Assembly (NCBI GenBank): GCA_963824605.1
Contig: CAWGPZ010000006.1
Span: forward strand, 72,673 to 136,672
Length of the DNA stretch: 64,000 bases
Source of the DNA: an uncultured Actinomycetota bacterium
GTDB taxonomy: Bacteria; Actinomycetota; Actinomycetes; JAHEKZ01
Direction of reading: 5' to 3'
Shown here: positions 1 through 64,000 of the stretch, piece after piece
Numbering within the stretch: the first letter of the stretch is position 1
Layout: every line of letters begins with the position of its first letter
The notes under the pieces: model-generated
Seen by the model: the letters and a program-made list of their open reading frames with translations, nothing else
The model's database searches: none
Told to the model about the DNA's origin: nothing
Program-made: the position numbers and the translations under genes

Positions 1-611
1 TCGCCGGCGAAGCCGACCAGGCTGTCCGGGAACAGGGTGAAGCCGGCATTGTTGAACGACGACACGGCGTGGAACAGGCCGAGCCAGCTCGCCTCCCCAA
101 AGGCATAGTCGTATCCGAGCCACCATCGCAAGGTGAAGGTGACCATCAGCACGGCTTCGACCGTGAAGGTGAGAATCGCCACTCCGCGTACGACTCGTCC
201 GACCTCGCCGAGCGCGACGTTGCCACTCTCGGTCGACGTGTAGAGGCGAGCGCGCAGGCCAAGACGACGAAAGACGACGACGGCCACGATGGCAGTACCG
301 GTCGAGATGCCGAGGCCACCGGCCTGGATCAGCACCAAGATCACGGCTTCGCCGAAGCCTGACCAGTGTTCGGCGGTGTTGACCGAGGTCAGGCCCGTGA
401 CGGTGACCGCCGAGGCCGATGTGAAGAAGGCCGTGACGACGTCCGTGCCGCCCGGGCCGCTACGCGAAATGGGCAGCAGGAGAAGGGCCGTGCCGACCGC
501 GACCAACCCGAGAAAGGCGGTGGCCACGTAGGTGGCCGGACGCACCAATCGGGTGATTGGTGCCTGCCGTGGAGGGCGATCGGCGCCTGACGCCACCGGA
601 CCTCCACCCAT
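1..611 (-). CDS. TrkH/KtrB-family K+ uptake membrane protein, N-terminal ~203 aa (continues beyond window start)
   Basis: My translation of the minus strand from the ATG at 611 gives MGGGPVASG..ATYVATAFLGLVAVGTALLLLP..FFTSASAVTVTGLTSV..VILVLIQAGGLGIST..FHAVSSFNNAGFTLF. It is TM-rich with pore-loop-like motifs typical of TrkH/KtrB. It is absent from the ORF track because no stop lies inside the window. Confidence 0.7.
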   Translation of the reverse strand, partial: MGGGPVASGADRPPRQAPITRLVRPATYVATAFLGLVAVGTALLLLPISRSGPGGTDVVTAFFTSASAVTVTGLTSVNTAEHWSGFGEAVILVLIQAGGLGISTGTAIVAVVVFRRLGLRARLYTSTESGNVALGEVGRVVRGVAILTFTVEAVLMVTFTLRWWLGYDYAFGEASWLGLFHAVSSFNNAGFTLFPDSLVGFAG

Positions 612-662
612 CGACAACGGCCTCTGGCGTGCGAGACCCAGAGGCAAACCTACGATGAAGCA

Positions 663-2021
663 GTGAGAGAAGCCTTGAGCACGTCCCGAATGGGTCTTGG
701 TGTTGCGCTTGCCGCCGTCCTCGTGGTGTCAGCGTGCTCGTCTGACGAGGCTCCCACCGTCGAGACCGGGGCGGTCGGTCAGCAGACGGTGATCGAACGC
801 GTCGAGGCTCCTGCGTCGGTCGTGGCGGCAGCAACGGCGGTCGTGACCTCGCCGGCCAATGGCACAGTTGCCCGGGTCGTCGTGCGCGACGGACAGCGGG
901 TCAAGCGCGGCAGGACGTTGTTCGTCGTCGACTCGCCTGAGACCGAGCAGCGGTTGGCCCAGGCTGAGCAGGCGGCGTCCGGAGCCCCGGCTCCGGTCGA
1001 CCTGCCGCAGGCGTCCACCGGAGCATCGGCGCAGCAGGCAGCGGCCGCCGCCCAGCGGGCGTTCGCACAGGCGAGGGAAGCCGCCAAGCAGATCCAGGAC
1101 AAGGACCTGCGCCAACAGGCGTTGCAGCAGGTCGCTGCCGCTGAGGCGCAGCTCGCGGCGGCGCAGGCGCAGGCACAGTCGACCGTGGACCAGATCAACA
1201 GCAGCGTCTCGTCGCTCGAGCAGACGCTGGGCTCGTTCACCGAGGCGCAGCAGGCGCAGGCACAGGCAGCCGTCGGGGCGGCCCGCAAGGCGGTGGTCGC
1301 GCTCACGGTGAAGGCCCCGATCGGCGGTCGCGTCGTGCTCGGGGCGTCCGCAGGGTCGGGTGGCGGCGACGACTTGTCAGGCCTCGTCGACCAGCTGCCG
1401 TCCTCCCTTGCCGGACAGGCTGAGTCGCTCCTTGGGGGCGGTGGGGGAGGTGCCGGCAGCGGCAGCTCGTCCGGCATCGTGTCGGCAGGCAGCCCGGTGA
1501 GCGACGGCGACCCGATTCTGACGATCACCGACACCTCTGAGCTGTCGCTGCGCGCAGAGGTGGACGAGACCGACGTCTTGCTGGTGCGCAAGGGAGTCAG
1601 GGCCGACGTCGAGCTCGACGCCGTTCCTGGGGCGCGGTACCGGGCTGTTGTGCGAAACGTTGACCTGTCGCCCAGCACGTCCAGCCGGGGAGGCGTCAGC
1701 TACGTCGTGCGGCTGGCCCTTGGTGGGGGAACTCTGGCCGATGGTTCGCCCGCCCCGACCCCTCGGCCGGGCATGTCGGCGGTGGCGTCGCTGCGGGTGA
1801 TCACCTCCGAAGACACGACCGCGGTTCCGGCGGCTGCGGTGTTCCGCGACGGTGATCGCGATGCAGTGTGGGTCGTCAACGACAACGTGGCTGAGAAGCA
1901 GTACGTCGCTCTTGGCGCGCAGGGCGAGGAGTACCTCGAGGTGGTCGACGGACTCAGCGAAGGCGACACCGTCGTCGTGCGGGGTGCCGACCAAGTGGTC
2001 GAGGGCGAAGAACTGCCGTGA
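663..2021 (+). CDS. HlyD/MacA-type efflux periplasmic adaptor lipoprotein
   Basis: 452-aa ORF. It has a signal peptide plus lipobox (LVVSAC), a long Ala/Gln coiled-coil region and a beta-barrel-type C-terminus. The stop overlaps the start of the downstream ABC ATPase (GTGA). Confidence 0.8.
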   Translation: MREALSTSRMGLGVALAAVLVVSACSSDEAPTVETGAVGQQTVIERVEAPASVVAAATAVVTSPANGTVARVVVRDGQRVKRGRTLFVVDSPETEQRLAQAEQAASGAPAPVDLPQASTGASAQQAAAAAQRAFAQAREAAKQIQDKDLRQQALQQVAAAEAQLAAAQAQAQSTVDQINSSVSSLEQTLGSFTEAQQAQAQAAVGAARKAVVALTVKAPIGGRVVLGASAGSGGGDDLSGLVDQLPSSLAGQAESLLGGGGGGAGSGSSSGIVSAGSPVSDGDPILTITDTSELSLRAEVDETDVLLVRKGVRADVELDAVPGARYRAVVRNVDLSPSTSSRGGVSYVVRLALGGGTLADGSPAPTPRPGMSAVASLRVITSEDTTAVPAAAVFRDGDRDAVWVVNDNVAEKQYVALGAQGEEYLEVVDGLSEGDTVVVRGADQVVEGEELP

Positions 2022-2720
2022 CGACACCGGCGATCGAGGCCGTCGATGTGACGAGGGTCTACTCCTTGGGTGGCGCCGAGGTGCAGGCTTTCCGCGGTGT
2101 CTCACTGCGCGTCGCGCCCGGCGAGTACGCAGCCATCGTTGGTCCGTCGGGATCGGGGAAGTCGACGTTGATGCACCTGCTCGGTCTGCTCGACCGACCC
2201 AGCAGCGGAGTCATCACGGTCGGGGGACGTGATGCGACATTCGCTGTCCGATTCTGAGATGGCGACGCTGCGCAACGAGACGATCGGGTTCGTGTTTCAG
2301 TCGTTCCAGCTGCTGTCACGCACAACTGCCATCGACAACGTTGCGTTGCCGCTGCTGTACCGAGGTGTCGCCAAGGGCGAACGTCGCGACCGCGCGGAAG
2401 CTGCGCTTGATGCCGTCGGTCTGTCGGGCCGCACCGGCCACAAGGCCACCGAGCTGTCGGGGGGCGAGCAGCAGCGCGTGGCGATTGCGCGTGCACTGGT
2501 CGGTGAGCCCCAGCTGCTGCTGGCCGATGAGCCCACGGGAAACCTCGACACGCGCACCGGCGGCGAGGTGATGGAGGCTCTCGAGCGGTTGAACGCCGAG
2601 CGCGGAGTGGCCGTCGTCCTCGTCACCCACGATCGCGACATCGCGCTCCGCACGCAGCGGCAGATCTACGTTCGCGACGGCCTGATCGAACGCGATGAGT
2701 CGTCGGCGATGATCACGTGA
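2018..2720 (+). pseudogene. MacB/LolD-type ABC transporter ATP-binding protein, split by a 1-nt frame disruption near 2222-2232
   Basis: ORF 2018..2257 carries Walker A (GPSGSGKST). ORF 2229..2720, in another frame, carries the Q-loop (IGFVFQSFQLL), the signature (LSGGEQQR) and Walker B (LLLADEPTGNLD). The switch lies at a run of five G at 2222-2226. Confidence 0.85.
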
Positions 2721-3901
2721 GGCTGGCGGAGGCGTTCCGGGTCGCGCTGGGGGCATTGCGAGCAAATCGGTTGCGCAGCTTGCTGACCATGCTCGGGGTG
2801 ATCATCGGCGTCGCCGCTGTCGTGGTGCTGGTGGCGATCGGCAGCGGCGCCAAGCAAGAGGTCGAGGCTCAGGTGGAGGGGCTCGGGTCGAACATCATCT
2901 TCGTGGTGCCGGGGTCTGTCGAGTTCGGATCGGCACCGTCGATCAGTCGCCTGCAGATCGACGACGTCGGCTACCTAGGCCGCGTGATCGGGAATCCGGA
3001 GTCGGTGGCGGCCACGGTGTCCAGTGGCGAGACGGTGACTGTCGGGTCGACGGAGGTCTTCAGCACGATCGCGGGAACGAACGAGAACGTCCCCAACGTC
3101 TTCACCCGTCCGATCGCTCGAGGTGAGTACCTCACAGAGACCGACGTGGACACCCGGCGACGCGTTGCCGTCCTTGGGAGCGGTGTCGCCGACGCGCTCT
3201 TCGGTGACGTCGAGCCGCTCGGGCGTCAGATCACGATTGCCGGCGTCCGGTTCCGGGTGATCGGGGTCTTCGAGGAGGTGGGATCGACCTTCGGCGTGAG
3301 CCGGGATGACGAGATCCATATTCCTGTCACGACCGCGCAGCAGCTCTTCGGCGTCGACCGCATCGACGCACTGGCGGTCAAGGCGTCGACGATCGACGAC
3401 GTCGAACCGCTGCGCAAAGAGATCCTGGACGCGTTGAAGGAGCAGTACCCCGACGACGAGTTCTCGGCGGTGACCCAGAGCCAGATCCTTGGAACCCTTG
3501 GCGAGATCCTGGGGCTGCTGACCCTGGTGCTGGCGGCCATCGCCGCCATCTCGCTTCTCGTCGGTGGTGTCGGCGTGAGCAACATCATGCTGGTCTCCGT
3601 TCGCGAGCGAACACGTGAGATCGGGCTGCGAAAGGCACTTGGTGCCAGGCGCCGCGACATCACGGTGCAGTTCTTGATCGAGGCCGTCCTGCTCACCACT
3701 GTGGGCGGCGTCATCGGGATGTCGATCGGGGTCGGCGTCGCCTTGCTGGCCGACGCCTTCTCACCGCTGCCCGCCGTGATTGCCTGGTGGTCGCCGGTGC
3801 TTGCCTTCACGGTGTCGGTGGCGGTCGGCGTCTTCTTCGGCGTCGTTCCCGCCCGGCGAGCGGGGAAGCTGGAGCCCGTGGAGGCCCTGCGCAGCGAGTA
3901 G
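2717..3901 (+). CDS. MacB/FtsX-type ABC transporter permease
   Basis: 394-aa ORF with an N-terminal TM helix, a large periplasmic MacB_PCD-like domain and a C-terminal FtsX-type 3-TM bundle (REIGLRKALGARRRDI). It overlaps the ATPase gene. Confidence 0.85.
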   Translation: MRLAEAFRVALGALRANRLRSLLTMLGVIIGVAAVVVLVAIGSGAKQEVEAQVEGLGSNIIFVVPGSVEFGSAPSISRLQIDDVGYLGRVIGNPESVAATVSSGETVTVGSTEVFSTIAGTNENVPNVFTRPIARGEYLTETDVDTRRRVAVLGSGVADALFGDVEPLGRQITIAGVRFRVIGVFEEVGSTFGVSRDDEIHIPVTTAQQLFGVDRIDALAVKASTIDDVEPLRKEILDALKEQYPDDEFSAVTQSQILGTLGEILGLLTLVLAAIAAISLLVGGVGVSNIMLVSVRERTREIGLRKALGARRRDITVQFLIEAVLLTTVGGVIGMSIGVGVALLADAFSPLPAVIAWWSPVLAFTVSVAVGVFFGVVPARRAGKLEPVEALRSE

Positions 3902-3977
3902 CTCAGGGGCCACTGGCTGCGCCGACCCATGGGAACCGCCAAGTCGTGAATGCTCAGGCGTTCGGTAGCGTGCCAAT

Positions 3978-5156
3978 GTGACGGGAGCCGCGCGGGTCTA
4001 CTGGGACGACGTGATGACCGGGTACGACTTCGGCCCCTCCCACCCGATGAACCCCCTGCGCCTCGACCTCACGATGAGGCTGGCGCGATCGCTCGGAGTT
4101 CTCGACACGATCGAAGTCGTCGCCCCGACATCGGCCACGGGTGCCGAGCTCGAGCTGGTGCACACCCCGGCGTTCATCGAGGCCGTGAAGCAGTGCAGCC
4201 AGGCCCACTCGCCCGGCGACCCTGCGCACGGACTTGGGACGCCGGACGTCCCGACCTTCACCGACATGCACGAGATCTCGTCGCTGATCACCGGTGCAAC
4301 GGTTGATGCCGCCCGCGCGGTGTGGCGCGGCGAGGTGGCACATGCGTTCAACCCTTCGGGTGGGCTGCATCACGCGATGCCCAACTCCGCGGCCGGTTTC
4401 TGCGTGTACAACGACGTTGCCGTCGGAATCGCGGCCCTGTTGGACGCCGGTGCCGAGCGGGTGGCGTATGTCGACATCGACGTCCATCACGGCGACGGCG
4501 TCCAAACAGCGTTCTGGGACGACCCTCGGGTGCTGACGATCTCGATTCACGAAGACCCGCGCACGCTCTATCCGGGCACGGGGCGACCGTCGGAGCTGGG
4601 CGGATCAGCGGCTCAGGGCTTTGCGGTCAATCTTGCTCTGCCGACCCGGACCGAGGACGACGGCTGGCTGCGAGCGATTCACTCTGTGGTTCCGCACCTG
4701 CTGCGGGCTTTCGATCCGCAGGTGCTGGTCACGCAGCACGGCTGCGACACGCACTACCTCGACCCGTTGGCCCACTTCGCACTGAGCGTCGACGGCCAGC
4801 GAATGGCGGCCGAGGCGCTGCACACCTGGGCGCACTCGTACGCCGAGGGGCGCTGGGTGGCAACAGGCGGCGGTGGCTACGCGGTGGTCGACGTGGTCCC
4901 GCGCATCTGGACGCTGGTGATGGCGGAGCTGGCGGGATGCCCGATAGCACCAGGAACGCCGGTACCGGAGGAGTGGAGTCAGTACGTCCAGCAGCGCACC
5001 GGGAAGCGCCCCTTCCCGTCGATGACCGACGGCGGCGAGCCGACCGTCGTCGACTGGTCGACCGGGTACGACCCGGATGACCCCATTGACCAGGCAATCC
5101 TTGCCACGAGGCGGGCCGTCTTCGCACACCACGGGCTCGATCCGGAGCGCGACTAG
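3978..5156 (+). CDS. Acetoin utilization AcuC / histone deacetylase-family protein
   Basis: 392-aa ORF with class I/II HDAC motifs: GGLHHAMPNSAAGFCVYND and DIDVHHGDGVQ. Confidence 0.85.
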   Translation: MTGAARVYWDDVMTGYDFGPSHPMNPLRLDLTMRLARSLGVLDTIEVVAPTSATGAELELVHTPAFIEAVKQCSQAHSPGDPAHGLGTPDVPTFTDMHEISSLITGATVDAARAVWRGEVAHAFNPSGGLHHAMPNSAAGFCVYNDVAVGIAALLDAGAERVAYVDIDVHHGDGVQTAFWDDPRVLTISIHEDPRTLYPGTGRPSELGGSAAQGFAVNLALPTRTEDDGWLRAIHSVVPHLLRAFDPQVLVTQHGCDTHYLDPLAHFALSVDGQRMAAEALHTWAHSYAEGRWVATGGGGYAVVDVVPRIWTLVMAELAGCPIAPGTPVPEEWSQYVQQRTGKRPFPSMTDGGEPTVVDWSTGYDPDDPIDQAILATRRAVFAHHGLDPERD

Positions 5157-5338
5157 GGGACCAGGGCCAGTCCGCGCGGAAGTGTCGGGGCCGATCGAGT
5201 GACCACCTGTCGGGTGATCAAATCGTCACAGGAGTTCCCTCGCGTCACATCCGTCACTACGCTGTGCCGAACGCACGGGTCGCCGTGGCGCCGGAGGGGA
5301 AGCCGGCGCCCGGCCCGTGCGGCACGGAATGGGGACAC

Positions 5339-5575
5339 ATGGAGCAGGACCGGGATGAGAGCCGGGACGAGAACCGGCCGCCCGAGGACGCGCCGCTCGG
5401 GGGAGCCTTTCTGACGGTGGCCGAGGTCGCGGCGCTGATGCGCGTCTCGAAGATGACCGTCTACCGCCTGGTTCACGCCGGCGATCTTCCGGCAGTGCGG
5501 GTGGGGCGCTCGTTCCGCGTCCCGGAAGAGGCTGTGCGGCGCTACCTGCGAGACTCGTTCGTCGAGGCCGGCTGA
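5339..5575 (+). CDS. Excisionase/MerR-type helix-turn-helix DNA-binding protein (Rv0500A-like)
   Basis: Internal ATG of ORF 5264..5575. It carries the HTH_17-type motif LTVAEVAALMRVSKMTVYRLVHAGDLPAVRVGRSFRV. The conserved neighbour is the bS22 gene. Confidence 0.75.
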   Translation: MEQDRDESRDENRPPEDAPLGGAFLTVAEVAALMRVSKMTVYRLVHAGDLPAVRVGRSFRVPEEAVRRYLRDSFVEAG

Positions 5576-5671
5576 GCCCGCCCTGATCGACGCCTGACCT
5601 GCCCCGGTATCCTTCTGGGGCCGGTGCGCGGCGTCCTTGCCGCGACCGTTCAGTCCAAGGAAGAGATCACT

Positions 5672-5770
5672 GTGGGTTCTGTCGTCAAGAAGCGCCGCAA
5701 GCGGATGGCCAAGAAGAAGCACCGCAAGCTGCTGCGCAAGACGCGCGTCCAGCGTCGCAACAAGAAGTAG
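5672..5770 (+). CDS. 30S ribosomal protein bS22 (Rv0500B-like, 32 aa)
   Basis: My translation from the GTG at 5672 gives [32 protein letters not shown], with a TAG stop at 5768-5770. An AAGGAAGAG Shine-Dalgarno sequence lies just upstream. The ORF is too short for the ORF track. Confidence 0.8.
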
Positions 5771-5803
5771 TCGCAAGTAGCGCTGAGCCGGCAGGAGGTA
5801 CCC

Positions 5804-6823
5804 ATGGCGCGCGTGGTGCTGGTCACCGGCGTCTCGCGGTACCTGGGTGGACGGCTGGCTCGCCTGCTTGCCAGTCACCCTGACATCGAGCGCGTTGTCG
5901 GCGTCGACGTAATTCCCCCTCCGGACGACCTCGGTCACGCAGAGTTCGTGCGCGCCGACATCCGCAACCCGGTCATTGCCAAGGTGATCAAGGCCGCCGC
6001 CGTCGACACGGTGGTGCACATGAACGTCATCGCGACGCCGATGGGCGCCGGAGGGCGCTCGGCGATGAAAGAGATCAACGTCATCGGCACGATGCAGCTG
6101 CTGGCGGCGTGTCAGCGGGAGCCATCGGTGCGCCAGCTCGTGGTGAAGTCGTCGGCCATGGTCTACGGCGTCTCGCCGAAGGACCCAGCACTCTTCACCG
6201 AAGACATGGAGGCCATTCGGCTGCCGCGCTCGGGATTCGCCAAGGACTCCGTCGAGGTCGAGGGCTACGTCCGCGGATTCGCGCGTCGTCGTCCCGACGT
6301 CGACGTCACGATGCTGCGTTTCGCGAACATCCTTGGCGCGGGTATCGACACACCGCTGTCGCGCTACCTCTCGCTGCCCGTGGTGCCGACCGTGATGGGC
6401 TTCGACGGCCGGCTGCAGCTCACGCACGAGGACGACGCGTTGGACGCCGTACAGACCGCTACCTTCGGCAACGCTCCGGGCACGTACAACGTGTCGGGAG
6501 ACGGCGTCCTGATGCTGTCGCAGGCGATCGCGCGGGCGGGGCGGTTGAATCTGCCGCTGCCGACGCCCGTGGCGTCGGTGACACGCGACGTCGTCAGGCG
6601 TTTTGGGCTCATCGACTTCACGTCCGAGCAGATCGAGTACTTCAAGTACGGGCGCGGCGTCGACACCAGTCTGATCAGAGATCAGCTCGGCTTCGTCCCG
6701 AAGTACTCGACGCTCGAGACATTCGATGCGTTCCTGCGTGCGCACCCCTTGGGCCGCATCATGCCGTGGGACGCGCCAGACGAACCGGCCCCGGTGTCGA
6801 GCATCGGGGGTGGCTTGGCGTGA
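5804..6823 (+). CDS. NAD-dependent epimerase/dehydratase family protein (GalE2/Rv0501-like)
   Basis: 339-aa ORF with an N-terminal Rossmann motif VLVTGVSRYLGGRL. Its position matches the Rv0501 position in the conserved synteny. Confidence 0.8.
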   Translation: MARVVLVTGVSRYLGGRLARLLASHPDIERVVGVDVIPPPDDLGHAEFVRADIRNPVIAKVIKAAAVDTVVHMNVIATPMGAGGRSAMKEINVIGTMQLLAACQREPSVRQLVVKSSAMVYGVSPKDPALFTEDMEAIRLPRSGFAKDSVEVEGYVRGFARRRPDVDVTMLRFANILGAGIDTPLSRYLSLPVVPTVMGFDGRLQLTHEDDALDAVQTATFGNAPGTYNVSGDGVLMLSQAIARAGRLNLPLPTPVASVTRDVVRRFGLIDFTSEQIEYFKYGRGVDTSLIRDQLGFVPKYSTLETFDAFLRAHPLGRIMPWDAPDEPAPVSSIGGGLA

Positions 6824-7721
6824 GCGATGCCAGGGTGATCCCGCTCAATCCCGAGCGCGAGCCGAACGACGGGGTGCGTCGTTCCCAGGAGAGCAGCAGC
6901 TGGCCGGTGCCCTGCGCTTCCTGAGGCGTCGGCTGGAGGGGTCGTACCAGGTCGACGACTTCGGCTTCGACCGAGAGCTCACCCGCGACGTCCTTGTGCC
7001 CGCGATGCGCCCGCTCTACGAGAAGTGGTTCCGGGTCGAGGTGCACGGGATCGAGAACGTGCCAGCTGACGGCGGCGCGCTGATCGTTGCCAACCACTCG
7101 GGCACCATCGCTCTCGACTCGCTCATGACCCAGGTGGCTCTTGCCGACCATCACCCAGCACATCGCGAGCTGCGAATGCTCGGCGCCGACATGGTGTTCG
7201 CCCTGCCCTTCGTGGGCACGGTGGCGCGTCGGGCCGGCCACACGCTGGCCTGCAACCCGGACGCCGAGCGGCTGCTCGAGGCGGGCGAGCTCGTGGGGGT
7301 GTGGCCCGAGGGGTTCAAGGGGGTCGGCAAGCCCTACTCCGAGCGGTATCGACTGCAGCGCTTCGGCCGTGGCGGATTCGTGTCGGCCGCACTGCGCACA
7401 CGCGTGCCGATCATCCCGACGTCCATCGTCGGGGCCGAAGAGATCTACCCGATCCTGGCCGACGCCAAGTTGCTGGCCCGGATGTTGGGCGTTCCCTACT
7501 TCCCGATCACCCCGACGTTTCCGTGGCTGGGGCCGCTCGGCATGATCCCGCTTCCGAGCAAGTGGCACATCGAGTTCGGCGAGCCGATCATGACTGACGT
7601 CTTCACCGACGGCGCCGCTGACGACCCCATGCTGATGTTCAACCTCACCGACCAGGTGCGTGAGACCATCCAGCACACGCTCTACAAGCTGCTCATGCAG
7701 CGTCGCAGCGTCTTCTTCTGA
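6820..7721 (+). CDS. Lysophospholipid (1-acyl-glycerol-3-phosphate) acyltransferase family protein; N-terminus probably disrupted by a 1-nt indel
   Basis: The main frame (ORF 6726..7721) has the HX4D motif (ANHSGTIALD) and FLRRRLEGSYQVDDFGFD. The conserved N-terminal peptide VSDARVIPLNPEREPNDG starts at the GTG at 6820, overlapping the upstream stop. That peptide is in a different frame, which stops at 6924. Confidence 0.7.
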
Positions 7722-7860
7722 CCCCAACGTCCTTGGGGCCATGTCACATGGGTTCGGTCATTTCGAACCAGCGCCCCATCATGCCTCCGACGGATCCTCA
7801 TTCCTTCATTCATGGGTAGGTGCATGGTTCGGTCATTTCGAACCGATGTGACATGGCCCC
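7722..7860. repeat. MITE-like intergenic repeat, copy 1 (TIR-to-TIR 7735..7860, preceded by a CCCCAA-N5-TTGGGG hairpin)
   Basis: It has perfect 15-bp terminal inverted repeats, GGGGCCATGTCACAT ... ATGTGACATGGCCCC. The module GGTTCGGTCATTTCGAACC occurs twice in direct orientation. Homologous copies lie at 30605..30744 and 60411..60546. Confidence 0.8.
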
Positions 7861-7871
7861 TAAGTTGCCGG

Positions 7872-8750
7872 TCACTTGCGGCGGCGGCTGGAGACGACTC
7901 CCGCGGCGACGCCGGCCGCCGCGCCCACAACAAGCGCCGACGGGACGCCGATGCGCGCGGCCTTGCGTCCGGTGCGGTAGTCGTGCACGTGCCAGCCCAG
8001 AGCCTTGGCGTGCCGACGCAGCTTTGCGTCCGGGTTGATGGCCACCGGCTGGCCGACGAGCGACAGCATGGGGATGTCGTTCGACGAGTCGGAGTAGGCA
8101 GAGCAGAGGGCCAGGTCGAGGTTCTCGCGCTCAGCGAGCGCGCGGACTGCCTCAGCCTTGGCCGGGCCGTGCAGCGGTGCCCCGGCGAGCTTGCCCGTGT
8201 ACACGCCGTTGGCGATCTCGGACACGGTGCCGAGGGCGCCGGTGAGCTCGAGCTTGCGCGCGATGAGTGAGGCCATCTCGACAGGCGCAGCCGACACGAG
8301 CCACACGCGTTGGCCGGCCCGCAGGTGGGTGCGCGTCAGCTCGATGGTCTGGGCGTACAGCTTGTCCTCGATGCGTTCGTCAAAGATCTCGTCGCCGAGT
8401 GAAACAACCTCGGCCACCTCGTGTCCGGCCACGAAACTGAGCGCGGCGTCGATGACGGAGGCGATGTCGTCGGTGTCTTCGCGACCGGCGACTCGGAACT
8501 TCGCCTGCTTCCACGCGAACGAGCTGACATCGCCCATGGTGAAGAACTTGCGCTTGGCCAGCCCCCGGGCCAGGTGAAAGAGAGAGGCTCCACGCACGAT
8601 CGTGTTGTCTATGTCGAAGAACGCAGCAGCGTACGGATCGACATTGAGCTCTTGGGTGGTCTCGGCGCGCTGTGCGGCTGCTTCGCCTGCGACGACGGCA
8701 GGGGGGCGCCTTGGTTGGCCGAAGGGGTCCGTGGGATCCGTGGGGGTCAC
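7872..8750 (-). CDS. HAD-IB family hydrolase (SerB-like phosphatase) with C-terminal membrane anchor
   Basis: 292-aa ORF with HAD motif I (FFDIDNTIV), later DSSNDIPML, and a hydrophobic C-terminal tail. Confidence 0.8.
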   Translation of the reverse strand: MTPTDPTDPFGQPRRPPAVVAGEAAAQRAETTQELNVDPYAAAFFDIDNTIVRGASLFHLARGLAKRKFFTMGDVSSFAWKQAKFRVAGREDTDDIASVIDAALSFVAGHEVAEVVSLGDEIFDERIEDKLYAQTIELTRTHLRAGQRVWLVSAAPVEMASLIARKLELTGALGTVSEIANGVYTGKLAGAPLHGPAKAEAVRALAERENLDLALCSAYSDSSNDIPMLSLVGQPVAINPDAKLRRHAKALGWHVHDYRTGRKAARIGVPSALVVGAAAGVAAGVVSSRRRK

Positions 8751-8771
8751 GGGTTCAGCCTAGAGCGCCGG

Positions 8772-9494
8772 TCAGCCGGTGAGGGTGTCCATCACGGTGG
8801 TGAAGTCGAGGGCGCCGACGATGGGGTCGTTGCTCTGACGAGCCTTCGCGCGGTCCTTCATCTTCTCGCGCGCGTCGCGCAGGTTCTTCCGAAGGATCTG
8901 CTCTGGAGTGGGTTGCGGAGCGGCGGTCGACGGAGCCGGACCGGTCGTCGTGGTCGTCGTGCCGCCACCTGACCCACCGTTGGATGTGCCGGGTGTTCCA
9001 CCGCCGGACCCGCCGGTCGACGGTGCCGACGAGCCACTGGGCGTCCGGAACACCTCGGCGACCCAGAGCGTGCCGTCCTTGCCGACGGCGGTGCCGACAC
9101 CCATCTGCGTGTAGCCGGAGTCGAGGATCTGAGCGCGGTGGTCGGGGCTGTTCATCAGCACCTGGTGCGCGCCGCGCCAGTCGCCGGCAAAGGCGACGTT
9201 CTCGCCGATGCGTGACCAGCCTCCGACGGCACCTCCGAGGTTCGGGTTGTGGTACAACTCGCCGGACGCCGCCATGCGCTCCGCCTGCCCGCGGGCGGCA
9301 GCGGTGAGGTCTCCCGCGTACGCATAGGGCCGTAGGCCAGCTGAGGATCGCGCCGAGTTGACTGCCGAGAAGATGCTGCCCTCGTTGGGCCCCGCATGTG
9401 CGACTCCGGGCAGGGCGATCACCGCAAGGGACACCGCCACGAGGCCGGCCAGGGTCGTTGCAAGGCGCTTCCGCCAGGGACGCACCGGAGTCAC
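8772..9494 (-). CDS. Secreted CAP/SCP-domain protein
   Basis: 240-aa ORF with a signal peptide (LAVIALPGVAHA), a CAP-domain core (NSARSSAGLRPY..ERMAASGELYHNP..NSPDHRAQIL) and a Gly/Ser/Thr-rich linker. Confidence 0.75.
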   Translation of the reverse strand: MTPVRPWRKRLATTLAGLVAVSLAVIALPGVAHAGPNEGSIFSAVNSARSSAGLRPYAYAGDLTAAARGQAERMAASGELYHNPNLGGAVGGWSRIGENVAFAGDWRGAHQVLMNSPDHRAQILDSGYTQMGVGTAVGKDGTLWVAEVFRTPSGSSAPSTGGSGGGTPGTSNGGSGGGTTTTTTGPAPSTAAPQPTPEQILRKNLRDAREKMKDRAKARQSNDPIVGALDFTTVMDTLTG

Positions 9495-9670
9495 ACTCTC
9501 ACCGCTCTCGTCGGGGATGTCCTAGTGGTGTCGGGGCCAGGTGGGATTTCTTGAGCGGGCGTTCACCCGTTCGGCCTAGTCAGGGAAGACGCGGCCATTG
9601 GTGCCGGACCGGGACCTCCTATCCGTGGACTCCCGAGAACAGGCGCCTCCGCTGTGCCAGACTCGCCGAT

Positions 9671-11191
9671 GTGAATGGCCCCACGCACCTTGGCGACTAT
9701 CTGACGCGCGCCGCCGCGACCCGGCCGGACCATCCCGCGCTCGTGGTCGGCGCCAGCCGGATGACCTGGGCGGACGTCGATCGGGCCGCCACCGCCTGCG
9801 CCGCGGGCCTGCAGTCCCGCGGACTCGAGCCGGGCGAGCGACTGGGCCTCTTCCTCGGTAACCGGCCCGAGTTCGTCATTGGCTACTTCGGGGCATTGCG
9901 TGCGGGACTCGTGGTGGTGCCGGTCAACCCGGCACTGACGGCGTCCGAGGTGGCCCAGCTGATCGCCCACGTCGAGCCCTCGCTGGTGGTTGTCGACCGT
10001 CACACCGCGCCGGTGGCCAGGGAGGCCGCTCCGCAGGTGCCTCAGGTGGTGGCAGCTGCAGGGGTCGGTGACGACTCATTTGATGCGCTGGTCGCCGCAG
10101 GCGCCGGACGCACCGTGGCCGATCCGGAAGGCGGTGAGGCCCTCGCCGTTGTCGTCTACACATCGGGCACGGGCGGCGACGCCAAGGGGGCGATGCTGAC
10201 GCACCGAGCCCTGATCGCAAACGTCGAGCAGGTCGCCGCGGCGCAGGTTTCGGTGGCTGAACCAGATGACGTCGTCCTCGTTCTGCTGCCGCTGACGCAC
10301 ATCTACTCCCTCGCCGGAACGATCGGTGCCGTCGTGCGTGCCGCGGCCACTGCCGTGCTCATCGACGGCGTGGACGTCGTTCGCGCTCTGCCGCTCGTGC
10401 CCCAGTACGGCATCACCAACGTTCCCGGTGCCCCCGCGCTGTGGGCCGCGTGGGCCGCATCCTCCGGGGCTGTCGACATGCTCGACGGCCTGCGCATCGC
10501 CTTCAGCGGGTCGGCTGCACTTCCTCCGGAAGTGCAGCACCGCGTCCACACCTTGACCGGCTGGTATGTCCACGAGGGGTACGGGCTGACCGAGGCGGCA
10601 CCCGGGGTCAGCTCGACCGTCGTGTCGGGCGACGCCAAGCCGGGGTCGGTCGGCAAACCTTTCCCTGGCGTCGAACTGCGCCTTGTCGACGACGACGGCG
10701 TCGACATCGACCCTGCGGACGGCGACCCAGGCGAGATCTGGATCAAGGGCGACAACCTCTTCAGCGGCTACTGGCCGGATGGAGCCGGTGGCCCCGACTC
10801 CGACGGTTGGTACGCGACCGGCGATGTCGCCTTCGTGGACGACGACGGCGACCTGCACATCGTCGACCGTCGCAAGGACGTCATCATCGTCAGCGGATTC
10901 AACGTGTATCCACATGAGGTCGAGCAGGTGCTGCTGCAGCACCCAGGTGTCCGAGAGGTTGCCGTGATTGGTCTCGCGGACGACCGGACGGGCGAGGCGG
11001 TCAAGGCGCTCGTGGTGCTCGCTGACCCCTCGACCACGGTTGACCAGCTGCAGGAGCATGCGGCCGAGCGACTTGCGCGGTTCAAGCGGCCACAGGTGAT
11101 CGAGTTCGTCGACGACCTTCCCCACTCACTCACCGGCAAGGTCGCCCGCGGGCGCGTCACCCGCGAGCAGAACGAGGCAGCCGGTGAGTGA
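9671..11191 (+). CDS. AMP-dependent acyl-CoA synthetase/ligase (long-chain fatty acid-CoA ligase type)
   Basis: Internal GTG of ORF 9398..11191. It carries the AMP-binding motifs VYTSGTGGDAKGAMLTH, GYGLTE, TGD and a C-terminal GKVAR. The upstream extension is Arg/Pro-rich and not protein-like. Confidence 0.8.
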   Translation: MNGPTHLGDYLTRAAATRPDHPALVVGASRMTWADVDRAATACAAGLQSRGLEPGERLGLFLGNRPEFVIGYFGALRAGLVVVPVNPALTASEVAQLIAHVEPSLVVVDRHTAPVAREAAPQVPQVVAAAGVGDDSFDALVAAGAGRTVADPEGGEALAVVVYTSGTGGDAKGAMLTHRALIANVEQVAAAQVSVAEPDDVVLVLLPLTHIYSLAGTIGAVVRAAATAVLIDGVDVVRALPLVPQYGITNVPGAPALWAAWAASSGAVDMLDGLRIAFSGSAALPPEVQHRVHTLTGWYVHEGYGLTEAAPGVSSTVVSGDAKPGSVGKPFPGVELRLVDDDGVDIDPADGDPGEIWIKGDNLFSGYWPDGAGGPDSDGWYATGDVAFVDDDGDLHIVDRRKDVIIVSGFNVYPHEVEQVLLQHPGVREVAVIGLADDRTGEAVKALVVLADPSTTVDQLQEHAAERLARFKRPQVIEFVDDLPHSLTGKVARGRVTREQNEAAGE

Positions 11192-11432
11192 ACAGCGTGC
11201 GCGCATCACACTGCTCGGCAAGCCGGGCTGTCACCTCTGTGACGACGCCAGGGTGATCATCGAACGGGTTGCCGCAGACGTCGGTGTCGGGTACGCGGAG
11301 GTCGACATCACCGGTGACCCCGAGCTGCAGAAGAAGTGGTGGGACCAGATCCCGGTCACGCTGGTCGACGGCGTCCAGCACGACTTCTGGCGGGTGGACG
11401 AGGCGAGGCTGCGCAAAGCGCTGGCTTCCTGA
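11184..11432 (+). CDS. Glutaredoxin-like (DUF836) small thiol-disulfide protein
   Basis: 82-aa ORF with a CxxC motif (GKPGCHLCDDA). The start overlaps the stop of the ligase gene. Confidence 0.7.
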   Translation: MSEQRARITLLGKPGCHLCDDARVIIERVAADVGVGYAEVDITGDPELQKKWWDQIPVTLVDGVQHDFWRVDEARLRKALAS

Positions 11433-11518
11433 TCCACGGGTCGGCGGCGTGTCGGGTTCCGCTGCCCTGGCCGCGGCTGGGAGCCTGACCGAAGTCACAC
11501 CGTCAAGAGGAGTGGACA

Positions 11519-11917
11519 ATGGTTGGGTTCGGCGAGGCGATCAAGCGTGCGTTTGCGGGCTGGCAGACATGGTCTGGACGCTCGACGAGGGCCGAGTACT
11601 GGTGGTGGTTCCTCTTTGTATGGATCATCTCTTTCATCCCATATATCGGAATTCTCGCGAGTGTCGACTGGTCCTCGAGCGGCGACGGCTCGGTCTCGGG
11701 GAGCAGCGGTGGAGCCTCGGTGATCTGGTGGGTCATCTTCCTGGTCATCTGGCTCGCTTTCATCCTTCCGTCGATCGCGGTGTCCGTCCGGCGCCTGCAC
11801 GACACCGACCGCTCCGGTTGGTGGTACTGGATCGTCCTGGTGCCCTGTATCGGTGGCATCTGGTACCTGATCCTGATGCTGCTGCCGAGCACGCCGGGGC
11901 AGAACCAGTACGGCTGA
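11519..11917 (+). CDS. DUF805-family inner membrane protein
   Basis: 132-aa ORF with RSTRAEYWWWFLF and RRLHDTDRSGWWYW, the hallmark motifs of DUF805/YhaH-like proteins. Confidence 0.75.
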   Translation: MVGFGEAIKRAFAGWQTWSGRSTRAEYWWWFLFVWIISFIPYIGILASVDWSSSGDGSVSGSSGGASVIWWVIFLVIWLAFILPSIAVSVRRLHDTDRSGWWYWIVLVPCIGGIWYLILMLLPSTPGQNQYG

Positions 11918-11933
11918 GCACCCCCAGTACCTC

Positions 11934-11972
11934 CACAGCCGCCGGTCTCATAGCGTGAGACCGGCGGCTGTG
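11934..11972 (+). terminator. Stem-loop terminator after the DUF805 gene
   Basis: Perfect 17-bp inverted repeat, CACAGCCGCCGGTCTCA-tagcg-TGAGACCGGCGGCTGTG, followed by a T-containing tail (caactttgtg). Confidence 0.6.
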
Positions 11973-11977
11973 CAACT

Positions 11978-11995
11978 TTGTGCGCTCCTTCACAA
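11978..11995 (+). promoter_or_regulatory. Rex operator (ROP-like site) upstream of rex-hemACDB
   Basis: TTGTGCGCTCCTTCACAA compared with the published consensus TTGTGAA-N4-TTCACAA. The right half-site is perfect and the left is 5 of 7. The site lies about 110 bp upstream of the rex start. Confidence 0.6.
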
Positions 11996-12106
11996 GCGCT
12001 TACCCTGACGGCGAGCCCGTACCCCAGCGTTGGCCCGGCCTGCCCCGTGCAGGCAGCGGGATCCACGACAGGGGCCGGGCATGTTCCGTAGCCGCAGGAG
12101 ACCTTC

Positions 12107-12796
12107 GTGACGCACCGCTCCGACACCGGACGCCGCCTCGGCGCGCGCCGTGGCGGGGTCCCGGAGGCCACGGTCGGACGTCTGCCCCTCTACCACCGGG
12201 TGCTCGTCGACCTCGCGGACGCCGGCGTCGAGTCTGTCTCGTCGGAGGCTCTCGCCACCACCGCTGGGGTCAGCCCGGCCAAGCTTCGCAAGGACCTCTC
12301 CTTCCTTGGTTCCTATGGCACGCGTGGCGTCGGGTACGAGGTCTCAGTGCTCATCGACCAGATCGGCGCCGAGCTCGGTATCGCGTCAGAGTGGCCGGTC
12401 GTGATCGTCGGCATCGGTCACCTCGGGCACGCGCTCGCCAACTACGGCGGATTCGTCTCGCGTGGCTTCCGTCTCGCTGGGCTCTTTGACGACGACGACG
12501 CGCTGGTCGGCACCGAGGTCGCCGGGCTGGCCGTCATGCCCTTCACCGACCTGGCGGAGGTGGCGCGCGCCGAAGGCGTCCTGATCGGCGTCGTCGCCAC
12601 TCCGGCGTCCTCCGCTCAGCAGGTGGCCGATGCCCTGGTCGACGCCGGCGTCAACAGCATCTTGAACTTCGCCCCCGTCGTGCTCACCGCCCCGCCGGCA
12701 GTTGATGTGCGTCGGGTCGATCTCGCCAGTGAGCTGCAGATCCTGGCCTTCCACCAGCAGCGGCGCAGCGACGAGCTCGGGCGGGTGGCGCCGTGA
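12107..12796 (+). CDS. rex: Redox-sensing transcriptional repressor Rex
   Basis: 229-aa ORF with an N-terminal winged helix (GRLPLYHRVL) and a Rossmann NADH-binding motif (VVIVGIGHLGHALANY). Confidence 0.9.
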   Translation: MTHRSDTGRRLGARRGGVPEATVGRLPLYHRVLVDLADAGVESVSSEALATTAGVSPAKLRKDLSFLGSYGTRGVGYEVSVLIDQIGAELGIASEWPVVIVGIGHLGHALANYGGFVSRGFRLAGLFDDDDALVGTEVAGLAVMPFTDLAEVARAEGVLIGVVATPASSAQQVADALVDAGVNSILNFAPVVLTAPPAVDVRRVDLASELQILAFHQQRRSDELGRVAP

Positions 12797-14097
12797 GTCT
12801 GCTTGCCCTCGGAGTTTCGCACCGCACGGCTCCCGTACCCATGCTCGAGCGCCTCGCGCTGCCCGCCGATGCGCAGTCCAAGCTGCTTCACGAGCTCACC
12901 GAGAATTCCGCCGTCGACGAGGCGATGGTGGTGGCCACGTGCAACCGGGTCGAGATCTACGTCGAGGCCGACAAGTTCCACCCTGCCGTCGACGCCGCCA
13001 CCGAGGGTCTCGCGCGTGCAACCGGGGTCCTGGCCGACGAGCTCGTGCCTCACCTGTATGTGCACTACGAAGACCGTGCTGTGCAGCACCTCTTCTCCAT
13101 GGCCAGTGGACTCGACTCGATGGTCGTCGGCGAAGCGCAGATCTTGGGGCAGGTCCGGCAGTCGCTACGGGCGGCGCAAGACGAGGGCAGCCTGGGGCGC
13201 GAGCTCAACGATCTCGTCCAGACGGCGCTGCGGGTCGGCAAGCGTGCACACAGCGAGACGGGCATCGACAAAGCCGGAGCGTCGTTGGTGTCGGTGGGTC
13301 TCGACCTTGCTGCTCGTTCCCTTGAGGGTCTGTCCGGACGCACCGCGCTCATCGTCGGCGCCGGCTCGATGGCCGCTCTGACAGCCACCACGGCCGCTCG
13401 CCAGGGCATGAGCGTGATCGTCACCAACCGTACGGCGTCTCGTGCTGATGGCCTGGCCTCCGCAGTGGGTGGTCGCTCGCTGGCGATCGAGGATATCGGC
13501 GAGGGCATCGCTGAGTCAGACCTCGTGGTGTCGTGCACCGGCGCTCTCGGGCACCTGGTCACGGCCGAGGTCGCCGGCCCCGCTCGCGCCAGTGCGGGCA
13601 ACAGCCCCCACGTCATGCTCGATCTTGCGCTTCCGCGCGACATCGACCCCGAGGTGCTCGGCGTGCACGGCGTCACCTTGATCGACCTCGAAGACCTCGG
13701 GGCACTCTTGTCCGACGGGCAGTATGAACAGGACGTCGAAGGCGTACGTCGCATCGTCGGTACCGAGGTGCAGAACTACCTCAGCGCCCGAGTGGCCGAG
13801 AAGGTGTCACCGACGGTGGTGGCCCTTCGTGCGTTGGCCTCTGAGATCGTGGCCGACGAGCTCGAGTGGTTCGCCACCAAGCGTCCTGACCTGCACGAGT
13901 CCGACCGAACTGATGTCGAGCACCTGGTGCGACGCGTGGTCGACAAGCTGATGCACGTGCCCACGGTCCGCGTGAAAGAGCTCGCCTCCGAACCGGACGG
14001 AGAGGCGTACGCCGAAGCCCTGCACCGGCTCTTCAACCTCGACCTGCGCACCGTCGAGGCACTGCGGACGCCCGACCTCGAGGACGGTGCCCGATGA
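12793..14097 (+). CDS. hemA: Glutamyl-tRNA reductase
   Basis: 434-aa ORF with MSLLALGVSHRTAPV, the active-site region TCNRVEIY, and GAGSMA for NADPH binding. The start overlaps the rex stop. Confidence 0.9.
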   Translation: MSLLALGVSHRTAPVPMLERLALPADAQSKLLHELTENSAVDEAMVVATCNRVEIYVEADKFHPAVDAATEGLARATGVLADELVPHLYVHYEDRAVQHLFSMASGLDSMVVGEAQILGQVRQSLRAAQDEGSLGRELNDLVQTALRVGKRAHSETGIDKAGASLVSVGLDLAARSLEGLSGRTALIVGAGSMAALTATTAARQGMSVIVTNRTASRADGLASAVGGRSLAIEDIGEGIAESDLVVSCTGALGHLVTAEVAGPARASAGNSPHVMLDLALPRDIDPEVLGVHGVTLIDLEDLGALLSDGQYEQDVEGVRRIVGTEVQNYLSARVAEKVSPTVVALRALASEIVADELEWFATKRPDLHESDRTDVEHLVRRVVDKLMHVPTVRVKELASEPDGEAYAEALHRLFNLDLRTVEALRTPDLEDGAR

Positions 14098-15026
14098 CCG
14101 TTCTCAGACTCGGCACCCGCAAGAGCGCCTTGGCGTTGGCCCAGTCGACTCTTGTCGCTGATGCCATTCGCACCGCGACCGGGCGCGACGTCGAGCTGGT
14201 GCACGTCACCACGGCTGGCGATGTCTCTGCTGCGTCGCTGGTGTCGATCGGCGGAACGGGCGTCTTCGTCAGCGCGTTGCGCGACGCCTTGCTGATGGGG
14301 CAGATCGACGTCGCCGTGCACTCACTCAAAGACCTGCCGACCACTGAGCTGCCAGAAATCGAGACCATCGCCATTCCCGAGCGGGCGGACGCACGCGATG
14401 CCCTGGTAGCGCGCGACGGCCTGACGCTCGAGCTGTTGCCGTCAGGGGCCACGGTTGGCACTGGCTCGCCGCGCCGTGCGTCCCAGCTCAAGGCCCTGCG
14501 GCCAGACCTCGACGTTGTCGACATCCGTGGCAACGTCGACACCCGGATCGAGCTCGTCGACTCCGGCCGCGTCGACGCCGTGGTGCTGGCCAAGGCCGGG
14601 CTCTCCCGCCTCGATCGGCTCGACGCGGTCACCGAGACCATCGATCCGTCGGTCATGCTGCCAGCCCCAGGGCAGGGAGCCCTTGCCGTCGAGGTGCTCC
14701 GCGATCTCGCCGGTGACGATCGTCATGCTCCGCTCCGCCAGCTCGATGACGCCGCCACGCGCGCTGCCGTCACCGCAGAACGTGCTGTGCTCTCCGCCCT
14801 CGAGGCGGGTTGTTCAGCGCCGGTCGGCGCCCTAGGCGTCGTCTCAGAGCTCGGGTTCAGTGAACCCGAGCTCACCCTCGAGGCACTTCTCGCCTCACCG
14901 GACGGCTCGTCCGTCGCCCGGATGTCCATCACCGCGCCTCTGCTCGAGGCCGACGCAGCTGGCCGCCAGCTCGCTGCTCGGTTGCTCGACAGCGGCGTAA
15001 CCGCCACATCAAGGGAACACCTGTGA
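14094..15026 (+). CDS. hemC: Hydroxymethylbilane synthase (porphobilinogen deaminase)
   Basis: 310-aa ORF with LRLGTRKSALALAQ, HSLKDLP and RGNVDTR motifs. Confidence 0.9.
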   Translation: MTVLRLGTRKSALALAQSTLVADAIRTATGRDVELVHVTTAGDVSAASLVSIGGTGVFVSALRDALLMGQIDVAVHSLKDLPTTELPEIETIAIPERADARDALVARDGLTLELLPSGATVGTGSPRRASQLKALRPDLDVVDIRGNVDTRIELVDSGRVDAVVLAKAGLSRLDRLDAVTETIDPSVMLPAPGQGALAVEVLRDLAGDDRHAPLRQLDDAATRAAVTAERAVLSALEAGCSAPVGALGVVSELGFSEPELTLEALLASPDGSSVARMSITAPLLEADAAGRQLAARLLDSGVTATSREHL

Positions 15027-16636
15027 GTACACGCACGACCAAGAAGAAGCCCGTCGGCAGCGTTGCGTTCGTCGGCGCCGGACCAGGCGACCCCGAGCTG
15101 CTCACGATGCGAGCGGTCGAGACGCTGAGCCGTGCCGACATCGTCGTCGTCGACCAGGAGGCCTCACGCGCAGCCGTTGCTGCGTACGGGCGGGACGAGG
15201 TCGAGATCGTCGACGCGTCCTGTGGTCAGGACGGACAGCCGCTCACCCATGCGGCCCGCGCCAAGCTGGTGACGACGGCCGCCAAGAAGGGCGGGTATGT
15301 CGTCCGACTGATGGACGGTGACCCTGCGCTCTTCCACGGGTTCGCCGAAGAGGCGTTGGCGTGCGACAAGAACGGCATTCCGTTCGAGGTCGTTCCGGGC
15401 GCATCCACGGTGACATCGGTTCCCACCTACGCCGGGGTTCCTCTCACGACCGCCAAGACTCGCGCGGTCCACGTCGTCTCTGCCGTGGAGACCAAGCCCG
15501 ACTGGTCGACGCACACCGACTCGCACACCACTGTCGTCATCCTCGGTGGCGGCGCAAGAATCGCTGACGCGGCATCCGGACTCATCGACGCCGGGCGCGA
15601 TGCCGACACCGAGATCGCGGTCACGTCGCAGGGTTCGGTGACCGAGCAGAAGACGATCGTGTCGACGCTCGAGCTCGTCGCCAAAGAGCTGAAGGCGGCC
15701 AAGCTGCCTGAGCCGATGATCGGAGTTGTCGGCGAGGGCGTCGCGCTACGCGACCGGTTGTCGTGGTTCGAGTCCAAGCCGCTCTTCGGCTGGCGCGTCC
15801 TGGTGCCCCGCACCAAGGAGCAGGCCGCCTCACTCTCTGACCAGCTGCGGCGCTATGGCGCCGTGCCGGTCGAGGTGCCGACCATCTCCGTCGAGCCTCC
15901 GCGCACCCCTCAGCAGATGGACCGCGCGCTGCACGGTCTGGTCTCGGGTCGCTACCAGTGGATTGCCTTCACCTCGGTCAACGCGGTGCGCGCGATCCGC
16001 GAGAAGTTCGAGGAGTACGGCCTCGACGCCCGCGCGTTCGCCGGTATCAAGGTGGCCGCCGTCGGCGAGCAGACCGCCGCAGCCCTGGTGGCGTTCGGCG
16101 TCAAGCCCGACCTCGTTCCCACCGGTGACCAGTCGTCGGTGGGCCTGCTCGAGGTCTGGCCGGCGTACGACGATGTCTTCGACCCCATCAACCGCGTCTT
16201 CCTTCCGCGCGCCGACATCGCTACCGAAACTCTCGTTGCCGGGTTGATCGAGCTCGGCTGGGAGGTTGAGGACGTCACGGCCTACCGCACTGTTCGGGCT
16301 GCACCGCCGGCTGCTGAGATCCGTGAGGCGATCAAGACCGGTGGCTTCGACGCCGTTCTGTTCACGTCGTCCAGCACGGTGCGCAACCTGATCGGAATCG
16401 CCGGTAAGCCGCACGCGACGACCGTGGTGGCATGCATCGGCCCGGCAACGGCGAAGACGGCTGAGGAGCATGGCCTGCGGGTCGACGTTCTTGCTGACAA
16501 GCCCGCCGTCGGCGTGCTGGCTGAGGGGCTCGCTGCGTTCGGTGCGGCTCAGCGACTCGAGCTGCTCGACGCCGGTGAGACGGTATGGCGCCCGAGTCTT
16601 CGTCGTGCGGCTGCTCGTCGCAAGGTGAGCAAGTAG
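15023..16636 (+). CDS. Bifunctional uroporphyrinogen-III C-methyltransferase / uroporphyrinogen-III synthase
   Basis: 537-aa ORF. The N-terminal half is TP-methylase-like (FVGAGPGDPELLT). The C-terminal half is a HemD-type fold. This fusion is common in actinobacteria (Rv0511-like). Confidence 0.85.
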   Translation: MSTRTTKKKPVGSVAFVGAGPGDPELLTMRAVETLSRADIVVVDQEASRAAVAAYGRDEVEIVDASCGQDGQPLTHAARAKLVTTAAKKGGYVVRLMDGDPALFHGFAEEALACDKNGIPFEVVPGASTVTSVPTYAGVPLTTAKTRAVHVVSAVETKPDWSTHTDSHTTVVILGGGARIADAASGLIDAGRDADTEIAVTSQGSVTEQKTIVSTLELVAKELKAAKLPEPMIGVVGEGVALRDRLSWFESKPLFGWRVLVPRTKEQAASLSDQLRRYGAVPVEVPTISVEPPRTPQQMDRALHGLVSGRYQWIAFTSVNAVRAIREKFEEYGLDARAFAGIKVAAVGEQTAAALVAFGVKPDLVPTGDQSSVGLLEVWPAYDDVFDPINRVFLPRADIATETLVAGLIELGWEVEDVTAYRTVRAAPPAAEIREAIKTGGFDAVLFTSSSTVRNLIGIAGKPHATTVVACIGPATAKTAEEHGLRVDVLADKPAVGVLAEGLAAFGAAQRLELLDAGETVWRPSLRRAAARRKVSK

Positions 16637-16638
16637 CC

Positions 16639-17619
16639 ATGGTGTTTCCCACCGACCGGGCGCGACGTCTGCGGCGTACCGCTGCGCTGCGCCGGTTGGT
16701 GGAACAGACCCGGCTGCACCCAGCTGACTTCGTGTTGCCGCTCTTCGTGAAGGAAGGTCTCACTGAGCCGCACGCTGTGACGTCCATGCCGGGGGTGCAG
16801 CAGCACTCCCTCGACTCGTTGCGCAAGACCGCGAACGATGCGGTGGAGGCTGGGGTCGGGGGGCTGATTCTGTTCGGCATCCCCACACACAAGGACGCCA
16901 CTGGCACGCAAGCCGACGACGAAGACGGCATCGTGCAGCAGGCGTTGCGTGGTCTGCGAGCAGATCTTGGTGACAGCACCGTCCTGATGGCCGACCTGTG
17001 TCTTTGTGAGTACACCGACCACGGGCACTGCGGCCCGTTGACGGCTGACAAGTCAACCGTCGACAACGACGTCACACTCATGCGCTACGCGGCTGTTGCG
17101 CGGGCACAGGTCGAGGCAGGAGCCGACATCGTGGCACCGAGCGGAATGATGGACGGACAGGTCGGCGTCATCCGTGACGCCATCGACACTGCCGGCTATG
17201 CAGACCGCGCGATTCTCGCGTACGCGTCCAAGTACGCCTCGGCCTTCTACGGTCCATTCCGTGATGCCGCTGAAAGCACACCCTCGTACGGTGACCGCCG
17301 CTCGTACCAGATGAACCCGGCCAACGGTGACGAGGCGCTGCGCGAGGTGTTTGCCGATCTCGACCAGGGCGCCGACGCCGTGATGGTGAAGCCGGCCGGT
17401 GCCTACCTCGACGTGATCGCCCGCGTGAGCGACGTCGTCGATTCGCCTGTTGCGGCGTACCAGGTGAGCGGTGAGTACGCGATGATCGAGGCCGCTTCGG
17501 CGCAAGGGTGGATCGAGCGCGAGCGGGCAATCGTCGAGTCGGTGACGTCGATCAAGCGTGCCGGCGCGCACACGATCCTGACGTACTGGGCGACCGAGCT
17601 GGCGTTGTCGCTGCGCTGA
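16639..17619 (+). CDS. hemB: Porphobilinogen synthase (delta-aminolevulinate dehydratase)
   Basis: Internal ATG of ORF 16585..17619, giving MVFPTDRARRLRRTAALRRLV. It has the active-site regions VAPSGMMDGQV and MVKPA. Confidence 0.9.
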   Translation: MVFPTDRARRLRRTAALRRLVEQTRLHPADFVLPLFVKEGLTEPHAVTSMPGVQQHSLDSLRKTANDAVEAGVGGLILFGIPTHKDATGTQADDEDGIVQQALRGLRADLGDSTVLMADLCLCEYTDHGHCGPLTADKSTVDNDVTLMRYAAVARAQVEAGADIVAPSGMMDGQVGVIRDAIDTAGYADRAILAYASKYASAFYGPFRDAAESTPSYGDRRSYQMNPANGDEALREVFADLDQGADAVMVKPAGAYLDVIARVSDVVDSPVAAYQVSGEYAMIEAASAQGWIERERAIVESVTSIKRAGAHTILTYWATELALSLR

Positions 17620-17631
17620 TCGCCATTGACG

Positions 17632-17889
17632 TCAACCAGCGCAGCGACAGCTCTTGCTGCCGAAGGTGACCAGCTGGAAGGTGCAGTCAGCGCCCAGCAC
17701 GTTGACTCCGATGTTTCCCTGTCCCATGAGTGGCGTCGAACCGTCCCGCGAGGTTGCGGAGAACAGGTTGTAGTAGCGACCGAACCAGTACGGGCACGAG
17801 GCGGCCGCCGGCTCGAAGGCGTTGAGGGTGTCGCCAGACTTCAGGATCGGGTCCGCGTGGATACCAGGTACCGCGGTGGAGAGGACCAA
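17632..17889 (-). CDS. Possible small Cys-containing hypothetical protein or gene remnant (about 85 aa, start uncertain)
   Basis: This is the 3-prime end of minus ORF 17632..18876, where it lies in the hemB/ABC intergenic gap. Third-codon-position G+C is clearly high in this frame only. The peptide is ..ILKSGDTLNAFEPAAASCPYWFGRYYNLFSATSRDGSTPLMGQGNIGVNVLGADCTFQLVTFGSKSCRCAG. Only a TTG start is available and there is no clear RBS. Confidence 0.3.
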   Translation of the reverse strand: MVLSTAVPGIHADPILKSGDTLNAFEPAAASCPYWFGRYYNLFSATSRDGSTPLMGQGNIGVNVLGADCTFQLVTFGSKSCRCAG

Positions 17890-17943
17890 GGTCCGTCCAA
17901 CAGGCGAGTGCGGACGGATACGGTGGAGGTGGAGGTGTCGATC

Positions 17944-18816
17944 ATGGGTGAACCGGCCATCCGCACGGCAGGGCTGACCAAACACTTCGGCGACGTCGTG
18001 GCGCTCGACAATCTGACGCTCGACGTGCAGCAGGGCGAGATCTTCGGCTTTCTCGGTCCCAACGGCGCCGGAAAGAGCACGACGATCCGCCTGCTGCTCA
18101 GTTTGATCCGCCCGACCGCTGGCGAGGCCTGGGTCATGGGGATTCCGGTGGCCGACGTCGCGAAGGCCCACCGCCACGTCACGTACGTCCCCGGTGACGT
18201 CGCACTGTGGCCACAGCTGACCGGCACCGAGACCCTCGACCTGCTGGGCAACATCTCCGGCAACGTCGACTCGCCTTTCCGCGATGAGCTGATCGAACGA
18301 CTGCAGCTTGACCCCAGTAAACGGGTGCGGTCGTACTCGAAGGGCAACCGGCAGAAGATCGCTCTTGTCGCCGCCTTCATGACGCGCCCTGACGTGCTGC
18401 TGCTCGACGAGCCGACTGCCGGACTCGACCCGCTGATGGAGGACATCTTCCAGTCGCTCGCGCGCGAGGCAACCGGCCGCGGACAGACCATCTTCTTGTC
18501 GTCGCACATCCTCGACGAGGTCGAGGACCTCTGTCACCGCGTGGCCATCCTTCGTGAAGGGCAGCTGATCGAGGTGGCCACGCTGGATCAGCTTCAGGAG
18601 CTCGACACCACCGTGTTCGACATCGAGTTCGATGGGTCGCCACCGACGTTCGATGCGGTTGCGGGCGTGATCAAGGTGGAGTCGAACGGTGACGGCACGC
18701 GCGTCACCGTGAAGGGCTCGCCCGCACCGCTGCTGGCGGCGCTCGCGCCCCTGTCCGTCACTCACCTGCGGACGCACACCCCGTCGCTGGAAGAGATCTT
18801 CCTCAGCTACTACTGA
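17944..18816 (+). CDS. ABC transporter ATP-binding protein (ABC-2/DrrA-like)
   Basis: Internal ATG of ORF 17626..18816, giving MGEPAIRTAGLTKHFG. It has Walker A (GPNGAGKST), the signature (YSKGNRQK) and Walker B (LLLDEPTAGLD). Confidence 0.85.
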   Translation: MGEPAIRTAGLTKHFGDVVALDNLTLDVQQGEIFGFLGPNGAGKSTTIRLLLSLIRPTAGEAWVMGIPVADVAKAHRHVTYVPGDVALWPQLTGTETLDLLGNISGNVDSPFRDELIERLQLDPSKRVRSYSKGNRQKIALVAAFMTRPDVLLLDEPTAGLDPLMEDIFQSLAREATGRGQTIFLSSHILDEVEDLCHRVAILREGQLIEVATLDQLQELDTTVFDIEFDGSPPTFDAVAGVIKVESNGDGTRVTVKGSPAPLLAALAPLSVTHLRTHTPSLEEIFLSYY

Positions 18817-18829
18817 TCGGAGAGGTGAC

Positions 18830-20410
18830 GTGGCTGCCGTCCTGCGGTTGTTCGCCCGGCTCACCCGCCGGGGCATCGTGCTGCTGGCAGTGGGAGTTGT
18901 CGCCTACGTCCTCGTCGAGGCAGTCTCTTTCGTGCAGACGTACCCCGATGAAGCATCCCGCATGCGACTCTCGGAGTTCGGTGACCAGCCTGCGGTACGG
19001 ATGCTGCAGGGAATTCCCCACGCCGTGGAGACCGTCGGCGGCTTCGTGGTCTGGGACGGAGGGTGGTTTCTCCAGGCCATCATCGGCGTGTGGGCCATCC
19101 TGACGACCTCGCGGCTGCTCCGCGGCGAGGAGGACAGCGGGCGCGCTGAGTTCCCCCTGTCCGGTCCGGTCTCAGGCCTTCAGGTCGCCGCGTCGGCTCT
19201 GCTGACCGTCACGGCTGGATGCCTGGTTGCTGGGATTGCGGTGTTCGTGTCCATCGTGGTTCCGAGTGAGGATCTTCTCGGCTCGGCACTGTTCGCCCTT
19301 GGGGTGGCCGGGTTCGGAGTCGTCATGGCATCTGCCACCGCGGTGGCATCTCAGCTGCTCGGCGTCAGGCGTCAGGCCGCGGCCGTCGGGGCGGCGTTCC
19401 TGGGCATCGCATTCGTCCTACGCATGATCGCGAACAGCAGTGACGGCCGGTCGTGGGTCAGCTGGCTGTCGGTCTTCGGGTGGATGGACCGACTGCGGCC
19501 CTTCGGGGACAACAACGTCGGTGTCCTCGGCGTGTATCTCGCGGTCGCCGGTGTGCTGCTCGGTGTGGCCCTGGCGCTGCGGGCCCGCCGCGATCTCGGC
19601 GCGGCGGTGCTGGTCAGGGACGGCGACGTCCGTTCACGACCCCTGCTGCTGAAGTCCTCGATCCGGTTCGCCTGGCGCCTGACGTGGGGCACGCTCGTGG
19701 CCTGGGGAGTCGGGATCGCGGTGTACTCCTTCTTCATCGGGTCGCTGGTCAAGGCCATGGGAGAGGTGCTCGCCGACGATCCGGCGTACGAGCAGTACCT
19801 GGATCTGCTGGGCATGACCAAGGAGGACATCTCCCTCGGCATGGTGGCGGTCATGGCCGTTGTCACGGGGTTGATCATCAGTCTGTACGCGGCCTGGCGG
19901 ATCGGGGCCGTCCGCAACGAAGAGGACGCCGAGCGGGCCGAGCACCTGCTGACCAGGCCGCTCACCCGCGGGCGGTGGCTCGGCGGGCACCTGGTACTGG
20001 CGGTGGTGTCAGTCGTGCTGCTGGTCCTGCTGACCGGTACTGCGACCTGGGTGGGTGCGGCCGTCACGGGTGCGGACGTCAGCCTCCTCGACACGATCGA
20101 CGCCGGCGCCAACCTGCTGCCGGTCATCTTGCTCTTTGGAGGCTTGGCTGTGGCGATGTTCGGTCTGGCCCCCCGGCTGACGATCGGGGTCCCGGTCGGG
20201 GCAGTCGTGGTGGCCTACGTCCTGTCGTTCGTCGGTCCGGCGCTCGACCTGCCTGGCTGGGTGGTCGGGATCTCGCCCTTCTACCACGTGGCCCTGGTGC
20301 CGGTGAACGACTTCGCGCTGACGCAGGGCCTGATCATGATCGGGCTGGCCCTGGTCGCCACAGCTGTGGGATGGGTCGCCTTCCACCGCCGAGACCTCGT
20401 GGGTGCCTGA
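18830..20410 (+). CDS. ABC-2-type transporter permease (large, multi-TM)
   Basis: 526-aa hydrophobic ORF immediately downstream of the ATPase, with about 12 predicted TM stretches by eye. Confidence 0.7.
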
Positions 20411-20520
20411 CGGCGTCCGAGAACGCCGAGCAGCTGACATCGGCGGTCACCCGGCGAGATCTGCTGCCACTCGGACGCCCGATTCGGCCTCGCGGCCGGG
20501 TCCTGAGAGAATCTCGCCTT

Positions 20521-21834
20521 GTGACGTACCCCTTCGAGGCGCCGGCATCGGCCGACCTGTTCGCGCGCGCCCAGGCAGTGACTCCTGGCGGCGTCAACTC
20601 CCCCGTCCGCGCGTTTCGGGCCGTCGGCGGCACACCACGGTTCATGGTGCGTGGCGAGGGGCCCTACCTCTGGGACGCCGACGACCGCCAGTACGTCGAT
20701 CTCGTGTGCTCGTGGGGGCCGATGATCCTCGGCCACCGGCACCCTGCGGTCATGGAGGCCGTTGAGCAGGCCGTCAGCCGGGGGTTCACCTTCGGCACGC
20801 CAGGGCCGGGCGAGGTCGAGCTCGCCGAGCTGATCGTCGGCCGAACACCCGTTGAACAGGTGCGTCTGGTCTCCAGCGGCACCGAGGCAACGATGTCGGC
20901 GATTCGGCTGGCCCGCGGATTCACCGGTCGCGCCAAGGTCGTGAAGTTCGCCGGGTGCTACCACGGCCACGTCGACTCGTTGCTCGTTGCCGCCGGGTCG
21001 GGGGTTGCCACGTTCGGGCTGCCCGATACTCCTGGTGTCACGTCTGGCACCGCCGCCGACACGATTGTGCTGCCCTACAACGACGTTGCCGCACTCGAGA
21101 AGGTCTTCGCAGACGCCGGTGACGAGATCGCGTGCGTGATCACCGAGGCTGCCGCCGCCAACATGGGCGTTGTGCCACCGGCATCGGGGTTCAACGCCGC
21201 GATCGCTGACCTCTGTGCCGGCAACGGAGCTCTCTTCATCAGCGACGAAGTCATGACGGGGTTCCGGGCAAGCCGCTCGGGCTGGTTCGGGCTTGAACCA
21301 GTCACACCTGACCTCATGACCTTCGGCAAGGTGATGGGCGGTGGGCTCCCCGCTGCGGCCTTTGGTGGACGCGCCGACATCATGGCGCTCCTTGCACCGG
21401 TGGGAGCGGTGTACCAAGCAGGTACGCTCGCCGGAAATCCGATTGCTACAGCTGCGGGTGCGGCCACGCTCCGACAGCTCGTTGACGCTGTGTACACGAC
21501 GGTCGATCGGAGGTCGGCTGAGGTGTCACAAGCGGTTTCCACAGCACTTGCCGAGGCCGGCGTCGCACACCGCGTCCAGAGCGCCGGCTCGCTCTTCAGC
21601 GTCTTCTTCACCGAAGATGCCGTCACCGACTACGCGAGTGCGCAGACCCAGGAAGCTTTTCGCTACAAGGCGTTCTTCCACTCCATGCTCAGCCAAGGCG
21701 TGTACCTGCCCCCGTCAGCGTTCGAGGCGTGGTTCCTCAGCGCCGCCCACGATGATGCGGCCATTTCACGGGTCGTCGAAGCTCTGCCCGCCGCCGCTGC
21801 AGCCGCCGCGTCCGCAACCTCGGAGACCGCATGA
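20521..21834 (+). CDS. hemL: Glutamate-1-semialdehyde 2,1-aminomutase
   Basis: Internal GTG of ORF 19453..21834, giving [32 protein letters not shown]. It has the PLP-lysine region [11 protein letters not shown]. Confidence 0.9.
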
Positions 21835-22478
21835 CCGAGCACACCGTTGTCCACCTGCTTAGGCACGGTGAGGTCCACAACCCCGAAGGCGTGCTCTATG
21901 GGCGCCTTCCTGGCTATCAGCTCTCTGAGCTCGGACGCGCCATGGCCCAACGGGTCGCCGACCACCTCGCTGACGCCGACATCGCGCATGTCGGTGCATC
22001 GCCACTTGAGCGCGCGCAGGAGACCGCGCAGCCGATTGCCAAGGCCCATGACTTGTCGATCGCTGTTGACGGGCGCCTGATCGAGGCCGACAACGTGTTT
22101 GAGGGCCTGACGTTCGGCGTCGGCGACGGTGCGCTCACCCGTCCACAGCACTGGAAGCACCTCCGCAATCCATTCCGCCCGTCGTGGGGAGAGCCCTACC
22201 GGGCCCAAGCGCTACGCATGATGGCGGCCATGGCGACGGCCCGCGATGCGGCGCGTGGTCACGAGGCCTTGCTCGTCAGCCACCAGCTGCCGATCTGGAC
22301 AACCCGCACCCACGTCGAGGGACGCCGACTTTGGCACGACCCTCGCAACCGAGAGTGCTCCTTGGCCAGCCTTACCTCGTTCACCTACCGCGGCGACGAC
22401 ATCGTGGCGGTCGCATACACCGAGCCCGCGCGCGACCTGCTGCCGGCGTCGGTGAAGAAGCAGAAGTCTGGTGCGTAG
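21831..22478 (+). CDS. Histidine phosphatase (phosphoglycerate mutase-like) family protein
   Basis: 215-aa ORF with the RHG motif ([12 protein letters not shown]). It occupies the conserved position after hemL (Rv0525-like). Confidence 0.8.
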
Positions 22479-23067
22479 CGTGCCTTTGCCGCGGGGAGGC
22501 TGGGCGACCATGGCTCTCGTCGCGCCGCTGCTCCTCACACTGGCCGGATGTACCGGAGGCGCGGCCGACGTCGAGTCGGGCGGTGGGCAGGGCTTCGTGT
22601 CGGGTGACGGCTCTGCGCAGGTGATTGATCCCAGCGACCGGGTCGCAGTTGGCGACGTATCGGGGACGACTCTCGAAGGTGACCCGTTGTCGCTGGACGA
22701 TTTCGCCGGCGACGTGGTCGTGATGAACGTGTGGGGGTCGTGGTGCGCTCCTTGCCGTGCTGAGGCGCCGGCGCTGCAGCAGGTGTCAGTCGACACCGAG
22801 AACGATGGCGTGCAGTTTGTGGGAATCAACACCCGCGACCAGGAAGCCGCCGCGATCGCCTTCGAGAAGAACTTCGGGATCACCTACCCGAGCCTGGTCG
22901 ACAGGAGTGGCGAGCTGCAGCTGGCTTTCCGCGAATCCTTGCCGGCCAACTCGATTCCCTCGACCTTGGTGATCGATCGGGACGGCCGAGTTGCTGCCCG
23001 AGTGCTCGGCGCCACTACCTACTCGCAGCTGACTGATCTCGTCGACCAAGTCGCATCGGAGCGCTGA
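22471..23067 (+). CDS. TlpA/ResA-type thiol:disulfide oxidoreductase lipoprotein (cytochrome c maturation)
   Basis: 198-aa ORF with a lipobox (LTLAGC) and a thioredoxin CxxC motif ([13 protein letters not shown]). Confidence 0.85.
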
Positions 23068-23825
23068 TGCCGTCGGCGCTGCTGCTCGACCCGGCCGAGA
23101 CTGTCGTCGGCGGCTCGCTCGTCCTGGCTGCGGTGTTTGCCTTCGCCGCCGGGGTGGTCTCGTTCGCCTCGCCCTGTGTGCTGCCTCTCGTTCCTGCCTA
23201 TCTCTCGTACGTCACGGGGATGGTGGGAATCGATCTCGGCGAGGCCAAACGCGGACGCCTTCTGCTCGGGACTGCGCTCTTCATCGGCGGGTTCACCGTG
23301 GTTTTCGTGTCGTACGGCGCACTCTTCGGCGGACTCGGCTCAGTGTTGATCGAGTACACCGACGTCATCACTCGAGTGCTCGGCGTCTTCACGATCGTCT
23401 TTGGTCTGGCGTTCATGGGCCTGATCCCATGGCTCAACCGTTCGTGGAACCCCACTCAGAACACGTCCATGGGTCTGGTCGGCGCCCCACTGCTCGGAGT
23501 GCTTTTCGGGATTGGCTGGACGCCCTGCATCGGACCCACACTCGCTGCTGTGCAGACGTTGGCCATCGACTCAGCGAGCGCCGGACGAGGTGCCGCTCTC
23601 GCCGCTGTGTACTGCCTCGGGCTGGGCCTGCCGTTCTTGCTCGTCGCGTTTGCGTTCCGCAAGGCCTTTGGGGCGATGAACTGGATGAAGCGGCACTACA
23701 CGCTGCTGATTCGTATCGGCGGAGGCATGCTCGTCCTTCTCGGCGTGCTGATGGTGAGTGGCGCGTGGGCCGATCTATCGATCCAGATGCGCATCTGGAC
23801 CGCCAACTTTGGGGTGCCGTTCTAG
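23067..23825 (+). CDS. ccdA: Cytochrome c biogenesis protein CcdA (thiol-disulfide transporter)
   Basis: 252-aa membrane ORF with the two conserved Cys motifs, [16 protein letters not shown] and [10 protein letters not shown]. Confidence 0.85.
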
Positions 23826-23858
23826 TGAGATGCATACGCCAGCGAGACAGGACGTGAC

Positions 23859-24440
23859 GTGATGGGGTTTCAGATCGCCAACGAGCCAGCTGCCGATCAG
23901 GTACTTGACGACTACCCGTTCGCCGTTGTGATCGGGATGATGCTGGACCAGCAGTACGGAATGGAGCACGCCTTCAGAGGCGGGTGGAAGGTCCTCAGTC
24001 GATTCGGCTCGCTCGACCCCAGCGACATCGCAGCTGCTGACCCCGACGAGTTCAAGCGGCTGTGCAGCCAGCCACCGGCGATCCACAGGTTCCCCGGTTC
24101 GATGGCTGCCCGGTTGCAGCAGCTCGCTGCGCTCGTCGAGTCGGAGTACGACGGTGACGTGACCCGGTTGTGGAGCGAGGCGAAGACCGGCAAGGAGCTC
24201 CTCACACGCGTTCAGGAGCTGCCGGGCTTCGGCAAGCAGAAGGCCCAGATCTTCGTCGCTCTGCTCGCCAAACAGCTCGGCGTCCGACCCACGGGCTGGA
24301 AGACGGTCGCTGGCGACTACGCATTGAAGGGCTACCGATCGGTTGCCGACGTCAAAGGCGCCGAGTCGCTTGTGAAAGTTCGCGAGTACAAGCAGCAACA
24401 GAAGAGGGCGGCCTCTGGCGGCTCGGTGGATCGTCCCTGA
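23859..24440 (+). CDS. HhH-GPD-type base excision DNA repair family protein
   Basis: 193-aa ORF with the family-typical motifs MLDQQYGMEHAF, IHRFPGSMAARLQ and LPGFGKQKAQIF. Confidence 0.7.
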   Translation: MMGFQIANEPAADQVLDDYPFAVVIGMMLDQQYGMEHAFRGGWKVLSRFGSLDPSDIAAADPDEFKRLCSQPPAIHRFPGSMAARLQQLAALVESEYDGDVTRLWSEAKTGKELLTRVQELPGFGKQKAQIFVALLAKQLGVRPTGWKTVAGDYALKGYRSVADVKGAESLVKVREYKQQQKRAASGGSVDRP

Positions 24441-26038
24441 TGCCCGCTGACGTCATCGACGCGCTCGCCGACCCCGAGCCGGCGTCCGCCCCCGTTCAGC
24501 AACCATCGTTGGGTTTCATCGGTGGGCTGCGCTGGATGTGGCGCCAGCTGACGTCCATGCGGACTGCGTTGATCTTGCTCTTCCTGCTCGCGCTTGCGGC
24601 GGTACCTGGCTCGGTGTTTCCGCAGCGGGGCGTGTCTCCGCTGCGGGTGGGCGAGTACATCCAGGACAACCCGACCGCTGGTGAGTGGCTCGACAGACTG
24701 GGCCTCTTCGACGTCTACGCGGCTCCGTGGTTCGCGGCGATCTACCTGCTTCTCATGGTGTCGTTGACCGGCTGCATCGTGCCGCGCTGCCTTCACTACG
24801 CGCGCAACCTGCGCGCAGTTCCGCCGCCGACGCCGCGCAACCTCTCACGCATGCCCGAGCACCGCACGTACACCTGTGATGCGTCGGAGCAGGAGGTTAC
24901 CGATGCGGCCGTCAATGCTCTTCGTGGTGCACGCTTCCGCTTGCGGCCGGCCGCCGCGTCCGAACCCACGAATGCTGTGGCCGCGGAGAAGGGCTATCTG
25001 CACGAGCTCGGCAACCTGGTGTTCCACGTGTCGCTGCTCACGCTTCTCGTCGGCGTCGCGTGGGGGTCATGGTTCGGCTACCGCGGCACCATCGTGGTGG
25101 TCGAGGGCGAGGGCTTTGCCAACACGCTGACGCAGTACGACGACTTCACCCCTGGCCGGGGGTTCTCGCCGAACGCGATGGCCCCTTTCTCGTTCACGCT
25201 CGATGCGTTCGACGCGACCTTCTTGGCAGACGGTCCGAATCGGGGCCAGCCTGACACCTTCACCGCTGATGTCACGTTCCGAGAGACCCCGGACTCAGAG
25301 CCTCGGACTCAGCAGATCGAGGTCAACAAGCCGCTGGTGGTCGACGGGGGCAAGGTGTTCCTGCTCGGCAGTGGCTACGCCCCCGTGTTCACGGTGCGCG
25401 ACGGCAACGGCGACGTCGCGTTCTCTGGCGCGATCCCTGCGCTGCCGAAGGATCCGTCGTTCACGTCGGACACAGTCGTGAAGGTGCCGGACGCCCAACC
25501 AGAGCAGCTCGGGTTCAACGTCACGGTCACTCCGACGGCACCCGATCGCGTCGACCCGGCCACGGGCCCGCGTTCGATCTTTCCGGAGATGGACAACCCT
25601 CGGGTGTACCTCGGGGCATGGGCCGGAGACCTGGGTCTCGACGGCGGTACCCCGCAGAACGTGTACCAGCTGGACACGTCGGCGATGGAGCAGATCGGCC
25701 GTGAGGACCTCGGGGTCGGCGAGACCTGGGATCTGCCTGACGACCGCGGGTCGATCACCTTCGACGGGCTCTCCCAGTTCGCCAACGTCCAGGTGGCCCA
25801 CGACCCCGGTCGTTGGCTGGCCCTTGTGTCGGCCGTGGCGGCCATGATCGGGATCTCGCTGTCGCTGGTGGTCCGCCGTCGCAGAGTGTGGGTGCGCGTG
25901 ACGCCGGACCATGCGGGACGTACCCTCGTCGAAGTCGCCGGTTTGGCCCAGACGGAATGGGCATCCCTCGGCGCTGAGGTGGACGCCGTCACGGCTGCTC
26001 TTCCTGGGGCGCCGTCGGTCGAAGAGGAGAAAGTGTGA
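24440..26038 (+). CDS. resB: Cytochrome c biogenesis protein ResB (System II, CcsB N-terminal partner)
   Basis: Internal ATG of ORF 24170..26038, giving MPADVIDAL..LRWMWRQLTSMRTALILLFLLA. It has a large extracytoplasmic domain and a C-terminal TM helix. Confidence 0.85.
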   Translation: MPADVIDALADPEPASAPVQQPSLGFIGGLRWMWRQLTSMRTALILLFLLALAAVPGSVFPQRGVSPLRVGEYIQDNPTAGEWLDRLGLFDVYAAPWFAAIYLLLMVSLTGCIVPRCLHYARNLRAVPPPTPRNLSRMPEHRTYTCDASEQEVTDAAVNALRGARFRLRPAAASEPTNAVAAEKGYLHELGNLVFHVSLLTLLVGVAWGSWFGYRGTIVVVEGEGFANTLTQYDDFTPGRGFSPNAMAPFSFTLDAFDATFLADGPNRGQPDTFTADVTFRETPDSEPRTQQIEVNKPLVVDGGKVFLLGSGYAPVFTVRDGNGDVAFSGAIPALPKDPSFTSDTVVKVPDAQPEQLGFNVTVTPTAPDRVDPATGPRSIFPEMDNPRVYLGAWAGDLGLDGGTPQNVYQLDTSAMEQIGREDLGVGETWDLPDDRGSITFDGLSQFANVQVAHDPGRWLALVSAVAAMIGISLSLVVRRRRVWVRVTPDHAGRTLVEVAGLAQTEWASLGAEVDAVTAALPGAPSVEEEKV

Positions 26039-27015
26039 GCAGCCAGACCTGGGCCCACGTCAGCAACGCGCTGGTCTACAGCACGATCATCGTTCTCTCG
26101 GTGGCATTGGTGGCGTTCGCCGCCGACTTCGCCATGGGAACCGGTCGCCAGCGCGCCGAACAACGCAGGAAGCGCAAGGCGGTCGGGCAGCGACAGGGCG
26201 CGTCCGGCGCCGTGATCACTGAAGACGCCCCTCCTGAGCTGCCGGCCGACCAGCGGTGGGCCCGCGTCGGGGTGTCGCTGAGCACGCTGGCGACAGTGCT
26301 CATCGTCGGGGCCGTGATCGCACGCGGGATCTCGGCCCAGCGTCCCCCCTGGGGAAACATGTACGAGTTCACGGTCACGGCCGTGGCCACACTGATGGTG
26401 ATCTGGGTGGCGATGCTGCCTCGGCGTCCCGAATGGCGCGACCTCGGCCTGATCGTGGTGCTCTTCAACCTGCTCCTGCTGGGTGTGGCCGTCCTCGTGC
26501 TCTACACCGAGTCGGCTGAACTGGTGCCGGCCCTCAAGTCGTACTGGCTCTGGATCCACGTCACGTCGGCGATCATCGCCAGTTCGGTCTTCACCGTCGG
26601 TTCGCTCGCTTCGGTGCTCTATCTGTTCTCCGAGCGGTACGAGCGTCGGGCTGCTGCCCTCACACTCGGCGGCGTCCGCGACGCCGTCGGTGCACGTTTG
26701 CCCGCGTCGAAGCAGCTCGACACTCTGGCGTACAAGACCATCGCCTTTGCCTTCCCGCTCTGGTTCTTTGCCGTGGTGGCCGGAGCGGTATGGGCCGAAG
26801 ACGCCTGGGGTCGGTACTGGGGATGGGATCCCAAGGAGACCTGGTCGTTCGTCACACTGGTGATCTACGCCGCGTACCTGCACGCACGGGCAACTGCCGG
26901 ATGGCGGGGGCGTCCGGCCGCGATCATTGCGATCGTGGGGCTTGCGGCGTTCTTGTTCAGCTACTTCGGCGTGAACATCTTCTTCGTGGGGTTCCACTCG
27001 TACGGCGGAGTCTGA
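26035..27015 (+). CDS. ccsB: c-type cytochrome biogenesis protein CcsB/ResC (heme handling)
   Basis: 326-aa membrane ORF with a WWD-type Trp-rich motif (WAEDAWGRYWGWDPKETW) and conserved His residues. Confidence 0.9.
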   Translation: MSSQTWAHVSNALVYSTIIVLSVALVAFAADFAMGTGRQRAEQRRKRKAVGQRQGASGAVITEDAPPELPADQRWARVGVSLSTLATVLIVGAVIARGISAQRPPWGNMYEFTVTAVATLMVIWVAMLPRRPEWRDLGLIVVLFNLLLLGVAVLVLYTESAELVPALKSYWLWIHVTSAIIASSVFTVGSLASVLYLFSERYERRAAALTLGGVRDAVGARLPASKQLDTLAYKTIAFAFPLWFFAVVAGAVWAEDAWGRYWGWDPKETWSFVTLVIYAAYLHARATAGWRGRPAAIIAIVGLAAFLFSYFGVNIFFVGFHSYGGV

Positions 27016-27031
27016 CCGGGCAGCGTGACGC

Positions 27032-27244
27032 TCAGGACGTCGGTGGATCGTCGGTCTGCTCGCGACGCTGTTTCTCCCACAGCTGGCTGTCGAGGTCGCG
27101 CAGGAACGTCGGGTCGTCATCTGGTGCGACTGGCCGGCGCCCGAAGGTGCGGCCGCCACCTCCATCGCCACGACGCTGGATCATGCGAACCATGAGGTAG
27201 ATGACGATGCCCAGGAGCGCGATGAAGAGGAGCACTCGTGGCAT
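27032..27244 (-). CDS. Small single-TM membrane protein (70 aa, hypothetical)
   Basis: Internal ATG of ORF 27032..27370, giving MPRVLLFIALLGIVIYLMVRMIQRR. AGGAGG lies 8 nt upstream of this ATG. Confidence 0.5.
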   Translation of the reverse strand: MPRVLLFIALLGIVIYLMVRMIQRRGDGGGGRTFGRRPVAPDDDPTFLRDLDSQLWEKQRREQTDDPPTS

Positions 27245-27489
27245 GACCACCACCTCCTGTCGGTCGCAAGGGTGCGCCCGGCTGCGCCCCCTGCCCAGCC
27301 AGGGTAACTGCCGCCGTGCCGTCCCGCAGTCGCAGGTCGGCGCCCCAGAATTCACAACACCCCCGGACACCGAGCGAAGGCTGCGGCGGCGGGGGTGCCG
27401 GGGGTTCTCGAGGAGGCCCCCGAGACCCTCTTGGCGGCTACTTGAGGGGACGCCGCGGAAGAGGGGTCATAGTGTCTGTGATGTCAGCG

Positions 27490-27624
27490 TCAGAGGGTGC
27501 GACCCATGAGGGCCTTCCGCATGCGCTTGAACGTGGTCGGGCTGTGGTGACGATTCCGCAGCCGGTCCGCTTCAAGCTCAAGCACGCGAACATGGGCGCG
27601 AGCGATCTCGACTGAGGGGACCAT
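27490..27624 (-). CDS. Possible 44-aa small basic protein (hypothetical)
   Basis: My translation gives MVPSVEIARAHVRVLELEADRLRNRHHSPTTFKRMRKALMGRTL. GGAG lies about 9 nt upstream of the ATG. It is divergent from the Lrp gene across an AT-rich spacer, and third-position G+C is moderately high. Confidence 0.35.
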   Translation of the reverse strand: MVPSVEIARAHVRVLELEADRLRNRHHSPTTFKRMRKALMGRTL

Positions 27625-27680
27625 GATTCTCAACTCCGTGTACTTTCTCTTCGATTCGAGGCCCTGATGACCTCGATGGC

Positions 27681-27686
27681 TATAAT
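27681..27686 (+). promoter_or_regulatory. Candidate -10 box (TATAAT) for the Lrp/AsnC gene
   Basis: A perfect TATAAT lies in an unusually AT-rich 120-bp spacer about 60 bp upstream of the lrp start. The -35 region is weak (TTCGAG-like). Confidence 0.3.
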
Positions 27687-27744
27687 ACTAAGGTTAACAC
27701 CGGCAGTTGTCCAATGAATACTAGCCGACAGAGGGGTTAACGCC

Positions 27745-28293
27745 TTGCAAAGGGAAAATAGTCCCGGAACCGCGACCGACTCTTCGGAAACGGGGACAAT
27801 TCCGGCAGTTGGGCGGGGTGCCCGCCGCAAAGACTCGCTGGACGCCGTCGACCGCACGATCCTGTCCGCGCTGCGGGCCAACGCCCGGATCCCGTACGCG
27901 GACCTCGCCCGGCTCGTCGGGCTCTCCGGCCCCAGCGTGGCCGACCGGGTCAAGCGACTCGAGCAGCTCGGTGTGATCACCGGCTACCACGCGGCGCTGG
28001 CGCCGTCCGCCCTCGGGCTCGGCGTGGTCGCCATCGTGGGCATCGAACAGGCCGACGACGCCGACCAGGATGCGATCGCCGAGTCGTTCCCGGACCTGCA
28101 GGAGATCGAGGACTGCTGGTTCGTGGCTGGCGACGAGTCGTTCATCGTCAAGGTGCGGGTGGCCGACATCGATGCCCTCGAGAAGTCGCTGGGTCGTCTG
28201 CGCAAGATCCCCGGGGTCTCGCGCACGCACACCACCGTCGTACTCTCGACTCGGTTCGAAGGACGAGCCGCACTGCCCCTCGAAGGAGACTGA
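27745..28293 (+). CDS. Lrp/AsnC family transcriptional regulator
   Basis: 182-aa ORF with an HTH (LDAVDRTILSALRANARIPYADLARLVGLSGPSVADRVKRLE) and a RAM/AsnC_trans_reg C-terminal domain. Confidence 0.85.
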   Translation: MQRENSPGTATDSSETGTIPAVGRGARRKDSLDAVDRTILSALRANARIPYADLARLVGLSGPSVADRVKRLEQLGVITGYHAALAPSALGLGVVAIVGIEQADDADQDAIAESFPDLQEIEDCWFVAGDESFIVKVRVADIDALEKSLGRLRKIPGVSRTHTTVVLSTRFEGRAALPLEGD

Positions 28294-28295
28294 GC

Positions 28296-28652
28296 GTGAG
28301 CGACACCGCGCCGGAGCCTGTGCCTGCTGACGAGTCGGCCACGCCCTTTGAGGAATCCTGGGTCTCCCGGCATCCGATGGCTGCGTACTCGCTGGGACGC
28401 TTGGTGCTCTTTGCCGTCCCGTTCGCGATCTTGTACTTCTTCGCCGACTTCTTCACGGCGCTTCTGGTGGCCTTTCTCGTCTCGGCGGTTGCCAGCATCT
28501 TCTTGCTCCGCAAGCAGCGAGAGGCGATGTCGGCCTCGATCGCGACGCGCGCCGCCCGCGCCAACGCAAAGATGGCCGAGCGTTCGGCCGTTGAAGACTC
28601 GTGGGACGAAGCCGAACGCGAACCGGACCCGTCAGACGGACGCGCCGACTGA
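28296..28652 (+). CDS. DUF4229-family small membrane protein
   Basis: 118-aa ORF with two TM helices (YSLGRLVLFAVPFAILYFF..LLVAFLVSAVASIFLL) followed by RKQRE. Confidence 0.7.
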   Translation: MSDTAPEPVPADESATPFEESWVSRHPMAAYSLGRLVLFAVPFAILYFFADFFTALLVAFLVSAVASIFLLRKQREAMSASIATRAARANAKMAERSAVEDSWDEAEREPDPSDGRAD

Positions 28653-29870
28653 TACCTCGAGGGGCTCTTCATCGAGACGTTTCAGCGCCGGTGCCACGGA
28701 TGCTGCCAGAGCGAGAGCGACCGATCCAAGTGCGAAGGCGGCCAGTGCCGTCTCGACGCTGTAGGTCTCGACCACAAGACCAGCCACGGCGTATCCGATG
28801 GGGTAGATGCCGTAGGCCAGTGCAGTGACGACGCCCAGTGCCCTGCCGCGCATGTGCTCAGGTGTCCTGCGCTGCAGGGCAAGGTTGATGATCGGGTTCA
28901 TGGGGCCGAGCAGGATGCCGCCGGCGAAGCCTGCCGCCATCATCACGCCCGTCTCGGGCCAAATCGCGAACACGACCAGTGAGAGTGCAGCTCCCCAGAG
29001 CGAGACCGCGAACGTTCCACGCGGATGTGTCTGGTGTCCGAACGAGCTGTAGAGCAGGGCGCCGATCACCCCGCCGAAGCTGAAGGCCATGACGACAGCG
29101 CCGAGACCGACCGGGTCGTCGTTGCCCTGGTAGATCACCGGTAGCACGATCCCGATCACGGGGTAGGCGAGGCCGACGACACCGGTCGACAGCAGGACCA
29201 CCGTGCGCAGCGGGGCATCGCTGAAGACCAGGCGCAGCCCGTCCACCGTTCCCGCCCAGAAGTACGGACGGTTGTCGTAGTGCGGCCGCCCGGCTCCGGG
29301 TACGTGGACGAAAGCCAGCAGGACCGCTGACGCGATGAACGCCACGGCCATCGCCCAGAAGGCTGACTCGACGCCGATGGTGGCGATGAGACCGGCGCCG
29401 AAAGCGGGACCGACCAGGAACGCCAGGCCCCACACGGCTTCGTGGATTCCGTTGACGCGTTCGAGGCGCATGCCGGTGGCTTGTGAGACGCCGGTCAGCA
29501 TCGACTCACGCGCGGTGACCCCTGCAGGATCGAACACGGCGCCGAGGACGGCGAGGACGAGCACCCAGGTGAAGGTGAGACCGGTGGTGAGCGCCACGAT
29601 CGGGATCGCAGCAACCGACACGGCTGACATCAGGTCGCTGAAGACTGACGTGCGGCGGCGTCCGAGGGTGTCGACGAGCGTGCCGGAGAACAGTGAGGCG
29701 AGCAGCGTGGGAAGGCCGCTGACGAGCGCAACGAGACCGGCGGCGTCTGCGCGACCGGTGATGTCGAGGACCAGCCACGGCAGCGCGACCATCGAGACGC
29801 CGTTGGCAAGACCGGCGAGCAGCGTCGATCCCTCGAGGGCGACGAACGGCATGACACGGGTGCGGGTCAT
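28632..29870 (-). CDS. MFS transporter
   Basis: 412-aa ORF with about 12 TM helices and the MFS motif-A-like GTLVDTLGRRR. Confidence 0.8.
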   Translation of the reverse strand: MTRTRVMPFVALEGSTLLAGLANGVSMVALPWLVLDITGRADAAGLVALVSGLPTLLASLFSGTLVDTLGRRRTSVFSDLMSAVSVAAIPIVALTTGLTFTWVLVLAVLGAVFDPAGVTARESMLTGVSQATGMRLERVNGIHEAVWGLAFLVGPAFGAGLIATIGVESAFWAMAVAFIASAVLLAFVHVPGAGRPHYDNRPYFWAGTVDGLRLVFSDAPLRTVVLLSTGVVGLAYPVIGIVLPVIYQGNDDPVGLGAVVMAFSFGGVIGALLYSSFGHQTHPRGTFAVSLWGAALSLVVFAIWPETGVMMAAGFAGGILLGPMNPIINLALQRRTPEHMRGRALGVVTALAYGIYPIGYAVAGLVVETYSVETALAAFALGSVALALAASVAPALKRLDEEPLEVSVGASV

Positions 29871-30433
29871 GGCGCGTCCTGCGGTGGCGTGGCGATCCCG
29901 CTGACGATCGTGGTCATGACGAGCCTGGGGGCGTCCTGGAGCCAGATACGCCCCTCATCGGCGGTGCCCCAGGCCGTGAGGATGGCGCCCGCGTAGGCGT
30001 CGACGACCCACTTCACCGGAAGGTCGTCGCGCAGTGATCCGTCGGCCTGGCCGCGCTCGATCGCGTCGGAGACAGGCTCGAGCGCCTCGTACCAGCGTCG
30101 GATCAGGTCGCGGGCGTTGTAGACCTCGGGTTCGGCGTGCAGGAACGACAGGCTGGGTCCGAGGGGGACGACGGTGTCGGTGACGCGCTGCAGGGCGTCG
30201 ACCACCGGGCCCTCGTCGGGGTGAGCGCTCGCAATGGCCTCGGCCACGCGGTCGAGGGCATCCTCGACCAGGGCTCGGATCAGGAGCTCGCGGGTGGGGA
30301 AGTAGCGGTGCAAGGTGGTGCGTCCCAGGCCCGCGGTCTCGGCAACGATCGAGAGTGAGGCGGTGCTGTCCTTGCTGAGCACGACGACGGCGGCATCGAG
30401 CAGGGTGCGGCGGGTGTGGTCGGGGCGTCCCAT
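29867..30433 (-). CDS. TetR/AcrR family transcriptional regulator
   Basis: 188-aa ORF with the N-terminal HTH SIVAETAGLGRTTLHRYFPTRELL. Its stop overlaps the MFS gene start, indicating an operon. Confidence 0.85.
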   Translation of the reverse strand: MGRPDHTRRTLLDAAVVVLSKDSTASLSIVAETAGLGRTTLHRYFPTRELLIRALVEDALDRVAEAIASAHPDEGPVVDALQRVTDTVVPLGPSLSFLHAEPEVYNARDLIRRWYEALEPVSDAIERGQADGSLRDDLPVKWVVDAYAGAILTAWGTADEGRIWLQDAPRLVMTTIVSGIATPPQDAP

Positions 30434-30604
30434 GCTGCTCTCCAGATAGCCGGTCGTGATAGGTGGTCCAGGTGGGACACTTCAGTTCCATTTCGGAACA
30501 CGAATGCCCCACTCTACCCGATGCCCACATCGAGGTGCAACGCCGCCTCAACGCCGAAGCGCAGCCTCAACTCCGCAGCGCGGCTCTCCCCACCAGGTTG
30601 GGGA

Positions 30605-30744
30605 CCCCAACCAATTGGGGCCATGACGCATGGGTTCGGTCATTTCGAACCGGTGGTCACTCCATCGATCCCCAGAAATCGAAGCGTGTGGACCAATGGT
30701 GGTGGAGATAGTTCGGTCATTTCGAATCGGTGTGTCATGGCCCC
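30605..30744. repeat. MITE-like intergenic repeat, copy 2 (TIR-to-TIR 30617..30744)
   Basis: The ends are GGGGCCATGACGCA ... TGTGTCATGGCCCC. It has two direct copies of the GTTCGGTCATTTCGAA module and a leading CCCCAA-N4-TTGGGG hairpin. It lies between the menA stop and the tetR start. Confidence 0.8.
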
Positions 30745-30753
30745 TGAAGGGGG

Positions 30754-31629
30754 TTAGGGCAGGGCGAGACCGATGCCGAGGATGAGGCCATAGATGAGCT
30801 GGATCTGGCCGGTGGCGGCCAGCACCGAGACCAGGTCGCGGCCGGACGCCCCCGAGACCACGGCTCCGATCGGCGGCGCCACCGGGATAAAGGCCACCAG
30901 GGCGATGAGGGCGGCCGGAGTCCAACCCACGGACACGACGACGACGACGGCCAGGGCTACCCCGAGTCAGGGCGACGTACAGGACGCGGGTACCTCGGTC
31001 GCCGAGTCGAACCGCCAGGGTCTGTTTCCCGACCGCGGCATCGGTCGGGATGTCGCGCAGGTTGTTGACGACCAGCAGGGCCACTGCCAGTGCCCCGACG
31101 CCACACGCCACCACGAGAGCCAGCCACGTCCACTGCTCGGTCTGGATGTAGGCCGTCCCCATCGTGGCCACGAGACCGAAGAACACGAACACGCTGACCT
31201 CGCCGAGGCCGCGGTATCCATACGGCGTCCGTCCGCCTGTGTAGTACCAGGCCGCCGCAATGCACGCCGCGCCCACCGCGAGCAGCCACCACTGCGCCGT
31301 CAGTGCCACGATCGCCAGGCCCGCAAACGCACCGACCCCGAAGCTGACGCCGGCGGCGCGCTTCACCGCCTCCGGCGCAGCGACACCGGTTGCGGTGAGC
31401 CGCATGGGCCCTACGCGTTCATCATCGGTTCCCCGTACGCCGTCGCTGTAGTCGTTCGCGAAGTTGACGGCCACCTGAAAGGCGAGCGCGACGACCAGCG
31501 CCAGGAGCGCGAGCATCGCGTCGAATGACGAGTAGTACGCAGCGACGCCGGTGCCCGCGGCAACCGGGGCGACAGCAGCGGCAGTGTGCGCGGTCGCGCG
31601 CCCTGCCACCACTCCTGCGGCGTCGCCAT
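30754..31629 (-). pseudogene. menA: 1,4-dihydroxy-2-naphthoate polyprenyltransferase with two frame disruptions (near 31578-31584 and 30960-30970)
   Basis: The N-terminus MATPQEWWQGARPRTLP (ORF 31411..31629) and the C-terminus SVGWTPAALIALVAF..IQLIYGLILGIGLALP (ORF 30754..30936) share one frame. The roughly 610-nt core (AAVAPVAAGTG..NFANDYSDGVRGTDD..NNLRDIPTD) is in another frame (ORF 30548..31612). Confidence 0.85.
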
Positions 31630-31654
31630 GGTCAGCCCTCTCGTCGAGCGACGG

Positions 31655-32821
31655 TCATCGTGTCAGGTAGACGGCCAGCCGCCGCACAGCGGCACGGTCA
31701 GGCTTACCGCTGTCGAGCATTGGCAGCGCCTCCAGCGTGACCACGTCATGCGGCATCCACGTCGCCGGCAGGACGCCGGCAAGAGCCGCGCGCATGTCGT
31801 CGACTTCGACTGCCTCCACTGCCGTCACCATCGCGACGACCTGCTCGCCCCACTCGTCGTCGGGCACTCCCACCACGATCGCTTCGTCGATGCCGGCGGA
31901 CCTGAGCATGGCGCGCTCGACTGCCTCAGCCGGGACATTGACGCCGCCGGTCACGATCACGTTGTCTGCCCGGCCGTCGACGTGCAGGACGCCGTCAACC
32001 TGGCGCCCGATGTCGCTGGTCGTGAACCAGCCGTCGGTGACGGCGGACGGGGACGCGTCGAGGTATCCGTCGAACAGCACCGGTCCAGCAATGCGCACGC
32101 GCCCGTCGGCATCGATCGCAACGTCAACCCCAGGCAGCGGAACGCCGTCGTACACGCAGCCACCACACGTCTCGGTCATGCCGTAGGTGCGGACCACCGT
32201 GACGCCCGCATCGCGTGCACGATCGAGAAGGGCGGCGGACACTGCAGCTCCGCCCACGAGCACTGCATCCAGCGCCCACAGCGCTTCGACGCCGGCGCCG
32301 TCGTCGAGCAGCCGCTGCAGCTGCGTCGGAACCAGCGCGCCGTAGTGCGGAAGCTCTGACGCAGCCATGTCGAGCGACGCGACCGCCTGCACGAACGAGT
32401 CGGCCGTGAAGCCCTCGGTCGAGTCGACCACGACGGGGTCTTGGCCGGAACGAACAGACCGCACCAGCACCTGCATCCCGGCTATGTGGGTCGTCGGGAG
32501 CGCCAGCAGCCAACGGCCAGGGCCACCGAGGGCCAGATGAGTCGCGTCTGCCGACTCGGTGAGCGCCGACCGCGAGAGCACTGCGAGACGGGGTTCGCCC
32601 GTGCTTCCGGACGTGGGCATGACAAGCGCGGTCTCGGGCGGCACCCGGACGCCGGCGCCCACCTCGAGCAACCGCTCACGTTCGACGCCGGACGCGGGAA
32701 CGGGCACCAGCGGCGTGCCACCCCGGAGTGCCTGAGCCAATCGTGGCAAGAAGGCAGCTACCTCTGCCGGGGTGCGCGGCGCGTCCACGAGCTCGAGCTC
32801 GACAGCAGCGGTGGGCGTCAC
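31655..32821 (-). CDS. menE: o-Succinylbenzoate-CoA ligase
   Basis: Internal GTG of ORF 31655..32947. It has the AMP-binding motifs ([19 protein letters not shown]) and lies in men gene context. The exact start is uncertain. Confidence 0.8.
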
Positions 32822-32916
32822 GGCTGCATTCTTGCGCGTCCGGCCCTGATGAGCCGGTCGGGCACCTCCAGTGCGCCGCCCGTACGCTGGGGAGCCGATC
32901 GAACAGGAGCGCCCCG

Positions 32917-33813
32917 ATGACTGATCAGCCCGGCCAGGCCGCCACACCAGAGCACCCCGACGCGGCGACCACGATCAAGCCCGGTGCCAACTGGGTGAAG
33001 GCGGCCGACTACAACGACATCGAGTACCACATTGCCGAGGGCATTGCGAAGATCACGATCAACCGCCCTGAGGTGCGCAACGCATTCCGCCCTCAGACGC
33101 TCTTCGAGCTCACTGACGCGTTCGACCGCGCCCGCGACGACGACGAGATCGGCGTCATCGTCCTCACCGGCAAGGGAGACAAGGCCTTCTGCTCCGGTGG
33201 CGACCAGCGGATCCGCGGTGATGACGGCTACATCGGTGACGACGACGTCGCGCACAAGGGCATCGGCAGGCTGAACGTTCTCGACCTGCAGGTGCAGATC
33301 CGTCGGACGCCGAAGCCTGTCGTGGCGATGATCGCTGGCTACGCCGTGGGTGGCGGGCATGTGCTGCACGTCGTGTGCGACCTGTCGATCGCCGCTGAGA
33401 ACGCGCGTTTCCAGCAGACCGGTCCGAAGGTCGGTTCGTTCGACGGCGGGTACGGTTCCGGTCTTCTGGCCCGGCACATCGGTCAGAAGCGTGCGCGCGA
33501 GATCTGGTTCCTCTGCCGCCAGTACGACGCCGCAACGGCCCTCGACTGGGGTCTGGTCAACGCTGTTGTTCCCATCGAAGACCTTGAGATCGAGACCGTG
33601 CAGTGGTGTCGCGAGATGCTCGAGCACTCGCCTCTGGCGCTGCGCATGCTGAAGGCGTCGCTCAACGCTGCCGACGACGGCCTTGCGGGCGTCCAGCAGC
33701 TCGCCGGCGACGCGACGCTGCTCTTCTACATGACGCAGGAAGCCCAAGAGGGGCGCGACGCCTACGTGGCCAAGCGCAAGCCCGACTTCGGCAAGTTCCC
33801 GAAGCGCCCGTAG
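32917..33813 (+). CDS. menB: 1,4-dihydroxy-2-naphthoyl-CoA synthase
   Basis: Internal ATG of ORF 32728..33813. It is a crotonase fold with [25 protein letters not shown] and GYAVGGGH motifs. Confidence 0.9.
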
Positions 33814-33818
33814 TCCTC

Positions 33819-34800
33819 GTGCTTCCCACCGCGGACGAGCTGCTCGATGGTGCTCTCGGCTTCTCGATCCCGCTCACCACGACCTTTCGCGGGACGAAGG
33901 TCCGCGCAGGACTGCTACTCCAGGGCCCGGCGGGGTGGGGCGAGTTTGCGCCGTTCCCGGAGTACGGCGCCGACGAGTCGGCGCGCTGGTTGTCCGCTGC
34001 GATCGAAGCAGCGTGGATCGGTTGGCCAGCTGCACGGCGCGAGGTCGTGCCGGTGAACGCGATCGTCCCCGCCGTCGCCCCCGACGTCGCGGCGGCGATG
34101 GTGCGCGACTCCGGCTGCACGACCGTCAAGGTGAAGGTGGCCGAAGCCTGGCCAGTCGGTGACCGATGACGTCGCCCGCGTCGCCGCCGTTCGCGACGCC
34201 CTTGGTCCTGCTGGGCGCATCCGAATCGACGCGAATGGTGCCTGGACGCCGGACGTCGCCCGCGATGCGTTGCGCGCGTTGACCAAGTACGACCTCGAGT
34301 ACGTGGAGCAGCCGTGTGCATCACTGGCCGAGTGTGCGGCGCTTCGACTTGTCGTCGACGTTCCCGTGGCCATCGACGAGGCGCTGCGGAAGGCGGACGA
34401 TCCGCACCGGGTCGTCGGGCTGAGCGAGGCGGCCGACCTGCTGGTGCTCAAGGTGCCGCCACTCGGTGGTGTCCGCCCGGCGCTGGCGATCGCCGAGACC
34501 TACGGTCTGCCCTGCGTCGTGTCATCGGCACTTGACTCGTCGATCGGCCTTGCAGCCGGTCTGGCGCTGGCGGCATCGCTACCGGAGCTGCCGTACGCCT
34601 GCGGGCTCGGCTCGGGTCGTCTGTTGGCAAGTGACGTCACGAGTGACCGACTGCTCCCACAGGACGGCCACCTACGGGTACGACTTCCTGAACCCGACAC
34701 CCACGCGGCCGTAGCGATGGCGACCACAGACCTGGCAGCCTGGAGGCAGCGGCTCACTGCCGCCCTGGCCGCCCTCACCGACACGTCCGGAGCACCATGA
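33819..34800 (+). pseudogene. menC: o-Succinylbenzoate synthase, split by a 1-nt frame disruption near 34143-34148
   Basis: ORF 33603..34169 ends ..TTVKVKVAEAWPVGDR*. The next frame (ORF 34159..34800) continues with the conserved ..DDVARVAAVRDALGP..IRIDANGAW..EYVEQP. Reading that frame back gives AEPGQSVTDD, so the join falls at GCCGAAGCCTGG. Confidence 0.8.
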
Positions 34801-36500
34801 ACCCGTCTACCGCGCTGGCCACGGTCCTGGTCGACGAGTTGCTGCGCTGCGGTGTTCGCGAGGCAGTGCTTGCGCCAGGATCGCGGTCGACCCCGCTCGC
34901 ACTTGCGCTCTACGAGCTCGAGGCGCAGGGACGCGTCCGGCTGCACGTGCGCATCGACGAGCGCAGCGCAGGGTTCCTGGCGCTGGGGCTCGCGAAGGCG
35001 TCCGGCAGCCCGGTGCCCGTCGTCACCACGTCTGGGACGGCCGCGGCCAACCTGCATCCCGCGGTGATCGAGGCCGACCAGTCCGGTGTCCCGCTGCTGC
35101 TGCTCACCGCCGACCGTCCCCCCGAACTACGGGCGACGGGCGCGAACCAGACGATCGACCAGGTGAAGCTCTTCGGCGATGCCGTTCGCCTCTTCGCCGA
35201 GGTTGGCACCCCCGAGCCAGTAGTTGGTCTCACCGCCTACTGGCGAGCGTTGGCAGGGCGTGCGTGGGCCGCGGCGGCCGGCACGCTGACTCACAACCCG
35301 GGGCCGGTGCACCTGAACCTCGCCTTCCGCGAGCCGCTCGTTCCGGATGGAACATACGACTGGCCCGAGCCACTCGGCGGCCGCGAGCACGGTGCGGTCT
35401 GGACGTCGGCTGAGGCCCCCACGCCGGTGGCGCCCAACGTCCGACTGCCGGCGCGCACCCTGGTCGTCGTCGGCGACACAACCCCTGCCGTTGGTCGTGC
35501 GGCCTCGGTCCTTGCCGAAGAGCACGGCTGGCCCGTGATCAGTGAGCCCAGCGGCAATGCGCGTCGCGGTCCGAACGCGATATCGACCGGTGGCCTGCTG
35601 CTGGAAACGGAGTCGTTTCTGGACGCCGCGCGTCCAGACCAGATCTTGGTGGTGGGGCGTCCCACGTTGTCTCGTGCAGTGCTCGCTCTCCTGCGCGACC
35701 CGCGTTCATCGGTCTCGGTGGTGGCGACCACGACCAACTGGGCAGATGCGACGCGCACCGCGATGCAGGTGCTACCGGCCCTGCCCGCCGCAGACGGACA
35801 CCATGAGCCGGATGCTGAGTGGCTCAAGCAGTGGCAGGACGCCGAGGTCTCGGCGAGCGCAGCGATCGACGATGTGCTCGACAGTGCCGAGGCGGCAGAG
35901 CTCGGGTTGGCACGCTCCCTCCATGCGGCGTTGCCGGCCGACTCGCTGCTGTTCCTCGGGTCGTCGATGCCGGTGCGTGATGTGTTCACGGCTGCAGCCC
36001 CTCGCGATGGCGTGACGGTGCTGGCCAACCGGGGCGCTGCCGGCATTGACGGCACGGTCTCGAGCGCGGTGGGGGCCGCGCTCGCGTGGCAGCGCGACGG
36101 TGGTGGACGCGCATTCGCGCTGATGGGCGATCTCACCGCACTGCACGATTCCAACGGTTTGGTCCTCGGTCCCGACGAGCCCGAACCCGACCTCACTATC
36201 GTCGTCGTGAACAACGACGGTGGCGCCATCTTCGCTCTGCTGGAGCAGGGCCAGGAGGAGTACGCCGACGCCCACGAGCGCGTCTTCGGTACGCCGCACG
36301 GCGTCGACTTCGCTGCCTGGTGCGGGGCCACCCAGACTCCGCACACGCGGGCGGCGTCCGTGGGAGCGGCGCTCGATGCGGTGATGGATCCGCGCGGTGG
36401 AGGTATTCGCGTCGTCGAGGTACGGACCAAACGAGACGCGGTCAGGACGGCACAATCAGCACTTCGAGTGGCGGTCGCAGCAGCCCTGACTGACACCTGA
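34797..36500 (+). CDS. menD: 2-succinyl-5-enolpyruvyl-6-hydroxy-3-cyclohexene-1-carboxylate synthase
   Basis: 567-aa ThDP enzyme with an N-terminal PGSRSTPLALA and the ThDP motif GDLTALHDSNGL..VVVNNDGGAIF. Confidence 0.9.
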   Translation: MNPSTALATVLVDELLRCGVREAVLAPGSRSTPLALALYELEAQGRVRLHVRIDERSAGFLALGLAKASGSPVPVVTTSGTAAANLHPAVIEADQSGVPLLLLTADRPPELRATGANQTIDQVKLFGDAVRLFAEVGTPEPVVGLTAYWRALAGRAWAAAAGTLTHNPGPVHLNLAFREPLVPDGTYDWPEPLGGREHGAVWTSAEAPTPVAPNVRLPARTLVVVGDTTPAVGRAASVLAEEHGWPVISEPSGNARRGPNAISTGGLLLETESFLDAARPDQILVVGRPTLSRAVLALLRDPRSSVSVVATTTNWADATRTAMQVLPALPAADGHHEPDAEWLKQWQDAEVSASAAIDDVLDSAEAAELGLARSLHAALPADSLLFLGSSMPVRDVFTAAAPRDGVTVLANRGAAGIDGTVSSAVGAALAWQRDGGGRAFALMGDLTALHDSNGLVLGPDEPEPDLTIVVVNNDGGAIFALLEQGQEEYADAHERVFGTPHGVDFAAWCGATQTPHTRAASVGAALDAVMDPRGGGIRVVEVRTKRDAVRTAQSALRVAVAAALTDT

Positions 36501-36514
36501 GTCCGAACTGTCTG

Positions 36515-37933
36515 GTGCGGGTTGACGGCTGGCCGTCATCGCGTTTGGATCGCATGGTGGGCTACGTGCACGTCGGCGCCGGCGCGCCACTGCTCGGCAC
36601 GCTGACAGGTGAGGTCGACTCCGTCATCGTGGTCGGGGCTGGCGCTGCAGGTGTGACGGTCGCGAACGCCCTGACGGGTGCAAAGGTCCCCACCGTAGTT
36701 CTCGAAGCCCGGGACCGCGTTGGTGGTCGGATCCACACCGTTGACCTCGGTTCCGCGCCGGTCGACCTCGGCGCAAGTTGGATTCACAACCCTCGGGACA
36801 ACCCGTTAAGCGACCTCGCCCGCTCCCTTGGGATCTCGCAGGTTCCCTTCGAGGCCTTTGACGAAGCGTGCGGGTGGGATCCGGCTTCCGGTGACCGGGT
36901 GCCGTCCGCCGAGTTTCGGAATCTGTACGCAACGGCGGAGCAGGTGCTCGCACAAGCCCTGGAGGGCCCGGATGTTCGTCTGCAGACTGGAATCGAGAAG
37001 GCCGCGGCTGAACTAGACTTCCCCGAGCGGTCGCGTGCAAGAGTGTTGGCGCTGGCTCGCGTGTTCACCGAAGCGGACTCATCCGGGTGGCTGGAGGAGC
37101 TGACCGTCCCTGGTTTTCCGGCGAACACCCTTGAGTTTGACGGTTCGCCCATGGGGGACGTGCCGGTGGGTGGTTACCGCGAGCTCGTGGGTGCCCTGGC
37201 TGCTGGCCTCGACGTCCAGCTGGGCTGTGCCGTCACATGGATTGAAGTCGGAGCCGACGGTGTCCGGGTCGGTTGCGAGGATGGGTCGGAGTTTGCCGCC
37301 TCCCATGCGGTCGTGACTGTTCCCTTGGGCGTGCTCAAGGGAAGGTCGATTGACTTCCGTCCAGCCCTGGACTCGTCGAGGTCCCACGCCATCGATCGAC
37401 TTGGGTTCGGCAGGTTCGACAAGCTGGTCATGCGTTACGACCACTCCTACTGGCAGGACATCGACGTCAGTCACCTCGTCTGCACCCCGTCGGACGGCTC
37501 GCCTGCGCCTCAGGGTCTGTTGAGCCAGGACGGCATCCTCGGTCAACCGATCATCATGGCTTTCGCGTTCGGATCAACGCACGCCTGGCTGGCTGACAGT
37601 GAACTGGAGGAGGTGACGGCCGCGGCACACGATCTGCTCTGTCGCGCGCTTGGCAAGGAGCTTCCTCCGCCCGTCGAGTCGCTGCGCAGCGAGTGGTGGC
37701 GGGACCCGTGGACCCGAGGGGCGTACACCTACCTCAAGGAGGGTGCGACGTACGACGACCTCGAAACCCTGGGCAGGCCACATGCCGGGCGCGTGCTCTT
37801 CGCGGGCGAGGCGACCGGTGCGGCGAGGACCGGCTTCGTCGACGGCGCGATCCTGACCGCAGTGCGCGAGGTCAAGCGCCTCACCGGACGCGACTCTGCC
37901 CTCTTGGAGCGACTACCCAGAAGTAACGTGTGA
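36515..37933 (+). CDS. Flavin-containing amine oxidase family protein
   Basis: 472-aa ORF with the dinucleotide motif VIVVGAGAAGVTVANAL, EARDRVGGRI, and a C-terminal FAGEATG. The start is uncertain. Confidence 0.75.
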   Translation: MRVDGWPSSRLDRMVGYVHVGAGAPLLGTLTGEVDSVIVVGAGAAGVTVANALTGAKVPTVVLEARDRVGGRIHTVDLGSAPVDLGASWIHNPRDNPLSDLARSLGISQVPFEAFDEACGWDPASGDRVPSAEFRNLYATAEQVLAQALEGPDVRLQTGIEKAAAELDFPERSRARVLALARVFTEADSSGWLEELTVPGFPANTLEFDGSPMGDVPVGGYRELVGALAAGLDVQLGCAVTWIEVGADGVRVGCEDGSEFAASHAVVTVPLGVLKGRSIDFRPALDSSRSHAIDRLGFGRFDKLVMRYDHSYWQDIDVSHLVCTPSDGSPAPQGLLSQDGILGQPIIMAFAFGSTHAWLADSELEEVTAAAHDLLCRALGKELPPPVESLRSEWWRDPWTRGAYTYLKEGATYDDLETLGRPHAGRVLFAGEATGAARTGFVDGAILTAVREVKRLTGRDSALLERLPRSNV

Positions 37934-37986
37934 GTGTGCTGAGGCCATAGCGTCATCCAACTCACACGTTGTGGTGCCAGGACGGG

Positions 37987-38955
37987 TCAGCCGACTGAGG
38001 CCTTCTTCGTCTCCTCGATGATCGCGGGAAGAACCTTGCTGACGTCGCCGATGATGGCGTAGTCGGCGTAGCCCATGATCGCGGCTTCGGGGTCGGTGTT
38101 GATGACGATCATCGTCTTGGAGTTACGGCACCCGGCGATGTGCTGCGTGGCTCCGCTGATGCCGCAGGCGATGTAGAGGTCGGGCGCGATCTTGGTGCCC
38201 GTCTGGCCCACCTGCTCGATGTGCGGACGCCAGCCGTTGCCGGTGACGACGCGCGAGCAGCCGATCGTGCCGCCGAGCAGCTCGGCAAGCTCTTCCAGCG
38301 GTGCGAAGCCCTCGGCGCTGCCGACTCCCCGTCCGCCGGCCACGACCACCTTGGCGTCGGCCAGCGAGACGCCTGACGACTCGTCGGTGGCCTCGGCCTG
38401 CTTGGCCACGACCAGCAGATCGGCGTCGGCCAGCTCGGGAGTGAACTCGGCGACCTCACCGGCGCCGGAGCCGCCAGGTTCGGCGGCCACCGTGTGCGGC
38501 ACGAGCGTTACGAGCGCGGGTGCGCCGTGCAGGTTCGCCTCTTCGATGAGGCTGCCACCCCAGCGTGCGCGCACCACCTGCGTGGGCGAGCCCGGCGTCA
38601 CCTTGACGCAGTCGGCTGCCACCGGCAGGTCGGTGAGCGCGCCCAGGTGAGCCATCACCTCGTTGCCGCGTGGAGAGCCGGCCGCGAGGACCACCGATGC
38701 ACCGGTCCGAGACGCCACCTCGGACGCCGCGCGCGCTGCGGCAACTGGGGCGTAGCTGGTGAACACATCGTGCACAGCGACATGCACCGTGGCCACGCCT
38801 TGCGCACCAAGCGCAGCCGCGACGCCGGCGTCGCCGACGACGAGCGCCTCCAGTGGTTCACCGGTGGACGCCGCGAGCTCGCGCCCGTACGTCACCGTCT
38901 GCAACGAAGCCTCGTCGATCTCGCCATTCTCGTGGTCGACCAGTACCAGCACCAT
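37987..38955 (-). CDS. etfA: Electron transfer flavoprotein subunit alpha
   Basis: 322-aa ORF with the C-terminal FAD-binding region GGRGVGSAEGF..IACGISGATQHIAG. Confidence 0.9.
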   Translation of the reverse strand: MVLVLVDHENGEIDEASLQTVTYGRELAASTGEPLEALVVGDAGVAAALGAQGVATVHVAVHDVFTSYAPVAAARAASEVASRTGASVVLAAGSPRGNEVMAHLGALTDLPVAADCVKVTPGSPTQVVRARWGGSLIEEANLHGAPALVTLVPHTVAAEPGGSGAGEVAEFTPELADADLLVVAKQAEATDESSGVSLADAKVVVAGGRGVGSAEGFAPLEELAELLGGTIGCSRVVTGNGWRPHIEQVGQTGTKIAPDLYIACGISGATQHIAGCRNSKTMIVINTDPEAAIMGYADYAIIGDVSKVLPAIIEETKKASVG

Positions 38956-38956
38956 G

Positions 38957-39712
38957 TCAGATCACTCCGATCTGCTTGAAGATCTCAACGACGGCGGGAG
39001 CAGCATCGGGCCCGTTGCCCAGCACCTGCGCCTGCTTCGCCTTCATCGCCGGAACCTCGAGGCGGGTCTTCTCGAGCTTTGGCTCTGGTCGCTCGGGGTT
39101 CAACCGCTCGATCGGCTTCTTCTTGGCGCGGATGCGTCCTGGCACCGATGGGTACCGCGGAATGTTGAGCCCGTCGAGCACCGTCACCACCGCCGGCAGC
39201 GGTACCTCATACAGCTCGCGACCGGTCTTCACCGGACGCTCGAAGGTCGCCTTGCCGTCGGCGATCGTGATGCCCTTCACCCCGGTGGCGATCGGACGTC
39301 CGAGCTTGTGCGCGACGCGGATACCCACCTGGTAGCCGCTGGCGTCGGCCGACTCGTTGCCCATGATGATGAGGTCGAAGTCGGTCTCGTCGGCAGTGAT
39401 GGCATCGGCGATCGCGGACGCGGTGCCCTGCGGGTCCCACTCCTGCCCGTCGGTCTCGATCAGGATTCCGCGGTCGGCACCGATCGCCATCTGCTCGCGG
39501 ATCTGCTCCTCGGCGTCCGGAGGGCCGAGCGTCAGCACCGTGACGCTGCCGCCCTCCTTCTCGGCGATACGAACCGCCTCTTCGACGGCCACCTCTTCGT
39601 GGGGGCTGATCGTGAAGCCGAGCTTGGCCGACTCGATGTCGAGACCGTCCTCGGTGATCGTGAACTTGCCCCCGGAGAGGGGGACGCGTTTGATGCAGAC
39701 CAAGACATCCAT
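38957..39712 (-). CDS. etfB: Electron transfer flavoprotein subunit beta
   Basis: 251-aa ORF starting MDVLVCIKRVP.. with AEEQIREQMAIGADRGIL. It lies immediately upstream of etfA. Confidence 0.9.
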   Translation of the reverse strand: MDVLVCIKRVPLSGGKFTITEDGLDIESAKLGFTISPHEEVAVEEAVRIAEKEGGSVTVLTLGPPDAEEQIREQMAIGADRGILIETDGQEWDPQGTASAIADAITADETDFDLIIMGNESADASGYQVGIRVAHKLGRPIATGVKGITIADGKATFERPVKTGRELYEVPLPAVVTVLDGLNIPRYPSVPGRIRAKKKPIERLNPERPEPKLEKTRLEVPAMKAKQAQVLGNGPDAAPAVVEIFKQIGVI

Positions 39713-42231
39713 CAGGAGAGAATCCGCTCGTTCTTGGGGTCGAATAGGGGAGTGGCGCCGGCGACGGCGACGGTGACCGGGTAGTGGTCGCCGAGGTACT
39801 CGACGATCAGCTTGGTGCCCTCGACGGCGTACTCCGGCGGCAGGTAGCTCATGAGCACGTGCTTGCCGACGGACGGCGCTGAGCCGGCGCTGGTGACGAA
39901 CGACCGGCGTCCGTGCGCATCAGTGATCGGCCCCTTGTCGAGCGTGAGGATCGGCTCCTTGCCCATCATGTAGCGCTTTTCGCCGGTGCTGCTGGTGTGG
40001 TCGTCGACGGTCAGCGAGCACAGCGTGGCCACGGGGTCTTCGCTGCGGTGCTTGAGGTGCGACGCCTTGCCGACGAAGTCGGCCTCCTTGACCTTGGGCG
40101 GTGCCATACCGGCCTCGACGACGTTGAACTCGGTCTCGAGCTCTGTGCCGAAGGCTCGGTAGCCCTTCTCGATGCGGCCGGTCGTGCCGTAGACACCGAT
40201 GCCGACGGGGATCAGCCCGTGCTCCTGGCCGGCTTCCCACAGCGCATCCCACAGCTGCGCGCCCTGCTCCATCGGGACGTAGAGCTCCCAGCCGAGGTCT
40301 CCGACGTAGGAGATGCGGGACGCCAGCACCTTCAGCGAGCCGATCTCGATCGACTTGCAGGTGCCGAACTTGAACCCTTCGTGCGAGACGTCGTCGCGAG
40401 TGATCGACTCGAGGATCTGGCGAGCATTCGGACCCCAGATGCCGAGCGTGGTGAGCGCCGACGTCAGATCGGTGATCTGTGCCGTGCCGTCTTCTGGAAG
40501 GTTGTCGCGGAACCACTTGAGGTCGGCCATGCCGTGTGCGCCACCGGTGACGACGCGGTAGTGGTCATGGGCGAGACGCATGACGGTGAGGTCAGACTTG
40601 AAGCCACCGTTGTCCGACAGCACCGGGGTGTAGACGACGCGACCGATGGGAACATCCATCTGACGCATGCAGACGCGCTGCACCGTGTCGAGCGCACCGG
40701 GGCCCTGGATGTCGAACTCGACGAACGCGGTGAGGTCGACGAGGCCGGCCGTCTCGCGCATCTGCAGGTGCTCAGCATTGATGATCGGCGACCACCAGCG
40801 CGACTCCCACTCCGCCGTACGCGGCATGACGGCGTCACCGAACTTCTCGACCAGGCCCGCGTTGGTCTCGTACCAGAAGGGACGCTCCCAGCCGGCGGTC
40901 TCGTAGAACTCCGCGCCGAGCGCCTTCTGACGCTCGTAGTACGGCGACAGGCGCACGTTGCGGTTGGACGCCCACTGCTCGTTCGGGTGCACGATGCCGT
41001 AGGTCTTGTTGAAGCCCTCGGCGGTGCGGTCCTTGATGTTCTTGCGGGTCTTCTGGTGGTCGTAGAAGCGGGCGATGTCGGACGACTGCAGGTCGATCTC
41101 GGACTCGCCGCGCACCATCCACTCGGACACGGCCTTGCCGATACCGGGGCCTTCCTTGATCCAGACGGCGGAGACCGACCAGAGGTTCTTGACCTCGGGC
41201 GTCTCGCCGAGCAGCGGCAGGCCATCAGGCGTGAGCGACAGCAGGCCGTTGATCGCGTACTTCTGACCAACGGTCTCGTCGCCGACGATCTCTGGCATCA
41301 GCTCGAGGGCGTGCTCGTACTGCAGCTCGAAGTCTTCAGCGGTGAACGGGAACTCGGTCGGTGACAGCTGTGCCTCTTCGACCGAGGGAAGCTCTTCGGG
41401 GTCGTGCAGGATCGGGCGGTGGGCGTACGACCCGATCTCAAGGCCGTTGCCGTGCTGGCGCTCGTACATGTTGGTGTCCATGTCGCGCACGATCGGGTGC
41501 TCGATGTCGCCCTTGGCGTCGGCGAAGCGTGGAACCGGACCGACGTCGATCATCTGGTGCACGGCCGGTGTCAACGGAATGTTCGCGCCGGCCATCTTGG
41601 CCAGACGCGGTCCCCAGAGGCCCGTCGCGATGACGACGTACTCGGCCTCGATGGTGCCCTTGTCGGTCTCGACGGCGGTGATCTGCCCGTCGTTGACGAC
41701 CATGTCGGTGACCTCGGTGTTGGCGAAGGTCTGGAGCGCGCCCATCTCTTGCGCCCTCTCGCGCATGATCGTGCCCGCGCGCAGCGAGTCGACGACGCCG
41801 ACGCCGGGGGTGTAGAAGCCGCCGAGGATGACGTCCGGGTCCATGTAGGGGACGAGCTCAATGCACTCGGCGGGCGTGAGCATCTTGCAGCCGTCGATGC
41901 CGAATGACTTGGCCGACTGCATGCGTCGCCACAGCTCCTGCATGCGCTCCTCGGTGCGAGCAACCTCGATGCCGCCGCACTCGGTGAAGACGCCCATCTC
42001 CTGGTACTGGTGCACGCTGTCGAACGTGAGCAGCGCCATCTCCTTGGAGTGGTCCACCGGGAAGATGAAGTTGGACGCGTGCCCTGTCGAACCACCCGGG
42101 TTCGGCAGCGGGCCCTTGTCGATCTGCACCAGGTCGGTCCAGCCGAGCCGGGCGAGGTGGTACACCATCGCGTTGCCAACGATCCCGGCACCGATGATGA
42201 CGGCCTTGGCTCGTGAGGGGAGGGTGCTCAT
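39712..42231 (-). CDS. Dimethylglycine (or sarcosine) dehydrogenase/oxidase-type enzyme: FAD DAO domain fused to GcvT folate-binding aminomethyltransferase domain
   Basis: 839-aa ORF with the N-terminal AVIIGAGIVGNAMVYHLARLG. The C-terminal half is GcvT-like (ETAGLVDLTAF..YVGDLGWELY). Its stop and the etfB start share nucleotide 39712. Confidence 0.8.
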   Translation of the reverse strand: MSTLPSRAKAVIIGAGIVGNAMVYHLARLGWTDLVQIDKGPLPNPGGSTGHASNFIFPVDHSKEMALLTFDSVHQYQEMGVFTECGGIEVARTEERMQELWRRMQSAKSFGIDGCKMLTPAECIELVPYMDPDVILGGFYTPGVGVVDSLRAGTIMRERAQEMGALQTFANTEVTDMVVNDGQITAVETDKGTIEAEYVVIATGLWGPRLAKMAGANIPLTPAVHQMIDVGPVPRFADAKGDIEHPIVRDMDTNMYERQHGNGLEIGSYAHRPILHDPEELPSVEEAQLSPTEFPFTAEDFELQYEHALELMPEIVGDETVGQKYAINGLLSLTPDGLPLLGETPEVKNLWSVSAVWIKEGPGIGKAVSEWMVRGESEIDLQSSDIARFYDHQKTRKNIKDRTAEGFNKTYGIVHPNEQWASNRNVRLSPYYERQKALGAEFYETAGWERPFWYETNAGLVEKFGDAVMPRTAEWESRWWSPIINAEHLQMRETAGLVDLTAFVEFDIQGPGALDTVQRVCMRQMDVPIGRVVYTPVLSDNGGFKSDLTVMRLAHDHYRVVTGGAHGMADLKWFRDNLPEDGTAQITDLTSALTTLGIWGPNARQILESITRDDVSHEGFKFGTCKSIEIGSLKVLASRISYVGDLGWELYVPMEQGAQLWDALWEAGQEHGLIPVGIGVYGTTGRIEKGYRAFGTELETEFNVVEAGMAPPKVKEADFVGKASHLKHRSEDPVATLCSLTVDDHTSSTGEKRYMMGKEPILTLDKGPITDAHGRRSFVTSAGSAPSVGKHVLMSYLPPEYAVEGTKLIVEYLGDHYPVTVAVAGATPLFDPKNERILS

Positions 42232-42279
42232 GTCGGCGTCCCTTTCGTGGTTCTCTTCGGTTGCGGTGGACAGGTCTGC

Positions 42280-42942
42280 TTACAGCGACCGGCGGATCGA
42301 CCCTTCGAATCCGTCGACGTGGGTTTGCATGGCACTAGCGGCGCGGTCGGCGTCGCCGTCTCGGATGGCCTCGAGGATCGCGCGGTGCTCAAGGACAGCG
42401 TCCTCGAGGTGGCTCACCTTGTCGAGTGCCAGGAACCAGATACGCAGTGCGTGCATGTACTGCGCATCGAGTGCCGACTCGAGGAAGGCGTTGTGCGCCG
42501 CGTGATAGACGAAGCGGTGAATGCGCTGGTCGATCTCGATGAGTCGACGTCCCGCAGGCTTGACACTGACGGCGGCCAGCTCGTCGAAGAGGGCCTCCAT
42601 CTCGACGCGGTCGCCGTCAGTCAGGCGCTCGGCGGCCAAGCGAGCGGCGAAGGGCTCAAGGACGCAGCGCACCTCGGACAGCGACGCCAGGTCACGCGCG
42701 TCAGCCGGGGCGACGAACATGCCGCGACGTGGGTAGACCTCGACCAGATGGGCCTGGGCGAGTGCTCTGAGCGCTTCGCGCACCGGCGTGCGGCCGAGCC
42801 CGAGCCGATCCATGAGCTCGCGCTCGTCGACGAGGCTGCCTGGGGGGAGCTCGAGGGTGACGATCAGCTCGCGCACGGCGTAGTACGCCTGCTCGGACTG
42901 GGAGCGGGCGTCAGGCTGAAGGATCTCGACCGGTGAGGTCAC
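42280..42942 (-). CDS. GntR family (FadR/FCD subfamily) transcriptional regulator
   Basis: 220-aa ORF with a winged HTH (LPPGSLVDERELMDRLGLGRTPVREAL) and an FCD-type helical C-terminal domain. Confidence 0.85.
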   Translation of the reverse strand: MTSPVEILQPDARSQSEQAYYAVRELIVTLELPPGSLVDERELMDRLGLGRTPVREALRALAQAHLVEVYPRRGMFVAPADARDLASLSEVRCVLEPFAARLAAERLTDGDRVEMEALFDELAAVSVKPAGRRLIEIDQRIHRFVYHAAHNAFLESALDAQYMHALRIWFLALDKVSHLEDAVLEHRAILEAIRDGDADRAASAMQTHVDGFEGSIRRSL

Positions 42943-42993
42943 CTGAAAGATATATCAATCTCGCTGGCCTGTGTATACCCCTTGGCCAGACCG

Positions 42994-43008
42994 TTCCACA
43001 AGGTGGAA
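42994..43008. promoter_or_regulatory. Palindromic candidate operator TTCCAC-AAG-GTGGAA upstream of gntR-dmgdh-etfBA
   Basis: A perfect 6+6 palindrome lies about 50 bp upstream of the gntR start. The same half-sites recur in the iclR/mttB spacer. A nearby second inverted repeat is CTGGCC-N14-GGCCAG (42964..42989). Confidence 0.35.
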
Positions 43009-43051
43009 GCAGCGTCACTCGCCCGACATCCGGCCGGGGCGTCGCGGAAGG

Positions 43052-45121
43052 CTAGAACTCGGAGGCGACTGCCGCCGTTTCGGCCGCCTTCTTGGCGCGG
43101 TGCTGCTGGATCCACGCAGCACCCCACTCGTCGTGACCGAGCATCAGGTCGGCGCCCTTGACGGCCGTGACCACCTGCGGCGTGCGGGCGTCCATGATCG
43201 CGCTGGTCAGCCCAGCACGCATGGCCATGGGAATGAAGACCGCGTTCAGCGTGTGCCGGTCGGGCATGCCGAACGAGACGTTGGACGCGCCAAGGGTCAT
43301 GTTGACGCCGACCTGGTCGCGGATCATCGAGATCGCTTCCATGGTGCGGTCGGCGTGCAGCGAGTCGGCGCCGATCGGCATGGCCAGCGGGTCGATGACG
43401 ATGTCTTCGAGTGGGATGCCGTACTTCGATGTCGCGATGTCGACGAACCTCTTGACCAGCTCGACGCGGCGCACCGGGTCGATAGGGATCTCGGTCTCGT
43501 CGTTGGGCAGCGCGATGATCGCCGCGTTGTGGCGTTTGACCAGCGGCAGGATCAGCTCCATGCGGTCGTCCTCGACGGTGACGGAGTTGACCAGCGCCTT
43601 GCCCTCGTAGGCACCGAGTCCGGCCTCCAGCGCTTCGACCACGGACGAGTCGATGCAGAGCGGCAAGTCGGTGAGCGACTGCACGAGCGTGACGGCCTTT
43701 GCGAGCAGCTCGGCCTCATCGGTGAGCGGAACGCCCATGTTGACGTCGAGCACCATCGCGCCGCCGGCCACCTGCGCAGCAACGTCGGTCTCGACGGCCG
43801 AAAGATCTCCGGCCCGCAGCTGCTCTTGGAACGCCTTGCGCCCGGTGGGATTGATGCGCTCGCCGATGATGCAGAAAGGCTGGTCATCGCCGATGATGAC
43901 CTGCTTGCTGGCTGAGCTGAGAACCGTCTGCATGATGCTCCTGTTTCTCCATGTGTGCCGACGCTGACGCGATGGCACGTATCGTGCCGCGAACTTATCG
44001 ACGCGGCGAGTGGAAGGGTGTCTCGAGGGGCCCTCGTACTCGACGAGGGACAGTTCAGGGTCGGTGTCGTCGGGGGCTTCGAGGGTTTCTCCCTGCCAGC
44101 CCGCAGGGGTCCTGCGGTCGCGGCCGGTGAAGAGGTTCGTCCAGGACGCGTCGCCCTCCAGCTGGTTGTTCACCGGAGGGCGAAGATCGTGGATGTGCTC
44201 GCGCCACGACCGGGGGAGCAGCGGCAGCGTTCGGCTTCGCTCTTCTGCTTTGACCCAGACGCACCGCATCTCGGGGACGACCTCGCAGTGGCCGTTCTCG
44301 CGAACGCCGCCGCACGGACCGTTGCGCAGGGTCTTCGGGCAGGTCATCGGGCAGGTCATGCCGGTTGAGTGCAGGACACACTGCCCGCACATGCGGCAGT
44401 CCCACACCGGACCCTTGATGGCGTGCTCGATGACGGGCAGCAGCTTGGGCATGACGTCAGGCGCGGTGAGTGCGCGGCGGTTTTCGAGGAGTTCTTTGGC
44501 GCGGCGGACCGCGGTTGACGCGTCAGCTGCGTACCCATCAGCACCCACCGCGTCGGCGTACTCCTGAGTGACCGGAGCACCACCCACCATCACGATCACC
44601 TGATCGCGCACCCCAGCCTTCTCCAACGCATTGATGTTCGCCTTGAACATCGGCATCGTCGTGGTCAAGAACGCCGAGAACCCGACAATGTCCGGGGAAT
44701 GCTCCTCGATCGCGGCGACGAACTTCTCCGGAGCCACCTGCACCCCCAGATCAATCACCTCAAACCCCGCACCCTCCAACATGATGTTCACCAAGTTCTT
44801 CCCGATGTCATGCACATCACCCTTGACCGTGCCCATCAAGAACTTGCCCACCGTCTCAGCACCGGTCGCCGCCAACAACGGCCGCAACACCTCCAACGCC
44901 CCCGACATCGCCCGACCAGCGATCAACATCTCCGGCACGAAGAAGTCACCCCGCTCGAACCGGGCACCCACCTCCTCCAACGACGGAATCAACGCCTCGA
45001 ACAACAACGTCTCAGGACCCATCCCCAACCCAAGACCATCATTGGTCAACTCCAACACCGCCGGCGCATTACCCACCAACGTCTCGTCGAACAACCCCTT
45101 CAAAATCTCCTCAGGCGTCAT
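43052..45121 (-). CDS. Multidomain corrinoid methyl-transfer protein: B12-binding corrinoid module + Cys-rich MTHFR_C-like module + pterin-binding (methyl-THF:corrinoid methyltransferase, MtgA/AcsE-like) module
   Basis: 689-aa ORF. Residues 1-215 are cap helices plus a Rossmann fold with the DxHxxG motif (GDVHDIGKN) and GFSAFLTTT. Residues 225-335 read WDCRMCGQCV..GMTCPMTCPK..NGPCGG..HCEV. Residues 397-689 are pterin-binding: CIIGERINPTGRK, VLDVNMG and MTLGASNVSFGMP. Confidence 0.8.
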   Translation of the reverse strand: MTPEEILKGLFDETLVGNAPAVLELTNDGLGLGMGPETLLFEALIPSLEEVGARFERGDFFVPEMLIAGRAMSGALEVLRPLLAATGAETVGKFLMGTVKGDVHDIGKNLVNIMLEGAGFEVIDLGVQVAPEKFVAAIEEHSPDIVGFSAFLTTTMPMFKANINALEKAGVRDQVIVMVGGAPVTQEYADAVGADGYAADASTAVRRAKELLENRRALTAPDVMPKLLPVIEHAIKGPVWDCRMCGQCVLHSTGMTCPMTCPKTLRNGPCGGVRENGHCEVVPEMRCVWVKAEERSRTLPLLPRSWREHIHDLRPPVNNQLEGDASWTNLFTGRDRRTPAGWQGETLEAPDDTDPELSLVEYEGPSRHPSTRRVDKFAARYVPSRQRRHTWRNRSIMQTVLSSASKQVIIGDDQPFCIIGERINPTGRKAFQEQLRAGDLSAVETDVAAQVAGGAMVLDVNMGVPLTDEAELLAKAVTLVQSLTDLPLCIDSSVVEALEAGLGAYEGKALVNSVTVEDDRMELILPLVKRHNAAIIALPNDETEIPIDPVRRVELVKRFVDIATSKYGIPLEDIVIDPLAMPIGADSLHADRTMEAISMIRDQVGVNMTLGASNVSFGMPDRHTLNAVFIPMAMRAGLTSAIMDARTPQVVTAVKGADLMLGHDEWGAAWIQQHRAKKAAETAAVASEF

Positions 45122-45894
45122 GCCACGACCACCTTCCGGTTGCGGGGGCGTTCTGCTGGGTCGAGCGCGCGCGAGATGGCGCGGGTCTCAGTGATGATCA
45201 GACGCCCCACCCCGGCAATGCGGTTGCCGGTGAGGCGGACCGAGGGGCCGGTGACCGCAATGGCCGCCACCACAGTTCCTTCGGCGTCAGTGATGGGAGC
45301 AGCCACGGCCATCAGACCGGGCTCGAGCTCGTTGTCGGCAACGGCATATCCGCGACGCCGCACGCCCTCGAGGTCGGCCTCGAGGCGTTCGCGTGTCGTG
45401 ATCGTTCGGTCGGTACGTCGATCCAGACGTCCACGGGGCATCTGAACGGCGCCGTAGGCAAGGAACACCTTGCCGAGGGCCGAGCAGTGGAACGGGACGT
45501 CGCGTCCGACCCAGTTGGTGGCACCGAGAAGGAACCGGGAGTCGACCTGAGCGATCTGGTCGACCGCGACGGGGCCGGGAACCGCAAGGTTGACCGTCTC
45601 GCCCGTGAGCTCGCCGAGACGAGCCAGGTGCGGCTGGGCCAGCCGAAGCAGTGCGTCAGAACGCCCCGATCCCGCGTACCGAGCGAGCACCGGGCCCGGT
45701 CGAACCGCCGAGTCGCTGCCGCGTCGCACAAGCCCGTGACGCTCGAGGCTCGTGAGGATGCGGGACGCCGTGCTCTTGGGAAGCTCAGCGGTGGCTGCCA
45801 GCTCAGCGAAAGGCACAGGGTGATCGGCTTGGAGGACGGTGACCAGCAGGGTCGACGCCCGGTCGACGGCCTGCGTACCGGTGGGAGGAGCCAT
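45118..45894 (-). CDS. IclR family transcriptional regulator
   Basis: 258-aa ORF with an HTH (FAELAATAELPKSTASRILTSLERHGLV) and an IclR effector domain. Its stop overlaps the start of the corrinoid gene (ATGA). Confidence 0.85.
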   Translation of the reverse strand: MAPPTGTQAVDRASTLLVTVLQADHPVPFAELAATAELPKSTASRILTSLERHGLVRRGSDSAVRPGPVLARYAGSGRSDALLRLAQPHLARLGELTGETVNLAVPGPVAVDQIAQVDSRFLLGATNWVGRDVPFHCSALGKVFLAYGAVQMPRGRLDRRTDRTITTRERLEADLEGVRRRGYAVADNELEPGLMAVAAPITDAEGTVVAAIAVTGPSVRLTGNRIAGVGRLIITETRAISRALDPAERPRNRKVVVA

Positions 45895-45975
45895 TGGGTT
45901 CCTGTTCTGGGGCTGACGGATACTGGTGCGCTGACGGGGTGGTGGCGTGAGGCGCCTGCTTCGGCGCCGAGAAAC

Positions 45976-46032
45976 GGAACACGATGTTCTACTATGTGGA
46001 ACTCAGATTCCACGCTGCGATAGTAGGATTCC
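45976..46032. promoter_or_regulatory. Array of GGAAC/GTTCC-type half-sites including palindromes TTCTAC-TAT-GTGGAA and GTGGAA-CTCAGA-TTCCAC (iclR/mttB divergent control region)
   Basis: Read directly from the sequence: GGAAC acgat GTTCT ac tat GTGGAAC tcaga TTCCAC ... GGATTCC. The half-sites are spaced about 10-12 bp apart and resemble the classical IclR box TGGAAA-N-TTTCCA. Confidence 0.4.
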
Positions 46033-46089
46033 GACTCCGAGCGGTCAAGTGACCGCGCGAAATCGCACGGATGCCTGGAGGGTGCGCCG

Positions 46090-47530
46090 ATGTTCGTCAA
46101 CCGCATGCCGCGTTACGAGGTCCTGTCCGAGGACTCGATGGCCACCTTGGATCGCGGATGGCGACGCATCGTCAGTGAGATCGGCGTCGAGTTCATGAAG
46201 CCCGAGGCGCTCGACCTCTTTCGCGAGGCTGGTCAGAAGGTCGAGGGGGACAACGTCTTCTTCGACCCCGAGTGGGTGCTGGCCCAGGTGGCGAAGGCTC
46301 CGCGCGAGTTCGACATCCAGGCCCGCAACCCCGAGAACAACGTCCACATCGGTGGCGACCACATGGTGTTCTCCAGCGTCTACGGACCACCGTTCGTGCG
46401 CGAAGGCGCGGTGCGCCGCGAGGGCACCTTTGACGACTACCGCAACTTCGCCAAGCTGGCCCAGTCGTTCAGCGCCATCGACAGCGTCGGGGGAGTGGTC
46501 GCCGAGCCGAACGACACGCCGCTCGACTCCAGGCACCTCGACATGCTCTACGCGACGCTGACCCTCACCGACAAGATGTACATGGGAAACGTGGTCAGCG
46601 GGGTGAACGCCCGCGACACGATCGCCATGGGAGAGATCGTCTTCGGTGGCCGAGAGGCGCTCGAGCAGACGCCGGCCAGCATCTCGCTGATCAACTGCAA
46701 CTCACCCTTGCGGTGGGACGACCGCATGTTGGACGCGCAGTTCGAGTACTCCGCTGCCTTGCAGCCGGTTGTGCTGACTCCGTTCCTGCTGATGGGTGCC
46801 ATGTCGCCGGTCACGATCCCTTCCGCCCTGGCACAGCAGATCGCTGAGGCTCTGACGGGTATCGCGCTCTCACAGCTGATCCGGCCAGGGTCGCCGGTCG
46901 TGTTCGGATCGTTCCTCTCGAACATCGACATGCAGTCGGGCTCCCCGCAGTTCGGAACTCCCGAGTCGGCCATGGGCTTGCTGTGCACCGGTCAGATCGC
47001 CCGCCACTTCGGACTCCCCTTCCGCGGTGGGGGTGGCCTGAACTCGTCGCAGATGCCCGATGCGCAGGCGGCGTGGGAGGCGCTCATGACGATGATGCCC
47101 ACGTTCTTGTCGGGCACGAACTTCGTGATGCACACCGCCGGCTGGCTCGAAGGCGGGCTCGTCTCGTGCTTCGAGAAGTACGTCATGGACGTCCAGGTGC
47201 TCGAGATCCTGCAGAAGGAGTTCACGCCGCTCGAGATCACCGACGAAGACCTCGCCTTCGACGCCCACCAAGAAGTCGGGACACGGCGGGCACTTCCTCG
47301 GCGCCATGCACACGATGGAACGCTTCCGCACCTGCTTCTACCGGCCGTGGCTGTCGTCGTCGGACAACTTCGAGCGGTGGAACAAGAACGGCGCCAAAGA
47401 CACAGCGGCCAGGGCGAACGAGATCTACCACCAGAAGATCGACGAGTACGAGCAGCCGCCACTCGACGAGGCCATCCGCCAAGAGCTCGAGGACTACGTC
47501 ATCAGGCGACGCGCCGAGCTCGGCGACTAG
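46090..47530 (+). pseudogene. MttB-superfamily (non-pyrrolysine) quaternary-amine:corrinoid methyltransferase, probable glycine betaine type, with 1-nt frame disruption at about 47281
   Basis: ORF 46090..47595 is MttB-like up to ..DLAFDAHQEVG and then becomes Arg-rich nonsense. ORF 47306..47530 (MHTMERFRTCFYRPWLSSSDNFERW..) supplies the conserved C-terminus. Removing one base in GGGACACGG restores EVGHGGHFLGAMHTMERF. There is no in-frame TAG. Confidence 0.85.
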
Positions 47531-47539
47531 ACCCCACAA

Positions 47540-47581
47540 CGCGGAAGTTCCCTGGGGCTATAGCCCCAGGGAACTTCCGCG
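47540..47581. terminator. Bidirectional stem-loop terminator between convergent mttB and betaine-binding protein genes
   Basis: Perfect 19-bp inverted repeat, CGCGGAAGTTCCCTGGGGC-tata-GCCCCAGGGAACTTCCGCG. Confidence 0.75.
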
Positions 47582-47598
47582 TGACGAACTGCTGACGG

Positions 47599-48576
47599 TC
47601 AGCCGCCGTCGATCCAGGCAGCTACCTTGTCGGGGTTGTCGTCGATCCACTGCTGAGCGGCGTCCTCACCTGACATGCCGTCGTTCGCGATGTAGAGCGC
47701 CACCTGGTTCTGGTCGTCGTTCGTCCAGGTGAAGTTCGACACCAGATCGGCAGCCGGGCTGCCGGACGCCATGAAGTCGGCGCTCGCGATCTTGTCGAGG
47801 ATGTACTCGGGGTAGTCGCACGCGACGGTTGCCGGGTCGGCGTCGCAGCCTTCCTCCCACGCCGGGAGGTCGACCTTGACGAGCGGCACCTCGGAGAGGA
47901 ACCACTGTGGCTCGTAGAAGTAGCCGATGTAGAACTCCTTGTTCTCCTCGGCGTTGCGGAAGCCCTGGATCAGTGCGGCTTCGCTTCCGGCGTAGACGAC
48001 CTCGAAGTCGAGCTTGAGGTTCTCGACCAGAGCCTCGTCGTTGGTGACGAACGACGGGTCGCCGTCCCACAGCGTGCCCTTGTCGCCGGTCTCGGCAGTG
48101 GAGAAGTCACTCGCGTACTTGTTGAGGTTCTCCCAGTTGGTGATGTCGGGGTTCTCCTCGGCGAGCCACGGTGGCACGTACCAGCCGATGACTCCGACGT
48201 TTCCGTTGGGTCCGACGATGACCGCCGTCTCTTGCTTCTCGACGTACTCCTTCTTGAGGTCGTCGTGGCCCCAGTTCTCGATCACGACGTCAACCTTGCC
48301 AGAGCCGAAGCCCTGCCAGGCGATCTCTTCCTTGAGCTTCAGGTAGTTGGTGTTGCACCCCAGCTCCTGTGCGGCCACCTCGCCGACCACGTAGGCAGAT
48401 GCCTCGTAGCCGACCCATGGGTTGATCGCCATGTTGAAGTCACCGCAGTCGGCACCGCTGGCACTGCCACCGCTGTCAGCTTCTTCGATGTCGCCGCCGC
48501 CACAGGCGGCGAGCACCAGGCTCGCGGCGGCAGCCAAGGCGGCGGCGCGTCCGGCCCGTCTTCTCGTGATTCGCAC
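47599..48576 (-). CDS. Glycine betaine/choline ABC transporter substrate-binding lipoprotein (ProX/OpuAC type)
   Basis: Internal GTG of ORF 47599..48792, preceded by AAGAGGAG. It has a lipobox (LVLAAC) and an OpuAC fold with aromatic-cage-type residues (NPWVGYEAS, IENWGH, GWYVPPW). Confidence 0.85.
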   Translation of the reverse strand: MRITRRRAGRAAALAAAASLVLAACGGGDIEEADSGGSASGADCGDFNMAINPWVGYEASAYVVGEVAAQELGCNTNYLKLKEEIAWQGFGSGKVDVVIENWGHDDLKKEYVEKQETAVIVGPNGNVGVIGWYVPPWLAEENPDITNWENLNKYASDFSTAETGDKGTLWDGDPSFVTNDEALVENLKLDFEVVYAGSEAALIQGFRNAEENKEFYIGYFYEPQWFLSEVPLVKVDLPAWEEGCDADPATVACDYPEYILDKIASADFMASGSPAADLVSNFTWTNDDQNQVALYIANDGMSGEDAAQQWIDDNPDKVAAWIDGG

Positions 48577-48616
48577 TCGAACTCCTCTTATTCGGGCCGC
48601 AGGGGTGCGGCGTGGG

Positions 48617-50797
48617 TCAGGCACTTTCAGCGCGTCCGTAGCGCGCTGCGGTATGGACGGTGATGCGGTCGAGCATGATCCCGAGCGCCGTGATGGCGAT
48701 CCCGGCGGCGAGGCCCTTCCCGAAGTCTTCTCTCTGTGAGAAGCCGTTGATGACGAGGAAACCGAGTCCGCCGCCACCCACCAGGCCGCCAATGACGACC
48801 ATGGACAACACGAAGAGCAGGCCCTGGTTCGCTGACAGCACGATCGAGCCTTTCGACATCGGCAGCTGCACCTTGCGGATCATCTGCCAGCGACTGGTGC
48901 CGAGCGCCTGTGCGGCCTCCACGGTGGGCCCTGACACACTGCGGACGCCGTCGGCAGTGATCTTGATCGCCACCGGTGAGGCATAGAGAACCGCCGCGAT
49001 GATGGCCAGGAACCGGCCGGCGGGAAACAGAGCGAGGGCCGGCACGAGGTAGACCAAGGAGGGCAGAGTCTGCAGCCCATCGAGGAAGGGACGCACCATC
49101 GCGTCCACCCGGCGGCTGCGACCCATCCACACCCCGATCACGATGCCGAAGATCATGACGAAGAGCGTGGCCACCAGTGTCATCGTGAGCGTGACCATCG
49201 AGTCGTTCCAGAGGCCGACGGCAAAGATCAGTGAAAGACAGGACGCGGCCGGGATCAGGGCGCCGCCACCACCGACAGCAGCCGAGCCGATGAGCAGCGC
49301 CAGGACGACACCCCAGTAGATGACCCAGGACATGTCCAATGGGCTGTTTGCCCAGTAGCCCGACATCAAGACTGCGACCGCGCCCAGCGCCACGGCCGTT
49401 GCCAGTCGGGGGGTGGGGGCTTTGCCGGCACCGCCGAGCAGGATCGCGATCGCCAGGATGCCGAGTGACACGAGCCACCAGGGCGATTCGACGAACCAGG
49501 CATCCAGACCCAGGGGTGGGTTCAGGAAGACCTCGGTGAACGCGTCGCTGAGCCAACGGGTGAACGAGCCGATGGAACTGGCGATGGAGTCGGTGACGTC
49601 GTTCATCCAGTTCGCGATGTTCCGTCCCAGATCGCTCTCGGGGAACACGTTCCATCGCAACTGGTTGTGCGAGATGACCGCCACCACGACAACCACGGCA
49701 GCGGAGATGCCGAGAATGAGGCGTCGGCGCTTCTCGTCGACGTTCCGTCGCGAGGTTGCCTCCGAACGCTCTCCGGCGGCTGCAGTGGCCCGGTCGAGCA
49801 TGATCGCCATGAATACGATGCACATGCCGCTGACGAACGCGATTCCGACGTTCAGGACGCTCAGTGCCTCGATGATCGGGATACCGAGGCCAGGACCGGC
49901 GATGAATGCGGCGATGATGGCCATCGAGAGTGCGGCCATGATGGTCTGGTTCAGGCCCACGATGATCGTGCGCCTGGCCATGGGCAGCTGCACCTTGGTC
50001 ATCAACTGCGACGACGTCGACCCGAGGGCGGTCGTCGCCTCGATGGTGCTGGGCGAGACGGTGCTCAGCCCGTAGGCCGAGATGCGGATCAGCGGCGGAA
50101 GGGCGTAGATCAAGGTGGCAACGACTGCGCCAGGGTTGCCGATTCCGAAGATGAGCACGAGCGGTCCGAGGTAGGCGAACGACGGCATCGTCTGCATCGT
50201 GTCGAGCACGGGCGTCAGCGCGGAGGTCACACGTTTGCTACGCGACATCCAGATGCCGGTCGGGAGACCGATGAGTACGCAGATCACCACCGAGACACCG
50301 GTGATGATCAGGGTGTCGATGCTCTTCTCCCAGTAGCCGAGCCAGCCGAACGAGAGCATGACGGCCAAGGCCAAGATCGCAATGCGCAGGCCGGAGAACG
50401 CGTAGGCGACCCAGACGGCGAGCGCGACGACGCCGGCCCAGCCCACCTGGGCGACACCTTGGGGTCGGCTCGAGTCGGAGACGAAGATGTTCTGCAGCTG
50501 GGTGACCGTCCAGTCGAGAGCCTCGCTGATCCAGTCGATGGGCAGGAAGATCGGGTTGCCGTTGAACTTCGCCGTCTCGATCGTGTTGCGCAGCTCGTTG
50601 AGCCACTCCTGGAACGCCGTCAGCTGTGAGACGGGGAGGTCTTGAGTGCCCTTGCCCTGGAAGATCACCCCGAGCACGACCCAGACAGTAACGACGACAC
50701 CAAGGGCGATCCAGCGCAGTCGGCTGCCGCTCTCGTCCTCAGGTGGCGGGGGAGTCTCCTCGACGGGGTGCTCCACCTCGGTGAGCTCGATGGTCAC
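48617..50797 (-). CDS. Glycine betaine/proline ABC transporter permease, tandem-duplicated (two BPD_transp_1 domains)
   Basis: 726-aa membrane ORF with two EAA-loop-type segments ([23 protein letters not shown] and [23 protein letters not shown]). Confidence 0.85.
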
Positions 50798-51867
50798 GAG
50801 GGCTTCTCCTCGGCCACGATCACCCGCAGGATGTCGTCCTGGTCGACGATGCCGAGAAGCTCTCCGTTGTCGACGACTTTGACGGGGTCGACGGCGTCGA
50901 TGACGCGACGCGCAGCGTCACGCACGATCGTGTCCGGCGCCATCTCGGGGCCGGTAAGGGCCTCGTCGGGTCGAGGTGGCCGCATCACCCAGGCAAGCGT
51001 CAAGACGTGCGAGCGTGGCACCTCGCTGACGAAGTCGCGCACGTAGTCGTCGGCGGGGGTGGCAACGACCTCGGCCGGCGTCCCCATCTGCACCAGTGCT
51101 CCGTCGCGCATGATCAGAATGCGATCACCCAGCTTCAGGGCCTCAGCGAGGTCGTGGGTGATGAAGACCATGGTCTTGCCGACCTCGTGGTGCAGCCGAA
51201 TGACCTCGTTCTGCATGTCTCGACGAATGAGCGGGTCGAGCGCAGAGAACGGCTCATCGAAGAGCAGGATCGACGGGTCGACCGCGAGGGCCCGGGCAAG
51301 GCCCACTCGCTGCTGCATCCCGCCGGAGAGCTGGTCGGGATAGGCGTTCTCGTTGCCAGACAGCCCGACGAGGTCGACCATCTCCTGGGCGCGGTCGCGG
51401 CGGTCGGTCTTGGACGCGCCTCGCACTTCCAGGCCGTACGCCACGTTGTCTATGACCTTGCGGTGCGGCAGCAAACCAAAGTGCTGGAAGACCATCGAGA
51501 CGTGATGGCGCCGCAGCTCACGCAGCCTGGCGTCCGACATGGCCACGACGTCTTCGCCGTCGATCATGACCTGGCCCGCCGTGGGTTCGATCAGCCTGGT
51601 GAGGCAACGGACGAGAGTCGACTTGCCCGAGCCGGACAGACCCATGACGACGAACACCTCACCAGGAGCAACGTCGAAGCTAACGTCACGAACGGCGGCC
51701 GTACACCCAGTCTTGGCCAACAGCTCGGAGCGCGAGAGGTCTGCGTCAGGCGACCCGACGACCTTGTCCGCCCGTGGACCAAAGACCTTCCAGAGATCGG
51801 TCACAGTGAGGGCGGATTGCCCGTTCGTGGACGCCGTCTCGCCGACGTCGTCGACCGTGGCGGTCAT
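50794..51867 (-). CDS. Glycine betaine/proline ABC transporter ATP-binding protein (ProV/OpuAA) with C-terminal CBS pair
   Basis: 357-aa ORF with Walker A (GLSGSGKST), the signature (LSGGMQQRV), Walker B ([11 protein letters not shown]) and a CBS-like tail. Confidence 0.9.
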
Positions 51868-53565
51868 GAGGATGCTCCTTCATTGCGGGGGTCACCAGGT
51901 GGGTAGAGCGGGGAGCCTTCGTCGTAGCGGTAGAAGGGTGCCTCGGAGGGGGCAAGCGGAGTGTTGCCGATGATCAGGTCGGCAGCCTTCTCGGCGAGCA
52001 TCATCACCGGGGCGTAGATGTTTCCGTTGGTCACGTACGGGAAGGAGCTCGCATCGACGACGCGCAGACCCTCAATGTCATGGACGTTCATCGTTGCGGG
52101 ATCGAGTGACTGCGTCGTCATCGACGCCCATCTTCGCGGTGCAGGAGGGGTGCAACGCCGTTTCGGCATCGTTGCGCACCCACTCGAGGATCTCGTCGTC
52201 CGTCTCGACGGATGGGCCGGGGGAGAGCTCGCCGGCGTTGAAGGGCTCGAAAGCAGGCTGCGTCAGGATGTCGCGTGCCACGTGAACGGCCTCGGTCCAC
52301 TCGCGACGGTCCTGGTCGGTCGACAGGTAGTTGAACTGCATCGAGGGGTGCTCGAGCGGGTCGGTGGAACGGATCTTCACCCACCCTCGCGCGTCGGAGT
52401 ACATGGGGCCGATGTGCACCTGGTAGCCGTGGCCCTCGGTGGGCGACGTGCCGTCGTACCTGATCGCAATCGGCAGGAAGTGGAACATCAGGTTGGGGTA
52501 CGAGACGTCGTCGTTGCTGCGCGCGAAGCCGCCACCTTCGAAGTGGTTGGTGGCTCCGAGACCCTTGCGCTGGAAGAGCCACTGCGCACCGATGCCAGGG
52601 CGCTTCCACCACGCCAGCCCCGGAGCGATTGAGACGGGAAGCTTGCTGGCGTACTGGATGTAGACCTCGAGGTGGTCCTGCAGGTTCGCGCCAACACCCG
52701 GTAGGTCTGCGACCACGTCGATTCCGAGCGACTGCAGGTGAGCGGCATCGCCGACACCTGACAGCTGCATGAGCTGCGGGGTATTGATGGCTCCACCGCA
52801 CAGGATGACCTCGCCGGCCTGCACCGAGCGCTTCATGCGTCCGGCGCGGAGATACTCGACGCCGACTGCTCGCTTGCCGTCGAAGACCACTTTCGTGGCG
52901 TGAGCGAGCGTCTCGACGTCGAGGTTCTTGCGATCCATGACGGGGTGCAAGTAGGCGCGTGCGGCGCTCAACCGGCGCCCACGATGGATGTTGCGGTCGA
53001 ACTTGGCGAACCCCTCTTGGCGGTAGCCGTTCACATCGTCGGTCAGCGGGAAGCCGGCCTGTTGCGCCGCTTCGAAGAATGCCCCGAAGAGCGGGTTCTT
53101 GGCCGGCCCGCGCTCGAGAACCAGTGGACCGCTGCCGCCGCGCCACTCGTCGGCGCCGGCGAGGCAGTTCTCCATGCGCTTGAAATAGGGCAGGCAGTGG
53201 GCGAAGTCCCAGTTCTCCATACCCTTGTCGGCGCCCCAGCGTTCATAGTCCATGGGGTTTCCGCGCTGGAAGATCATGCCGTTGATGCTGCTGGAGCCCC
53301 CAAGAACCTTGCCGCGCGCGTGAAAGATGCGCCGATTGTTCATGTAGGGCTCTGGGTCGGTCTCGTAGCGCCAGTCGTAGAGTCGACTGCCGATCGGGAA
53401 GGGCAGCGCGGCCGGCATGTGGATGAACGGATCCCAGATGAAGTCGGGACGTCCGGCCTCCAGCACCAGCACCGAGGTGCCGGGGTCGGCACTCAACCGG
53501 TTGGCAAGGGCTGACCCGGCTGAGCCACCACCGACGATGACGATGTCGTAGCGGTCGTCGCTCAT
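51864..53565 (-). pseudogene. betA: Choline dehydrogenase (GMC oxidoreductase) with 1-nt frame disruption near 52105-52111
   Basis: [33 protein letters not shown] lies in ORF 52078..54021. The conserved C-terminus [29 protein letters not shown] lies in ORF 51864..52169, in another frame. Confidence 0.85.
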
Positions 53566-53596
53566 GCGGCGGCTCCGGGGTGTGAGGGACTGAGGG

Positions 53597-55069
53597 TCAT
53601 TTGGCGCCGAACCAGTGTTGGGGAGCCGGCGCGATGTTCCGCCAGATGTGCTTGGTCTCGCGGTACTCGGCCAGGCCGTGGTGGCCCAGCTCGCGCCCGA
53701 ACCCGGACTGCTTGTATCCACCCCACTCAGCCTGCGGCACGTACGGGTGGAAGTCGTTGATCCACACCGTGCCTGCGCGAAGACCTGCGGCCACCCGGTC
53801 TGCCTTGGCCGCATCCGACGTCCACACGGCACCGGCGAGCCCGTAGTCGGTGTCGTTGGCCAGGCGCAGCGCCTCGGCCTCGTCGGTGAAGGTCTCGACC
53901 GTGAGGACGGGACCGAAGGACTCTTCGCGCACCACCCGCATGTCGGGGGTGCAGCGGTCGAACACGGTGGGCAGGTAGTAGTAGCCGTCGGCCAGCTCCG
54001 CATCGTCCGGCCGACGCCCACCGCAGCGCAGTTCGGCGCCTTCGGCGACCCCCGCTGCGACGTACGCCTCGACTTTGGCTCGATGCCCCTCGGAGGTCAG
54101 AGGACCGGTCTCGGCCTCCTTGTCGAACGGCCCGCCGAGGCGGATTTCTTGGGCTCTTCGGACGACCTCGTCGACGAAGGCGTCATGGATCGACTCCTCG
54201 ATGAGCAGTCGGGCACCGGCGGAGCAGACCTGGCCGGAGTGCAGGAAGACCGCCGTCAGTGCCATGTCGAGTGCGGCGTCCCAGTCGGCGTCCGCGAAGA
54301 CGATGTTCGGGTTCTTGCCTCCGAGCTCGAGCGCCACCCGCTTCACGGTCGGGGCGGCCGACGCCATGATCAGGCGTCCGGTGACGAGCCCGCCGGTGAA
54401 CGACACGAGATCGACATCGGGATGCGACGAGAGCAGCGCTCCGACGTTTGGCCCCGTGCCCAGCACGAGGTTGGCAACACCGGCGGGCAGCCCGGCAGCC
54501 TCGAGCTCGCGCATGAGCAGGATGGCCGTGGAAGGGGTCAGCTCGCTGGGCTTGAGGACGAAGGTGTTTCCGGCGGCGAGAGCCGGCGCCACCTTCCACG
54601 ACGTTTGCAGGAGCGGGTAGTTCCAGGGCGTGATCAGCCCGCAGACCCCCACGGGCTCGTGCACGATGCGGCTCTGGACATCGGGTCGGTCGACGTCGAC
54701 GTCGCGATCGTCGTCCTCGGCCGCGAGCTTGGCGTAGTAGCGGAACACAGCCGTGACGTCGGCGAGGTCGTATTCAGCCTCGACCAGGCGTTTTCCGGTG
54801 TCGAGCGCCTCAGCGCGAGCGAACTCGTCGCGGTGTCGCTCAAGGGCGTCCGCCACTCGGTCGAGCAGCGCGCCGCGCTCGGCCGGAGGCGTCGAAGCCC
54901 ATGGCCCGTCATCGAACGCCGTGCGGGCGGCCTCGATCGCCGCCTCGGTGTCTTCGCTCGCGCCCTCATCGACAGTGGCGACCAGTGAGCCGTCCGCCGG
55001 ACAGCGAATCTCGCGCGTGTTGCCGTCACGCGCGCTGGTCCAGATTCCACCAATGAAGAAGTCGGGCAC
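53597..55069 (-). CDS. betB: Betaine aldehyde dehydrogenase (NAD-dependent aldehyde dehydrogenase family)
   Basis: 490-aa ORF with ALDH motifs (ELGGKNP and the catalytic Cys in GQVCSAG). The assignment to betaine aldehyde rests on context, upstream of betA and proVWX. Confidence 0.8.
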
Positions 55070-55190
55070 TCGGTTCCTCTCGGCCGCGGGTGCCCCTCAC
55101 CCTGCTGTGACCGCGTCCCGCCGTCAAGGGAACGTTGCGAGGACGTGACGTTGGTTCCACGCTTAGACCTCTGGTCAGATCCGCCCTAGT

Positions 55191-55640
55191 GTGGCCAGCA
55201 TGGTTGACGCCCAAAGAGCCCTGGCTGTCCAGTACTACAACCAGTCGTGGGACCTGATCGACAAGTCAGGACGCTCGCCCGCCGACGACAGGCGACTCCT
55301 GATGCTGGCAGTAGCGAGCCGGGCGCTCTGGGACGACATCGGCGGCGACGAGCAGTGGATCACCGGTGATTGGCAGGTCGCCCACGTTGCCGCACTCACT
55401 GGACACGCCAGCCTGTCACTGGAGTTCGCTGCTGCCGCCTACGAGCGGGCGACGACGGCTGACGTCCCGCTGTGGCTCAAGGCATCCACGTGCGAGGGGC
55501 TGGCCAGAGCGCACGCGGCAGCGGGTCACACTGCTGAGCGCGATGCATGGGTGGTCAAGGCGCGCGAACTGCTGGAACGCGTCGATGACCCTGACGACAG
55601 GGCGGTCATCGAGGGGCAGCTGGCGACGGTTGGCGACTGA
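55191..55640 (+). CDS. Hypothetical helical protein (149 aa)
   Basis: The ORF has good codon bias and I recognise no motif in it. The start is uncertain (GTG 55191 or ATG 55200). Confidence 0.5.
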   Translation: MASMVDAQRALAVQYYNQSWDLIDKSGRSPADDRRLLMLAVASRALWDDIGGDEQWITGDWQVAHVAALTGHASLSLEFAAAAYERATTADVPLWLKASTCEGLARAHAAAGHTAERDAWVVKARELLERVDDPDDRAVIEGQLATVGD

Positions 55641-55654
55641 TCGATCGAGGGGTC

Positions 55655-58345
55655 ATGGGGGACTCTGACGTTGGCAGGGGAGACGACCATCATGCCTTGG
55701 GTGCGCATGAGGTCCTCCTCCTGCTGGGCACCGACCCACAGGCGGGGCTGAGCCACGCCGAAGCTCGGCGCCGCCTCGAGCAGTACGGCGTCAACCGCCT
55801 GCCTTCGGGGGCCGGCGCAGGCTGGCTGAGGCGCCTTGCCCGCCAGTTCCACAACCCCCTGATCTACGTCTTGCTGGTGGCCGGTGCGGTGACGACGGTC
55901 CTGGGGGACGTCGTCGAGGCGGTGGTGATCTTCGGTGTGGTCGCTGTCAACGCCTCGGTGGGTCTGCTGCAGGAGTCGAAAGCCGAGGCGGCTCTGGACG
56001 CCCTGCGTGACCTGGTGAGAACCATCGCGCGAGTCAGGCGAGCTGGTCAGACGTCGGTCGTCGACTCAGAAGACCTGGTGCCTGGCGACCTGGTCGAGGT
56101 CGCGGCCGGCGACAAGGTGCCGGCCGACGTCAGGCTCACCACGGAGACGGACATCGAGGCCGATGAATCGATGCTCACCGGGGAGTCAGAGCCGGTGGTC
56201 AAGGACGAGGTGACGCTGCAGAGCGCGACCGTGGTGGCCGATCGTCGAAACATGCTCTACTCGGGCACGCTGGTCACCCGTGGCTCGGGTGAGGGAGTGG
56301 TGGTGGCCACAGGGGGCGCGACCGAGCTCGGCCAGATCCACCGTCTGGTCGGTGAGGTCGATCCGCTGGCGACACCTCTGACCCGCCGTCTTTCTGAGTT
56401 CAGCAAGGTCCTGACCGTCATCATCCTTGCCCTCGCGGGGGTGACCTTCGGCATCGGCGTGTGGCGAGGCGAGCCGTGGCCCGAGATGTTCAACGCCGCG
56501 GTGGCTTTGGCCGTCGGGGCGATTCCCGAGGGGCTGCCCGCCGCCGTCACGATCACGTTGGCGATCGGGGTTGGTCGGATGGCGCGTCGCCGGGCAGTTG
56601 TCCGCCGGCTACCGGCTGTCGAGACCTTGGGAAGCACGACGGTGATCTGCACGGACAAGACCGGGACGCTCACTGAGAACGTCATGACGGTGGTCGAGGT
56701 GTGGACGCCTGCTGCTCGCTACCGCGTGGAGGGCGTCGGGTACGCCGAGGGTGGCGCCATAGCCGACGTCGCCGGGCACGAGGTGTCGCCAAAGGACGCC
56801 CCAGTTCTGCGGTCGCTGGTCGAAGCCGGAGTGCTCTGCAGCGATGCCCACCTCGCAGAGGATGCAGCGCGTCGGCCCGTCGGTGATCCCACCGAGGGTG
56901 CGCTGCTCGTGCTTGCGGAGAAGGCGCAGATCGAGCCCACCCAGCTACGCGAGCAATGGGTGCGGAGCGACGTCGTGCCTTTCAGCTCTGAAGAGCGATG
57001 CATGCGTGTGCGGTGTGCCCACGGAGGTGTCGACCGGGTGATCGTCAAGGGAGCCGTTGAACGTCTTCTGGACCTCTGTGACCGCCAGCTCGTGGGTGAC
57101 GGGCAGGCGGAGGCGCTCGATCGAGGGGCCGTTCTGCGTGAGGCCGAAGGCATGGCGTCCCGCGGGCTGCGCGTCCTTGCGATCGGGGAGCGAGGGGACG
57201 GTGGGTCCTCTCGAGCGCTTGCCGACGAGCACCGCTTGGCGTTCGTCGGGCTCTTGGCCATGCACGACCCGCCGCGCGCTGCCGCGACCTCAGCGGTGGC
57301 GGCATGTCATGCGGCTGGCGTAGCCGTCAAGATGATCACTGGTGATCACGCGTCCACTGCTCTGGCCATCGCGCGTTCAGTGGGGGTCATCGATCGCGGG
57401 GATCACCGGGTTCTCTCCGGCGAGGAGCTTGCGCAGATCCCGGACTCCGACCTGCCCGAGCAGGTCGAGCAGACCGACGTCTTTGCGCGGGTGTCGCCAG
57501 AGCAGAAGCTGCGCCTCGTCGGTGCGTTGCAGCAGCGACACCACGTGGTGGCGATGACCGGCGACGGCGTCAACGACGCTCCAGCCCTGCGGCAGGCCGA
57601 CATCGGTGTGGCGATGGGGTACGGGGGCACCGAAGTGGCGAAGGAAGCGTCCGACATGGTGCTCACCGATGACGACTTCGCCACGATAGAGGCGGCCGTC
57701 GAAGAGGGCCGTGGCGTCTTCGACAACCTGACGAAGTTCATCGTCTGGACCCTTCCCACGAACATGGGCGAGGGGCTCGTGGTGCTCACGGCCATCCTGG
57801 TCGGCGCGACGCTGCCGATCCTTCCCGTGCAGATTCTCTGGATCAACATGACGACGGCGGTGGCGCTCGGGCTGATGCTGGCGTTCGAGCCGAAGGAGGC
57901 CGGGATCATGTCTCGGCCTCCCCGAGATCCACATGCACCGCTGCTCAGTCGCGCTCTGGTGCTGCGGGTCCTGCTGGTGTCGGCCGTGCTGGTGGCCGGA
58001 TCGTGGTCGGTCTACGCCTGGGAGCTGGCCGAGGGCGCGTCCGTTGCGACGGCACGTACCGCTGCGGTGAACCTGTTCGTCGTGGTCGAGGCGTTCTACC
58101 TGATCAACTGCCGCAGCCTCAACGCGTCCATCTGGAGCATTGGCTGGTTCAGCAACCGGTGGGTACTCGGTGGTTTGGCCGTGCAGGCCGTGGGACAGCT
58201 GGCCCTCACCTACCTACCGGTCATGCAGCGGCTGTTCGACACCGCTCCCATTGGTGCCACTACCTGGATCCGTATCTTGGCGATCGGTTTGTTGGCCTGG
58301 TCGGTGGTGACGGTCGACAAGATCGTCCACCGTGGTCGCTTCTAG
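55655..58345 (+). CDS. Cation-transporting P-type ATPase (P2/Ca2+- or Mg2+-type)
   Basis: 896-aa ORF with TGES, the phosphorylation site CTDKTGTLT, MTGDGVNDAPAL, and N-terminal cation-ATPase plus C-terminal TM domains. Confidence 0.9.
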   Translation: MGDSDVGRGDDHHALGAHEVLLLLGTDPQAGLSHAEARRRLEQYGVNRLPSGAGAGWLRRLARQFHNPLIYVLLVAGAVTTVLGDVVEAVVIFGVVAVNASVGLLQESKAEAALDALRDLVRTIARVRRAGQTSVVDSEDLVPGDLVEVAAGDKVPADVRLTTETDIEADESMLTGESEPVVKDEVTLQSATVVADRRNMLYSGTLVTRGSGEGVVVATGGATELGQIHRLVGEVDPLATPLTRRLSEFSKVLTVIILALAGVTFGIGVWRGEPWPEMFNAAVALAVGAIPEGLPAAVTITLAIGVGRMARRRAVVRRLPAVETLGSTTVICTDKTGTLTENVMTVVEVWTPAARYRVEGVGYAEGGAIADVAGHEVSPKDAPVLRSLVEAGVLCSDAHLAEDAARRPVGDPTEGALLVLAEKAQIEPTQLREQWVRSDVVPFSSEERCMRVRCAHGGVDRVIVKGAVERLLDLCDRQLVGDGQAEALDRGAVLREAEGMASRGLRVLAIGERGDGGSSRALADEHRLAFVGLLAMHDPPRAAATSAVAACHAAGVAVKMITGDHASTALAIARSVGVIDRGDHRVLSGEELAQIPDSDLPEQVEQTDVFARVSPEQKLRLVGALQQRHHVVAMTGDGVNDAPALRQADIGVAMGYGGTEVAKEASDMVLTDDDFATIEAAVEEGRGVFDNLTKFIVWTLPTNMGEGLVVLTAILVGATLPILPVQILWINMTTAVALGLMLAFEPKEAGIMSRPPRDPHAPLLSRALVLRVLLVSAVLVAGSWSVYAWELAEGASVATARTAAVNLFVVVEAFYLINCRSLNASIWSIGWFSNRWVLGGLAVQAVGQLALTYLPVMQRLFDTAPIGATTWIRILAIGLLAWSVVTVDKIVHRGRF

Positions 58346-58349
58346 ACCG

Positions 58350-59588
58350 TCAGCGCGACTCGAGTGCCTCGCGGATCGCCAACAGCTTGGTCTGCGACTC
58401 GGCCAGCTCGTCGGTGGGAACGGACCCGGCCACGATTCCGCAGCCTGCGAACATGCGCAGCGTGCGCTCGTCGTCCGGGTCGATCTGCGCGCATCGCAGG
58501 GCGATGCCGAAGGCTCCATCGCCCCGGGAGTCGATCCAGCCCACGGGGCCCGCGTACCGGCCGCGGTCCATCTCCTCCAGCTCGCGGATGAGCGCGCGTG
58601 CTCGCCCGGTGGGCGTTCCGCAGACGGCTGCGGTGGGATGCAGTGATGCTGCGAGGTCGAGCGCCGACTCGCCGTTCGCGAGTCGGCCGGTGATGTCGGT
58701 CTGCAGGTGCTGGACGTTCGCCAGTCGGACCACCTCGGGTGCACGCGGCACCACGAGGTCGGAGCAGAACGGCCCCAGGGTCTGTGACACCGACTGCACG
58801 GCGAGCTCGTGCTCGACGCGGTCCTTGTCGGACGCCAGCAGGTCGGCCGCATGTTGTGCGTCGACCACGGCATCGCTGCTTCGCGGGGTCGTTCCTGCCA
58901 GGACGCGTGAGACGACGTGATCACCGGTGCGGCGGACGAGCAGCTCTGGGGTCGCTCCGACCAGGCCGTCGACGGCGAAGGTCCAGCAGCTGGGGTACAT
59001 ACGCGAGAGGGGGCCGAGCAGTGCGCGCGCGTCGATCGGGTTCTCCGTGCTGGCCACCAGGTCGCGCGCAAGGACCACCTTGTCGAGAGCTCCAGCGGCA
59101 ATGTTTCGAACCGCAGCCTCGACGGCGCGCTCGAAGCCGGCCGACGTCACGCTGCCGTCGCTGTACCGCACCTGTCCCGCTGCCCTGATGGGCCTGGTGT
59201 CGGGAAGTGCTGCGTCGGCGTCGCCGATCGTGGTCACCCAGGAGGCGCCGTCGCGGCGTCCGACGATGACGCTGGGGACGATGACGATCGACGTGCCCGG
59301 GCCGTCATCGAAGGTGAACGAGGCAAACGCCACCGGCCCTGACCCTGGCACATGGACCTGGTCGTCGATCTCGAGCGACGCGCAGAGCTCCTTCCACCAG
59401 CGAGCAGCCTGGGCGAAGCGGTCGGGGCCGGAGACCGTGAGTCTGGCGGCCTCACCCCAGGCGGCAAACCCGTCGGTTCCTCGCGTCCACGTCACGACCT
59501 GGTTGTCAGGGAGGGTGTCGAGGAGCGGGCCGGGATCGGCAACGGGCACTGAGCGCGCAAGGGTGCGGGTACGCGCGGTGGTGCTCAC
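58350..59588 (-). CDS. menF: Isochorismate synthase
   Basis: 412-aa chorismate-binding ORF ([29 protein letters not shown]) in men gene context. Confidence 0.85.
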
Positions 59589-59674
59589 AGGTCAATAGCC
59601 TAAGGCTGAACGGCACCGGCGTCGCATCGACGGGACCCAAGGCGCGACCCGGAACGGCGCCTGGGGCAATCACG

Positions 59675-60383
59675 GTGCAGACTTCGGGTGTGACTCGCGC
59701 CCAGTTGGACAAGCAACCGTTCGACGTTGCGCGCATGTTCGATGACGTCGCCGCCAAGTACGACGTCACCAACGACATCCTTTCGCTGGGTCAGGACCGT
59801 CGGTGGCGGCAGTGCGGTCGTGGAGGCGCTGGATCCGCAGGCGGGCGAGCGGATCCTCGACCTGGCGGCGGGGACGGGCACGTCGTCCGAGCCGCTGAGC
59901 AGGCGGGGAGCGTTCGTCGTCCCGTGCGACTTCTCGCAGGGCATGCTGGCGGTGGGGAAGGAGCGCCGTCCAGAGCTGGCCTTCGTGGCCGGTGACGGGT
60001 TGCAGCTGCCGTTCGCTGACGCCAGCTTCGACGGGGTCACGATCTCGTTCGGGCTGCGGAACCTGCACGACACCGAGGCAGGGCTCGCTGAACTGTTGCG
60101 CGTGACGCGTCCGGGCGGGCGGATCGTCGTGTGCGAGTTCAGCCAGCCGGTATGGGGCCCATTTCGCACGGTCTACAGCGAGTACCTGATGCGCGCCCTG
60201 CCCCCCACAGCCCGGGCGGTGTCCAGCAACCCCGAGGCGTACGTGTATCTCGCGGAGTCGATCAGGGCCTGGCCCGACCAACCGCACCTGGCTGCGCTCA
60301 TGCAGCAAGCAGGGTGGTCGTCGGTCGCCTGGCGCAACCTCTCCGGGGGCATCGTGGCCCTGCACCGCGGATTCGCCCTCTAA
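59675..60383 (+). pseudogene. menG: Demethylmenaquinone methyltransferase (UbiE/MenG) with 1-nt frame disruption near 59811-59815
   Basis: ORF 59675..59995 gives ..[31 protein letters not shown] and then nonsense. ORF 59727..60383 gives the rest: [43 protein letters not shown]. The join falls at CGGCAG-T-GCGGTC. Confidence 0.8.
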
Positions 60384-60410
60384 CCCCTGCGGCGCCCCTC
60401 GCCACATTTC

Positions 60411-60546
60411 GGGGCCATGACACACCCGTTCGGAAAGACCGAACTATCTGCGTCATCATCGATCCACAGATCTCTTCAGGGCGACGGGTGGGTGGCGCGG
60501 CGGCTCGAAATGACCGAACCGGTGTGTCATGGCCCCGAAACTGGGG
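60411..60546. repeat. MITE-like intergenic repeat, copy 3 (inverted relative to copies 1 and 2; TIR-to-TIR 60411..60536)
   Basis: The 16-bp TIRs are GGGGCCATGACACACC ... GGTGTGTCATGGCCCC. The internal CGAAATGACCGAAC modules are reverse complements of those in copies 1 and 2. A trailing CCCC-gaaact-GGGG hairpin follows. It lies between menG and the menJ-like gene. Confidence 0.8.
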
Positions 60547-60678
60547 TGGGGGCGGGTAGCCCTGGGGTCGCTGTCCATTGTCGGAAATCCGTGGAGGGCA
60601 ATACACTGGCGTTCGCTCGTGAATGCATTCACAAAGTCGATCATCCCGCCGATCACCCCTGTCTCCTGAGGACGCCGC

Positions 60679-61959
60679 GTGCCACTCCCCACTAGCGACC
60701 GCAGCGCCGACGTCATCGTCGTCGGGGCCGGCCCCGCCGGCTCCGCCACTGCCTACCACCTCGCGCAGGCCGGCCTTGACGTCCTTCTCCTCGAGAAGAC
60801 GGCTTTCCCGCGCGAGAAGGTCTGTGGCGACGGGTTCACTCCGCGTGCCGTCAAGCAGATCCTTGCCATGGGCATCGACCCCGACCCGGCCAACGGGTGG
60901 ATCCGCAACCAAGGCCTGCGGATCATCGGCGGCGGCATGCGCCTCGAGCTGCCCTGGCCAGAACTGGCGTCCTTTCCCGACTACGGATTGGTCCGCACCC
61001 GCGAGGACTTCGACGAGATCTTGGCCCGGCAGGCCCAGAAGGCGGGCGCACGCCTGCACGAGCGCACTGCTGTCACTGGCCCCGTGCTGGACGCCCTCGG
61101 CCGCATCGTGGGCGTCTCGGCCCGCACCTCGGACGCCGACGGAAGCAAGGGCGACGAGCTCGAGTTCCGGGCGCCCCTGGTGGTCGCGGCCGACGGCAAC
61201 TCCACCCGGCTGTCGCTCGCGATGGGCCTCCGCAAGAGGGACGACCGCCCCATGGGTGTGGCCGTCCGCACCTACTACACCAGCCCGCGCACCCACGACG
61301 ACTGGCTCGAGTCATGGCTCGAGCTGTGGGACGGCGACCGGTTGCTCCCCGGCTACGGGTGGATCTTCGGCGTCGGCGACGGCACCGTGAACGCCGGGCT
61401 CGGCATCCTCAACTCCTCCACCGCGTTCGGAAAGGTCGACTACAAGGACCTGCTGCGCAGGTGGCTCGACACCACTCCCGAGGAGTGGGGCTTCCGCGAA
61501 GAGAACCGCACTCAGCCGATCCGTGGCGCCGCACTGCCCATGGGCTTCAACCGGACGCCGCACTACACCCGCGGTCTCGTGCTGGTCGGCGACGCCGGCG
61601 GCATGGTCAACCCCTTCAACGGCGAGGGCATCGCCTATGCCATGGAGTCCGGAGCCATGGCTGCCGAGACCATCGTGCAGGCGCTCGGACGCCCCACCGA
61701 TGATGCCCGAGAGCGCGCGCTCGAGGCCTACCCTGCGGCGCTGAAGGACGCCTACGGCGGCTACTACACGCTGGGCCGGGTGTTCGTGAAGATGATCGGT
61801 AACCCGAACGTCATGAAGCTCGCCACGCGCCATGGGCTCCCACATCCGGTGCTGATGCGGTTCACCCTCAAACTGCTGGCGAACCTCACCGATCCTCGCG
61901 ACGGCGATGCGATGGACAAGGTGATCAACGCCATGACGAAGGTTGCTCCGGCCGCGTGA
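60679..61959 (+). CDS. Geranylgeranyl reductase family flavoprotein (menaquinone isoprenoid reductase, MenJ-like)
   Basis: 426-aa ORF with VIVVGAGPAGSATAYHLAQAG, LLEK..REKVCGDG and GDAGGMVNPFNGEGI. Its position matches Rv0561c in the conserved synteny. Confidence 0.8.
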   Translation: MPLPTSDRSADVIVVGAGPAGSATAYHLAQAGLDVLLLEKTAFPREKVCGDGFTPRAVKQILAMGIDPDPANGWIRNQGLRIIGGGMRLELPWPELASFPDYGLVRTREDFDEILARQAQKAGARLHERTAVTGPVLDALGRIVGVSARTSDADGSKGDELEFRAPLVVAADGNSTRLSLAMGLRKRDDRPMGVAVRTYYTSPRTHDDWLESWLELWDGDRLLPGYGWIFGVGDGTVNAGLGILNSSTAFGKVDYKDLLRRWLDTTPEEWGFREENRTQPIRGAALPMGFNRTPHYTRGLVLVGDAGGMVNPFNGEGIAYAMESGAMAAETIVQALGRPTDDARERALEAYPAALKDAYGGYYTLGRVFVKMIGNPNVMKLATRHGLPHPVLMRFTLKLLANLTDPRDGDAMDKVINAMTKVAPAA

Positions 61960-62071
61960 CAGGCGCTCACCACCCCACCCCGGGACATGTCAGCAGCCGC
62001 CGCCCTAGGATGAACGGCGGTCCGTGGCCTACGTCTGGGGTCGACGCTGGATCCGAAGGGAGTAGCGCGCT

Positions 62072-62431
62072 GTGAACCCGATCGTTCCGATCCTGTTTCT
62101 TGGCCTCCTGGCCTTTGGTTTTGCAGCCTTCTCGATCGTGGCCGGGTCGCTGTCTGGCCCCAAGCGCTACAGCCGCGTCAAGCTCGATTCCTATGAATGT
62201 GGGATCGAGCCGACACCGCAGCCCATCGGGGGCGGCCGGTTTCCCGTCAAGTACTTCCTGACCGCGATGCTCTTCATCCTGTTCGACATCGAGATCGTCT
62301 TCCTCTACCCATGGGCGGTCGCTTTCGACCAGCTGGCGATCTTCGGACTCATCGAGATGCTGCTGTTCATCCTGACGCTGGGCGTTGCGTTCGGCTACGT
62401 GTGGCGACGCGGGGGACTCGAATGGGACTAG
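62072..62431 (+). CDS. nuoA: NADH-quinone oxidoreductase subunit A
   Basis: 119-aa 3-TM ORF with YECGIEP and FDIEIVFLYPW motifs. Confidence 0.9.
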   Translation: MNPIVPILFLGLLAFGFAAFSIVAGSLSGPKRYSRVKLDSYECGIEPTPQPIGGGRFPVKYFLTAMLFILFDIEIVFLYPWAVAFDQLAIFGLIEMLLFILTLGVAFGYVWRRGGLEWD

Positions 62432-62440
62432 CACCTCGAT

Positions 62441-63037
62441 TTGATTTGGCGCACGGTCGACCTCACAGCGAGAGGCACCACGATGGGTCTTGAGGAACAG
62501 CTGCCGAGTGGGTTCATGCTCACGACGGTCGAGAAGTTCGCCGGGTGGGCCCGGTCCGGCTCACTGTGGCCGGCCACTTTCGGACTGGCCTGCTGTGCGA
62601 TCGAGATGATGGCGACCGGTGCCGGACGCTACGACCTGGCTCGCTTCGGCATGGAGGTCTTCCGGGCCTCACCACGTCAGGCTGACCTGATGATCGTGGC
62701 CGGCCGGGTCAGCCAGAAGATGGCTCCGGTTCTGCGCCAGATCTACGACCAGATGGGCGAACCCAAGTGGGTCATCTCCATGGGCGCCTGCGCATCCAGC
62801 GGCGGCATGTTCAACAACTACGCGATCGTGCAGGGCGTCGACCACATCGTTCCCGTCGACATCTACCTTCCCGGGTGCCCTCCGCGGCCCGAGCAGCTGC
62901 TGGACGCCATCTTGAAGCTTCACGAGCAGATCAAGAACGAGAAGCTCGGCGCCCAACGGGTCGAGTGGCAGCGCGAGCTCGAGGCGTCGGCTCTCACCGC
63001 TGTTCCCACCAGCGAGATGAAGGGCCTGCTCCGGTGA
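62441..63037 (+). CDS. nuoB: NADH-quinone oxidoreductase subunit B
   Basis: It has the N2 cluster Cys motifs [18 protein letters not shown] and LPGCPPRP. The start is uncertain (62441 or ATG 62484). Confidence 0.9.
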
Positions 63038-63732
63038 GCGAGCACGAGACCACGCCAGAGGTCGTCCCAGCCGGAACGCCCACCATCGATGTCGTCGATG
63101 TCCGATCCGGCATGTTCGGTGCCGGTGATGGCGGCGACACCTCGGGGTTCGGCGGCCTGGTGCGCACCGTGTCGGTGGCACCAGCTGCGAGTCGTCCCTA
63201 TGGAGGGTGGTTCGACGAGGTGGCAGACGCTCTCGAGCGCGCCTACCCGCAGTTCGCCGAAGCCATCGAGAAGGTTGTTGTCGAGTTCGACGAGATCACC
63301 TTGCACATCCGCCGTCAGCACCTCCGCGAGGTCGCCCAGGTGCTGCGCGACGACGCCGCCCTGCGCTTTGAGATGTGCATGGGCGTCAGCGGTGTGCACT
63401 GGCCAGGTGACACAGACCGTGAGCTGCACGCCGTCTATCCGTTGCTGTCATATACGCACAACAGGCGCATCAAGCTCGAGGTCTCCTGCCCCGACTCAGA
63501 TCCGCACATTCCGTCGCTCTACGACGTCTACCCCACCAACGACTGGCACGAGCGCGAGACGTACGACTTCTTCGGCATCATCTTCGACGGGCACCCGTCG
63601 TTGACACGAGTCCTGATGCCAGACGACTGGTCGGGCCACCCTCAGCGCAAGGACTACACGCTCGGAGGCATTCCGGTCGAGTACAAGGGCGCCGAGATCG
63701 CACCGCCGGACGAGCGGAGGCACTACTCCTGA
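63034..63732 (+). CDS. nuoC: NADH-quinone oxidoreductase subunit C
   Basis: Internal GTG of ORF 62767..63732, overlapping the nuoB stop. It has [16 protein letters not shown] and [14 protein letters not shown] motifs. Confidence 0.9.
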
Positions 63733-64000
63733 TGACCACCACCGGCCCATACGAGACCGAGGGCGCCGCGGACACCGACGCCGACCCGTACGCCGAGTCC
63801 CGGGCAACCACCGAAGGTCGCGTCTACACCGTGAGTGGCGGCGACTGGGACGCCTTTGCCGCTGAAGCGGCCGAGATGGCCGAAGGATCGCTGGTCGTCA
63901 ACATGGGGCCCCAGCACCCGTCCACACACGGAGTGCTGCGGCTGATTCTGCAGATCGAGGGCGAGACCGTCACCGACACCCGCTGCGGTGTCGGCTATTT
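63732..64000 (+). CDS. nuoD: NADH-quinone oxidoreductase subunit D, N-terminal fragment (runs off window end)
   Basis: My translation from the ATG at 63732 gives [38 protein letters not shown]. Confidence 0.9.

Follow-up and report, generated by a model that had tools for sequence, protein, structure and literature searches.

ERIC/IRU elements of enterobacteria are imperfect palindromes of about 127 bp that lie in transcribed intergenic regions and have no known transposase. Shorter and longer variants exist that have lost or gained internal sequence at fixed points, and roles in mRNA stability have been proposed for these elements. The element described here, present as three copies in a 64-kb stretch of DNA from an uncultured actinomycete (the window, that is, the whole stretch analysed), is similar to them in size, palindromy, length variants and absence of a transposase. 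Nevertheless, it belongs to another phylum and is not known to be related in sequence to ERIC/IRU, and ERIC elements are not known to share its stop-codon spacing or direct inner modules. REP/BIME elements are dispersed extragenic palindromes located at 3' ends and between convergent genes, which act as mRNA stabilisers or terminators and bind gyrase and IHF. Gyrase wraps about 130 bp, and gyrase sites at REP/BIME have been proposed where convergent transcription accumulates supercoils. A REP close to a stop codon has been reported to affect translation termination, and REPINs are inverted doublets of about 100 bp. Like REP/BIME, the present family consists of dispersed palindromes found at gene 3' ends and convergent junctions, but it lacks a GTAG-like 5' tetranucleotide, no RAYT gene flanked by repeats was seen in about 1 Mb of the loci examined, and its two inner hairpin modules have the same orientation, whereas the halves of a REPIN doublet are inverted.

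The MITEs Correia (Neisseria), RUP (pneumococcus) and Nezha (cyanobacteria) are intergenic, 100–160 bp long and bounded by terminal inverted repeats (TIRs), and they fold into long RNA hairpins able to terminate transcription or to be cleaved by RNases. They are also flanked by target-site duplications (TA for Correia) and polymorphic in their insertion between strains, and a parent insertion sequence (IS) can often be identified. The present family is alike in having TIRs on a short non-coding intergenic element and a long RNA hairpin, whereas no target-site duplication, insertion polymorphism or parent IS was found for it. The attC sites of chromosomal integrons, such as the Vibrio cholerae repeats, are imperfect palindromes of 120–130 bp with conserved ends and a variable centre, placed at gene 3' ends. 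The palindromic form at 3' ends is shared, and some half-elements of the present family lie beside gene-sized insertions or deletions. In contrast to head-to-tail cassettes, however, the window copies are 23–30 kb apart among menaquinone and other housekeeping genes, and most copies of the family lie between convergent genes. The attC core sites RYYYAAC and GTTRRRY were absent from the consensus, and no integrase was found nearby. Canonical terminators consisting of a hairpin plus a U-tract are scarce in high-GC actinobacteria.

The Tuberculosis Rho-independent terminator motif, TRIT, comes from the RNIE paper (Gardner et al., 2011; PMC3152330). In the sections of that paper dealing with the motif, TRIT is a palindrome conserved in sequence and structure, with 147 copies in M. 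tuberculosis, mostly bidirectional; it is reported there only in Mycobacterium, with a very narrow placement relative to the stop codon, and its authors inferred a sequence-specific binding factor (PMC3152330). As far as that account goes, and comparing descriptions rather than sequences, the present element is TRIT-like in kind: a sequence-conserved palindrome with many copies, a narrow stop distance and a bidirectional context, in one actinobacterial lineage. The two differ in that TRIT is centred at about −8, inside the coding sequence, whereas the present core starts 8–15 nt past the stop. The present element is also built as module-centre-module, with two direct 19-nt modules and a fixed length of 126 or 137 bp.

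Three copies of the element in the window

A first-pass annotation of the window had described three elements with TIRs and an inner module repeated in direct orientation near both ends. The cores were located again at 7735..7860, 30617..30744 and 60411..60536 (126, 128 and 126 bp), with the sequence GGGGCCATGWCRCA exact at all six termini (7735, 7860, 30617, 30744, 60411 and 60536). When up to two mismatches were allowed, GGGGCCATGWCRCA gave 11 matches in the window against 3.5 expected, and the five non-terminal ones each had two mismatches. The 19-nt module GGTTCGGTCATTTCGAACC, at up to three mismatches, gave 5 matches in the window against 0.01 expected; it occurs twice per copy, always in direct orientation.

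Copy 1 (plus strand) lies between a convergent pair, an acyltransferase gene (6726-7721, plus strand) and a HAD hydrolase gene (7872-8750, minus strand), with the TGA at 7719-7721 13 nt before the core and the minus-strand TGA at 7872-7874 11 nt after it. Its left outer flank (7722..7734, plus strand), directly past the first of these stops, is a C-run with a spacer, CCCCAACGTCCTT, and this layout of stop, C-run and spacer recurs throughout the family. The left module (7751..7769, plus strand; arms GGTTCG and CGAACC around GTCATTT) and the right module (7826..7844, plus strand), 75 bp away in the same orientation, are both exact matches. Orthologues were found in loci L008 and L025, with ends 96% identical.

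Copy 2 (plus strand, 128 bp) separates menA, a minus-strand gene whose true stop is the TAA at 30756-30758, from a TetR-family gene (29867-30433, minus strand), being downstream of the former and upstream of the latter. Its left module (30633..30651, plus strand) is exact, and its right module (30710..30728, plus strand), AGTTCGGTCATTTCGAATC, has two mismatches and is direct. The right outer flank (30745..30758, minus strand) consists of a spacer and G-run, TGAAGGGGG, followed by the menA stop; the C-terminus of MenA was placed here by tblastn with the MenA of L037. Orthologues were found in L037 (ends 99% identical) and L098 (91%), and near-identical versions in the metagenome contigs L124 and L145.

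Copy 3 (60411..60536, minus strand) is inverted relative to the other two, as read from the loop orientation, and is flanked on one side by menG/ubiE (stop at 60381-60383) and on the other by the promoter region of a geranylgeranyl-reductase-like gene (60679-61959). One module (60502..60520, minus strand), GGTTCGGTCATTTCGAGCC, has a single mismatch; the second (60427..60445, minus strand), AGTTCGGTCTTTCCGAACG, is diverged and direct with the first. An extended palindrome at 60393..60554 has 41-nt arms (60393-60433 and 60514-60554) that are 83% complementary and include the C-rich and G-rich outer flanks. Orthologues of this copy were found in L114, L115-117 and L118. The earlier statement that all copies sit immediately after stop codons thus held on both sides of copy 1 and on one side each of copies 2 (menA TAA, 11 nt) and 3 (menG TAA, 27 nt), but not on their other sides.

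Architecture of the family

The element is a previously undescribed dispersed hairpin repeat family with dozens of members. The claim that it was unannotated stood: Rfam gave no gathering-level match in the 64-kb window and permissive scans of copies 1 and 3 gave noise only (≤15.7 bits against cut-offs of ≥35), while the literature held no match for the terminal or module sequences and a keyword search returned nothing relevant. A relation to tRNA or tmRNA was also considered, and no such genes were found.

The 46 complete elements fall into three length classes without intermediates, 51 bp (4 elements), 125–128 bp (34) and 136–138 bp (8). The 51-bp forms are deletion derivatives, lost between the two direct modules (126 − 75 = 51), and the half-elements are remnants beside gene-sized insertions or deletions. 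The termini are conserved at about 45 family sites and the ends are 89% identical among copies. In 41 of the 42 long copies the two loops point the same way; one was ambiguous and none was opposed. The centre, described earlier as variable, does evolve fast, but it is not random, being a weakly conserved palindrome (ACCCATC and GTCCACA, answered by TGTGGAC and GATGGGT). Likewise, the small CCCC-N4-6-GGGG hairpin first noted at one terminus is real, but it occurs at both termini of most members and belongs to a longer palindrome.

The predicted RNA fold of the window copies ranged from −54 to −77 kcal/mol, in agreement with the long stem proposed before. The minus strand of copy 2 had a z-score of −2.7, and the other five strands had z-scores between −3.8 and −7.9. 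Copy 1 gave −75.1 kcal/mol (z −7.9), copy 3 gave −75 to −77 kcal/mol, and the 51-bp short form −41 to −53 kcal/mol. An extended hairpin, in which module pairs with module, and a cloverleaf, in which each module folds on itself, were indistinguishable (94.7% against 94.0% of cells paired). The RNAalifold covariation term was −0.68, with double changes in 2 of 25 pairs, the stems being so highly conserved that little variation is left to test. At TIR position 10, T-A, A-T or C-G pairs were present in 14 of 25 copies and mismatches in 11, and position 16 was mostly G-G. Since covariation is almost absent, base pairing is deduced from the conserved palindromy only.

No U-tract follows the hairpin on either strand (flanks GGCCCC-GAAAT-GGGG; 3' flank GAAAT/AATT-GGGG), and a scan for a terminator consensus found none at copy 1. 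Canonical intrinsic (Rho-independent) termination is therefore unlikely. For mycobacterial RNA polymerase, a published study reports a need for the U-tract at intrinsic terminators (PMC3993855).

Position relative to stop codons

The converging stop of an open reading frame was faced by 73 of 115 element ends, and in 38 of these 73 it was 8–15 nt away. Among the 25 long copies examined for context, about 15 (some 60%) are placed at convergent junctions, about 8 at tandem junctions and no more than 1 at a divergent junction. The half-elements were found at tandem or divergent junctions and never between convergent genes. The genes beside them are ordinary, encoding a TIM-barrel enzyme, a PALP-family (pyridoxal-phosphate-dependent) enzyme, a racemase, a PASTA-domain Ser/Thr kinase, DAHP synthase and Fpg. 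These positions fit the role of terminator or stabiliser suggested earlier for the RNA.

At the menG junction, relatives at a greater distance have unrelated hairpins: L119 carries a simple hairpin of C and G arms without the family element, and L120 a different palindrome of 138 bp. Unrelated hairpins were also seen at other convergent pairs in the window (47539-47582 and 37925-37970).

Distribution and retention at orthologous sites

The pattern scan listed 113 genome stretches, among which at least 39 were true members, and a further 24 metagenome stretches bear the family. The related MAG species of Actinomycetes in which it was found number at least four or five, and metagenome contigs carry it as well. 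The MAGs with members were Ww61, Ww60, CAN_BIN24 and MFD09779.bin.3.245, and three more MAGs had it in a single contig each. The copy number of each genome is a lower bound, and the counts take in orthologues and near-identical metagenome copies, so that independent sites are fewer, roughly 20–25. The other 74 of the 113 listed stretches were off-target and were discarded, most of them corresponding to a conserved coding stretch, GAMPQMFGTITVSDGISMG, which we take to be ilvD; the matches in cyanobacteria and proteobacteria are explained by the capture of this coding stretch by the pattern. No family match was obtained in the viral contigs searched.

All three window copies hold the same gene junctions in genomes whose flanks are 73–93% identical, and most other copies likewise pair between genomes with flanks of 73–93% identity. 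The terminal 70 bp (35+35) were 86–100% identical in 17 of 18 orthologous pairs and 76% in the remaining one. Flanking DNA was 73–93% identical in most of these 18 pairs, with 46–82% in its fastest codon phase, and the element centre was 43–95% identical in 17 of 18. Hence, the terminal 35+35 bp evolve more slowly than the flanking genes, while the centre drifts at fixed length. Variants of the loop track the site and not the genome, which points to conservation at each locus instead of homogenisation between copies, and the centres cluster by site, indicating that dispersal predates the split of these species.

At one orthologous site (L080 against L103) the whole element is flipped. A strand bias at TIR position 10, where a C/A mismatch becomes G-U on the other strand, was considered as a clue to the functional RNA strand and set aside, since the flipped orthologue indicates that the asymmetry travels with the element and not with the transcribed strand.

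The first-pass annotation had proposed that a lack of further copies, together with the same sequence at orthologous sites in related genomes, would argue for conserved cis-elements instead of mobile ones. Half of this applied. Further copies do exist, but all three window copies and most others occupy orthologous sites, with ends that have changed less than the genes beside them, and by that reasoning conserved cis-elements are favoured over elements that still move.

A proposed retained hairpin signal at gene 3' ends

The persistence at the same junctions across species and the ends better conserved than genes point to a retained 3'-end signal and not to an active mini-transposon. The reading that we prefer, with a probability of about one half, is that of an old dispersed family of hairpins retained by the host at gene 3' ends, terminator-like or transcript-protecting in both directions and probably recognised by a factor specific for its sequence. 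When the adjacent gene is transcribed, or both members of a convergent pair, the RNA would form a hairpin about 60 bp long, starting roughly 10 nt past the stop codon. This hairpin could mark or protect the 3' end of the transcript and insulate neighbouring genes, with the element working in both directions as a terminator-like or 3'-end-stabilising signal. Conservation of the terminal 35 nt extends to the primary sequence, with the 7-nt GTCATTT loops and the fixed mismatches, so a sequence-specific trans-acting factor is probably involved; it might be a protein binding the RNA or DNA hairpin, or a nuclease. We infer that the element is transcribed, that it serves termination or stabilisation and that such a factor exists.

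Alternative explanations

The family had been labelled MITE-like, and a selfish non-autonomous element (MITE-, REPIN- or Correia-like), moved now or recently by a transposase encoded elsewhere in the genome and preferring the apex of existing C-arm/G-arm terminator hairpins, would account for a dispersed family of dozens of copies with conserved inverted termini. The apex of a hairpin would be a safe insertion site and would explain the position at stop codons, and the outer C-rich and G-rich arms do resemble the simple hairpin of L119, as if the core sat in its apex. The different palindromic family of L120 at the same junction, the whole-element flip at one site, and the synteny breaks and gene-sized insertions or deletions that adjoin some elements could be viewed in the same way. 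Nevertheless, this reading is borne out only in part, and mobility itself was not supported. As already noted in the first pass, no target-site duplication was apparent: in 28 aligned copies the flanks are mirror images (CCCC-ATTTC before the core, GAAAT-GGGG after it) and not direct repeats. The neighbouring genes lacked a transposase, as also stated before, and no parent IS, transposase or RAYT-like gene was present among the window neighbours, 39 family loci, 8 syntenic loci and 24 metagenome contigs. The comparison of empty and filled sites between relatives, in a sample biased towards pattern-bearing loci, gave no clean pair; wherever both flanks matched, the site was filled, save in matches to L058. 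This locus lacks the element at a junction filled in L056 and L097, which speaks for mobility, but its intergenic DNA is unalignable and of similar length, as in a replacement, and almost every site that could be compared holds the element in each of the relatives. Ends conserved in individual old copies beyond the neighbouring genes, with variants that follow the site, could not be maintained by selection for transposition in copies that do not move; the clustering of centres by site and the viral contigs without copies also stand against current movement. Present or recent mobility is thus improbable, and a mobile origin long ago is possible. The sole gene bracketed by inverted ends (L021:3622-4668, within 3551-4745; 348 aa) was not treated as a transposase, because its product had only a weak AbiEi_4 match (E 0.03) and no NCBIfam match, and the bracketed arrangement is conserved in L134 and L122.

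A DNA-level site, at which a protein binds the double-stranded element through the two direct modules and the termini, is likewise an unlikely explanation overall. The candidates would be a topoisomerase or gyrase, a nucleoid protein, or a roadblock terminator situated where supercoils build up from convergent transcription. The conserved primary sequence and the step from 126 to 137 bp, about one turn of B-DNA, fit such a role equally well as they fit an RNA signal. Conservation without covariation, the persistence of fixed mismatches, two identical asymmetric direct modules 75 or 86 bp apart, enrichment between convergent genes and free orientation relative to the genes are also in its favour. 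On the other hand, the narrow 8–15 nt spacing from stops suggests coupling to transcript or translation and not DNA topology, as do the half-elements, which mostly face the stop of the upstream gene. Moreover, the 41-nt arms exceed by far a plausible protein site, and the helical-phase argument draws on only about four independent long-class sites. Far less probable still is a small protein-coding gene of 42 codons, running in copy 1 from an ATG in the left terminus through both modules (MSHGFGHFEP...WFGHFEPM) to a TGA in the right terminus, even if three divides both the length of 126 bp and the module spacing of 75 bp. Its third-codon GC is about 40% (first ten codons, counted by eye) against 76–92% in window genes, TIR position 10, which varies, would fall on the first base of a codon, the frame is broken in copies of 125, 127, 128, 136 and 137 bp, the stop is missing in copies with TGTGTCAT, no ribosome-binding site is present, and both orientations occur at one orthologous site. 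This reading was rejected on third-position GC, frame-breaking lengths and the flipped orthologue.

Implications

As a probable retained 3'-end hairpin, the family bears on how high-GC actinobacteria end and protect their transcripts. With TRIT of mycobacteria as the first, it offers a second, independent case of a palindrome that is conserved in sequence and keeps a fixed distance to the stop codon. It also adds observations that go beyond what the account of TRIT covers in the sections considered here: persistence at junctions whose flanks are about 73–93% identical, ends tighter than genes, and sister lineages with other hairpins at the same place. Together, these indicate a sequence-specific reader and a selectable function rather than junk DNA. 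The exact 35-nt end could serve as bait for finding the putative factor. In addition, this uncultured clade can be recognised by the family, which also calls for caution in annotation, as gene callers extend open reading frames across the element.

A more speculative proposal, to which we give little credence as yet, is that the 3'-end signals of high-GC actinomycetes without U-tract terminators may be standardised palindromic cassettes, specific to each lineage, bidirectional and dependent on a factor. A dedicated sequence-specific protein would read the 35-nt ends and the twin GTCATTT loops, as RNA or DNA, and cassette families would be replaced over time at the same junctions, as perhaps at menG, where this family would have given way to that of L120, with a bare hairpin in L119. 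If this were true, TRIT would be one instance of a general, unrecognised system of termination and insulation with a co-evolving factor.

Copies of the element in the window

Inspection of the window sequence bore out the three positions that the first-pass annotation had given for a dispersed palindromic repeat of about 126 bp: 7735-7860 (copy 1), 30617-30744 (copy 2) and 60411-60536 (copy 3). A pattern search of the window found the sequence GGGGCCATGWCRCA exactly at all six termini of these copies; with up to two mismatches, 11 matches were obtained against 3.5 expected, the remaining five carrying two mismatches each. The inner module GGTTCGGTCATTTCGAACC, a 19-nt hairpin, gave five window matches at up to three mismatches (0.01 expected), and a sixth, more diverged module was located in copy 3 (60427-60445). 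Both modules of each copy were in direct orientation, as had also been claimed, and copy 3 had the opposite orientation to copies 1 and 2, as read from the asymmetric 7-nt loop GTCATTT. As RNA, each copy folded into a long hairpin (-54 to -77 kcal/mol); z-scores were -3.8 to -7.9 for five strands of the six, the exception being copy 2's minus strand (-2.7). The GC content of the window is 66.9%, and scans of it returned no tRNA gene and no Rfam family at gathering level.

Copy 1 occupies the gap between convergent acyltransferase and HAD-hydrolase genes, whose stops are 13 and 11 nt away. Copy 2 lies 11 nt beyond the true menA stop, and copy 3 was found 27 nt beyond the menG/ubiE stop; downstream of it come a conserved promoter region and the geranylgeranyl-reductase-like gene to which that region belongs. 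The genes neighbouring the window copies were housekeeping genes, including those of the menaquinone pathway, cytochrome c assembly and NADH dehydrogenase, with no transposase among them. In the space separating copy 3 from this reductase-like gene, a conserved block (60576-60633) contains a -35/-10-like pair, CATTGTCGG (60576-60584) with AATACACT (60600-60607), and an operator-like palindrome, CGTGAATGCATTCACA (60618-60633); it is kept in the related stretches L114-L120, including where the repeat element is absent.

Relative to its orthologue, menA (minus strand) showed two frameshifts, at ~30968 and ~31579, and menG showed one, at ~59810, relative to close homologues. These frame splits are either assembly indel errors, perhaps from long reads, or pseudogenes. 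An ORF seemingly reading through copy 2 (30548-31612) was rejected as an artefact of the split menA frame, and length differences of 1-2 bp, such as the 128 bp of copy 2, may likewise not be real.

Anatomy of the family

The anatomy was drawn from about 45 sites. Among 46 complete elements, 34 were of the long form, their core measuring 125-128 bp (exactly 126 bp in 23), eight belonged to a second long class of 136-138 bp and four were a single-hairpin form of 51 bp, with no lengths outside these classes; about 14 "solo" left halves were also present in the genome loci. The 126-bp consensus consists of GGGGCCATGTCACATGGGTTCGGTCATTTCGAACC, a 56-bp centre and GGTTCGGTCATTCCGAACCGGTGTGACATGGCCCC, with a mean identity among copies of 89% at the ends and 49% in the centre, where a weak palindrome (ACCCATC...GATGGGT) is retained. 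The paired loops were co-oriented in 41 of 42 long copies, the other being ambiguous and none opposed. The 51-bp form matches the product of a deletion between the direct modules (126 - 75 = 51), and a long (L070) and a short (L020) element occupied one site with flanks 91% identical.

Outwards, the palindrome extends as C-run, ATTTC, core, GAAAT and G-run, and its arms reach 41 nt in copy 3. Since these outer flanks mirror each other, no target-site duplication was present in the flanks of the aligned copies. The family is unusual in that its ends are better conserved than the genes beside them, its lengths are quantised and it carries twin modules in direct orientation.

Distribution and conservation at orthologous junctions

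When one genome per species was scanned with the pattern, at least 113 stretches matched; among the matches listed, 74 were unrelated to the family, most of them one conserved coding stretch that we take to be ilvD, and at least 39 were true members, family counts that take in orthologues and near-identical metagenome copies. The true members came from the uncultured Actinomycetes MAGs Ww61, Ww60, CAN_BIN24 and MFD09779.bin.3.245, and from single contigs of one Nanopelagicales-labelled MAG and two other MAGs. A stricter pattern matched 24 metagenome contigs, and these included near-identical counterparts of each of the three window copies, which places the same species in those samples; it found no copy in the viral contigs searched. 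A literature search on the element sequences gave no match.

The element was also present at the copy 1 junction in L008 and L025, at the copy 2 junction in L037 and L098, and at the copy 3 junction in L114 (MenG 99% identical), L115-117 (91%) and L118 (85%); most remaining copies likewise had partners between genomes, among loci chosen for carrying the pattern. The first-pass annotation had held that the same sequence at orthologous sites, together with a lack of further copies, would argue against mobility. The former was observed for all three window copies; the latter was not, as members occur in other genomes.

When 18 orthologous pairs were compared, the terminal 35+35 bp were 86-100% identical in 17 pairs and 76% in one, against 73-93% for the flanking 330 bp in most pairs, 46-82% for the fastest-evolving codon phase of the flanks and 43-95% for the centre in 17 of the 18. 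The ends have thus changed more slowly than the genes next to them; the centre has diverged at roughly the pace of silent sites, its length unchanged. Right-loop variants (e.g., GTCATTC vs GTCATTT) tracked the site rather than the genome, and conservation therefore acts per locus and not by homogenisation among copies. Such a pattern points to a host function, because selection for transposition cannot keep the ends of an immobile copy.

Position relative to genes

Among 115 ends with enough flank, 73 faced a stop codon belonging to a converging ORF that third-position GC supported, and 38 of these 73 had that stop at a distance of 8-15 nt, counted from the terminus's first G. The stop and the C-run were directly adjacent in many copies, as in TGACCCC, TAGCCCCC or TAACCCCC. 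The long copies (n=25; genome loci and window) were found between convergent genes in about 15 cases, between tandem genes in about 8 and between divergent genes in at most 1; the background can be roughly estimated as 25% convergent, 50% tandem and 25% divergent. Half-elements were never located between convergent genes among the loci examined, and at most sites their terminus faced the stop of the upstream gene. Next to several half-elements, relatives differed by an insertion or deletion the size of a gene, and the genes involved were ordinary ones.

Other lineages place different hairpins at such positions. In L119 (MenG 84% identical) the menG junction carries a simple hairpin with a 25-bp stem (L119:10696-10770, -44 kcal/mol). 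With one C-rich and one G-rich arm, CCCCAACCCCAAAC ... GTTTGGGGTTGGGG, it is similar to the family's outer flanks, as though the junction were in its uncolonised state. In L120 (GCA_027117675.1; MenG 82% identical), which lacks the family, the junction downstream of menG contains a different palindrome of ~138 bp (L120:9960-10097; fold -62 kcal/mol), whose termini read GGGTGCAACGTCACG. Within the window, a perfect 44-bp palindrome without a loop, ACGCGGAAGTTCCCTGGGGCTA | TAGCCCCAGGGAACTTCCGCGT (47539-47582), unrelated to the family, sits where genes 46090-47595 (+) and 47599-48792 (-) converge, and a non-family hairpin with 21-nt arms (37925-37970) lies between the convergent genes 36515-37933 (+) and 37987-38955 (-). 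At these junctions the hairpin is therefore the constant, and the sequence family is lineage-specific. Another non-family hairpin, at 11934-11972, has a perfect 17-bp stem and a 5-nt loop.

Signs of past rearrangement

At one orthologous junction where both flanks align (L080:7106-7243 vs L103:3705-3840), the whole element was inverted, and its fixed C/A asymmetry (position 10 of the terminus) had flipped along with it. Two other stretches (L041 and L089) had only one flank in common, and where L056 and L097 carry a half-element, L058 has a stretch of about the same length that cannot be aligned. In three related genomes (L021:3551-4745, L134:711-1905 and L122), two inverted left-type half-elements bracket an ORF of 348 aa (L021:3622-4668) in a conserved arrangement. 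Its only match was a weak one to AbiEi_4 (E 0.03); its C-terminal part (..LEVDSREHH..) may recall a DUF559-type nuclease motif, for which searches gave no support. A composite copy in L082 (2674-2809) consisted of a degraded left part followed by an intact 51-bp short form (2759-2809), and the orthologous sites carried a half-element in L058 and the short form in L111, so that three forms exist at one junction. The flipped, one-flank, replaced and bracketing elements show participation in recombination; they are no demonstration of transposition.

Proposed function and alternatives

From sequence comparison, the best-supported reading is that the element would be a retained 3'-end hairpin, functional in either direction. 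The upstream gene's transcript would carry it as a tail, as would both transcripts at a convergent pair, and it would fold about 10 nt past the stop codon, roughly at the expected edge of a terminating ribosome. Once folded, it may end or protect the transcript and insulate neighbouring genes. No U-tract followed the hairpin in the aligned flanks and a consensus terminator scan was also negative at copy 1, which makes classical intrinsic termination unlikely. The primary sequence has been conserved down to the loops and fixed mismatches, which makes a sequence-specific reader of the element likely.

Covariation was nearly absent from the family alignment. A serious rival is a role at the DNA level, either through a protein bound to the two in-phase direct modules or as a gyrase-like or roadblock site between convergent genes; the step of ~11 bp between length classes would fit it. 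A selfish mobile element targeting hairpin apices may have been the route of first spread, but it leaves the present conservation unexplained, and the MITE-like label originally proposed was not sustained, since in the loci examined it failed the tests for target-site duplication, a parent element and empty sites. Membership tests also failed for canonical terminators, integron attC sites and Rfam families.

In size or role the family is like ERIC, REP/BIME and Correia-type MITEs, and its closest analogue is TRIT, the sequence-conserved palindromic terminator motif of Mycobacterium (PMC3152330). The family is rated as belonging to a known kind: extragenic palindromes of conserved sequence that lie at the ends of genes.

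Follow-up and report, generated by a model that had tools for sequence, protein, structure and literature searches.

A putative cobalamin-dependent choline and betaine degradation cluster between menD and menF of an uncultured actinomycete

Described betaine demethylation systems

Cobalamin-dependent demethylation of glycine betaine is known from the MtgB/MtgC/MtgA system of Desulfitobacterium hafniense (PDB 2qne, 9yce), in which MtgB methylates its cognate corrinoid protein with betaine (PMC13080624). D. hafniense is a strict anaerobe, unlike the hosts of MtgBCD. A sequence-only reading of the DNA described here had called the mechanism one characterised only in anaerobes. That statement is outdated, since MtgBCD-driven betaine demethylation was demonstrated genetically in 2025 in the aerobe Ruegeria pomeroyi DSS-3 (PMC12478193), and MtgBCD has also been studied in Phaeobacter inhibens (bioRxiv 10.64898/2025.12.19.695462). 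In several taxa the MtgBCD(E) genes are co-located with genes for the later demethylation steps, a metF paralogue and corrinoid-reactivation genes (PMC12478193). In the searchable literature we found no biochemical or genetic test of any actinomycete homologue.

We consider it probable, as a joint judgement on the whole explanation, that the block examined here, which sits in the menD-menF junction on the chromosome of an uncultured actinomycete, is an accessory catabolic cluster that would import choline or betaine and degrade it by B12-dependent methyl transfer. As judged from its sequence, the system is probably the actinomycete version of the betaine demethylase of anaerobes (MtgBCA) and of aerobic Rhodobacterales (MtgBCD). 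With the Rhodobacterales system it shares an aerobic host and three components, an MttB-family methyltransferase, a small cobalamin-binding protein and a PF00809 methyltransferase, through which the betaine methyl would pass to tetrahydrofolate (THF). The two also differ. Rhodobacterales MtgC is reported to be CmuA-like, whereas the highest-scoring models for the corrinoid protein of this locus are of the MtgC_2, MtbC and pyl_corrinoid type; a RACo-type activase lies in the operon of relatives; and identity to plasmid-borne homologues from Alphaproteobacteria is only 44-47%. With D. hafniense the locus shares a non-pyrrolysine MttB-superfamily TIM-barrel enzyme, but here the methyl group would reach THF through an enzyme of the MeTr/AcsE (PF00809) type. 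This pterin component resembles that of the Wood-Ljungdahl MeTr (AcsE)/corrinoid protein/RACo system, as it exceeds the NF005719 cut-off (305 bits, cut-off 259). A Fer2-RACo_linker-RACo_middle-ASKHA activase likewise adjoins the pterin gene in relatives, although the window itself contains no RACo. In contrast to Wood-Ljungdahl MeTr, the direction proposed here is from methyl-cobalamin to THF, and the place of CoFeSP is taken by a small corrinoid protein of single-domain type.

Gene content and borders of the block

We assigned gene families with Pfam and NCBIfam profiles across the window, that is, the whole 64-kb stretch of DNA that was analysed. The features of the block and its flanks are as follows.

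34797..36500, plus strand: menD, left backbone flank (TIGR00173, 422.7 bits, cut-off 244)
36515..37933, plus strand: flavin amine oxidase, variable part of the inserted block (PF01593, E=9.8e-64)
37987..38955, minus strand: etfA, electron transfer flavoprotein alpha subunit (PF00766, PF01012)
38957..39712, minus strand: etfB, electron transfer flavoprotein beta subunit (PF01012, E=1.1e-37)
39712..42231, minus strand: dimethylglycine oxidase/dehydrogenase-family enzyme (DAO, FAO_M, GCV_T and GCV_T_C domains)
42280..42942, minus strand: GntR/FCD regulator (PF00392, PF07729)
43052..43933, minus strand: pterin-binding methyl-corrinoid:tetrahydrofolate methyltransferase, MeTr/AcsE type, about 290 aa (PF00809)
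43995..44452, minus strand: DUF5981 protein, MTHFR C-terminal/MetV-like and Cys-rich, 152 aa (PF12225, E=1.9e-24)
44457..45121, minus strand: corrinoid (B12-binding) protein, 221 aa in near-identical strains (PF02607, PF02310)
45118..45894, minus strand: IclR regulator, overlapping the corrinoid gene start and divergent from the MttB-family gene (PF09339, PF01614)
46090..47530, plus strand: MttB-superfamily, non-pyrrolysine, MtgB-like methyltransferase (PF06253, 507 bits)
47539..47582: perfect 44-nt palindrome (20-bp hairpin) between the convergent mttB and proX
47599..48576, minus strand: proX-like OpuAC-type substrate-binding protein (PF04069), start set from the 324-aa protein of contig L168
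48617..50797, minus strand: ProW/ChoW-like permease, two fused BPD_transp_1 domains, 726 aa (PF00528 twice)
50794..51867, minus strand: proV, ABC ATPase with CBS domain (TIGR01186, 363.4 bits, cut-off 326.6)
51864..53565, minus strand: betA, choline dehydrogenase, one extra base at 52107/52108 (TIGR01810, 765.8 bits, cut-off 732)
53597..55069, minus strand: betB, betaine-aldehyde dehydrogenase type (PF00171)
55200..55640, plus strand: conserved 146-aa ORF, 100% identical in L164
55655..58345, plus strand: P-type (type II, Ca-ATPase-like) cation ATPase, variable part of the block (Pfam and NCBIfam)
58350..59588, minus strand: menF, isochorismate synthase, right backbone flank (TIGR00543, 274 bits, cut-off 224.75)
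59727-60383: ubiE/menG, right flank
60679-61959: menJ-like FAD reductase, right flank
from 62441: nuoB/nuoC, right flank

Overall, these profiles partly confirmed what the sequence-only reading had observed, and its interpretation was partly supported. The genes that it listed are present in the order that it gave, all between menD and menF, and family matches were obtained at both ends for the men flanks that it named, menD on the left and menF, menG and the menJ-like gene on the right. Pfam also bore out its gntR, dimethylglycine dehydrogenase-type gene and etfB-etfA. The divergence of mttB (start 46090) from iclR and the ATGA overlap of iclR with the corrinoid gene are both evident in the sequence. 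For the proposed minus-strand unit betB-betA-proV-proW-proX, order and strand hold, but betA is frameshifted in the assembly and the proW slot is taken by the fused double permease. This permease scored 361.6 bits against TIGR03416 (cut-off 363), and the same 726-aa gene is found in L168.

The extent of the block had been drawn too small. Between menD and menF it spans 36501-58349 and also includes the flavin amine oxidase, the 146-aa ORF, which matched no Pfam family, and the P-type ATPase. The flavin amine oxidase is 100% identical in L084 and missing in L086, where menD abuts etfA. Similarly, the ATPase gene is present in L002 and missing in L006, where betB abuts menF. We searched for an integrase, a transposase, a tRNA, an Rfam element and a flanking direct repeat and found none, in line with the earlier statement that no integrase or transposase marks the borders. 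When the men region was compared across relatives, menF was found directly downstream of menD in distant relatives, and the idea of an island therefore holds.

Single-base indels in the module

Four single-base indels, located by sequence comparison, underlie a 689-aa ORF, a 501-aa MttB ORF and a split betA. The single corrinoid/pterin gene of the sequence-only reading (689 aa, 43052-45121) is in fact three genes run together by two 1-nt deletions, and we rejected the fusion as a frameshift artefact. The deletion at about 44465 moves the TGA stop of the corrinoid gene out of frame, and that at about 44031 does the same to the DUF5981 stop codon. Contigs that are 99.8% identical carry separate 221-aa (B12) and 152-aa (DUF5981) genes, followed by the pterin gene: L166 and L168 have one base more and a 221-aa corrinoid gene, and L168, 99.8% identical over the DUF5981 stretch, has one base more there and a separate 152-aa gene. 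For the pterin gene a separate AGGAG ribosome-binding site and ATG are present, and in L002 and L003 (L002 being an 84%-nt-identical locus) it stands alone as a gene of 288 aa.

The 501-aa mttB ORF (46090-47595) was likewise rejected. Its PF06253 match ends at residue 398 and the C-terminus is encoded in the +1 frame, owing to an extra G at 47278-47281 that is missing from L167 (99.6% identical). The repaired protein ends at 47530 and has 479 aa, as do 112 of the 120 best homologues. By tblastn betA is spread over two frames, its last 80 codons lying in a separate ORF (51864-52169), while L164 (98.7% identical) lacks the extra base and encodes 571 aa.

The frameshifts could be real, so that the MttB-family gene, the corrinoid gene, DUF5981 and betA would be recent pseudogenes in this strain, a late step of decay in a lineage whose locus had already lost RACo and MetF. 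In favour of this, six frameshifts were detected, four of which lie between 44031 and 52108, within 8 kb of the betaine module; Pfam coverage shows the hem genes and most of the men genes to be intact; and the window, L002 and L006 all lack RACo and MetF. However, the module genes of L002 are called intact, and the MttB gene is full-length in one frame in both L002 and L006. The remaining two frameshifts fall in menC and an unrelated ABC ATPase, which makes assembly error the likeliest cause; menC is required for menaquinone synthesis in a respiring actinomycete. All four genes are intact, and the indels missing, in 98.7-99.8% identical contigs of other metagenomes (at least four independent assemblies), and one protein (P0242) is 100% identical to the repaired MttB-family protein. 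Compared with the four nearest contigs, 10-12 nucleotides differ, 4-5 of them after the shift; all of these are synonymous third-position changes, with no nonsynonymous change after the shift, and so give no sign of decay. The protein database also holds many single-member fused ORFs of neighbouring cluster genes from long contigs, which fits indel-prone assemblies. We regard decay as unlikely; these comparisons suggest that the indels most likely arose as consensus errors in the source assembly.

The proposed betaine step and the surrounding pathway

The gene families agree with the proposed route from choline through betaine and dimethylglycine to sarcosine, and the MttB-family enzyme, corrinoid protein and pterin methyltransferase are, as had been claimed, the only candidates for the betaine step inside the window. 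The ProV/double-permease/OpuAC ABC transporter would bring in the substrate, and BetA and BetB would oxidise choline to glycine betaine. The MtgB-like protein would then transfer a betaine methyl to Co(I) of the small corrinoid protein, leaving dimethylglycine, and the MeTr/AcsE-type methyltransferase would pass the methyl to THF. The dimethylglycine-oxidase-family enzyme would yield sarcosine and methylene-THF, its electrons probably going to the adjacent EtfBA. The two halves would be under IclR and GntR/FCD control.

The block is common in actinomycetes. Its core (MttB-family gene, IclR, corrinoid protein and pterin methyltransferase) was found in at least 592 species-representative genomes, cultured Nocardioides among them, usually together with bet genes and the RACo corrinoid activase. 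Among 80 genome loci, the B12 protein was present in 72, the pterin gene in 69, IclR (beside the MttB gene) in 69, RACo in 63 and proV in 53; betA (58 of 80) and betB (53 of 80), counted within 10 kb of the MttB gene, support betaine as the substrate. The fullest relatives (L009) read etfB-DMGDH-GntR-RACo-pterin-MetF-DUF5981-B12-IclR / MttB / IclR-betA-betB-proV. RACo, MetF and a homocysteine-binding module were all absent from the 64-kb window, which counts against the preferred explanation, as cobalt re-reduction and methyl-THF oxidation are not accounted for here. Most relatives have RACo and some have MetF; the lack of both is a real difference of the locus in this lineage.

The repaired MttB-family protein is 46% identical to 4yyc and 42% identical to D. 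hafniense MtgB (2qne/9yce, E about 1e-102). The betaine-binding residues Y97, R312 and H348 of MtgB are common to both proteins and invariant in 112 homologues. However, F356, one of four betaine-binding and one of two cation-pi residues, is Gly here, which counts against betaine; in MtgB, F356L raises the Km several hundred-fold (PMC13080624). An invariant Trp lies four residues upstream of this Gly in the homologues. The enzyme might use another substrate (proline betaine, carnitine, gamma-butyrobetaine, choline or another quaternary amine), while GbcAB, BHMT or a further MttB paralogue encoded elsewhere would demethylate betaine. The superfamily includes enzymes dedicated to carnitine, proline betaine, gamma-butyrobetaine or phosphocholine, in which R312 and often H348 are retained whereas the aromatic pair is not; the Gly and the low identity to validated MtgB would suit such an enzyme. 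Against this, Y97 is kept alongside R312 and H348, linkage to the betaine-making betA/betB is tight and repeated, fuller loci are also linked to the product-using dimethylglycine-oxidising enzyme, and the block has no evident gene for using a different demethylation product. We find a different substrate improbable, more so than decay of the module, and favour betaine.

The DxHxxG motif of the corrinoid protein is present as DVHDIG, so the protein putatively binds cobalamin. Against the two NCBIfam MtgC models it stays under the curated cut-offs (197 vs 370, 157 vs 310), which counts against the preferred explanation. Together with the pterin methyltransferase it could act mainly as a split methionine synthase, moving methyl from methyl-THF to cobalamin, with betaine demethylation secondary. 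In Ruegeria pomeroyi, MtgC and MtgD work in both directions, and methionine synthesis requires them (PMC12478193). With MtgE they also form a split methionine synthase there, whereas window-gene and Pfam checks detected no homocysteine-binding (MtgE-like) gene among the block genes examined or in the 80 related loci, and the cluster is putatively IclR-controlled and adjoins catabolic bet genes. We therefore hold a main role in methionine synthesis to be very unlikely, and methyl transfer from betaine to THF remains the preferred reading.

The best solved relative of the DAO-FAO_M-GCV_T enzyme is dimethylglycine oxidase 1pj5 (E=5.7e-166, full length; 1.3e-93 against dimethylglycine dehydrogenase 4pab), with which it shares the four-domain architecture, including the folate-binding GCV_T part. 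Unlike that of 1pj5, the gene here lies directly upstream of etfB, then etfA, which suggests ETF rather than O2 as electron acceptor. As in other bet/proU-type systems (BetA, BetB, ProVWX/ChoXWV), BetA exceeds its equivalog cut-off, ProV its subfamily cut-off, and an OpuAC binding protein is present. The setting here is catabolic, not osmoprotective, and two ProW units are fused in the 726-aa permease. The top match of betB, TIGR01804 at 603 bits, is under the equivalog cut-off of 668.6 and counts against the proposed pathway.

The palindrome between mttB and proX has a fold energy of -53.9 kcal/mol (z=-8.8) and is likely a bidirectional terminator. It falls within the false extension of the frameshifted mttB ORF.

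Gene content and variability of the menD-menF interval

We scanned the predicted proteins of the window with the Pfam and NCBIfam models. The choline and betaine genes that a sequence-only reading had placed in this interval, and the order it gave them, were borne out by these scans.

Features of the menD-menF region (window positions)
34797-36500, plus strand: menD, left flank
36515-37933, plus strand: flavin amine oxidase
right of the amine oxidase, all minus strand: etfA, etfB, DAO-FAO_M-GCV_T enzyme, GntR/FCD regulator
within 43052-45121, minus strand: corrinoid, DUF5981 and pterin-binding functions
45118-45894, minus strand: IclR regulator, with an ATGA overlap with the corrinoid gene start
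from 46090, plus strand: MttB-family gene
right of the MttB-family gene, minus strand, operon-like spacing: OpuAC, double permease, proV, betA, betB
within 55200-58345, plus strand: 146-aa ORF and P-type ATPase
right flank: menF (minus strand), then ubiE/menG, a menJ-like FAD reductase and nuoB/nuoC

Ordinary actinomycete core genes (hemACDBL, ccdA-resBC, menA/E/B/C) fill the left two-thirds of the window. No Rfam element, including the cobalamin riboswitch, was found in the window at gathering thresholds. The betaine/choline ABC permease (48617-50797) is a fused double ProW of 726 aa with two BPD_transp_1 domains, and this fusion is kept in relatives at 669-726 aa. Far to the left, at 5400-5800 and upstream of an epimerase-like gene, two small conserved ORFs lie in one frame and encode an excisionase/MerR-like HTH protein and a lysine/arginine-rich bS22-like peptide.

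The catabolic genes had also been described as an accessory island, and comparison of the men region of relatives agreed with this, since occupancy of the menD-menF junction is variable. In seven loci with a MenD of about 50-55% identity (L090, L095, L107, L109, L134, L157 and L161), menF immediately follows menD in convergent orientation, and in L121 it lies 479 nt downstream. Within the clade of the window the junction also varies. The order menD-amine oxidase-etfA is found in L084, menD is followed by etfA without the amine oxidase in L086, betB is followed by menF without the P-type ATPase in L006, and in L088 a tandem-Usp protein and a Na/Ca exchanger follow menD instead.

We looked for an integrase, a tRNA and flanking direct repeats at the borders and found none, in keeping with the earlier statement that no integrase or transposase marks them; there are no tRNAs in the window at all. 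The G+C content of the block is 65.7% compared to 67.2-67.4% in the flanks, a small shift. A plasmid origin was ruled out, since no close homologue was found in actinomycete plasmids and the only plasmid homologues were alphaproteobacterial, all below 60% identity.

Near relatives show mosaic identity to the window. L084, aligned to 34628-39152, has about 93% identity over menD and about 99.6% from about 36310 rightward. In L164 (window 44996-55847) IclR, MttB and BetB are 100% identical and BetA is 99.8% identical over its first 486 residues, while OpuAC/ProX is 79% identical and the transporter DNA at 50981-51761 is 77.6% identical. This pattern points to recombination and allelic replacement within the island. 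As far as these alignments indicate, the block is an accessory one at a variable backbone junction and shaped by recombination.

Single-base indels in the block

The MttB-family gene as read encodes 501 aa, and its Pfam and PDB alignments end at residue 398 of 501. We found the conserved C-terminus of the family (HGGHFLGAMHTMERF...) in the +1 frame, with its end at 47530. Removal of one extra G yields a 479-aa protein, here called the repaired MttB, and similar single-base changes were located in three further genes of the block.

Single-base indels in the betaine block
47278-47281: mttB, extra G
52107/8: betA, extra base
about 44031: DUF5981 gene, missing base
about 44465: corrinoid gene, missing base

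The two deletions shift both stop codons out of frame, and the result is a 689-aa "corrinoid/pterin" ORF. The single corrinoid/pterin gene of the sequence-only reading is thus several genes run together by deletions, and near-identical contigs keep the genes apart; the ATGA overlap described with it, between iclR and the corrinoid gene, is present in the window sequence. Among contigs of 99.8% identity, the B12 gene is separate in L166 and both the B12 and DUF5981 genes are separate in L168. In the relative L002, corrinoid, DUF5981 and pterin genes are three separate genes, and the pterin gene stands alone at 288 aa in L002 and L003. The protein database held no homologue combining B12, PF12225 and Pterin_bind domains in one protein. 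A natural corrinoid-DUF5981-pterin fusion was ruled out because the fusion is not conserved in relatives.

Over the relevant stretches, contigs L164-L168 share 98.7-99.8% identity with the window, and they carry the genes unfused and intact (MttB 479 aa, BetA 566-571 aa, B12 protein 221 aa, DUF5981 152 aa). The repaired MttB is matched at 100% identity by the database protein P0242 (479 aa; JGI, ENA and Logan assemblies). Between the repaired mttB and its four nearest contigs we counted 10-12 nucleotide differences, all synonymous and in third positions, and 4-5 of these fall after the frameshift. Among species-representative genomes, at least 592 encode a relative of this gene, and in all of the best 80 loci, which were kept for comparison, the MttB gene reads from 1 to 479 in one frame. 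Neither a programmed frameshift nor pyrrolysine read-through fits mttB, given the in-frame reading in near-identical strains and in 80 of 80 loci, with no in-frame UAG. A GC3 frame plot confirmed the mttB shift and was too noisy to exclude further shifts elsewhere.

Between the convergent mttB and proX lies a perfect 44-nt palindrome (47539-47582) that folds into a 20-bp hairpin (-53.9 kcal/mol for an 86-nt fold, z=-8.8) and is probably a bidirectional terminator. It begins 9 nt past the repaired mttB stop, 17 nt separate its end from the end of proX, and it falls within the stretch by which the mttB ORF is falsely extended. Its position agrees with the repaired gene end.

Two further frameshifts lie outside the block. 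The menC gene (33840-34800) is split between two frames, with Enolase_like_N in the ORF at 33603-34169 and MR_MLE_C in the ORF at 34159-34800, and at 34144 it carries a single additional A that three relatives (L085, L087 and L088) lack. An ABC-transporter ATPase (2087-2681) shifts frame near 2235, with tblastn HSPs in frames +2 and +3, and its translation meets a stop shortly past the Walker A region.

Most probably the indels arose as errors in the consensus of the source assembly. A frameshifted menC is implausible in a respiring menaquinone organism. The indels may instead be recent real lesions, which is less likely, and the location of four of the six frameshifts within 8 kb of the betaine module speaks for this. 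Judged from these comparisons, the two features that set this copy apart, the fused corrinoid/pterin protein and the 501-aa MttB, arose either as frameshift artefacts or through very recent lesions. As a methodological warning, indels of one base here gave a convincing but false multi-domain fusion and a false C-terminus. The protein database also contains dozens of clusters with a single member each in which neighbouring betaine-cluster genes are fused in odd combinations and lengths (P0121-P0240), mostly from long ENA contigs. These one-off types (B12+pterin, IclR+B12, pterin+RACo, MTHFR+pterin) look like frameshift fusions of indel-prone assemblies and not like real architectures.

The methyltransferase and its partner proteins

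The MttB-family protein scores 507 bits against the MttB superfamily model (PF06253). The repaired protein can be aligned to 479-aa homologues along 100% of its length. Its identity is 46% to PDB 4yyc and 42% to the betaine methyltransferase MtgB of Desulfitobacterium hafniense (2qne/9yce). We rejected a pyrrolysine-type MttB, since the score against TIGR02369 is 221.5 bits, below the cut-off of 525, the repaired frame has no in-frame stop and the match to MttB 7xcl has an E-value of only 4e-28.

Four betaine-binding residues of MtgB have been set by mutagenesis and a betaine-bound structure (PMC13080624). The carboxylate-binding R312 and H348 align exactly. Of the aromatic pair that binds the trimethylammonium group by cation-pi interaction, Y97 is kept as Y98, and the position of F356 is occupied by Gly356. 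Four residues upstream of this glycine is Trp352, which is also found in 4yyc (WLEGGL). These positions are all invariant in 112 homologues. By this alignment the aromatic cage would be altered, and the combination of Gly356 with Trp352 is a point of residual interest.

The corrinoid protein has a B12-binding_2 cap, a Rossmann B12-binding domain and a DVHDIG motif. It falls below both curated cut-offs for the corrinoid protein MtgC (models NF047995 and NF047996; 197 vs 370 and 157 vs 310), and its best models are MtgC_2, MtbC and the pyl_corrinoid type. The pterin component passes the MeTr/AcsE model NF005719 (PF00809) with 305.4 bits against a cut-off of 259. The 839-aa DAO-FAO_M-GCV_T enzyme is nearest to dimethylglycine oxidase 1pj5 (E=5.7e-166), and etfBA follow directly. 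By tblastn no RACo, the reductive activase of corrinoid proteins, was found in the whole 64-kb window; no MetF was found in the same 64 kb and no homocysteine-binding MtgE module among the annotated window genes.

Related loci and the predicted pathway

We then counted which window genes lie within 10 kb of the MttB gene in the best 80 loci. These include cultured Nocardioides, Agilicoccus, Phycicoccus and Nostocoides as well as many MAGs; the best identity to the window is 97%, none is 100%, and the window's own genome is absent from the 80.

Neighbours within 10 kb of the MttB gene (best 80 loci)
B12 protein: 72/80
pterin gene: 69/80
IclR: 69/80
RACo activase: 63/80, beside the pterin gene
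betA: 58/80
betB: 53/80
proV: 53/80
DUF5981: 19/80
MetF: 18/80

The RACo of the relatives has the Fer2-RACo_linker-middle-ASKHA architecture of the ATP-dependent corrinoid activase (for example L009 4401-8420 and L053 5602-7554; the 63 lie among L004-L083). Cultured aerobic Nocardioides are among the organisms with RACo-bearing loci. In the 18 loci with MetF, this gene adjoins DUF5981 as a MetV/MetF-like pair. In the fullest loci, of which L009 is one, the gene order is etfB-DMGDH-GntR-RACo-pterin-MetF-DUF5981-B12-IclR / MttB / IclR-betA-betB-proV. The window, L002 and L006 have a locus without RACo and MetF. The DMGDH-type and ETF genes are found in the window and in the syntenic L006, and DMGDH with etfB also in L009.

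Cobalamin-dependent betaine demethylation by an MttB-family enzyme was reported first from anaerobes, with D. hafniense MtgB. The sequence-only reading took this chemistry as characterised only in anaerobes, which no longer stands. Proteomics and mtgC and mtgD knockouts showed that the aerobic Ruegeria pomeroyi uses MtgBCD, the genes of which are reported to be widely distributed in the ocean and strongly expressed there, with 5% of mtgC reads assigned to Actinomycetota (Mausz et al., PNAS 2025; PMC12478193). A 2025 preprint extended the system to Phaeobacter inhibens (bioRxiv 10.64898/2025.12.19.695462). With MtgBCD in both of these organisms, the argument for novelty made from the sequence no longer holds.

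Our literature search found no published characterisation of the actinomycete cluster. It departs from what is known in three respects: the models that fit its corrinoid protein best are MtgC_2, MtbC and those of the pyl_corrinoid type, the operon usually includes a RACo activase, and MtgE is absent, as judged from the annotated window genes. The gene content of the block is real, and on the evidence of these matches the system is a putative actinomycete version of a known one, present here as a variant without RACo and MetF. This version and its variant, the putative Gly356/Trp352 cage and the cultured carriers are what remains of interest.

It is reasonable, and we think likely, that the block encodes betaine demethylation. 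Betaine is the predicted substrate, and the strongest evidence for it is the recurrent linkage to genes that make betaine and genes that use dimethylglycine. We also put forward, tentatively and with slightly less than even confidence in the whole, that soil and freshwater Actinomycetes, among them cultured aerobes including Nocardioides, Phycicoccus and Nostocoides, may rely, for most of their betaine demethylation in the presence of oxygen, on a complete four-component corrinoid system of the anaerobe type. Its components would be an MtgB-like protein, an MtgC-like protein, a MeTr-type THF methyltransferase and the ATP-dependent activase RACo, in some cases with MetV/MetF. The sub-lineage of the window would have dropped RACo and MetF from the locus and kept the Cys-rich DUF5981, which lies between the corrinoid and pterin genes and might serve as redox partner.

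If this is true, cobalamin-dependent betaine demethylation occurs also outside anaerobes and marine Proteobacteria, the B12 dependence of osmolyte turnover reaches well past the latter, and hundreds of soil, freshwater and wastewater actinomycete species are concerned. In these habitats the turnover of choline and betaine would be linked to one-carbon folate pools and to the supply of B12 and cobalt. Since cultured carriers exist, among them Nocardioides aquiterrae JCM 11813, Nocardioides sp. Root1257 and Nostocoides jenkinsii Ben 74, the actinomycete cluster is directly testable.

The interval between gntR and the pterin gene holds RACo in more distant relatives and nothing in the window. In the relative L002, whose MttB is 90% identical, it holds MurT-like, GATase_3/GatD-like and peptidase S58 genes (L002 2242-5509; also L003 124-3391).

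Follow-up and report, generated by a model that had tools for sequence, protein, structure and literature searches.

On the minus strand of a 64,000-nucleotide stretch of actinobacterial DNA, the whole of which is called the window here, an open reading frame of 689 codons runs uninterrupted from ATG to TAG (43052-45121) and appears to place a corrinoid (B12) carrier, a Cys-rich module and a pterin-binding methyltransferase on one polypeptide. The frame drew attention precisely for its length. A preliminary description read it, together with a divergent MttB-family gene, as a two-polypeptide route from a quaternary amine through corrinoid to tetrahydrofolate (THF), with the Cys-rich module as a candidate stand-in for RamA. 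If true, such a carrier-FeS-methyltransferase fusion without RamA would be a remarkable and novel way for aerobes to reactivate cobalamin. The question is whether the frame is one gene or several. It exists as written, but its continuity is owed to two single-nucleotide deletions that occur in no relative. Sequence comparison suggests, with a probability of about 0.75, that it represents three neighbouring genes of a B12-dependent glycine-betaine demethylation operon, joined by deletions that are most likely consensus or assembly errors.

Domains of the 689-codon frame

The domain content originally proposed is borne out by profile searches, which returned all four expected domains at levels far above chance. 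In Pfam, B12-binding_2 matches residues 13-79 (2e-13), B12-binding residues 93-205 (1.5e-30), DUF5981/"MTHFR C terminal" (PF12225) residues 232-299 (2.4e-23; 82 bits, where the cut-off is 23) and Pterin_bind (PF00809) residues 420-642 (4e-27; 96 bits). The corrinoid module carries the His-on motif D102-x-H104-x-x-G107 (D102-V-H104-D-I-G107), and in NCBIfam the frame exceeds the cut-off of the methyl-THF:corrinoid methyltransferase model PRK07535 (NF005719; 305 bits versus 259). These modules are, as had been noted, normally separate proteins, and the frame resolves into the following features:

44457-45121, minus strand: gene C, corrinoid (B12) carrier, mtgC-like (B12-binding_2 and B12-binding, DxHxxG motif)
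43995-44452, minus strand: gene V, MetV-like Cys-rich small protein (DUF5981/PF12225), ATG at 44452
43934-44030, minus strand: putative artefactual linker of the fused frame (residues 365-396), consisting of the out-of-frame tail of V and an intergenic spacer with a ribosome-binding site
43052-43933, minus strand: gene A, methyl-THF:corrinoid methyltransferase (MtgA/MtgD/MeTr-like pterin-binding barrel; Pterin_bind, PRK07535)

Protein C matches the structures 1y80 (191 bits), 7xcn (146 bits) and 4jgi, of which 1y80 and 4jgi are corrinoid proteins, and it scores below the curated NCBIfam cut-offs for glycine-betaine MtgC (NF047996, 197 versus 370; NF047995, 157 versus 310). Protein A is closest to the MeTr structures 2yck and 1f6y and to 4o0q, the MtgA of D. 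hafniense. Gene A has its own ATG at 43933 (MQTVLSSASK...), with an AGGAG upstream at 43942-43938.

Two single-base deletions

DNA alignments place the two junctions precisely. At the first, an alignment with nine relatives shows that the window lacks one base between 44466 and 44465, seven nucleotides before the TGA of gene C; that ancestral TGA is still present at 44459-44457 but out of frame. At the second, a single base has dropped out between 44031 and 44030, 33 nucleotides before the TAA of gene V, which likewise persists out of frame at 43997-43995. Both losses are specific to the window and shared with no relative, and each shifts the frame past the stop and into that of the next gene, resulting in a single frame of 689 codons. 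The peptides that span the junctions read ...ENRRALTAPDVMPK... and ...EYEGPSRHPSTR..., and the second deletion abolishes EYEGPLETPFH, a conserved C-terminal motif of V. Nothing comparable to the linker peptide, PSRHPSTRRVDKFAARYVPSRQRRHTWRNRSI, is seen in any of the relatives, the segment 43934-44030 has no Pfam match, and its GC3 is 0.67-0.70 as against 0.8-0.97 elsewhere.

The first deletion site lies outside any homopolymer run, and the second is the boundary between a G-run and a C-run. The first also falls exactly at the end of the homology between C and C', a near-identical paralogue (44469 for the end of homology, 44466 for the deletion). A mixed consensus of the two copies is a plausible cause of this indel, although it is not demonstrable.

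The same genes in relatives

In about 80 related GTDB loci no junction is fused: C and V are separate in 27/27, V and A in 24/24 and C and A in 52/52. Gene C is a 221-codon frame whose end holds an unchanged position in almost all of the 80 loci, V is about 125-152 residues long, and A is a separate frame of about 290 residues that begins at the same methionine (M[HEQ]TVL...). In the isolate genomes of Asanoa and Nocardioides the genes are likewise not joined. Identity to the window is 96% and 83% for the two closest relatives, L002 and L001, each of which has three frames in different reading phases; in L002 the proteins are 100% (C), 99% (V) and 97% (A) identical to those of the window. An ENA contig, L086, repeats this order of genes, with annotated products of 220, 152 and 291 residues.

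Metagenomes give the same picture. A scan for junction 2 that allowed either zero or one base recovered four JGI contigs, all four with the extra base and the stop, as are also found in L001, L002 and L086; the combined DNA pattern of both junctions had no match in metagenomes, whereas a single-junction pattern did. The best 120 homologs of V in the database are all stand-alone PF12225 proteins of 120-164 residues, none with a B12 or pterin domain, and the nearest are 152 residues long, end in ...SLVEYEGPLETPFH..R and keep EYEGPLETPFH. The C-V-A architecture is thus absent from 79 related loci, four metagenome contigs and L086. Look-ups of exact protein sequences likewise returned no entry for the 689-residue product or for the dimethylglycine-dehydrogenase-like protein encoded nearby. 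The single polypeptide of the preliminary description does not survive this survey, as every relative examined keeps three genes and their stops; that the genes are separate comes here from comparison, not from resequencing.

The surrounding locus

The neighbouring genes provide strong support for the proposed transfer of methyl groups from a betaine-type quaternary amine to a corrinoid and on to THF:

37987-38955, minus strand: ETF alpha (ETF, ETF_alpha)
38957-39712, minus strand: ETF beta (Pfam ETF)
39712-42231, minus strand: dimethylglycine-dehydrogenase (DMGDH)-like protein (DAO, FAO_M, GCV_T, GCV_T_C)
42280-42942, minus strand: GntR/FCD regulator (Pfam GntR, FCD)
45118-45894, minus strand: IclR-family regulator (HTH_IclR and IclR_C, Pfam)
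46090-47530, plus strand: divergent non-pyrrolysine MttB-family gene, MtgB-like (MTTB, 507 bits, profile positions 25-420 only)
47599-51867, minus strand: OpuA-type betaine/choline ABC transporter (substrate-binding protein, tandem ProW-like permease, ProV ATPase)
51864-53586, minus strand: betA-like GMC oxidoreductase, frameshifted (GMC_oxred_C)
53597-55069, minus strand: betB-like aldehyde dehydrogenase (Aldedh, 570 bits)

The transporter is assigned from OpuAC, two BPD_transp_1 domains, ABC_tran with CBS and a match to TIGR01186 proV (363 bits). The stop of the IclR gene overlaps the ATG of gene C (ATGA); an upstream frame of 250-310 residues ends at the same point (position 10004) in nearly all loci, and the IclR position is conserved. 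The region 37987-42942 is syntenic in L001, L002 and two further loci, L003 and L007. The respiratory setting that had been described is also present, in the form of ResA/CcdA/ResB/CcsB, NuoB and menaquinone-type genes.

Other frameshifts and the state of selection

The divergent MttB-family gene is present as reported but frameshifted: one extra base (A at 47281) causes a +1 shift that displaces the final 83 codons from the frame; in the third frame, translation continues as GHGGHFLG...ELGD followed by a stop. The betA-like gene has an extra C at 52108, splitting GMC_oxred_C between two frames at profile position 105. L001 and L002 have neither extra base. A fifth frameshift, at about 2235, affects an ABC ATPase that lies 40 kb away and is unrelated to the betaine locus. 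A GC3 phase plot was by itself too noisy to detect frameshifts and gave way to checks of Pfam continuity, which covered about 30 genes. Four of the five lie within 9 kb (43-52.2 kb), about 30 other surveyed genes are intact by Pfam continuity, and homopolymer runs occur at only about two of the five sites.

When the frames are restored, dN/dS against L002 is 0.009-0.056 (0.017 for gene C), similar to flanking genes and equally low downstream of the frameshifts; the tail of betA beyond its frameshift differs from L002 by 16 synonymous and 2 non-synonymous changes. Constraint is thus not relaxed, and three further frameshifts interrupt conserved genes of the same window. Moreover, L001 and L002 are Nanopore-only MAGs polished with Medaka (PMC12313526). 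Together these observations point to assembly error as the likeliest cause of the deletions. Within 5 kb, L001 itself has over 25 indels of a single base. A frameshift cluster in 43-52.2 kb is not expected from a uniform error rate. Two random indels that each bridge a junction are improbable as errors, and equally improbable as mutations.

Were the deletions real and recent, the strain would make a functional C-V-A protein. New fusions do arise by frameshifts that remove stops, both indels affect only the final few codons of the gene concerned, so that every domain is intact, neither is a clear homopolymer-length error, and the concentration of frameshifts at this locus is unlike uniform error. 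Yet neither fusion occurs in at least 84 related loci, including a relative with 97-100% identical proteins; the second deletion costs V its conserved C-terminal motif; the linker is made of out-of-frame and intergenic sequence in which a ribosome-binding site and an ATG are retained; and the partner mttB, together with betA, would have died simultaneously, unless only their frameshifts are errors. A recent functional fusion is, on balance, unlikely. If instead all frameshifts were real, the choline/betaine island would be pseudogenising and the long frame would be a functionless by-product of decay, as might be suggested by the clustering of four lesions in mttB, betA and the two junctions and by a locus devoid of MetF, RamA and DUF1638. 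However, the summed Nd/Sd against L002 is much the same in the locus (0.137) and the flanks (0.131), neither in-frame stops nor larger lesions are present, the loss of MetF and RamA is common to a whole clade whose other members have intact genes, and the fifth frameshift lies far outside the island. Decay of the island therefore appears quite unlikely.

The Cys-rich protein, MetF and RamA

An evolved two-polypeptide system in which the Cys-rich module replaces RamA would account for the domain content of the frame and for the lack of RamA nearby, which was confirmed: neither RamA, with its Fer2 and RACo linker, middle and C-terminal domains, nor an MTHFR barrel was detectable by tblastn in the 64-kb window (best match, E=0.68). 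That best match aligns with the RamA N-terminus at 43040-42972, just past the stop of the long frame ("PAG..DAAS..WNG.A"). Its position is suggestive of a RamA remnant, but the match is not significant and was dropped as evidence.

The architecture is, however, unique to one sequence, and the Cys-rich module is a MetV-type protein, the gene for which lies directly upstream of MetF in 24 related loci. Eight cysteines (C19, C22, C25, C34, C38, C47, C56 and C64) occur without exception across 55 homologs of it. RamA, DUF1638 and MetF directly follow the methyltransferase gene in most relatives, with RamA directly downstream in L003, L007 and isolate genomes. In the MAG of the closest relative, L002, these three genes lie on a separate contig (L032), where they adjoin a second corrinoid gene that is 98% identical to that of the window. 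As RamA is encoded in relatives either beside the operon or at a second locus, the Cys-rich module need not replace it, and the proposal that it does so is scarcely credible.

The clade without MetF and RamA at the operon comprises the window, L001, L002, L081-84, L086 and the sources of many 152-residue metagenome proteins. In this clade V has been kept between C and A and has the clade-specific EYEGPLETPFH, while MetF and RamA have moved away, which raises the idea that V might serve the corrinoid cycle itself, for instance as an electron relay to or from cobalt, and not only as a subunit of MetF; this is a very doubtful proposition at present. A search of the PDB with V found no relative, and an AlphaFold2 model built on 55 sequences has a mean pLDDT of 54, with the Cys-rich core below 50.

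Relation to known betaine demethylation systems

With the three genes taken as separate, iclR would be followed by the genes for the corrinoid protein (C), the MetV-like and presumably FeS-binding protein (V) and the pterin methyltransferase (A), each translated independently. Betaine would be imported by the OpuA-type transporter or formed from choline by BetA/BetB. If the homologous systems MtgBCA of D. hafniense and MtgBCD of Ruegeria are a guide, the MtgB-like enzyme would transfer a methyl group from glycine betaine to Co(I) on protein C, from which protein A would pass it to THF. Homology further predicts that V is the FeS subunit of MetF, which would yield methylene-THF by oxidation of methyl-THF, and that accidentally oxidised Co(II) is re-reduced by RamA and DUF1638. 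Dimethylglycine would be oxidised by the DMGDH-like enzyme, with electrons passing to ETF. In the clade of the window, MetF, RamA and DUF1638 appear to have left the operon.

This scheme closely resembles the aerobic glycine-betaine system of Ruegeria pomeroyi, which consists of MtgB/MtgC/MtgD with MetF2, RamA and DUF1638 (Mausz et al. 2025, PMC12478193). Both would combine a methyltransferase of the non-pyrrolysine MttB family with cobalamin-binding and methyl-THF methyltransferase proteins that are separate from each other, a MetF paralogue for the oxidation of methyl-THF, RamA with DUF1638 for reactivation and co-located genes for the later demethylation steps, and both belong to aerobic heterotrophs. 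Here, by contrast, the host is an actinobacterium, an IclR regulator heads a single compact operon, and in many actinobacterial versions a MetV-type, putative FeS protein is encoded upstream of MetF; no such protein is mentioned for Ruegeria.

In D. hafniense, MtgB/MtgC/MtgA carry out anaerobic glycine betaine:THF methyl transfer (PDB 2qne/9yce, 4o0q; PMC13080624), whereas the host here is a respiring actinobacterium. The repaired MtgB-like protein (479 residues, no internal stop) can be aligned over its whole length to the MtgB of D. hafniense (2qne/9yce) with 397 bits, as compared with 126 bits for pyrrolysine MttB. Of the glycine-betaine-binding residues of MtgB, Y97, R312, H348 and F356 (PMC13080624), it keeps the first three (Y97 as Y98); the F356 position is a glycine, with a tryptophan four residues upstream (W352), as in 4yyc. 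Protein A matches the MtgA structure 4o0q at 126 bits.

In acetogens, the type II (MetVF) methylene-THF reductases have as their small subunit MetV, an FeS/Zn protein (PMC8760232). V shares with MetV PF12225, the eight invariant cysteines and, in the 24 related loci, an immediately downstream metF. Unlike acetogen MetV, V is shorter (about 125-152 residues) and is found in aerobes, whose enzyme presumably works oxidatively; in the clade of the window V also lacks an adjoining MetF and has a conserved C-terminal tail of its own. A natural fusion of a pterin-binding barrel with a His-on B12 domain does exist in MetH, and parts of the long frame match MetH models. The long frame has the reverse domain order, however, with neither Hcy nor AdoMet domains; it scores 274 against a MetH cut-off of 1011, and its continuity is not conserved. 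Judged by homology, the underlying system belongs, as an actinobacterial representative, to the known pathway of MtgB/C/A(D), MetF and RamA.

Implications

The locus illustrates that convincing "novel architectures" can result from single-base indels in long-read MAGs. The same artefact seems to lie behind several database "fusions" of these genes; one recorded "C+A fusion" (P0001) lies on a contig in which the adjoining RamA gene is split in two pieces. On the present sequence evidence, a RamA-free carrier-FeS-methyltransferase fusion is absent. Among the papers listed by a literature search for the pathway, none mentioned Nanopelagicales. What the operon would add to the known system is modest: it extends the recently described aerobic B12-dependent demethylation of betaine to soil and freshwater Actinomycetota, in which a MetV-type, putative FeS protein is a common component.

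The open reading frame and its domains

The open reading frame (ORF) at 43052-45121 on the minus strand is, as a description of the letters of the window, as first claimed: 689 codons with an ATG start and a TAG end. The assignment of corrinoid-carrier, MTHFR_C-like and pterin-binding modules is likewise confirmed by HMM searches with Pfam, which place B12-binding_2 at aa 13-79, B12-binding at aa 93-205, DUF5981 (PF12225, the "methylene-THF reductase C-terminal" domain) at aa 232-299 and Pterin_bind at aa 420-642. In NCBIfam, the N-terminal part scores below the cut-offs of the MtgC/MtbC corrinoid proteins that it resembles, and the C-terminal part passes the curated cut-off of PRK07535, the methyl-THF:corrinoid methyltransferase family (305 vs 259 bits). 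Residues 300-415 match nothing. Third-position GC, 0.8-0.97 along the ORF, dips to 0.67-0.70 at aa 361-395, and directly past this dip lies an internal in-frame ATG, M397 (MQTVLSSASK...), preceded by AGGAG; homologous pterin methyltransferases begin at precisely this residue.

The ORF is surrounded by the following genes:

IclR regulator, whose own stop overlaps the ATG of the ORF
46090-47530, plus strand: MttB-family gene, divergent from the ORF
OpuA-type betaine/choline ABC transporter, neighbouring the ORF
51864-53586, minus strand: betA-like gene (GMC oxidoreductase), neighbouring the ORF together with a betB-like gene
GntR regulator, dimethylglycine-dehydrogenase-like protein, ETF beta and ETF alpha, on the other side of the ORF

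Three separate genes in related loci

The preliminary description read the ORF as a single three-module enzyme and proposed a database survey for the same architecture. No protein with the full order of corrinoid carrier (C), MetV-like Cys-rich protein (V) and pterin methyltransferase (A) is found among 5.8 billion proteins searched; matches combining modules are single-member ENA entries, several of them with extended Arg/Pro-rich runs characteristic of out-of-frame translation. A scan of one genome per GTDB species gave 80 loci in three size classes, whose ORF maps show the gene orders below.

Gene order in related loci
Large class (24 loci): corrinoid protein 221 aa, MetV-like protein ~126 aa, MetF ~300 aa, pterin methyltransferase ~291 aa, then RamA (~625-650 aa) and DUF1638
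Small class (52 loci): corrinoid protein 221 aa, pterin methyltransferase ~290 aa, RamA, DUF1638
Window-like (L001, 83% identity; L002, 96% identity): corrinoid protein 221 aa, MetV-like protein 152 aa, pterin methyltransferase 291-296 aa

The small class includes isolate genomes (Asanoa, Nocardioides), and the gene assignments are upheld by Pfam in one Planktophila MAG. None of the 80 loci has a fused junction (C-V 0/27, V-A 0/24, C-A 0/52). In L001 and L002, the C, V and A ORFs do not share a frame, and MetF and RamA are absent from the vicinity. An ENA contig with a 152-aa V homolog (L086) has the gene order of the window, its genes being called at 220, 152 and 291 aa. Among the 120 nearest homologs of the Cys-rich module, every one is a stand-alone PF12225 protein (120-164 aa). 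In every relative examined the genes are separate, and reading the ORF as a tri-modular enzyme finds no support.

Alignments with L002, L001 and seven further relatives show that the window is one base short at the C/V boundary, in ...CTSACTCGCGTCTGA, between 44466 and 44465, as a consequence of which the TGA of C (44459-44457) is read through into the ATG of V (44452). At the V/A boundary, one base is missing in GAGGG(A/G)CC, between 44031 and 44030, so that the TAA at 43997-43995 is skipped; the C-terminus EYEGPLETPFH(S/P)xRR, common to the nearest 152-aa V homologs, gives way to unrelated sequence that extends across the spacer, with its ribosome-binding site, into the ATG of A. A metagenome search with a pattern accepting 0 or 1 base at this site found four JGI contigs of the window's clade, each of which has the additional base and encodes C, V and A in separate ORFs.

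A conserved C-terminal extension, ...(S/A)LVEYEGPLETPFH..., marks the 152-aa MetV-like variants of the MetF-less clade (P0121-P0135, L001, L002, L081-84 and L086; window site 43995-44040); the 126-aa MetV-like proteins that adjoin MetF lack it.

Assembly error or recent mutation

Three more frameshifts are found in the window, none of them present in L001 or L002 where comparable:

47281, plus strand: extra A in mttB (46090-47530), not in L001 or L002
52108, minus strand: extra C in the betA-like GMC oxidoreductase, splitting GMC_oxred_C at profile position 105 (Pfam)
~2235, plus strand: single-base frameshift in an ABC ATPase (2018-2720), coinciding with a run of five G and dividing ABC_tran between positions 2-48 and 52-136

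Because of the extra A, the MtgB-like gene loses its reading frame for the last 83 codons, and as written the mttB ORF has a nonsense tail ending at 47595. With frames restored, Nei-Gojobori dN/dS against L002 is 0.017 for C, 0.056 for V, 0.054 for A, 0.009 and 0.037 for the parts of mttB and betA before their frameshifts, and 0.026-0.042 for flanking genes. The segments past the frameshifts still look constrained, with 16 synonymous and 2 non-synonymous changes in betA and 7 and 4 in mttB, and over the locus Nd/Sd sums to 0.137, against 0.131 over the flanks. Selection is therefore not relaxed at the locus, and the frameshifts are either errors or extremely recent.

We put the probability of assembly error at about three in four. 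Such errors are common in related data: the closest relatives, L001 and L002, are Nanopore-only, Medaka-polished MAGs (PMC12313526). Against the window and L002 alike, L001 differs by more than 25 single-base indels over ~5 kb of transporter genes (window positions of about 48000-50500), which shows the error-prone quality of some related assemblies. This reading nevertheless leaves unexplained why four of the five frameshifts fall within 9 kb when ~30 other genes are intact. The deletion at the C/V boundary sits exactly where homology between C and a near-identical paralogue ends, which hints at a consensus of mixed reads from the two copies.

Apparent fusions of operon genes also occur in database entries P0001, P0009, P0012, P0026, P0041, P0046 and P0051-P0054, many of them single-member ENA predictions, of the types corrinoid+pterin, IclR+corrinoid, pterin+RamA and MTHFR+pterin, several with Arg/Pro-rich out-of-frame stretches. 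On contig L085, the neighbour of the corrinoid+pterin "fusion" P0001 is a RamA gene that is broken into two pieces. Long-read MAGs probably gave rise to such entries as run-through artefacts.

A second locus with MetF and RamA in the closest relative

Neither RamA nor MetF is encoded within the 64-kb window or at the L001 and L002 loci, and the preliminary description asked how cob(II)alamin is rescued. This problem probably does not exist: a second contig of L002's MAG (L032, 10001-14041) carries, in a row, a corrinoid gene (98% identity to C of the window, and DNA nearly the same as that of the L002 gene), MetF (305 aa), RamA (615 aa; Fer2 and RACo domains) and DUF1638 (205 aa), without MetV or the pterin methyltransferase. 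The ancestral operon has therefore apparently been duplicated, and the arrangement suggests reciprocal gene loss in the window's clade. Directly past the ORF stop, at 42972-43040 (minus strand), is a weak likeness to the RamA ferredoxin-domain N-terminus (PAG..DAAS..WNG.A), at the site of the ramA start in relatives; the match is not significant (tblastn E=0.68), and the stretch may be a deletion scar.

A proposed betaine pathway

Once repaired, the MttB homolog has 479 aa and can be aligned over its entire length with Desulfitobacterium hafniense MtgB (2qne/9yce; 397 bits); its match to pyrrolysine MttB is far weaker (126 bits). Three of the four betaine-contacting residues of MtgB are kept; the exception is F356, which contacts betaine in D. 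hafniense, whereas the window protein and PDB 4yyc have Gly. Residues 348-356 read HTAGWLEGG, with a Trp four residues ahead of Gly356, and aerobic-type homologs may bind quaternary amines differently or prefer another substrate.

By homology and gene context, betaine would be imported or produced from choline, the MtgB-like enzyme would methylate Co(I) on protein C, and protein A would move the methyl group to THF. Methyl-THF would then be oxidised by MetF with a MetV-type FeS subunit, Co(II) would be reactivated by RamA and DUF1638, and dimethylglycine would be dealt with by the DMGDH-like enzyme and ETF. In type II MTHFRs, MetV serves as the FeS/Zn subunit (PMC8760232). The scheme agrees with the aerobic MtgBCD, MetF2, RamA and DUF1638 pathway demonstrated genetically in Ruegeria pomeroyi (PMC12478193), and the operon itself is an unremarkable actinobacterial representative of this known system. 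That aerobic Actinomycetota encode MetV together with MetF leads one to ask what electron acceptor drives their oxidation of methyl-THF. In L007 (15347-17011) and related large-class loci of the Nanopelagicales type, the cluster also holds a formate-THF ligase, convergent with the operon, which gives a complete route from methyl group to formate within one locus.
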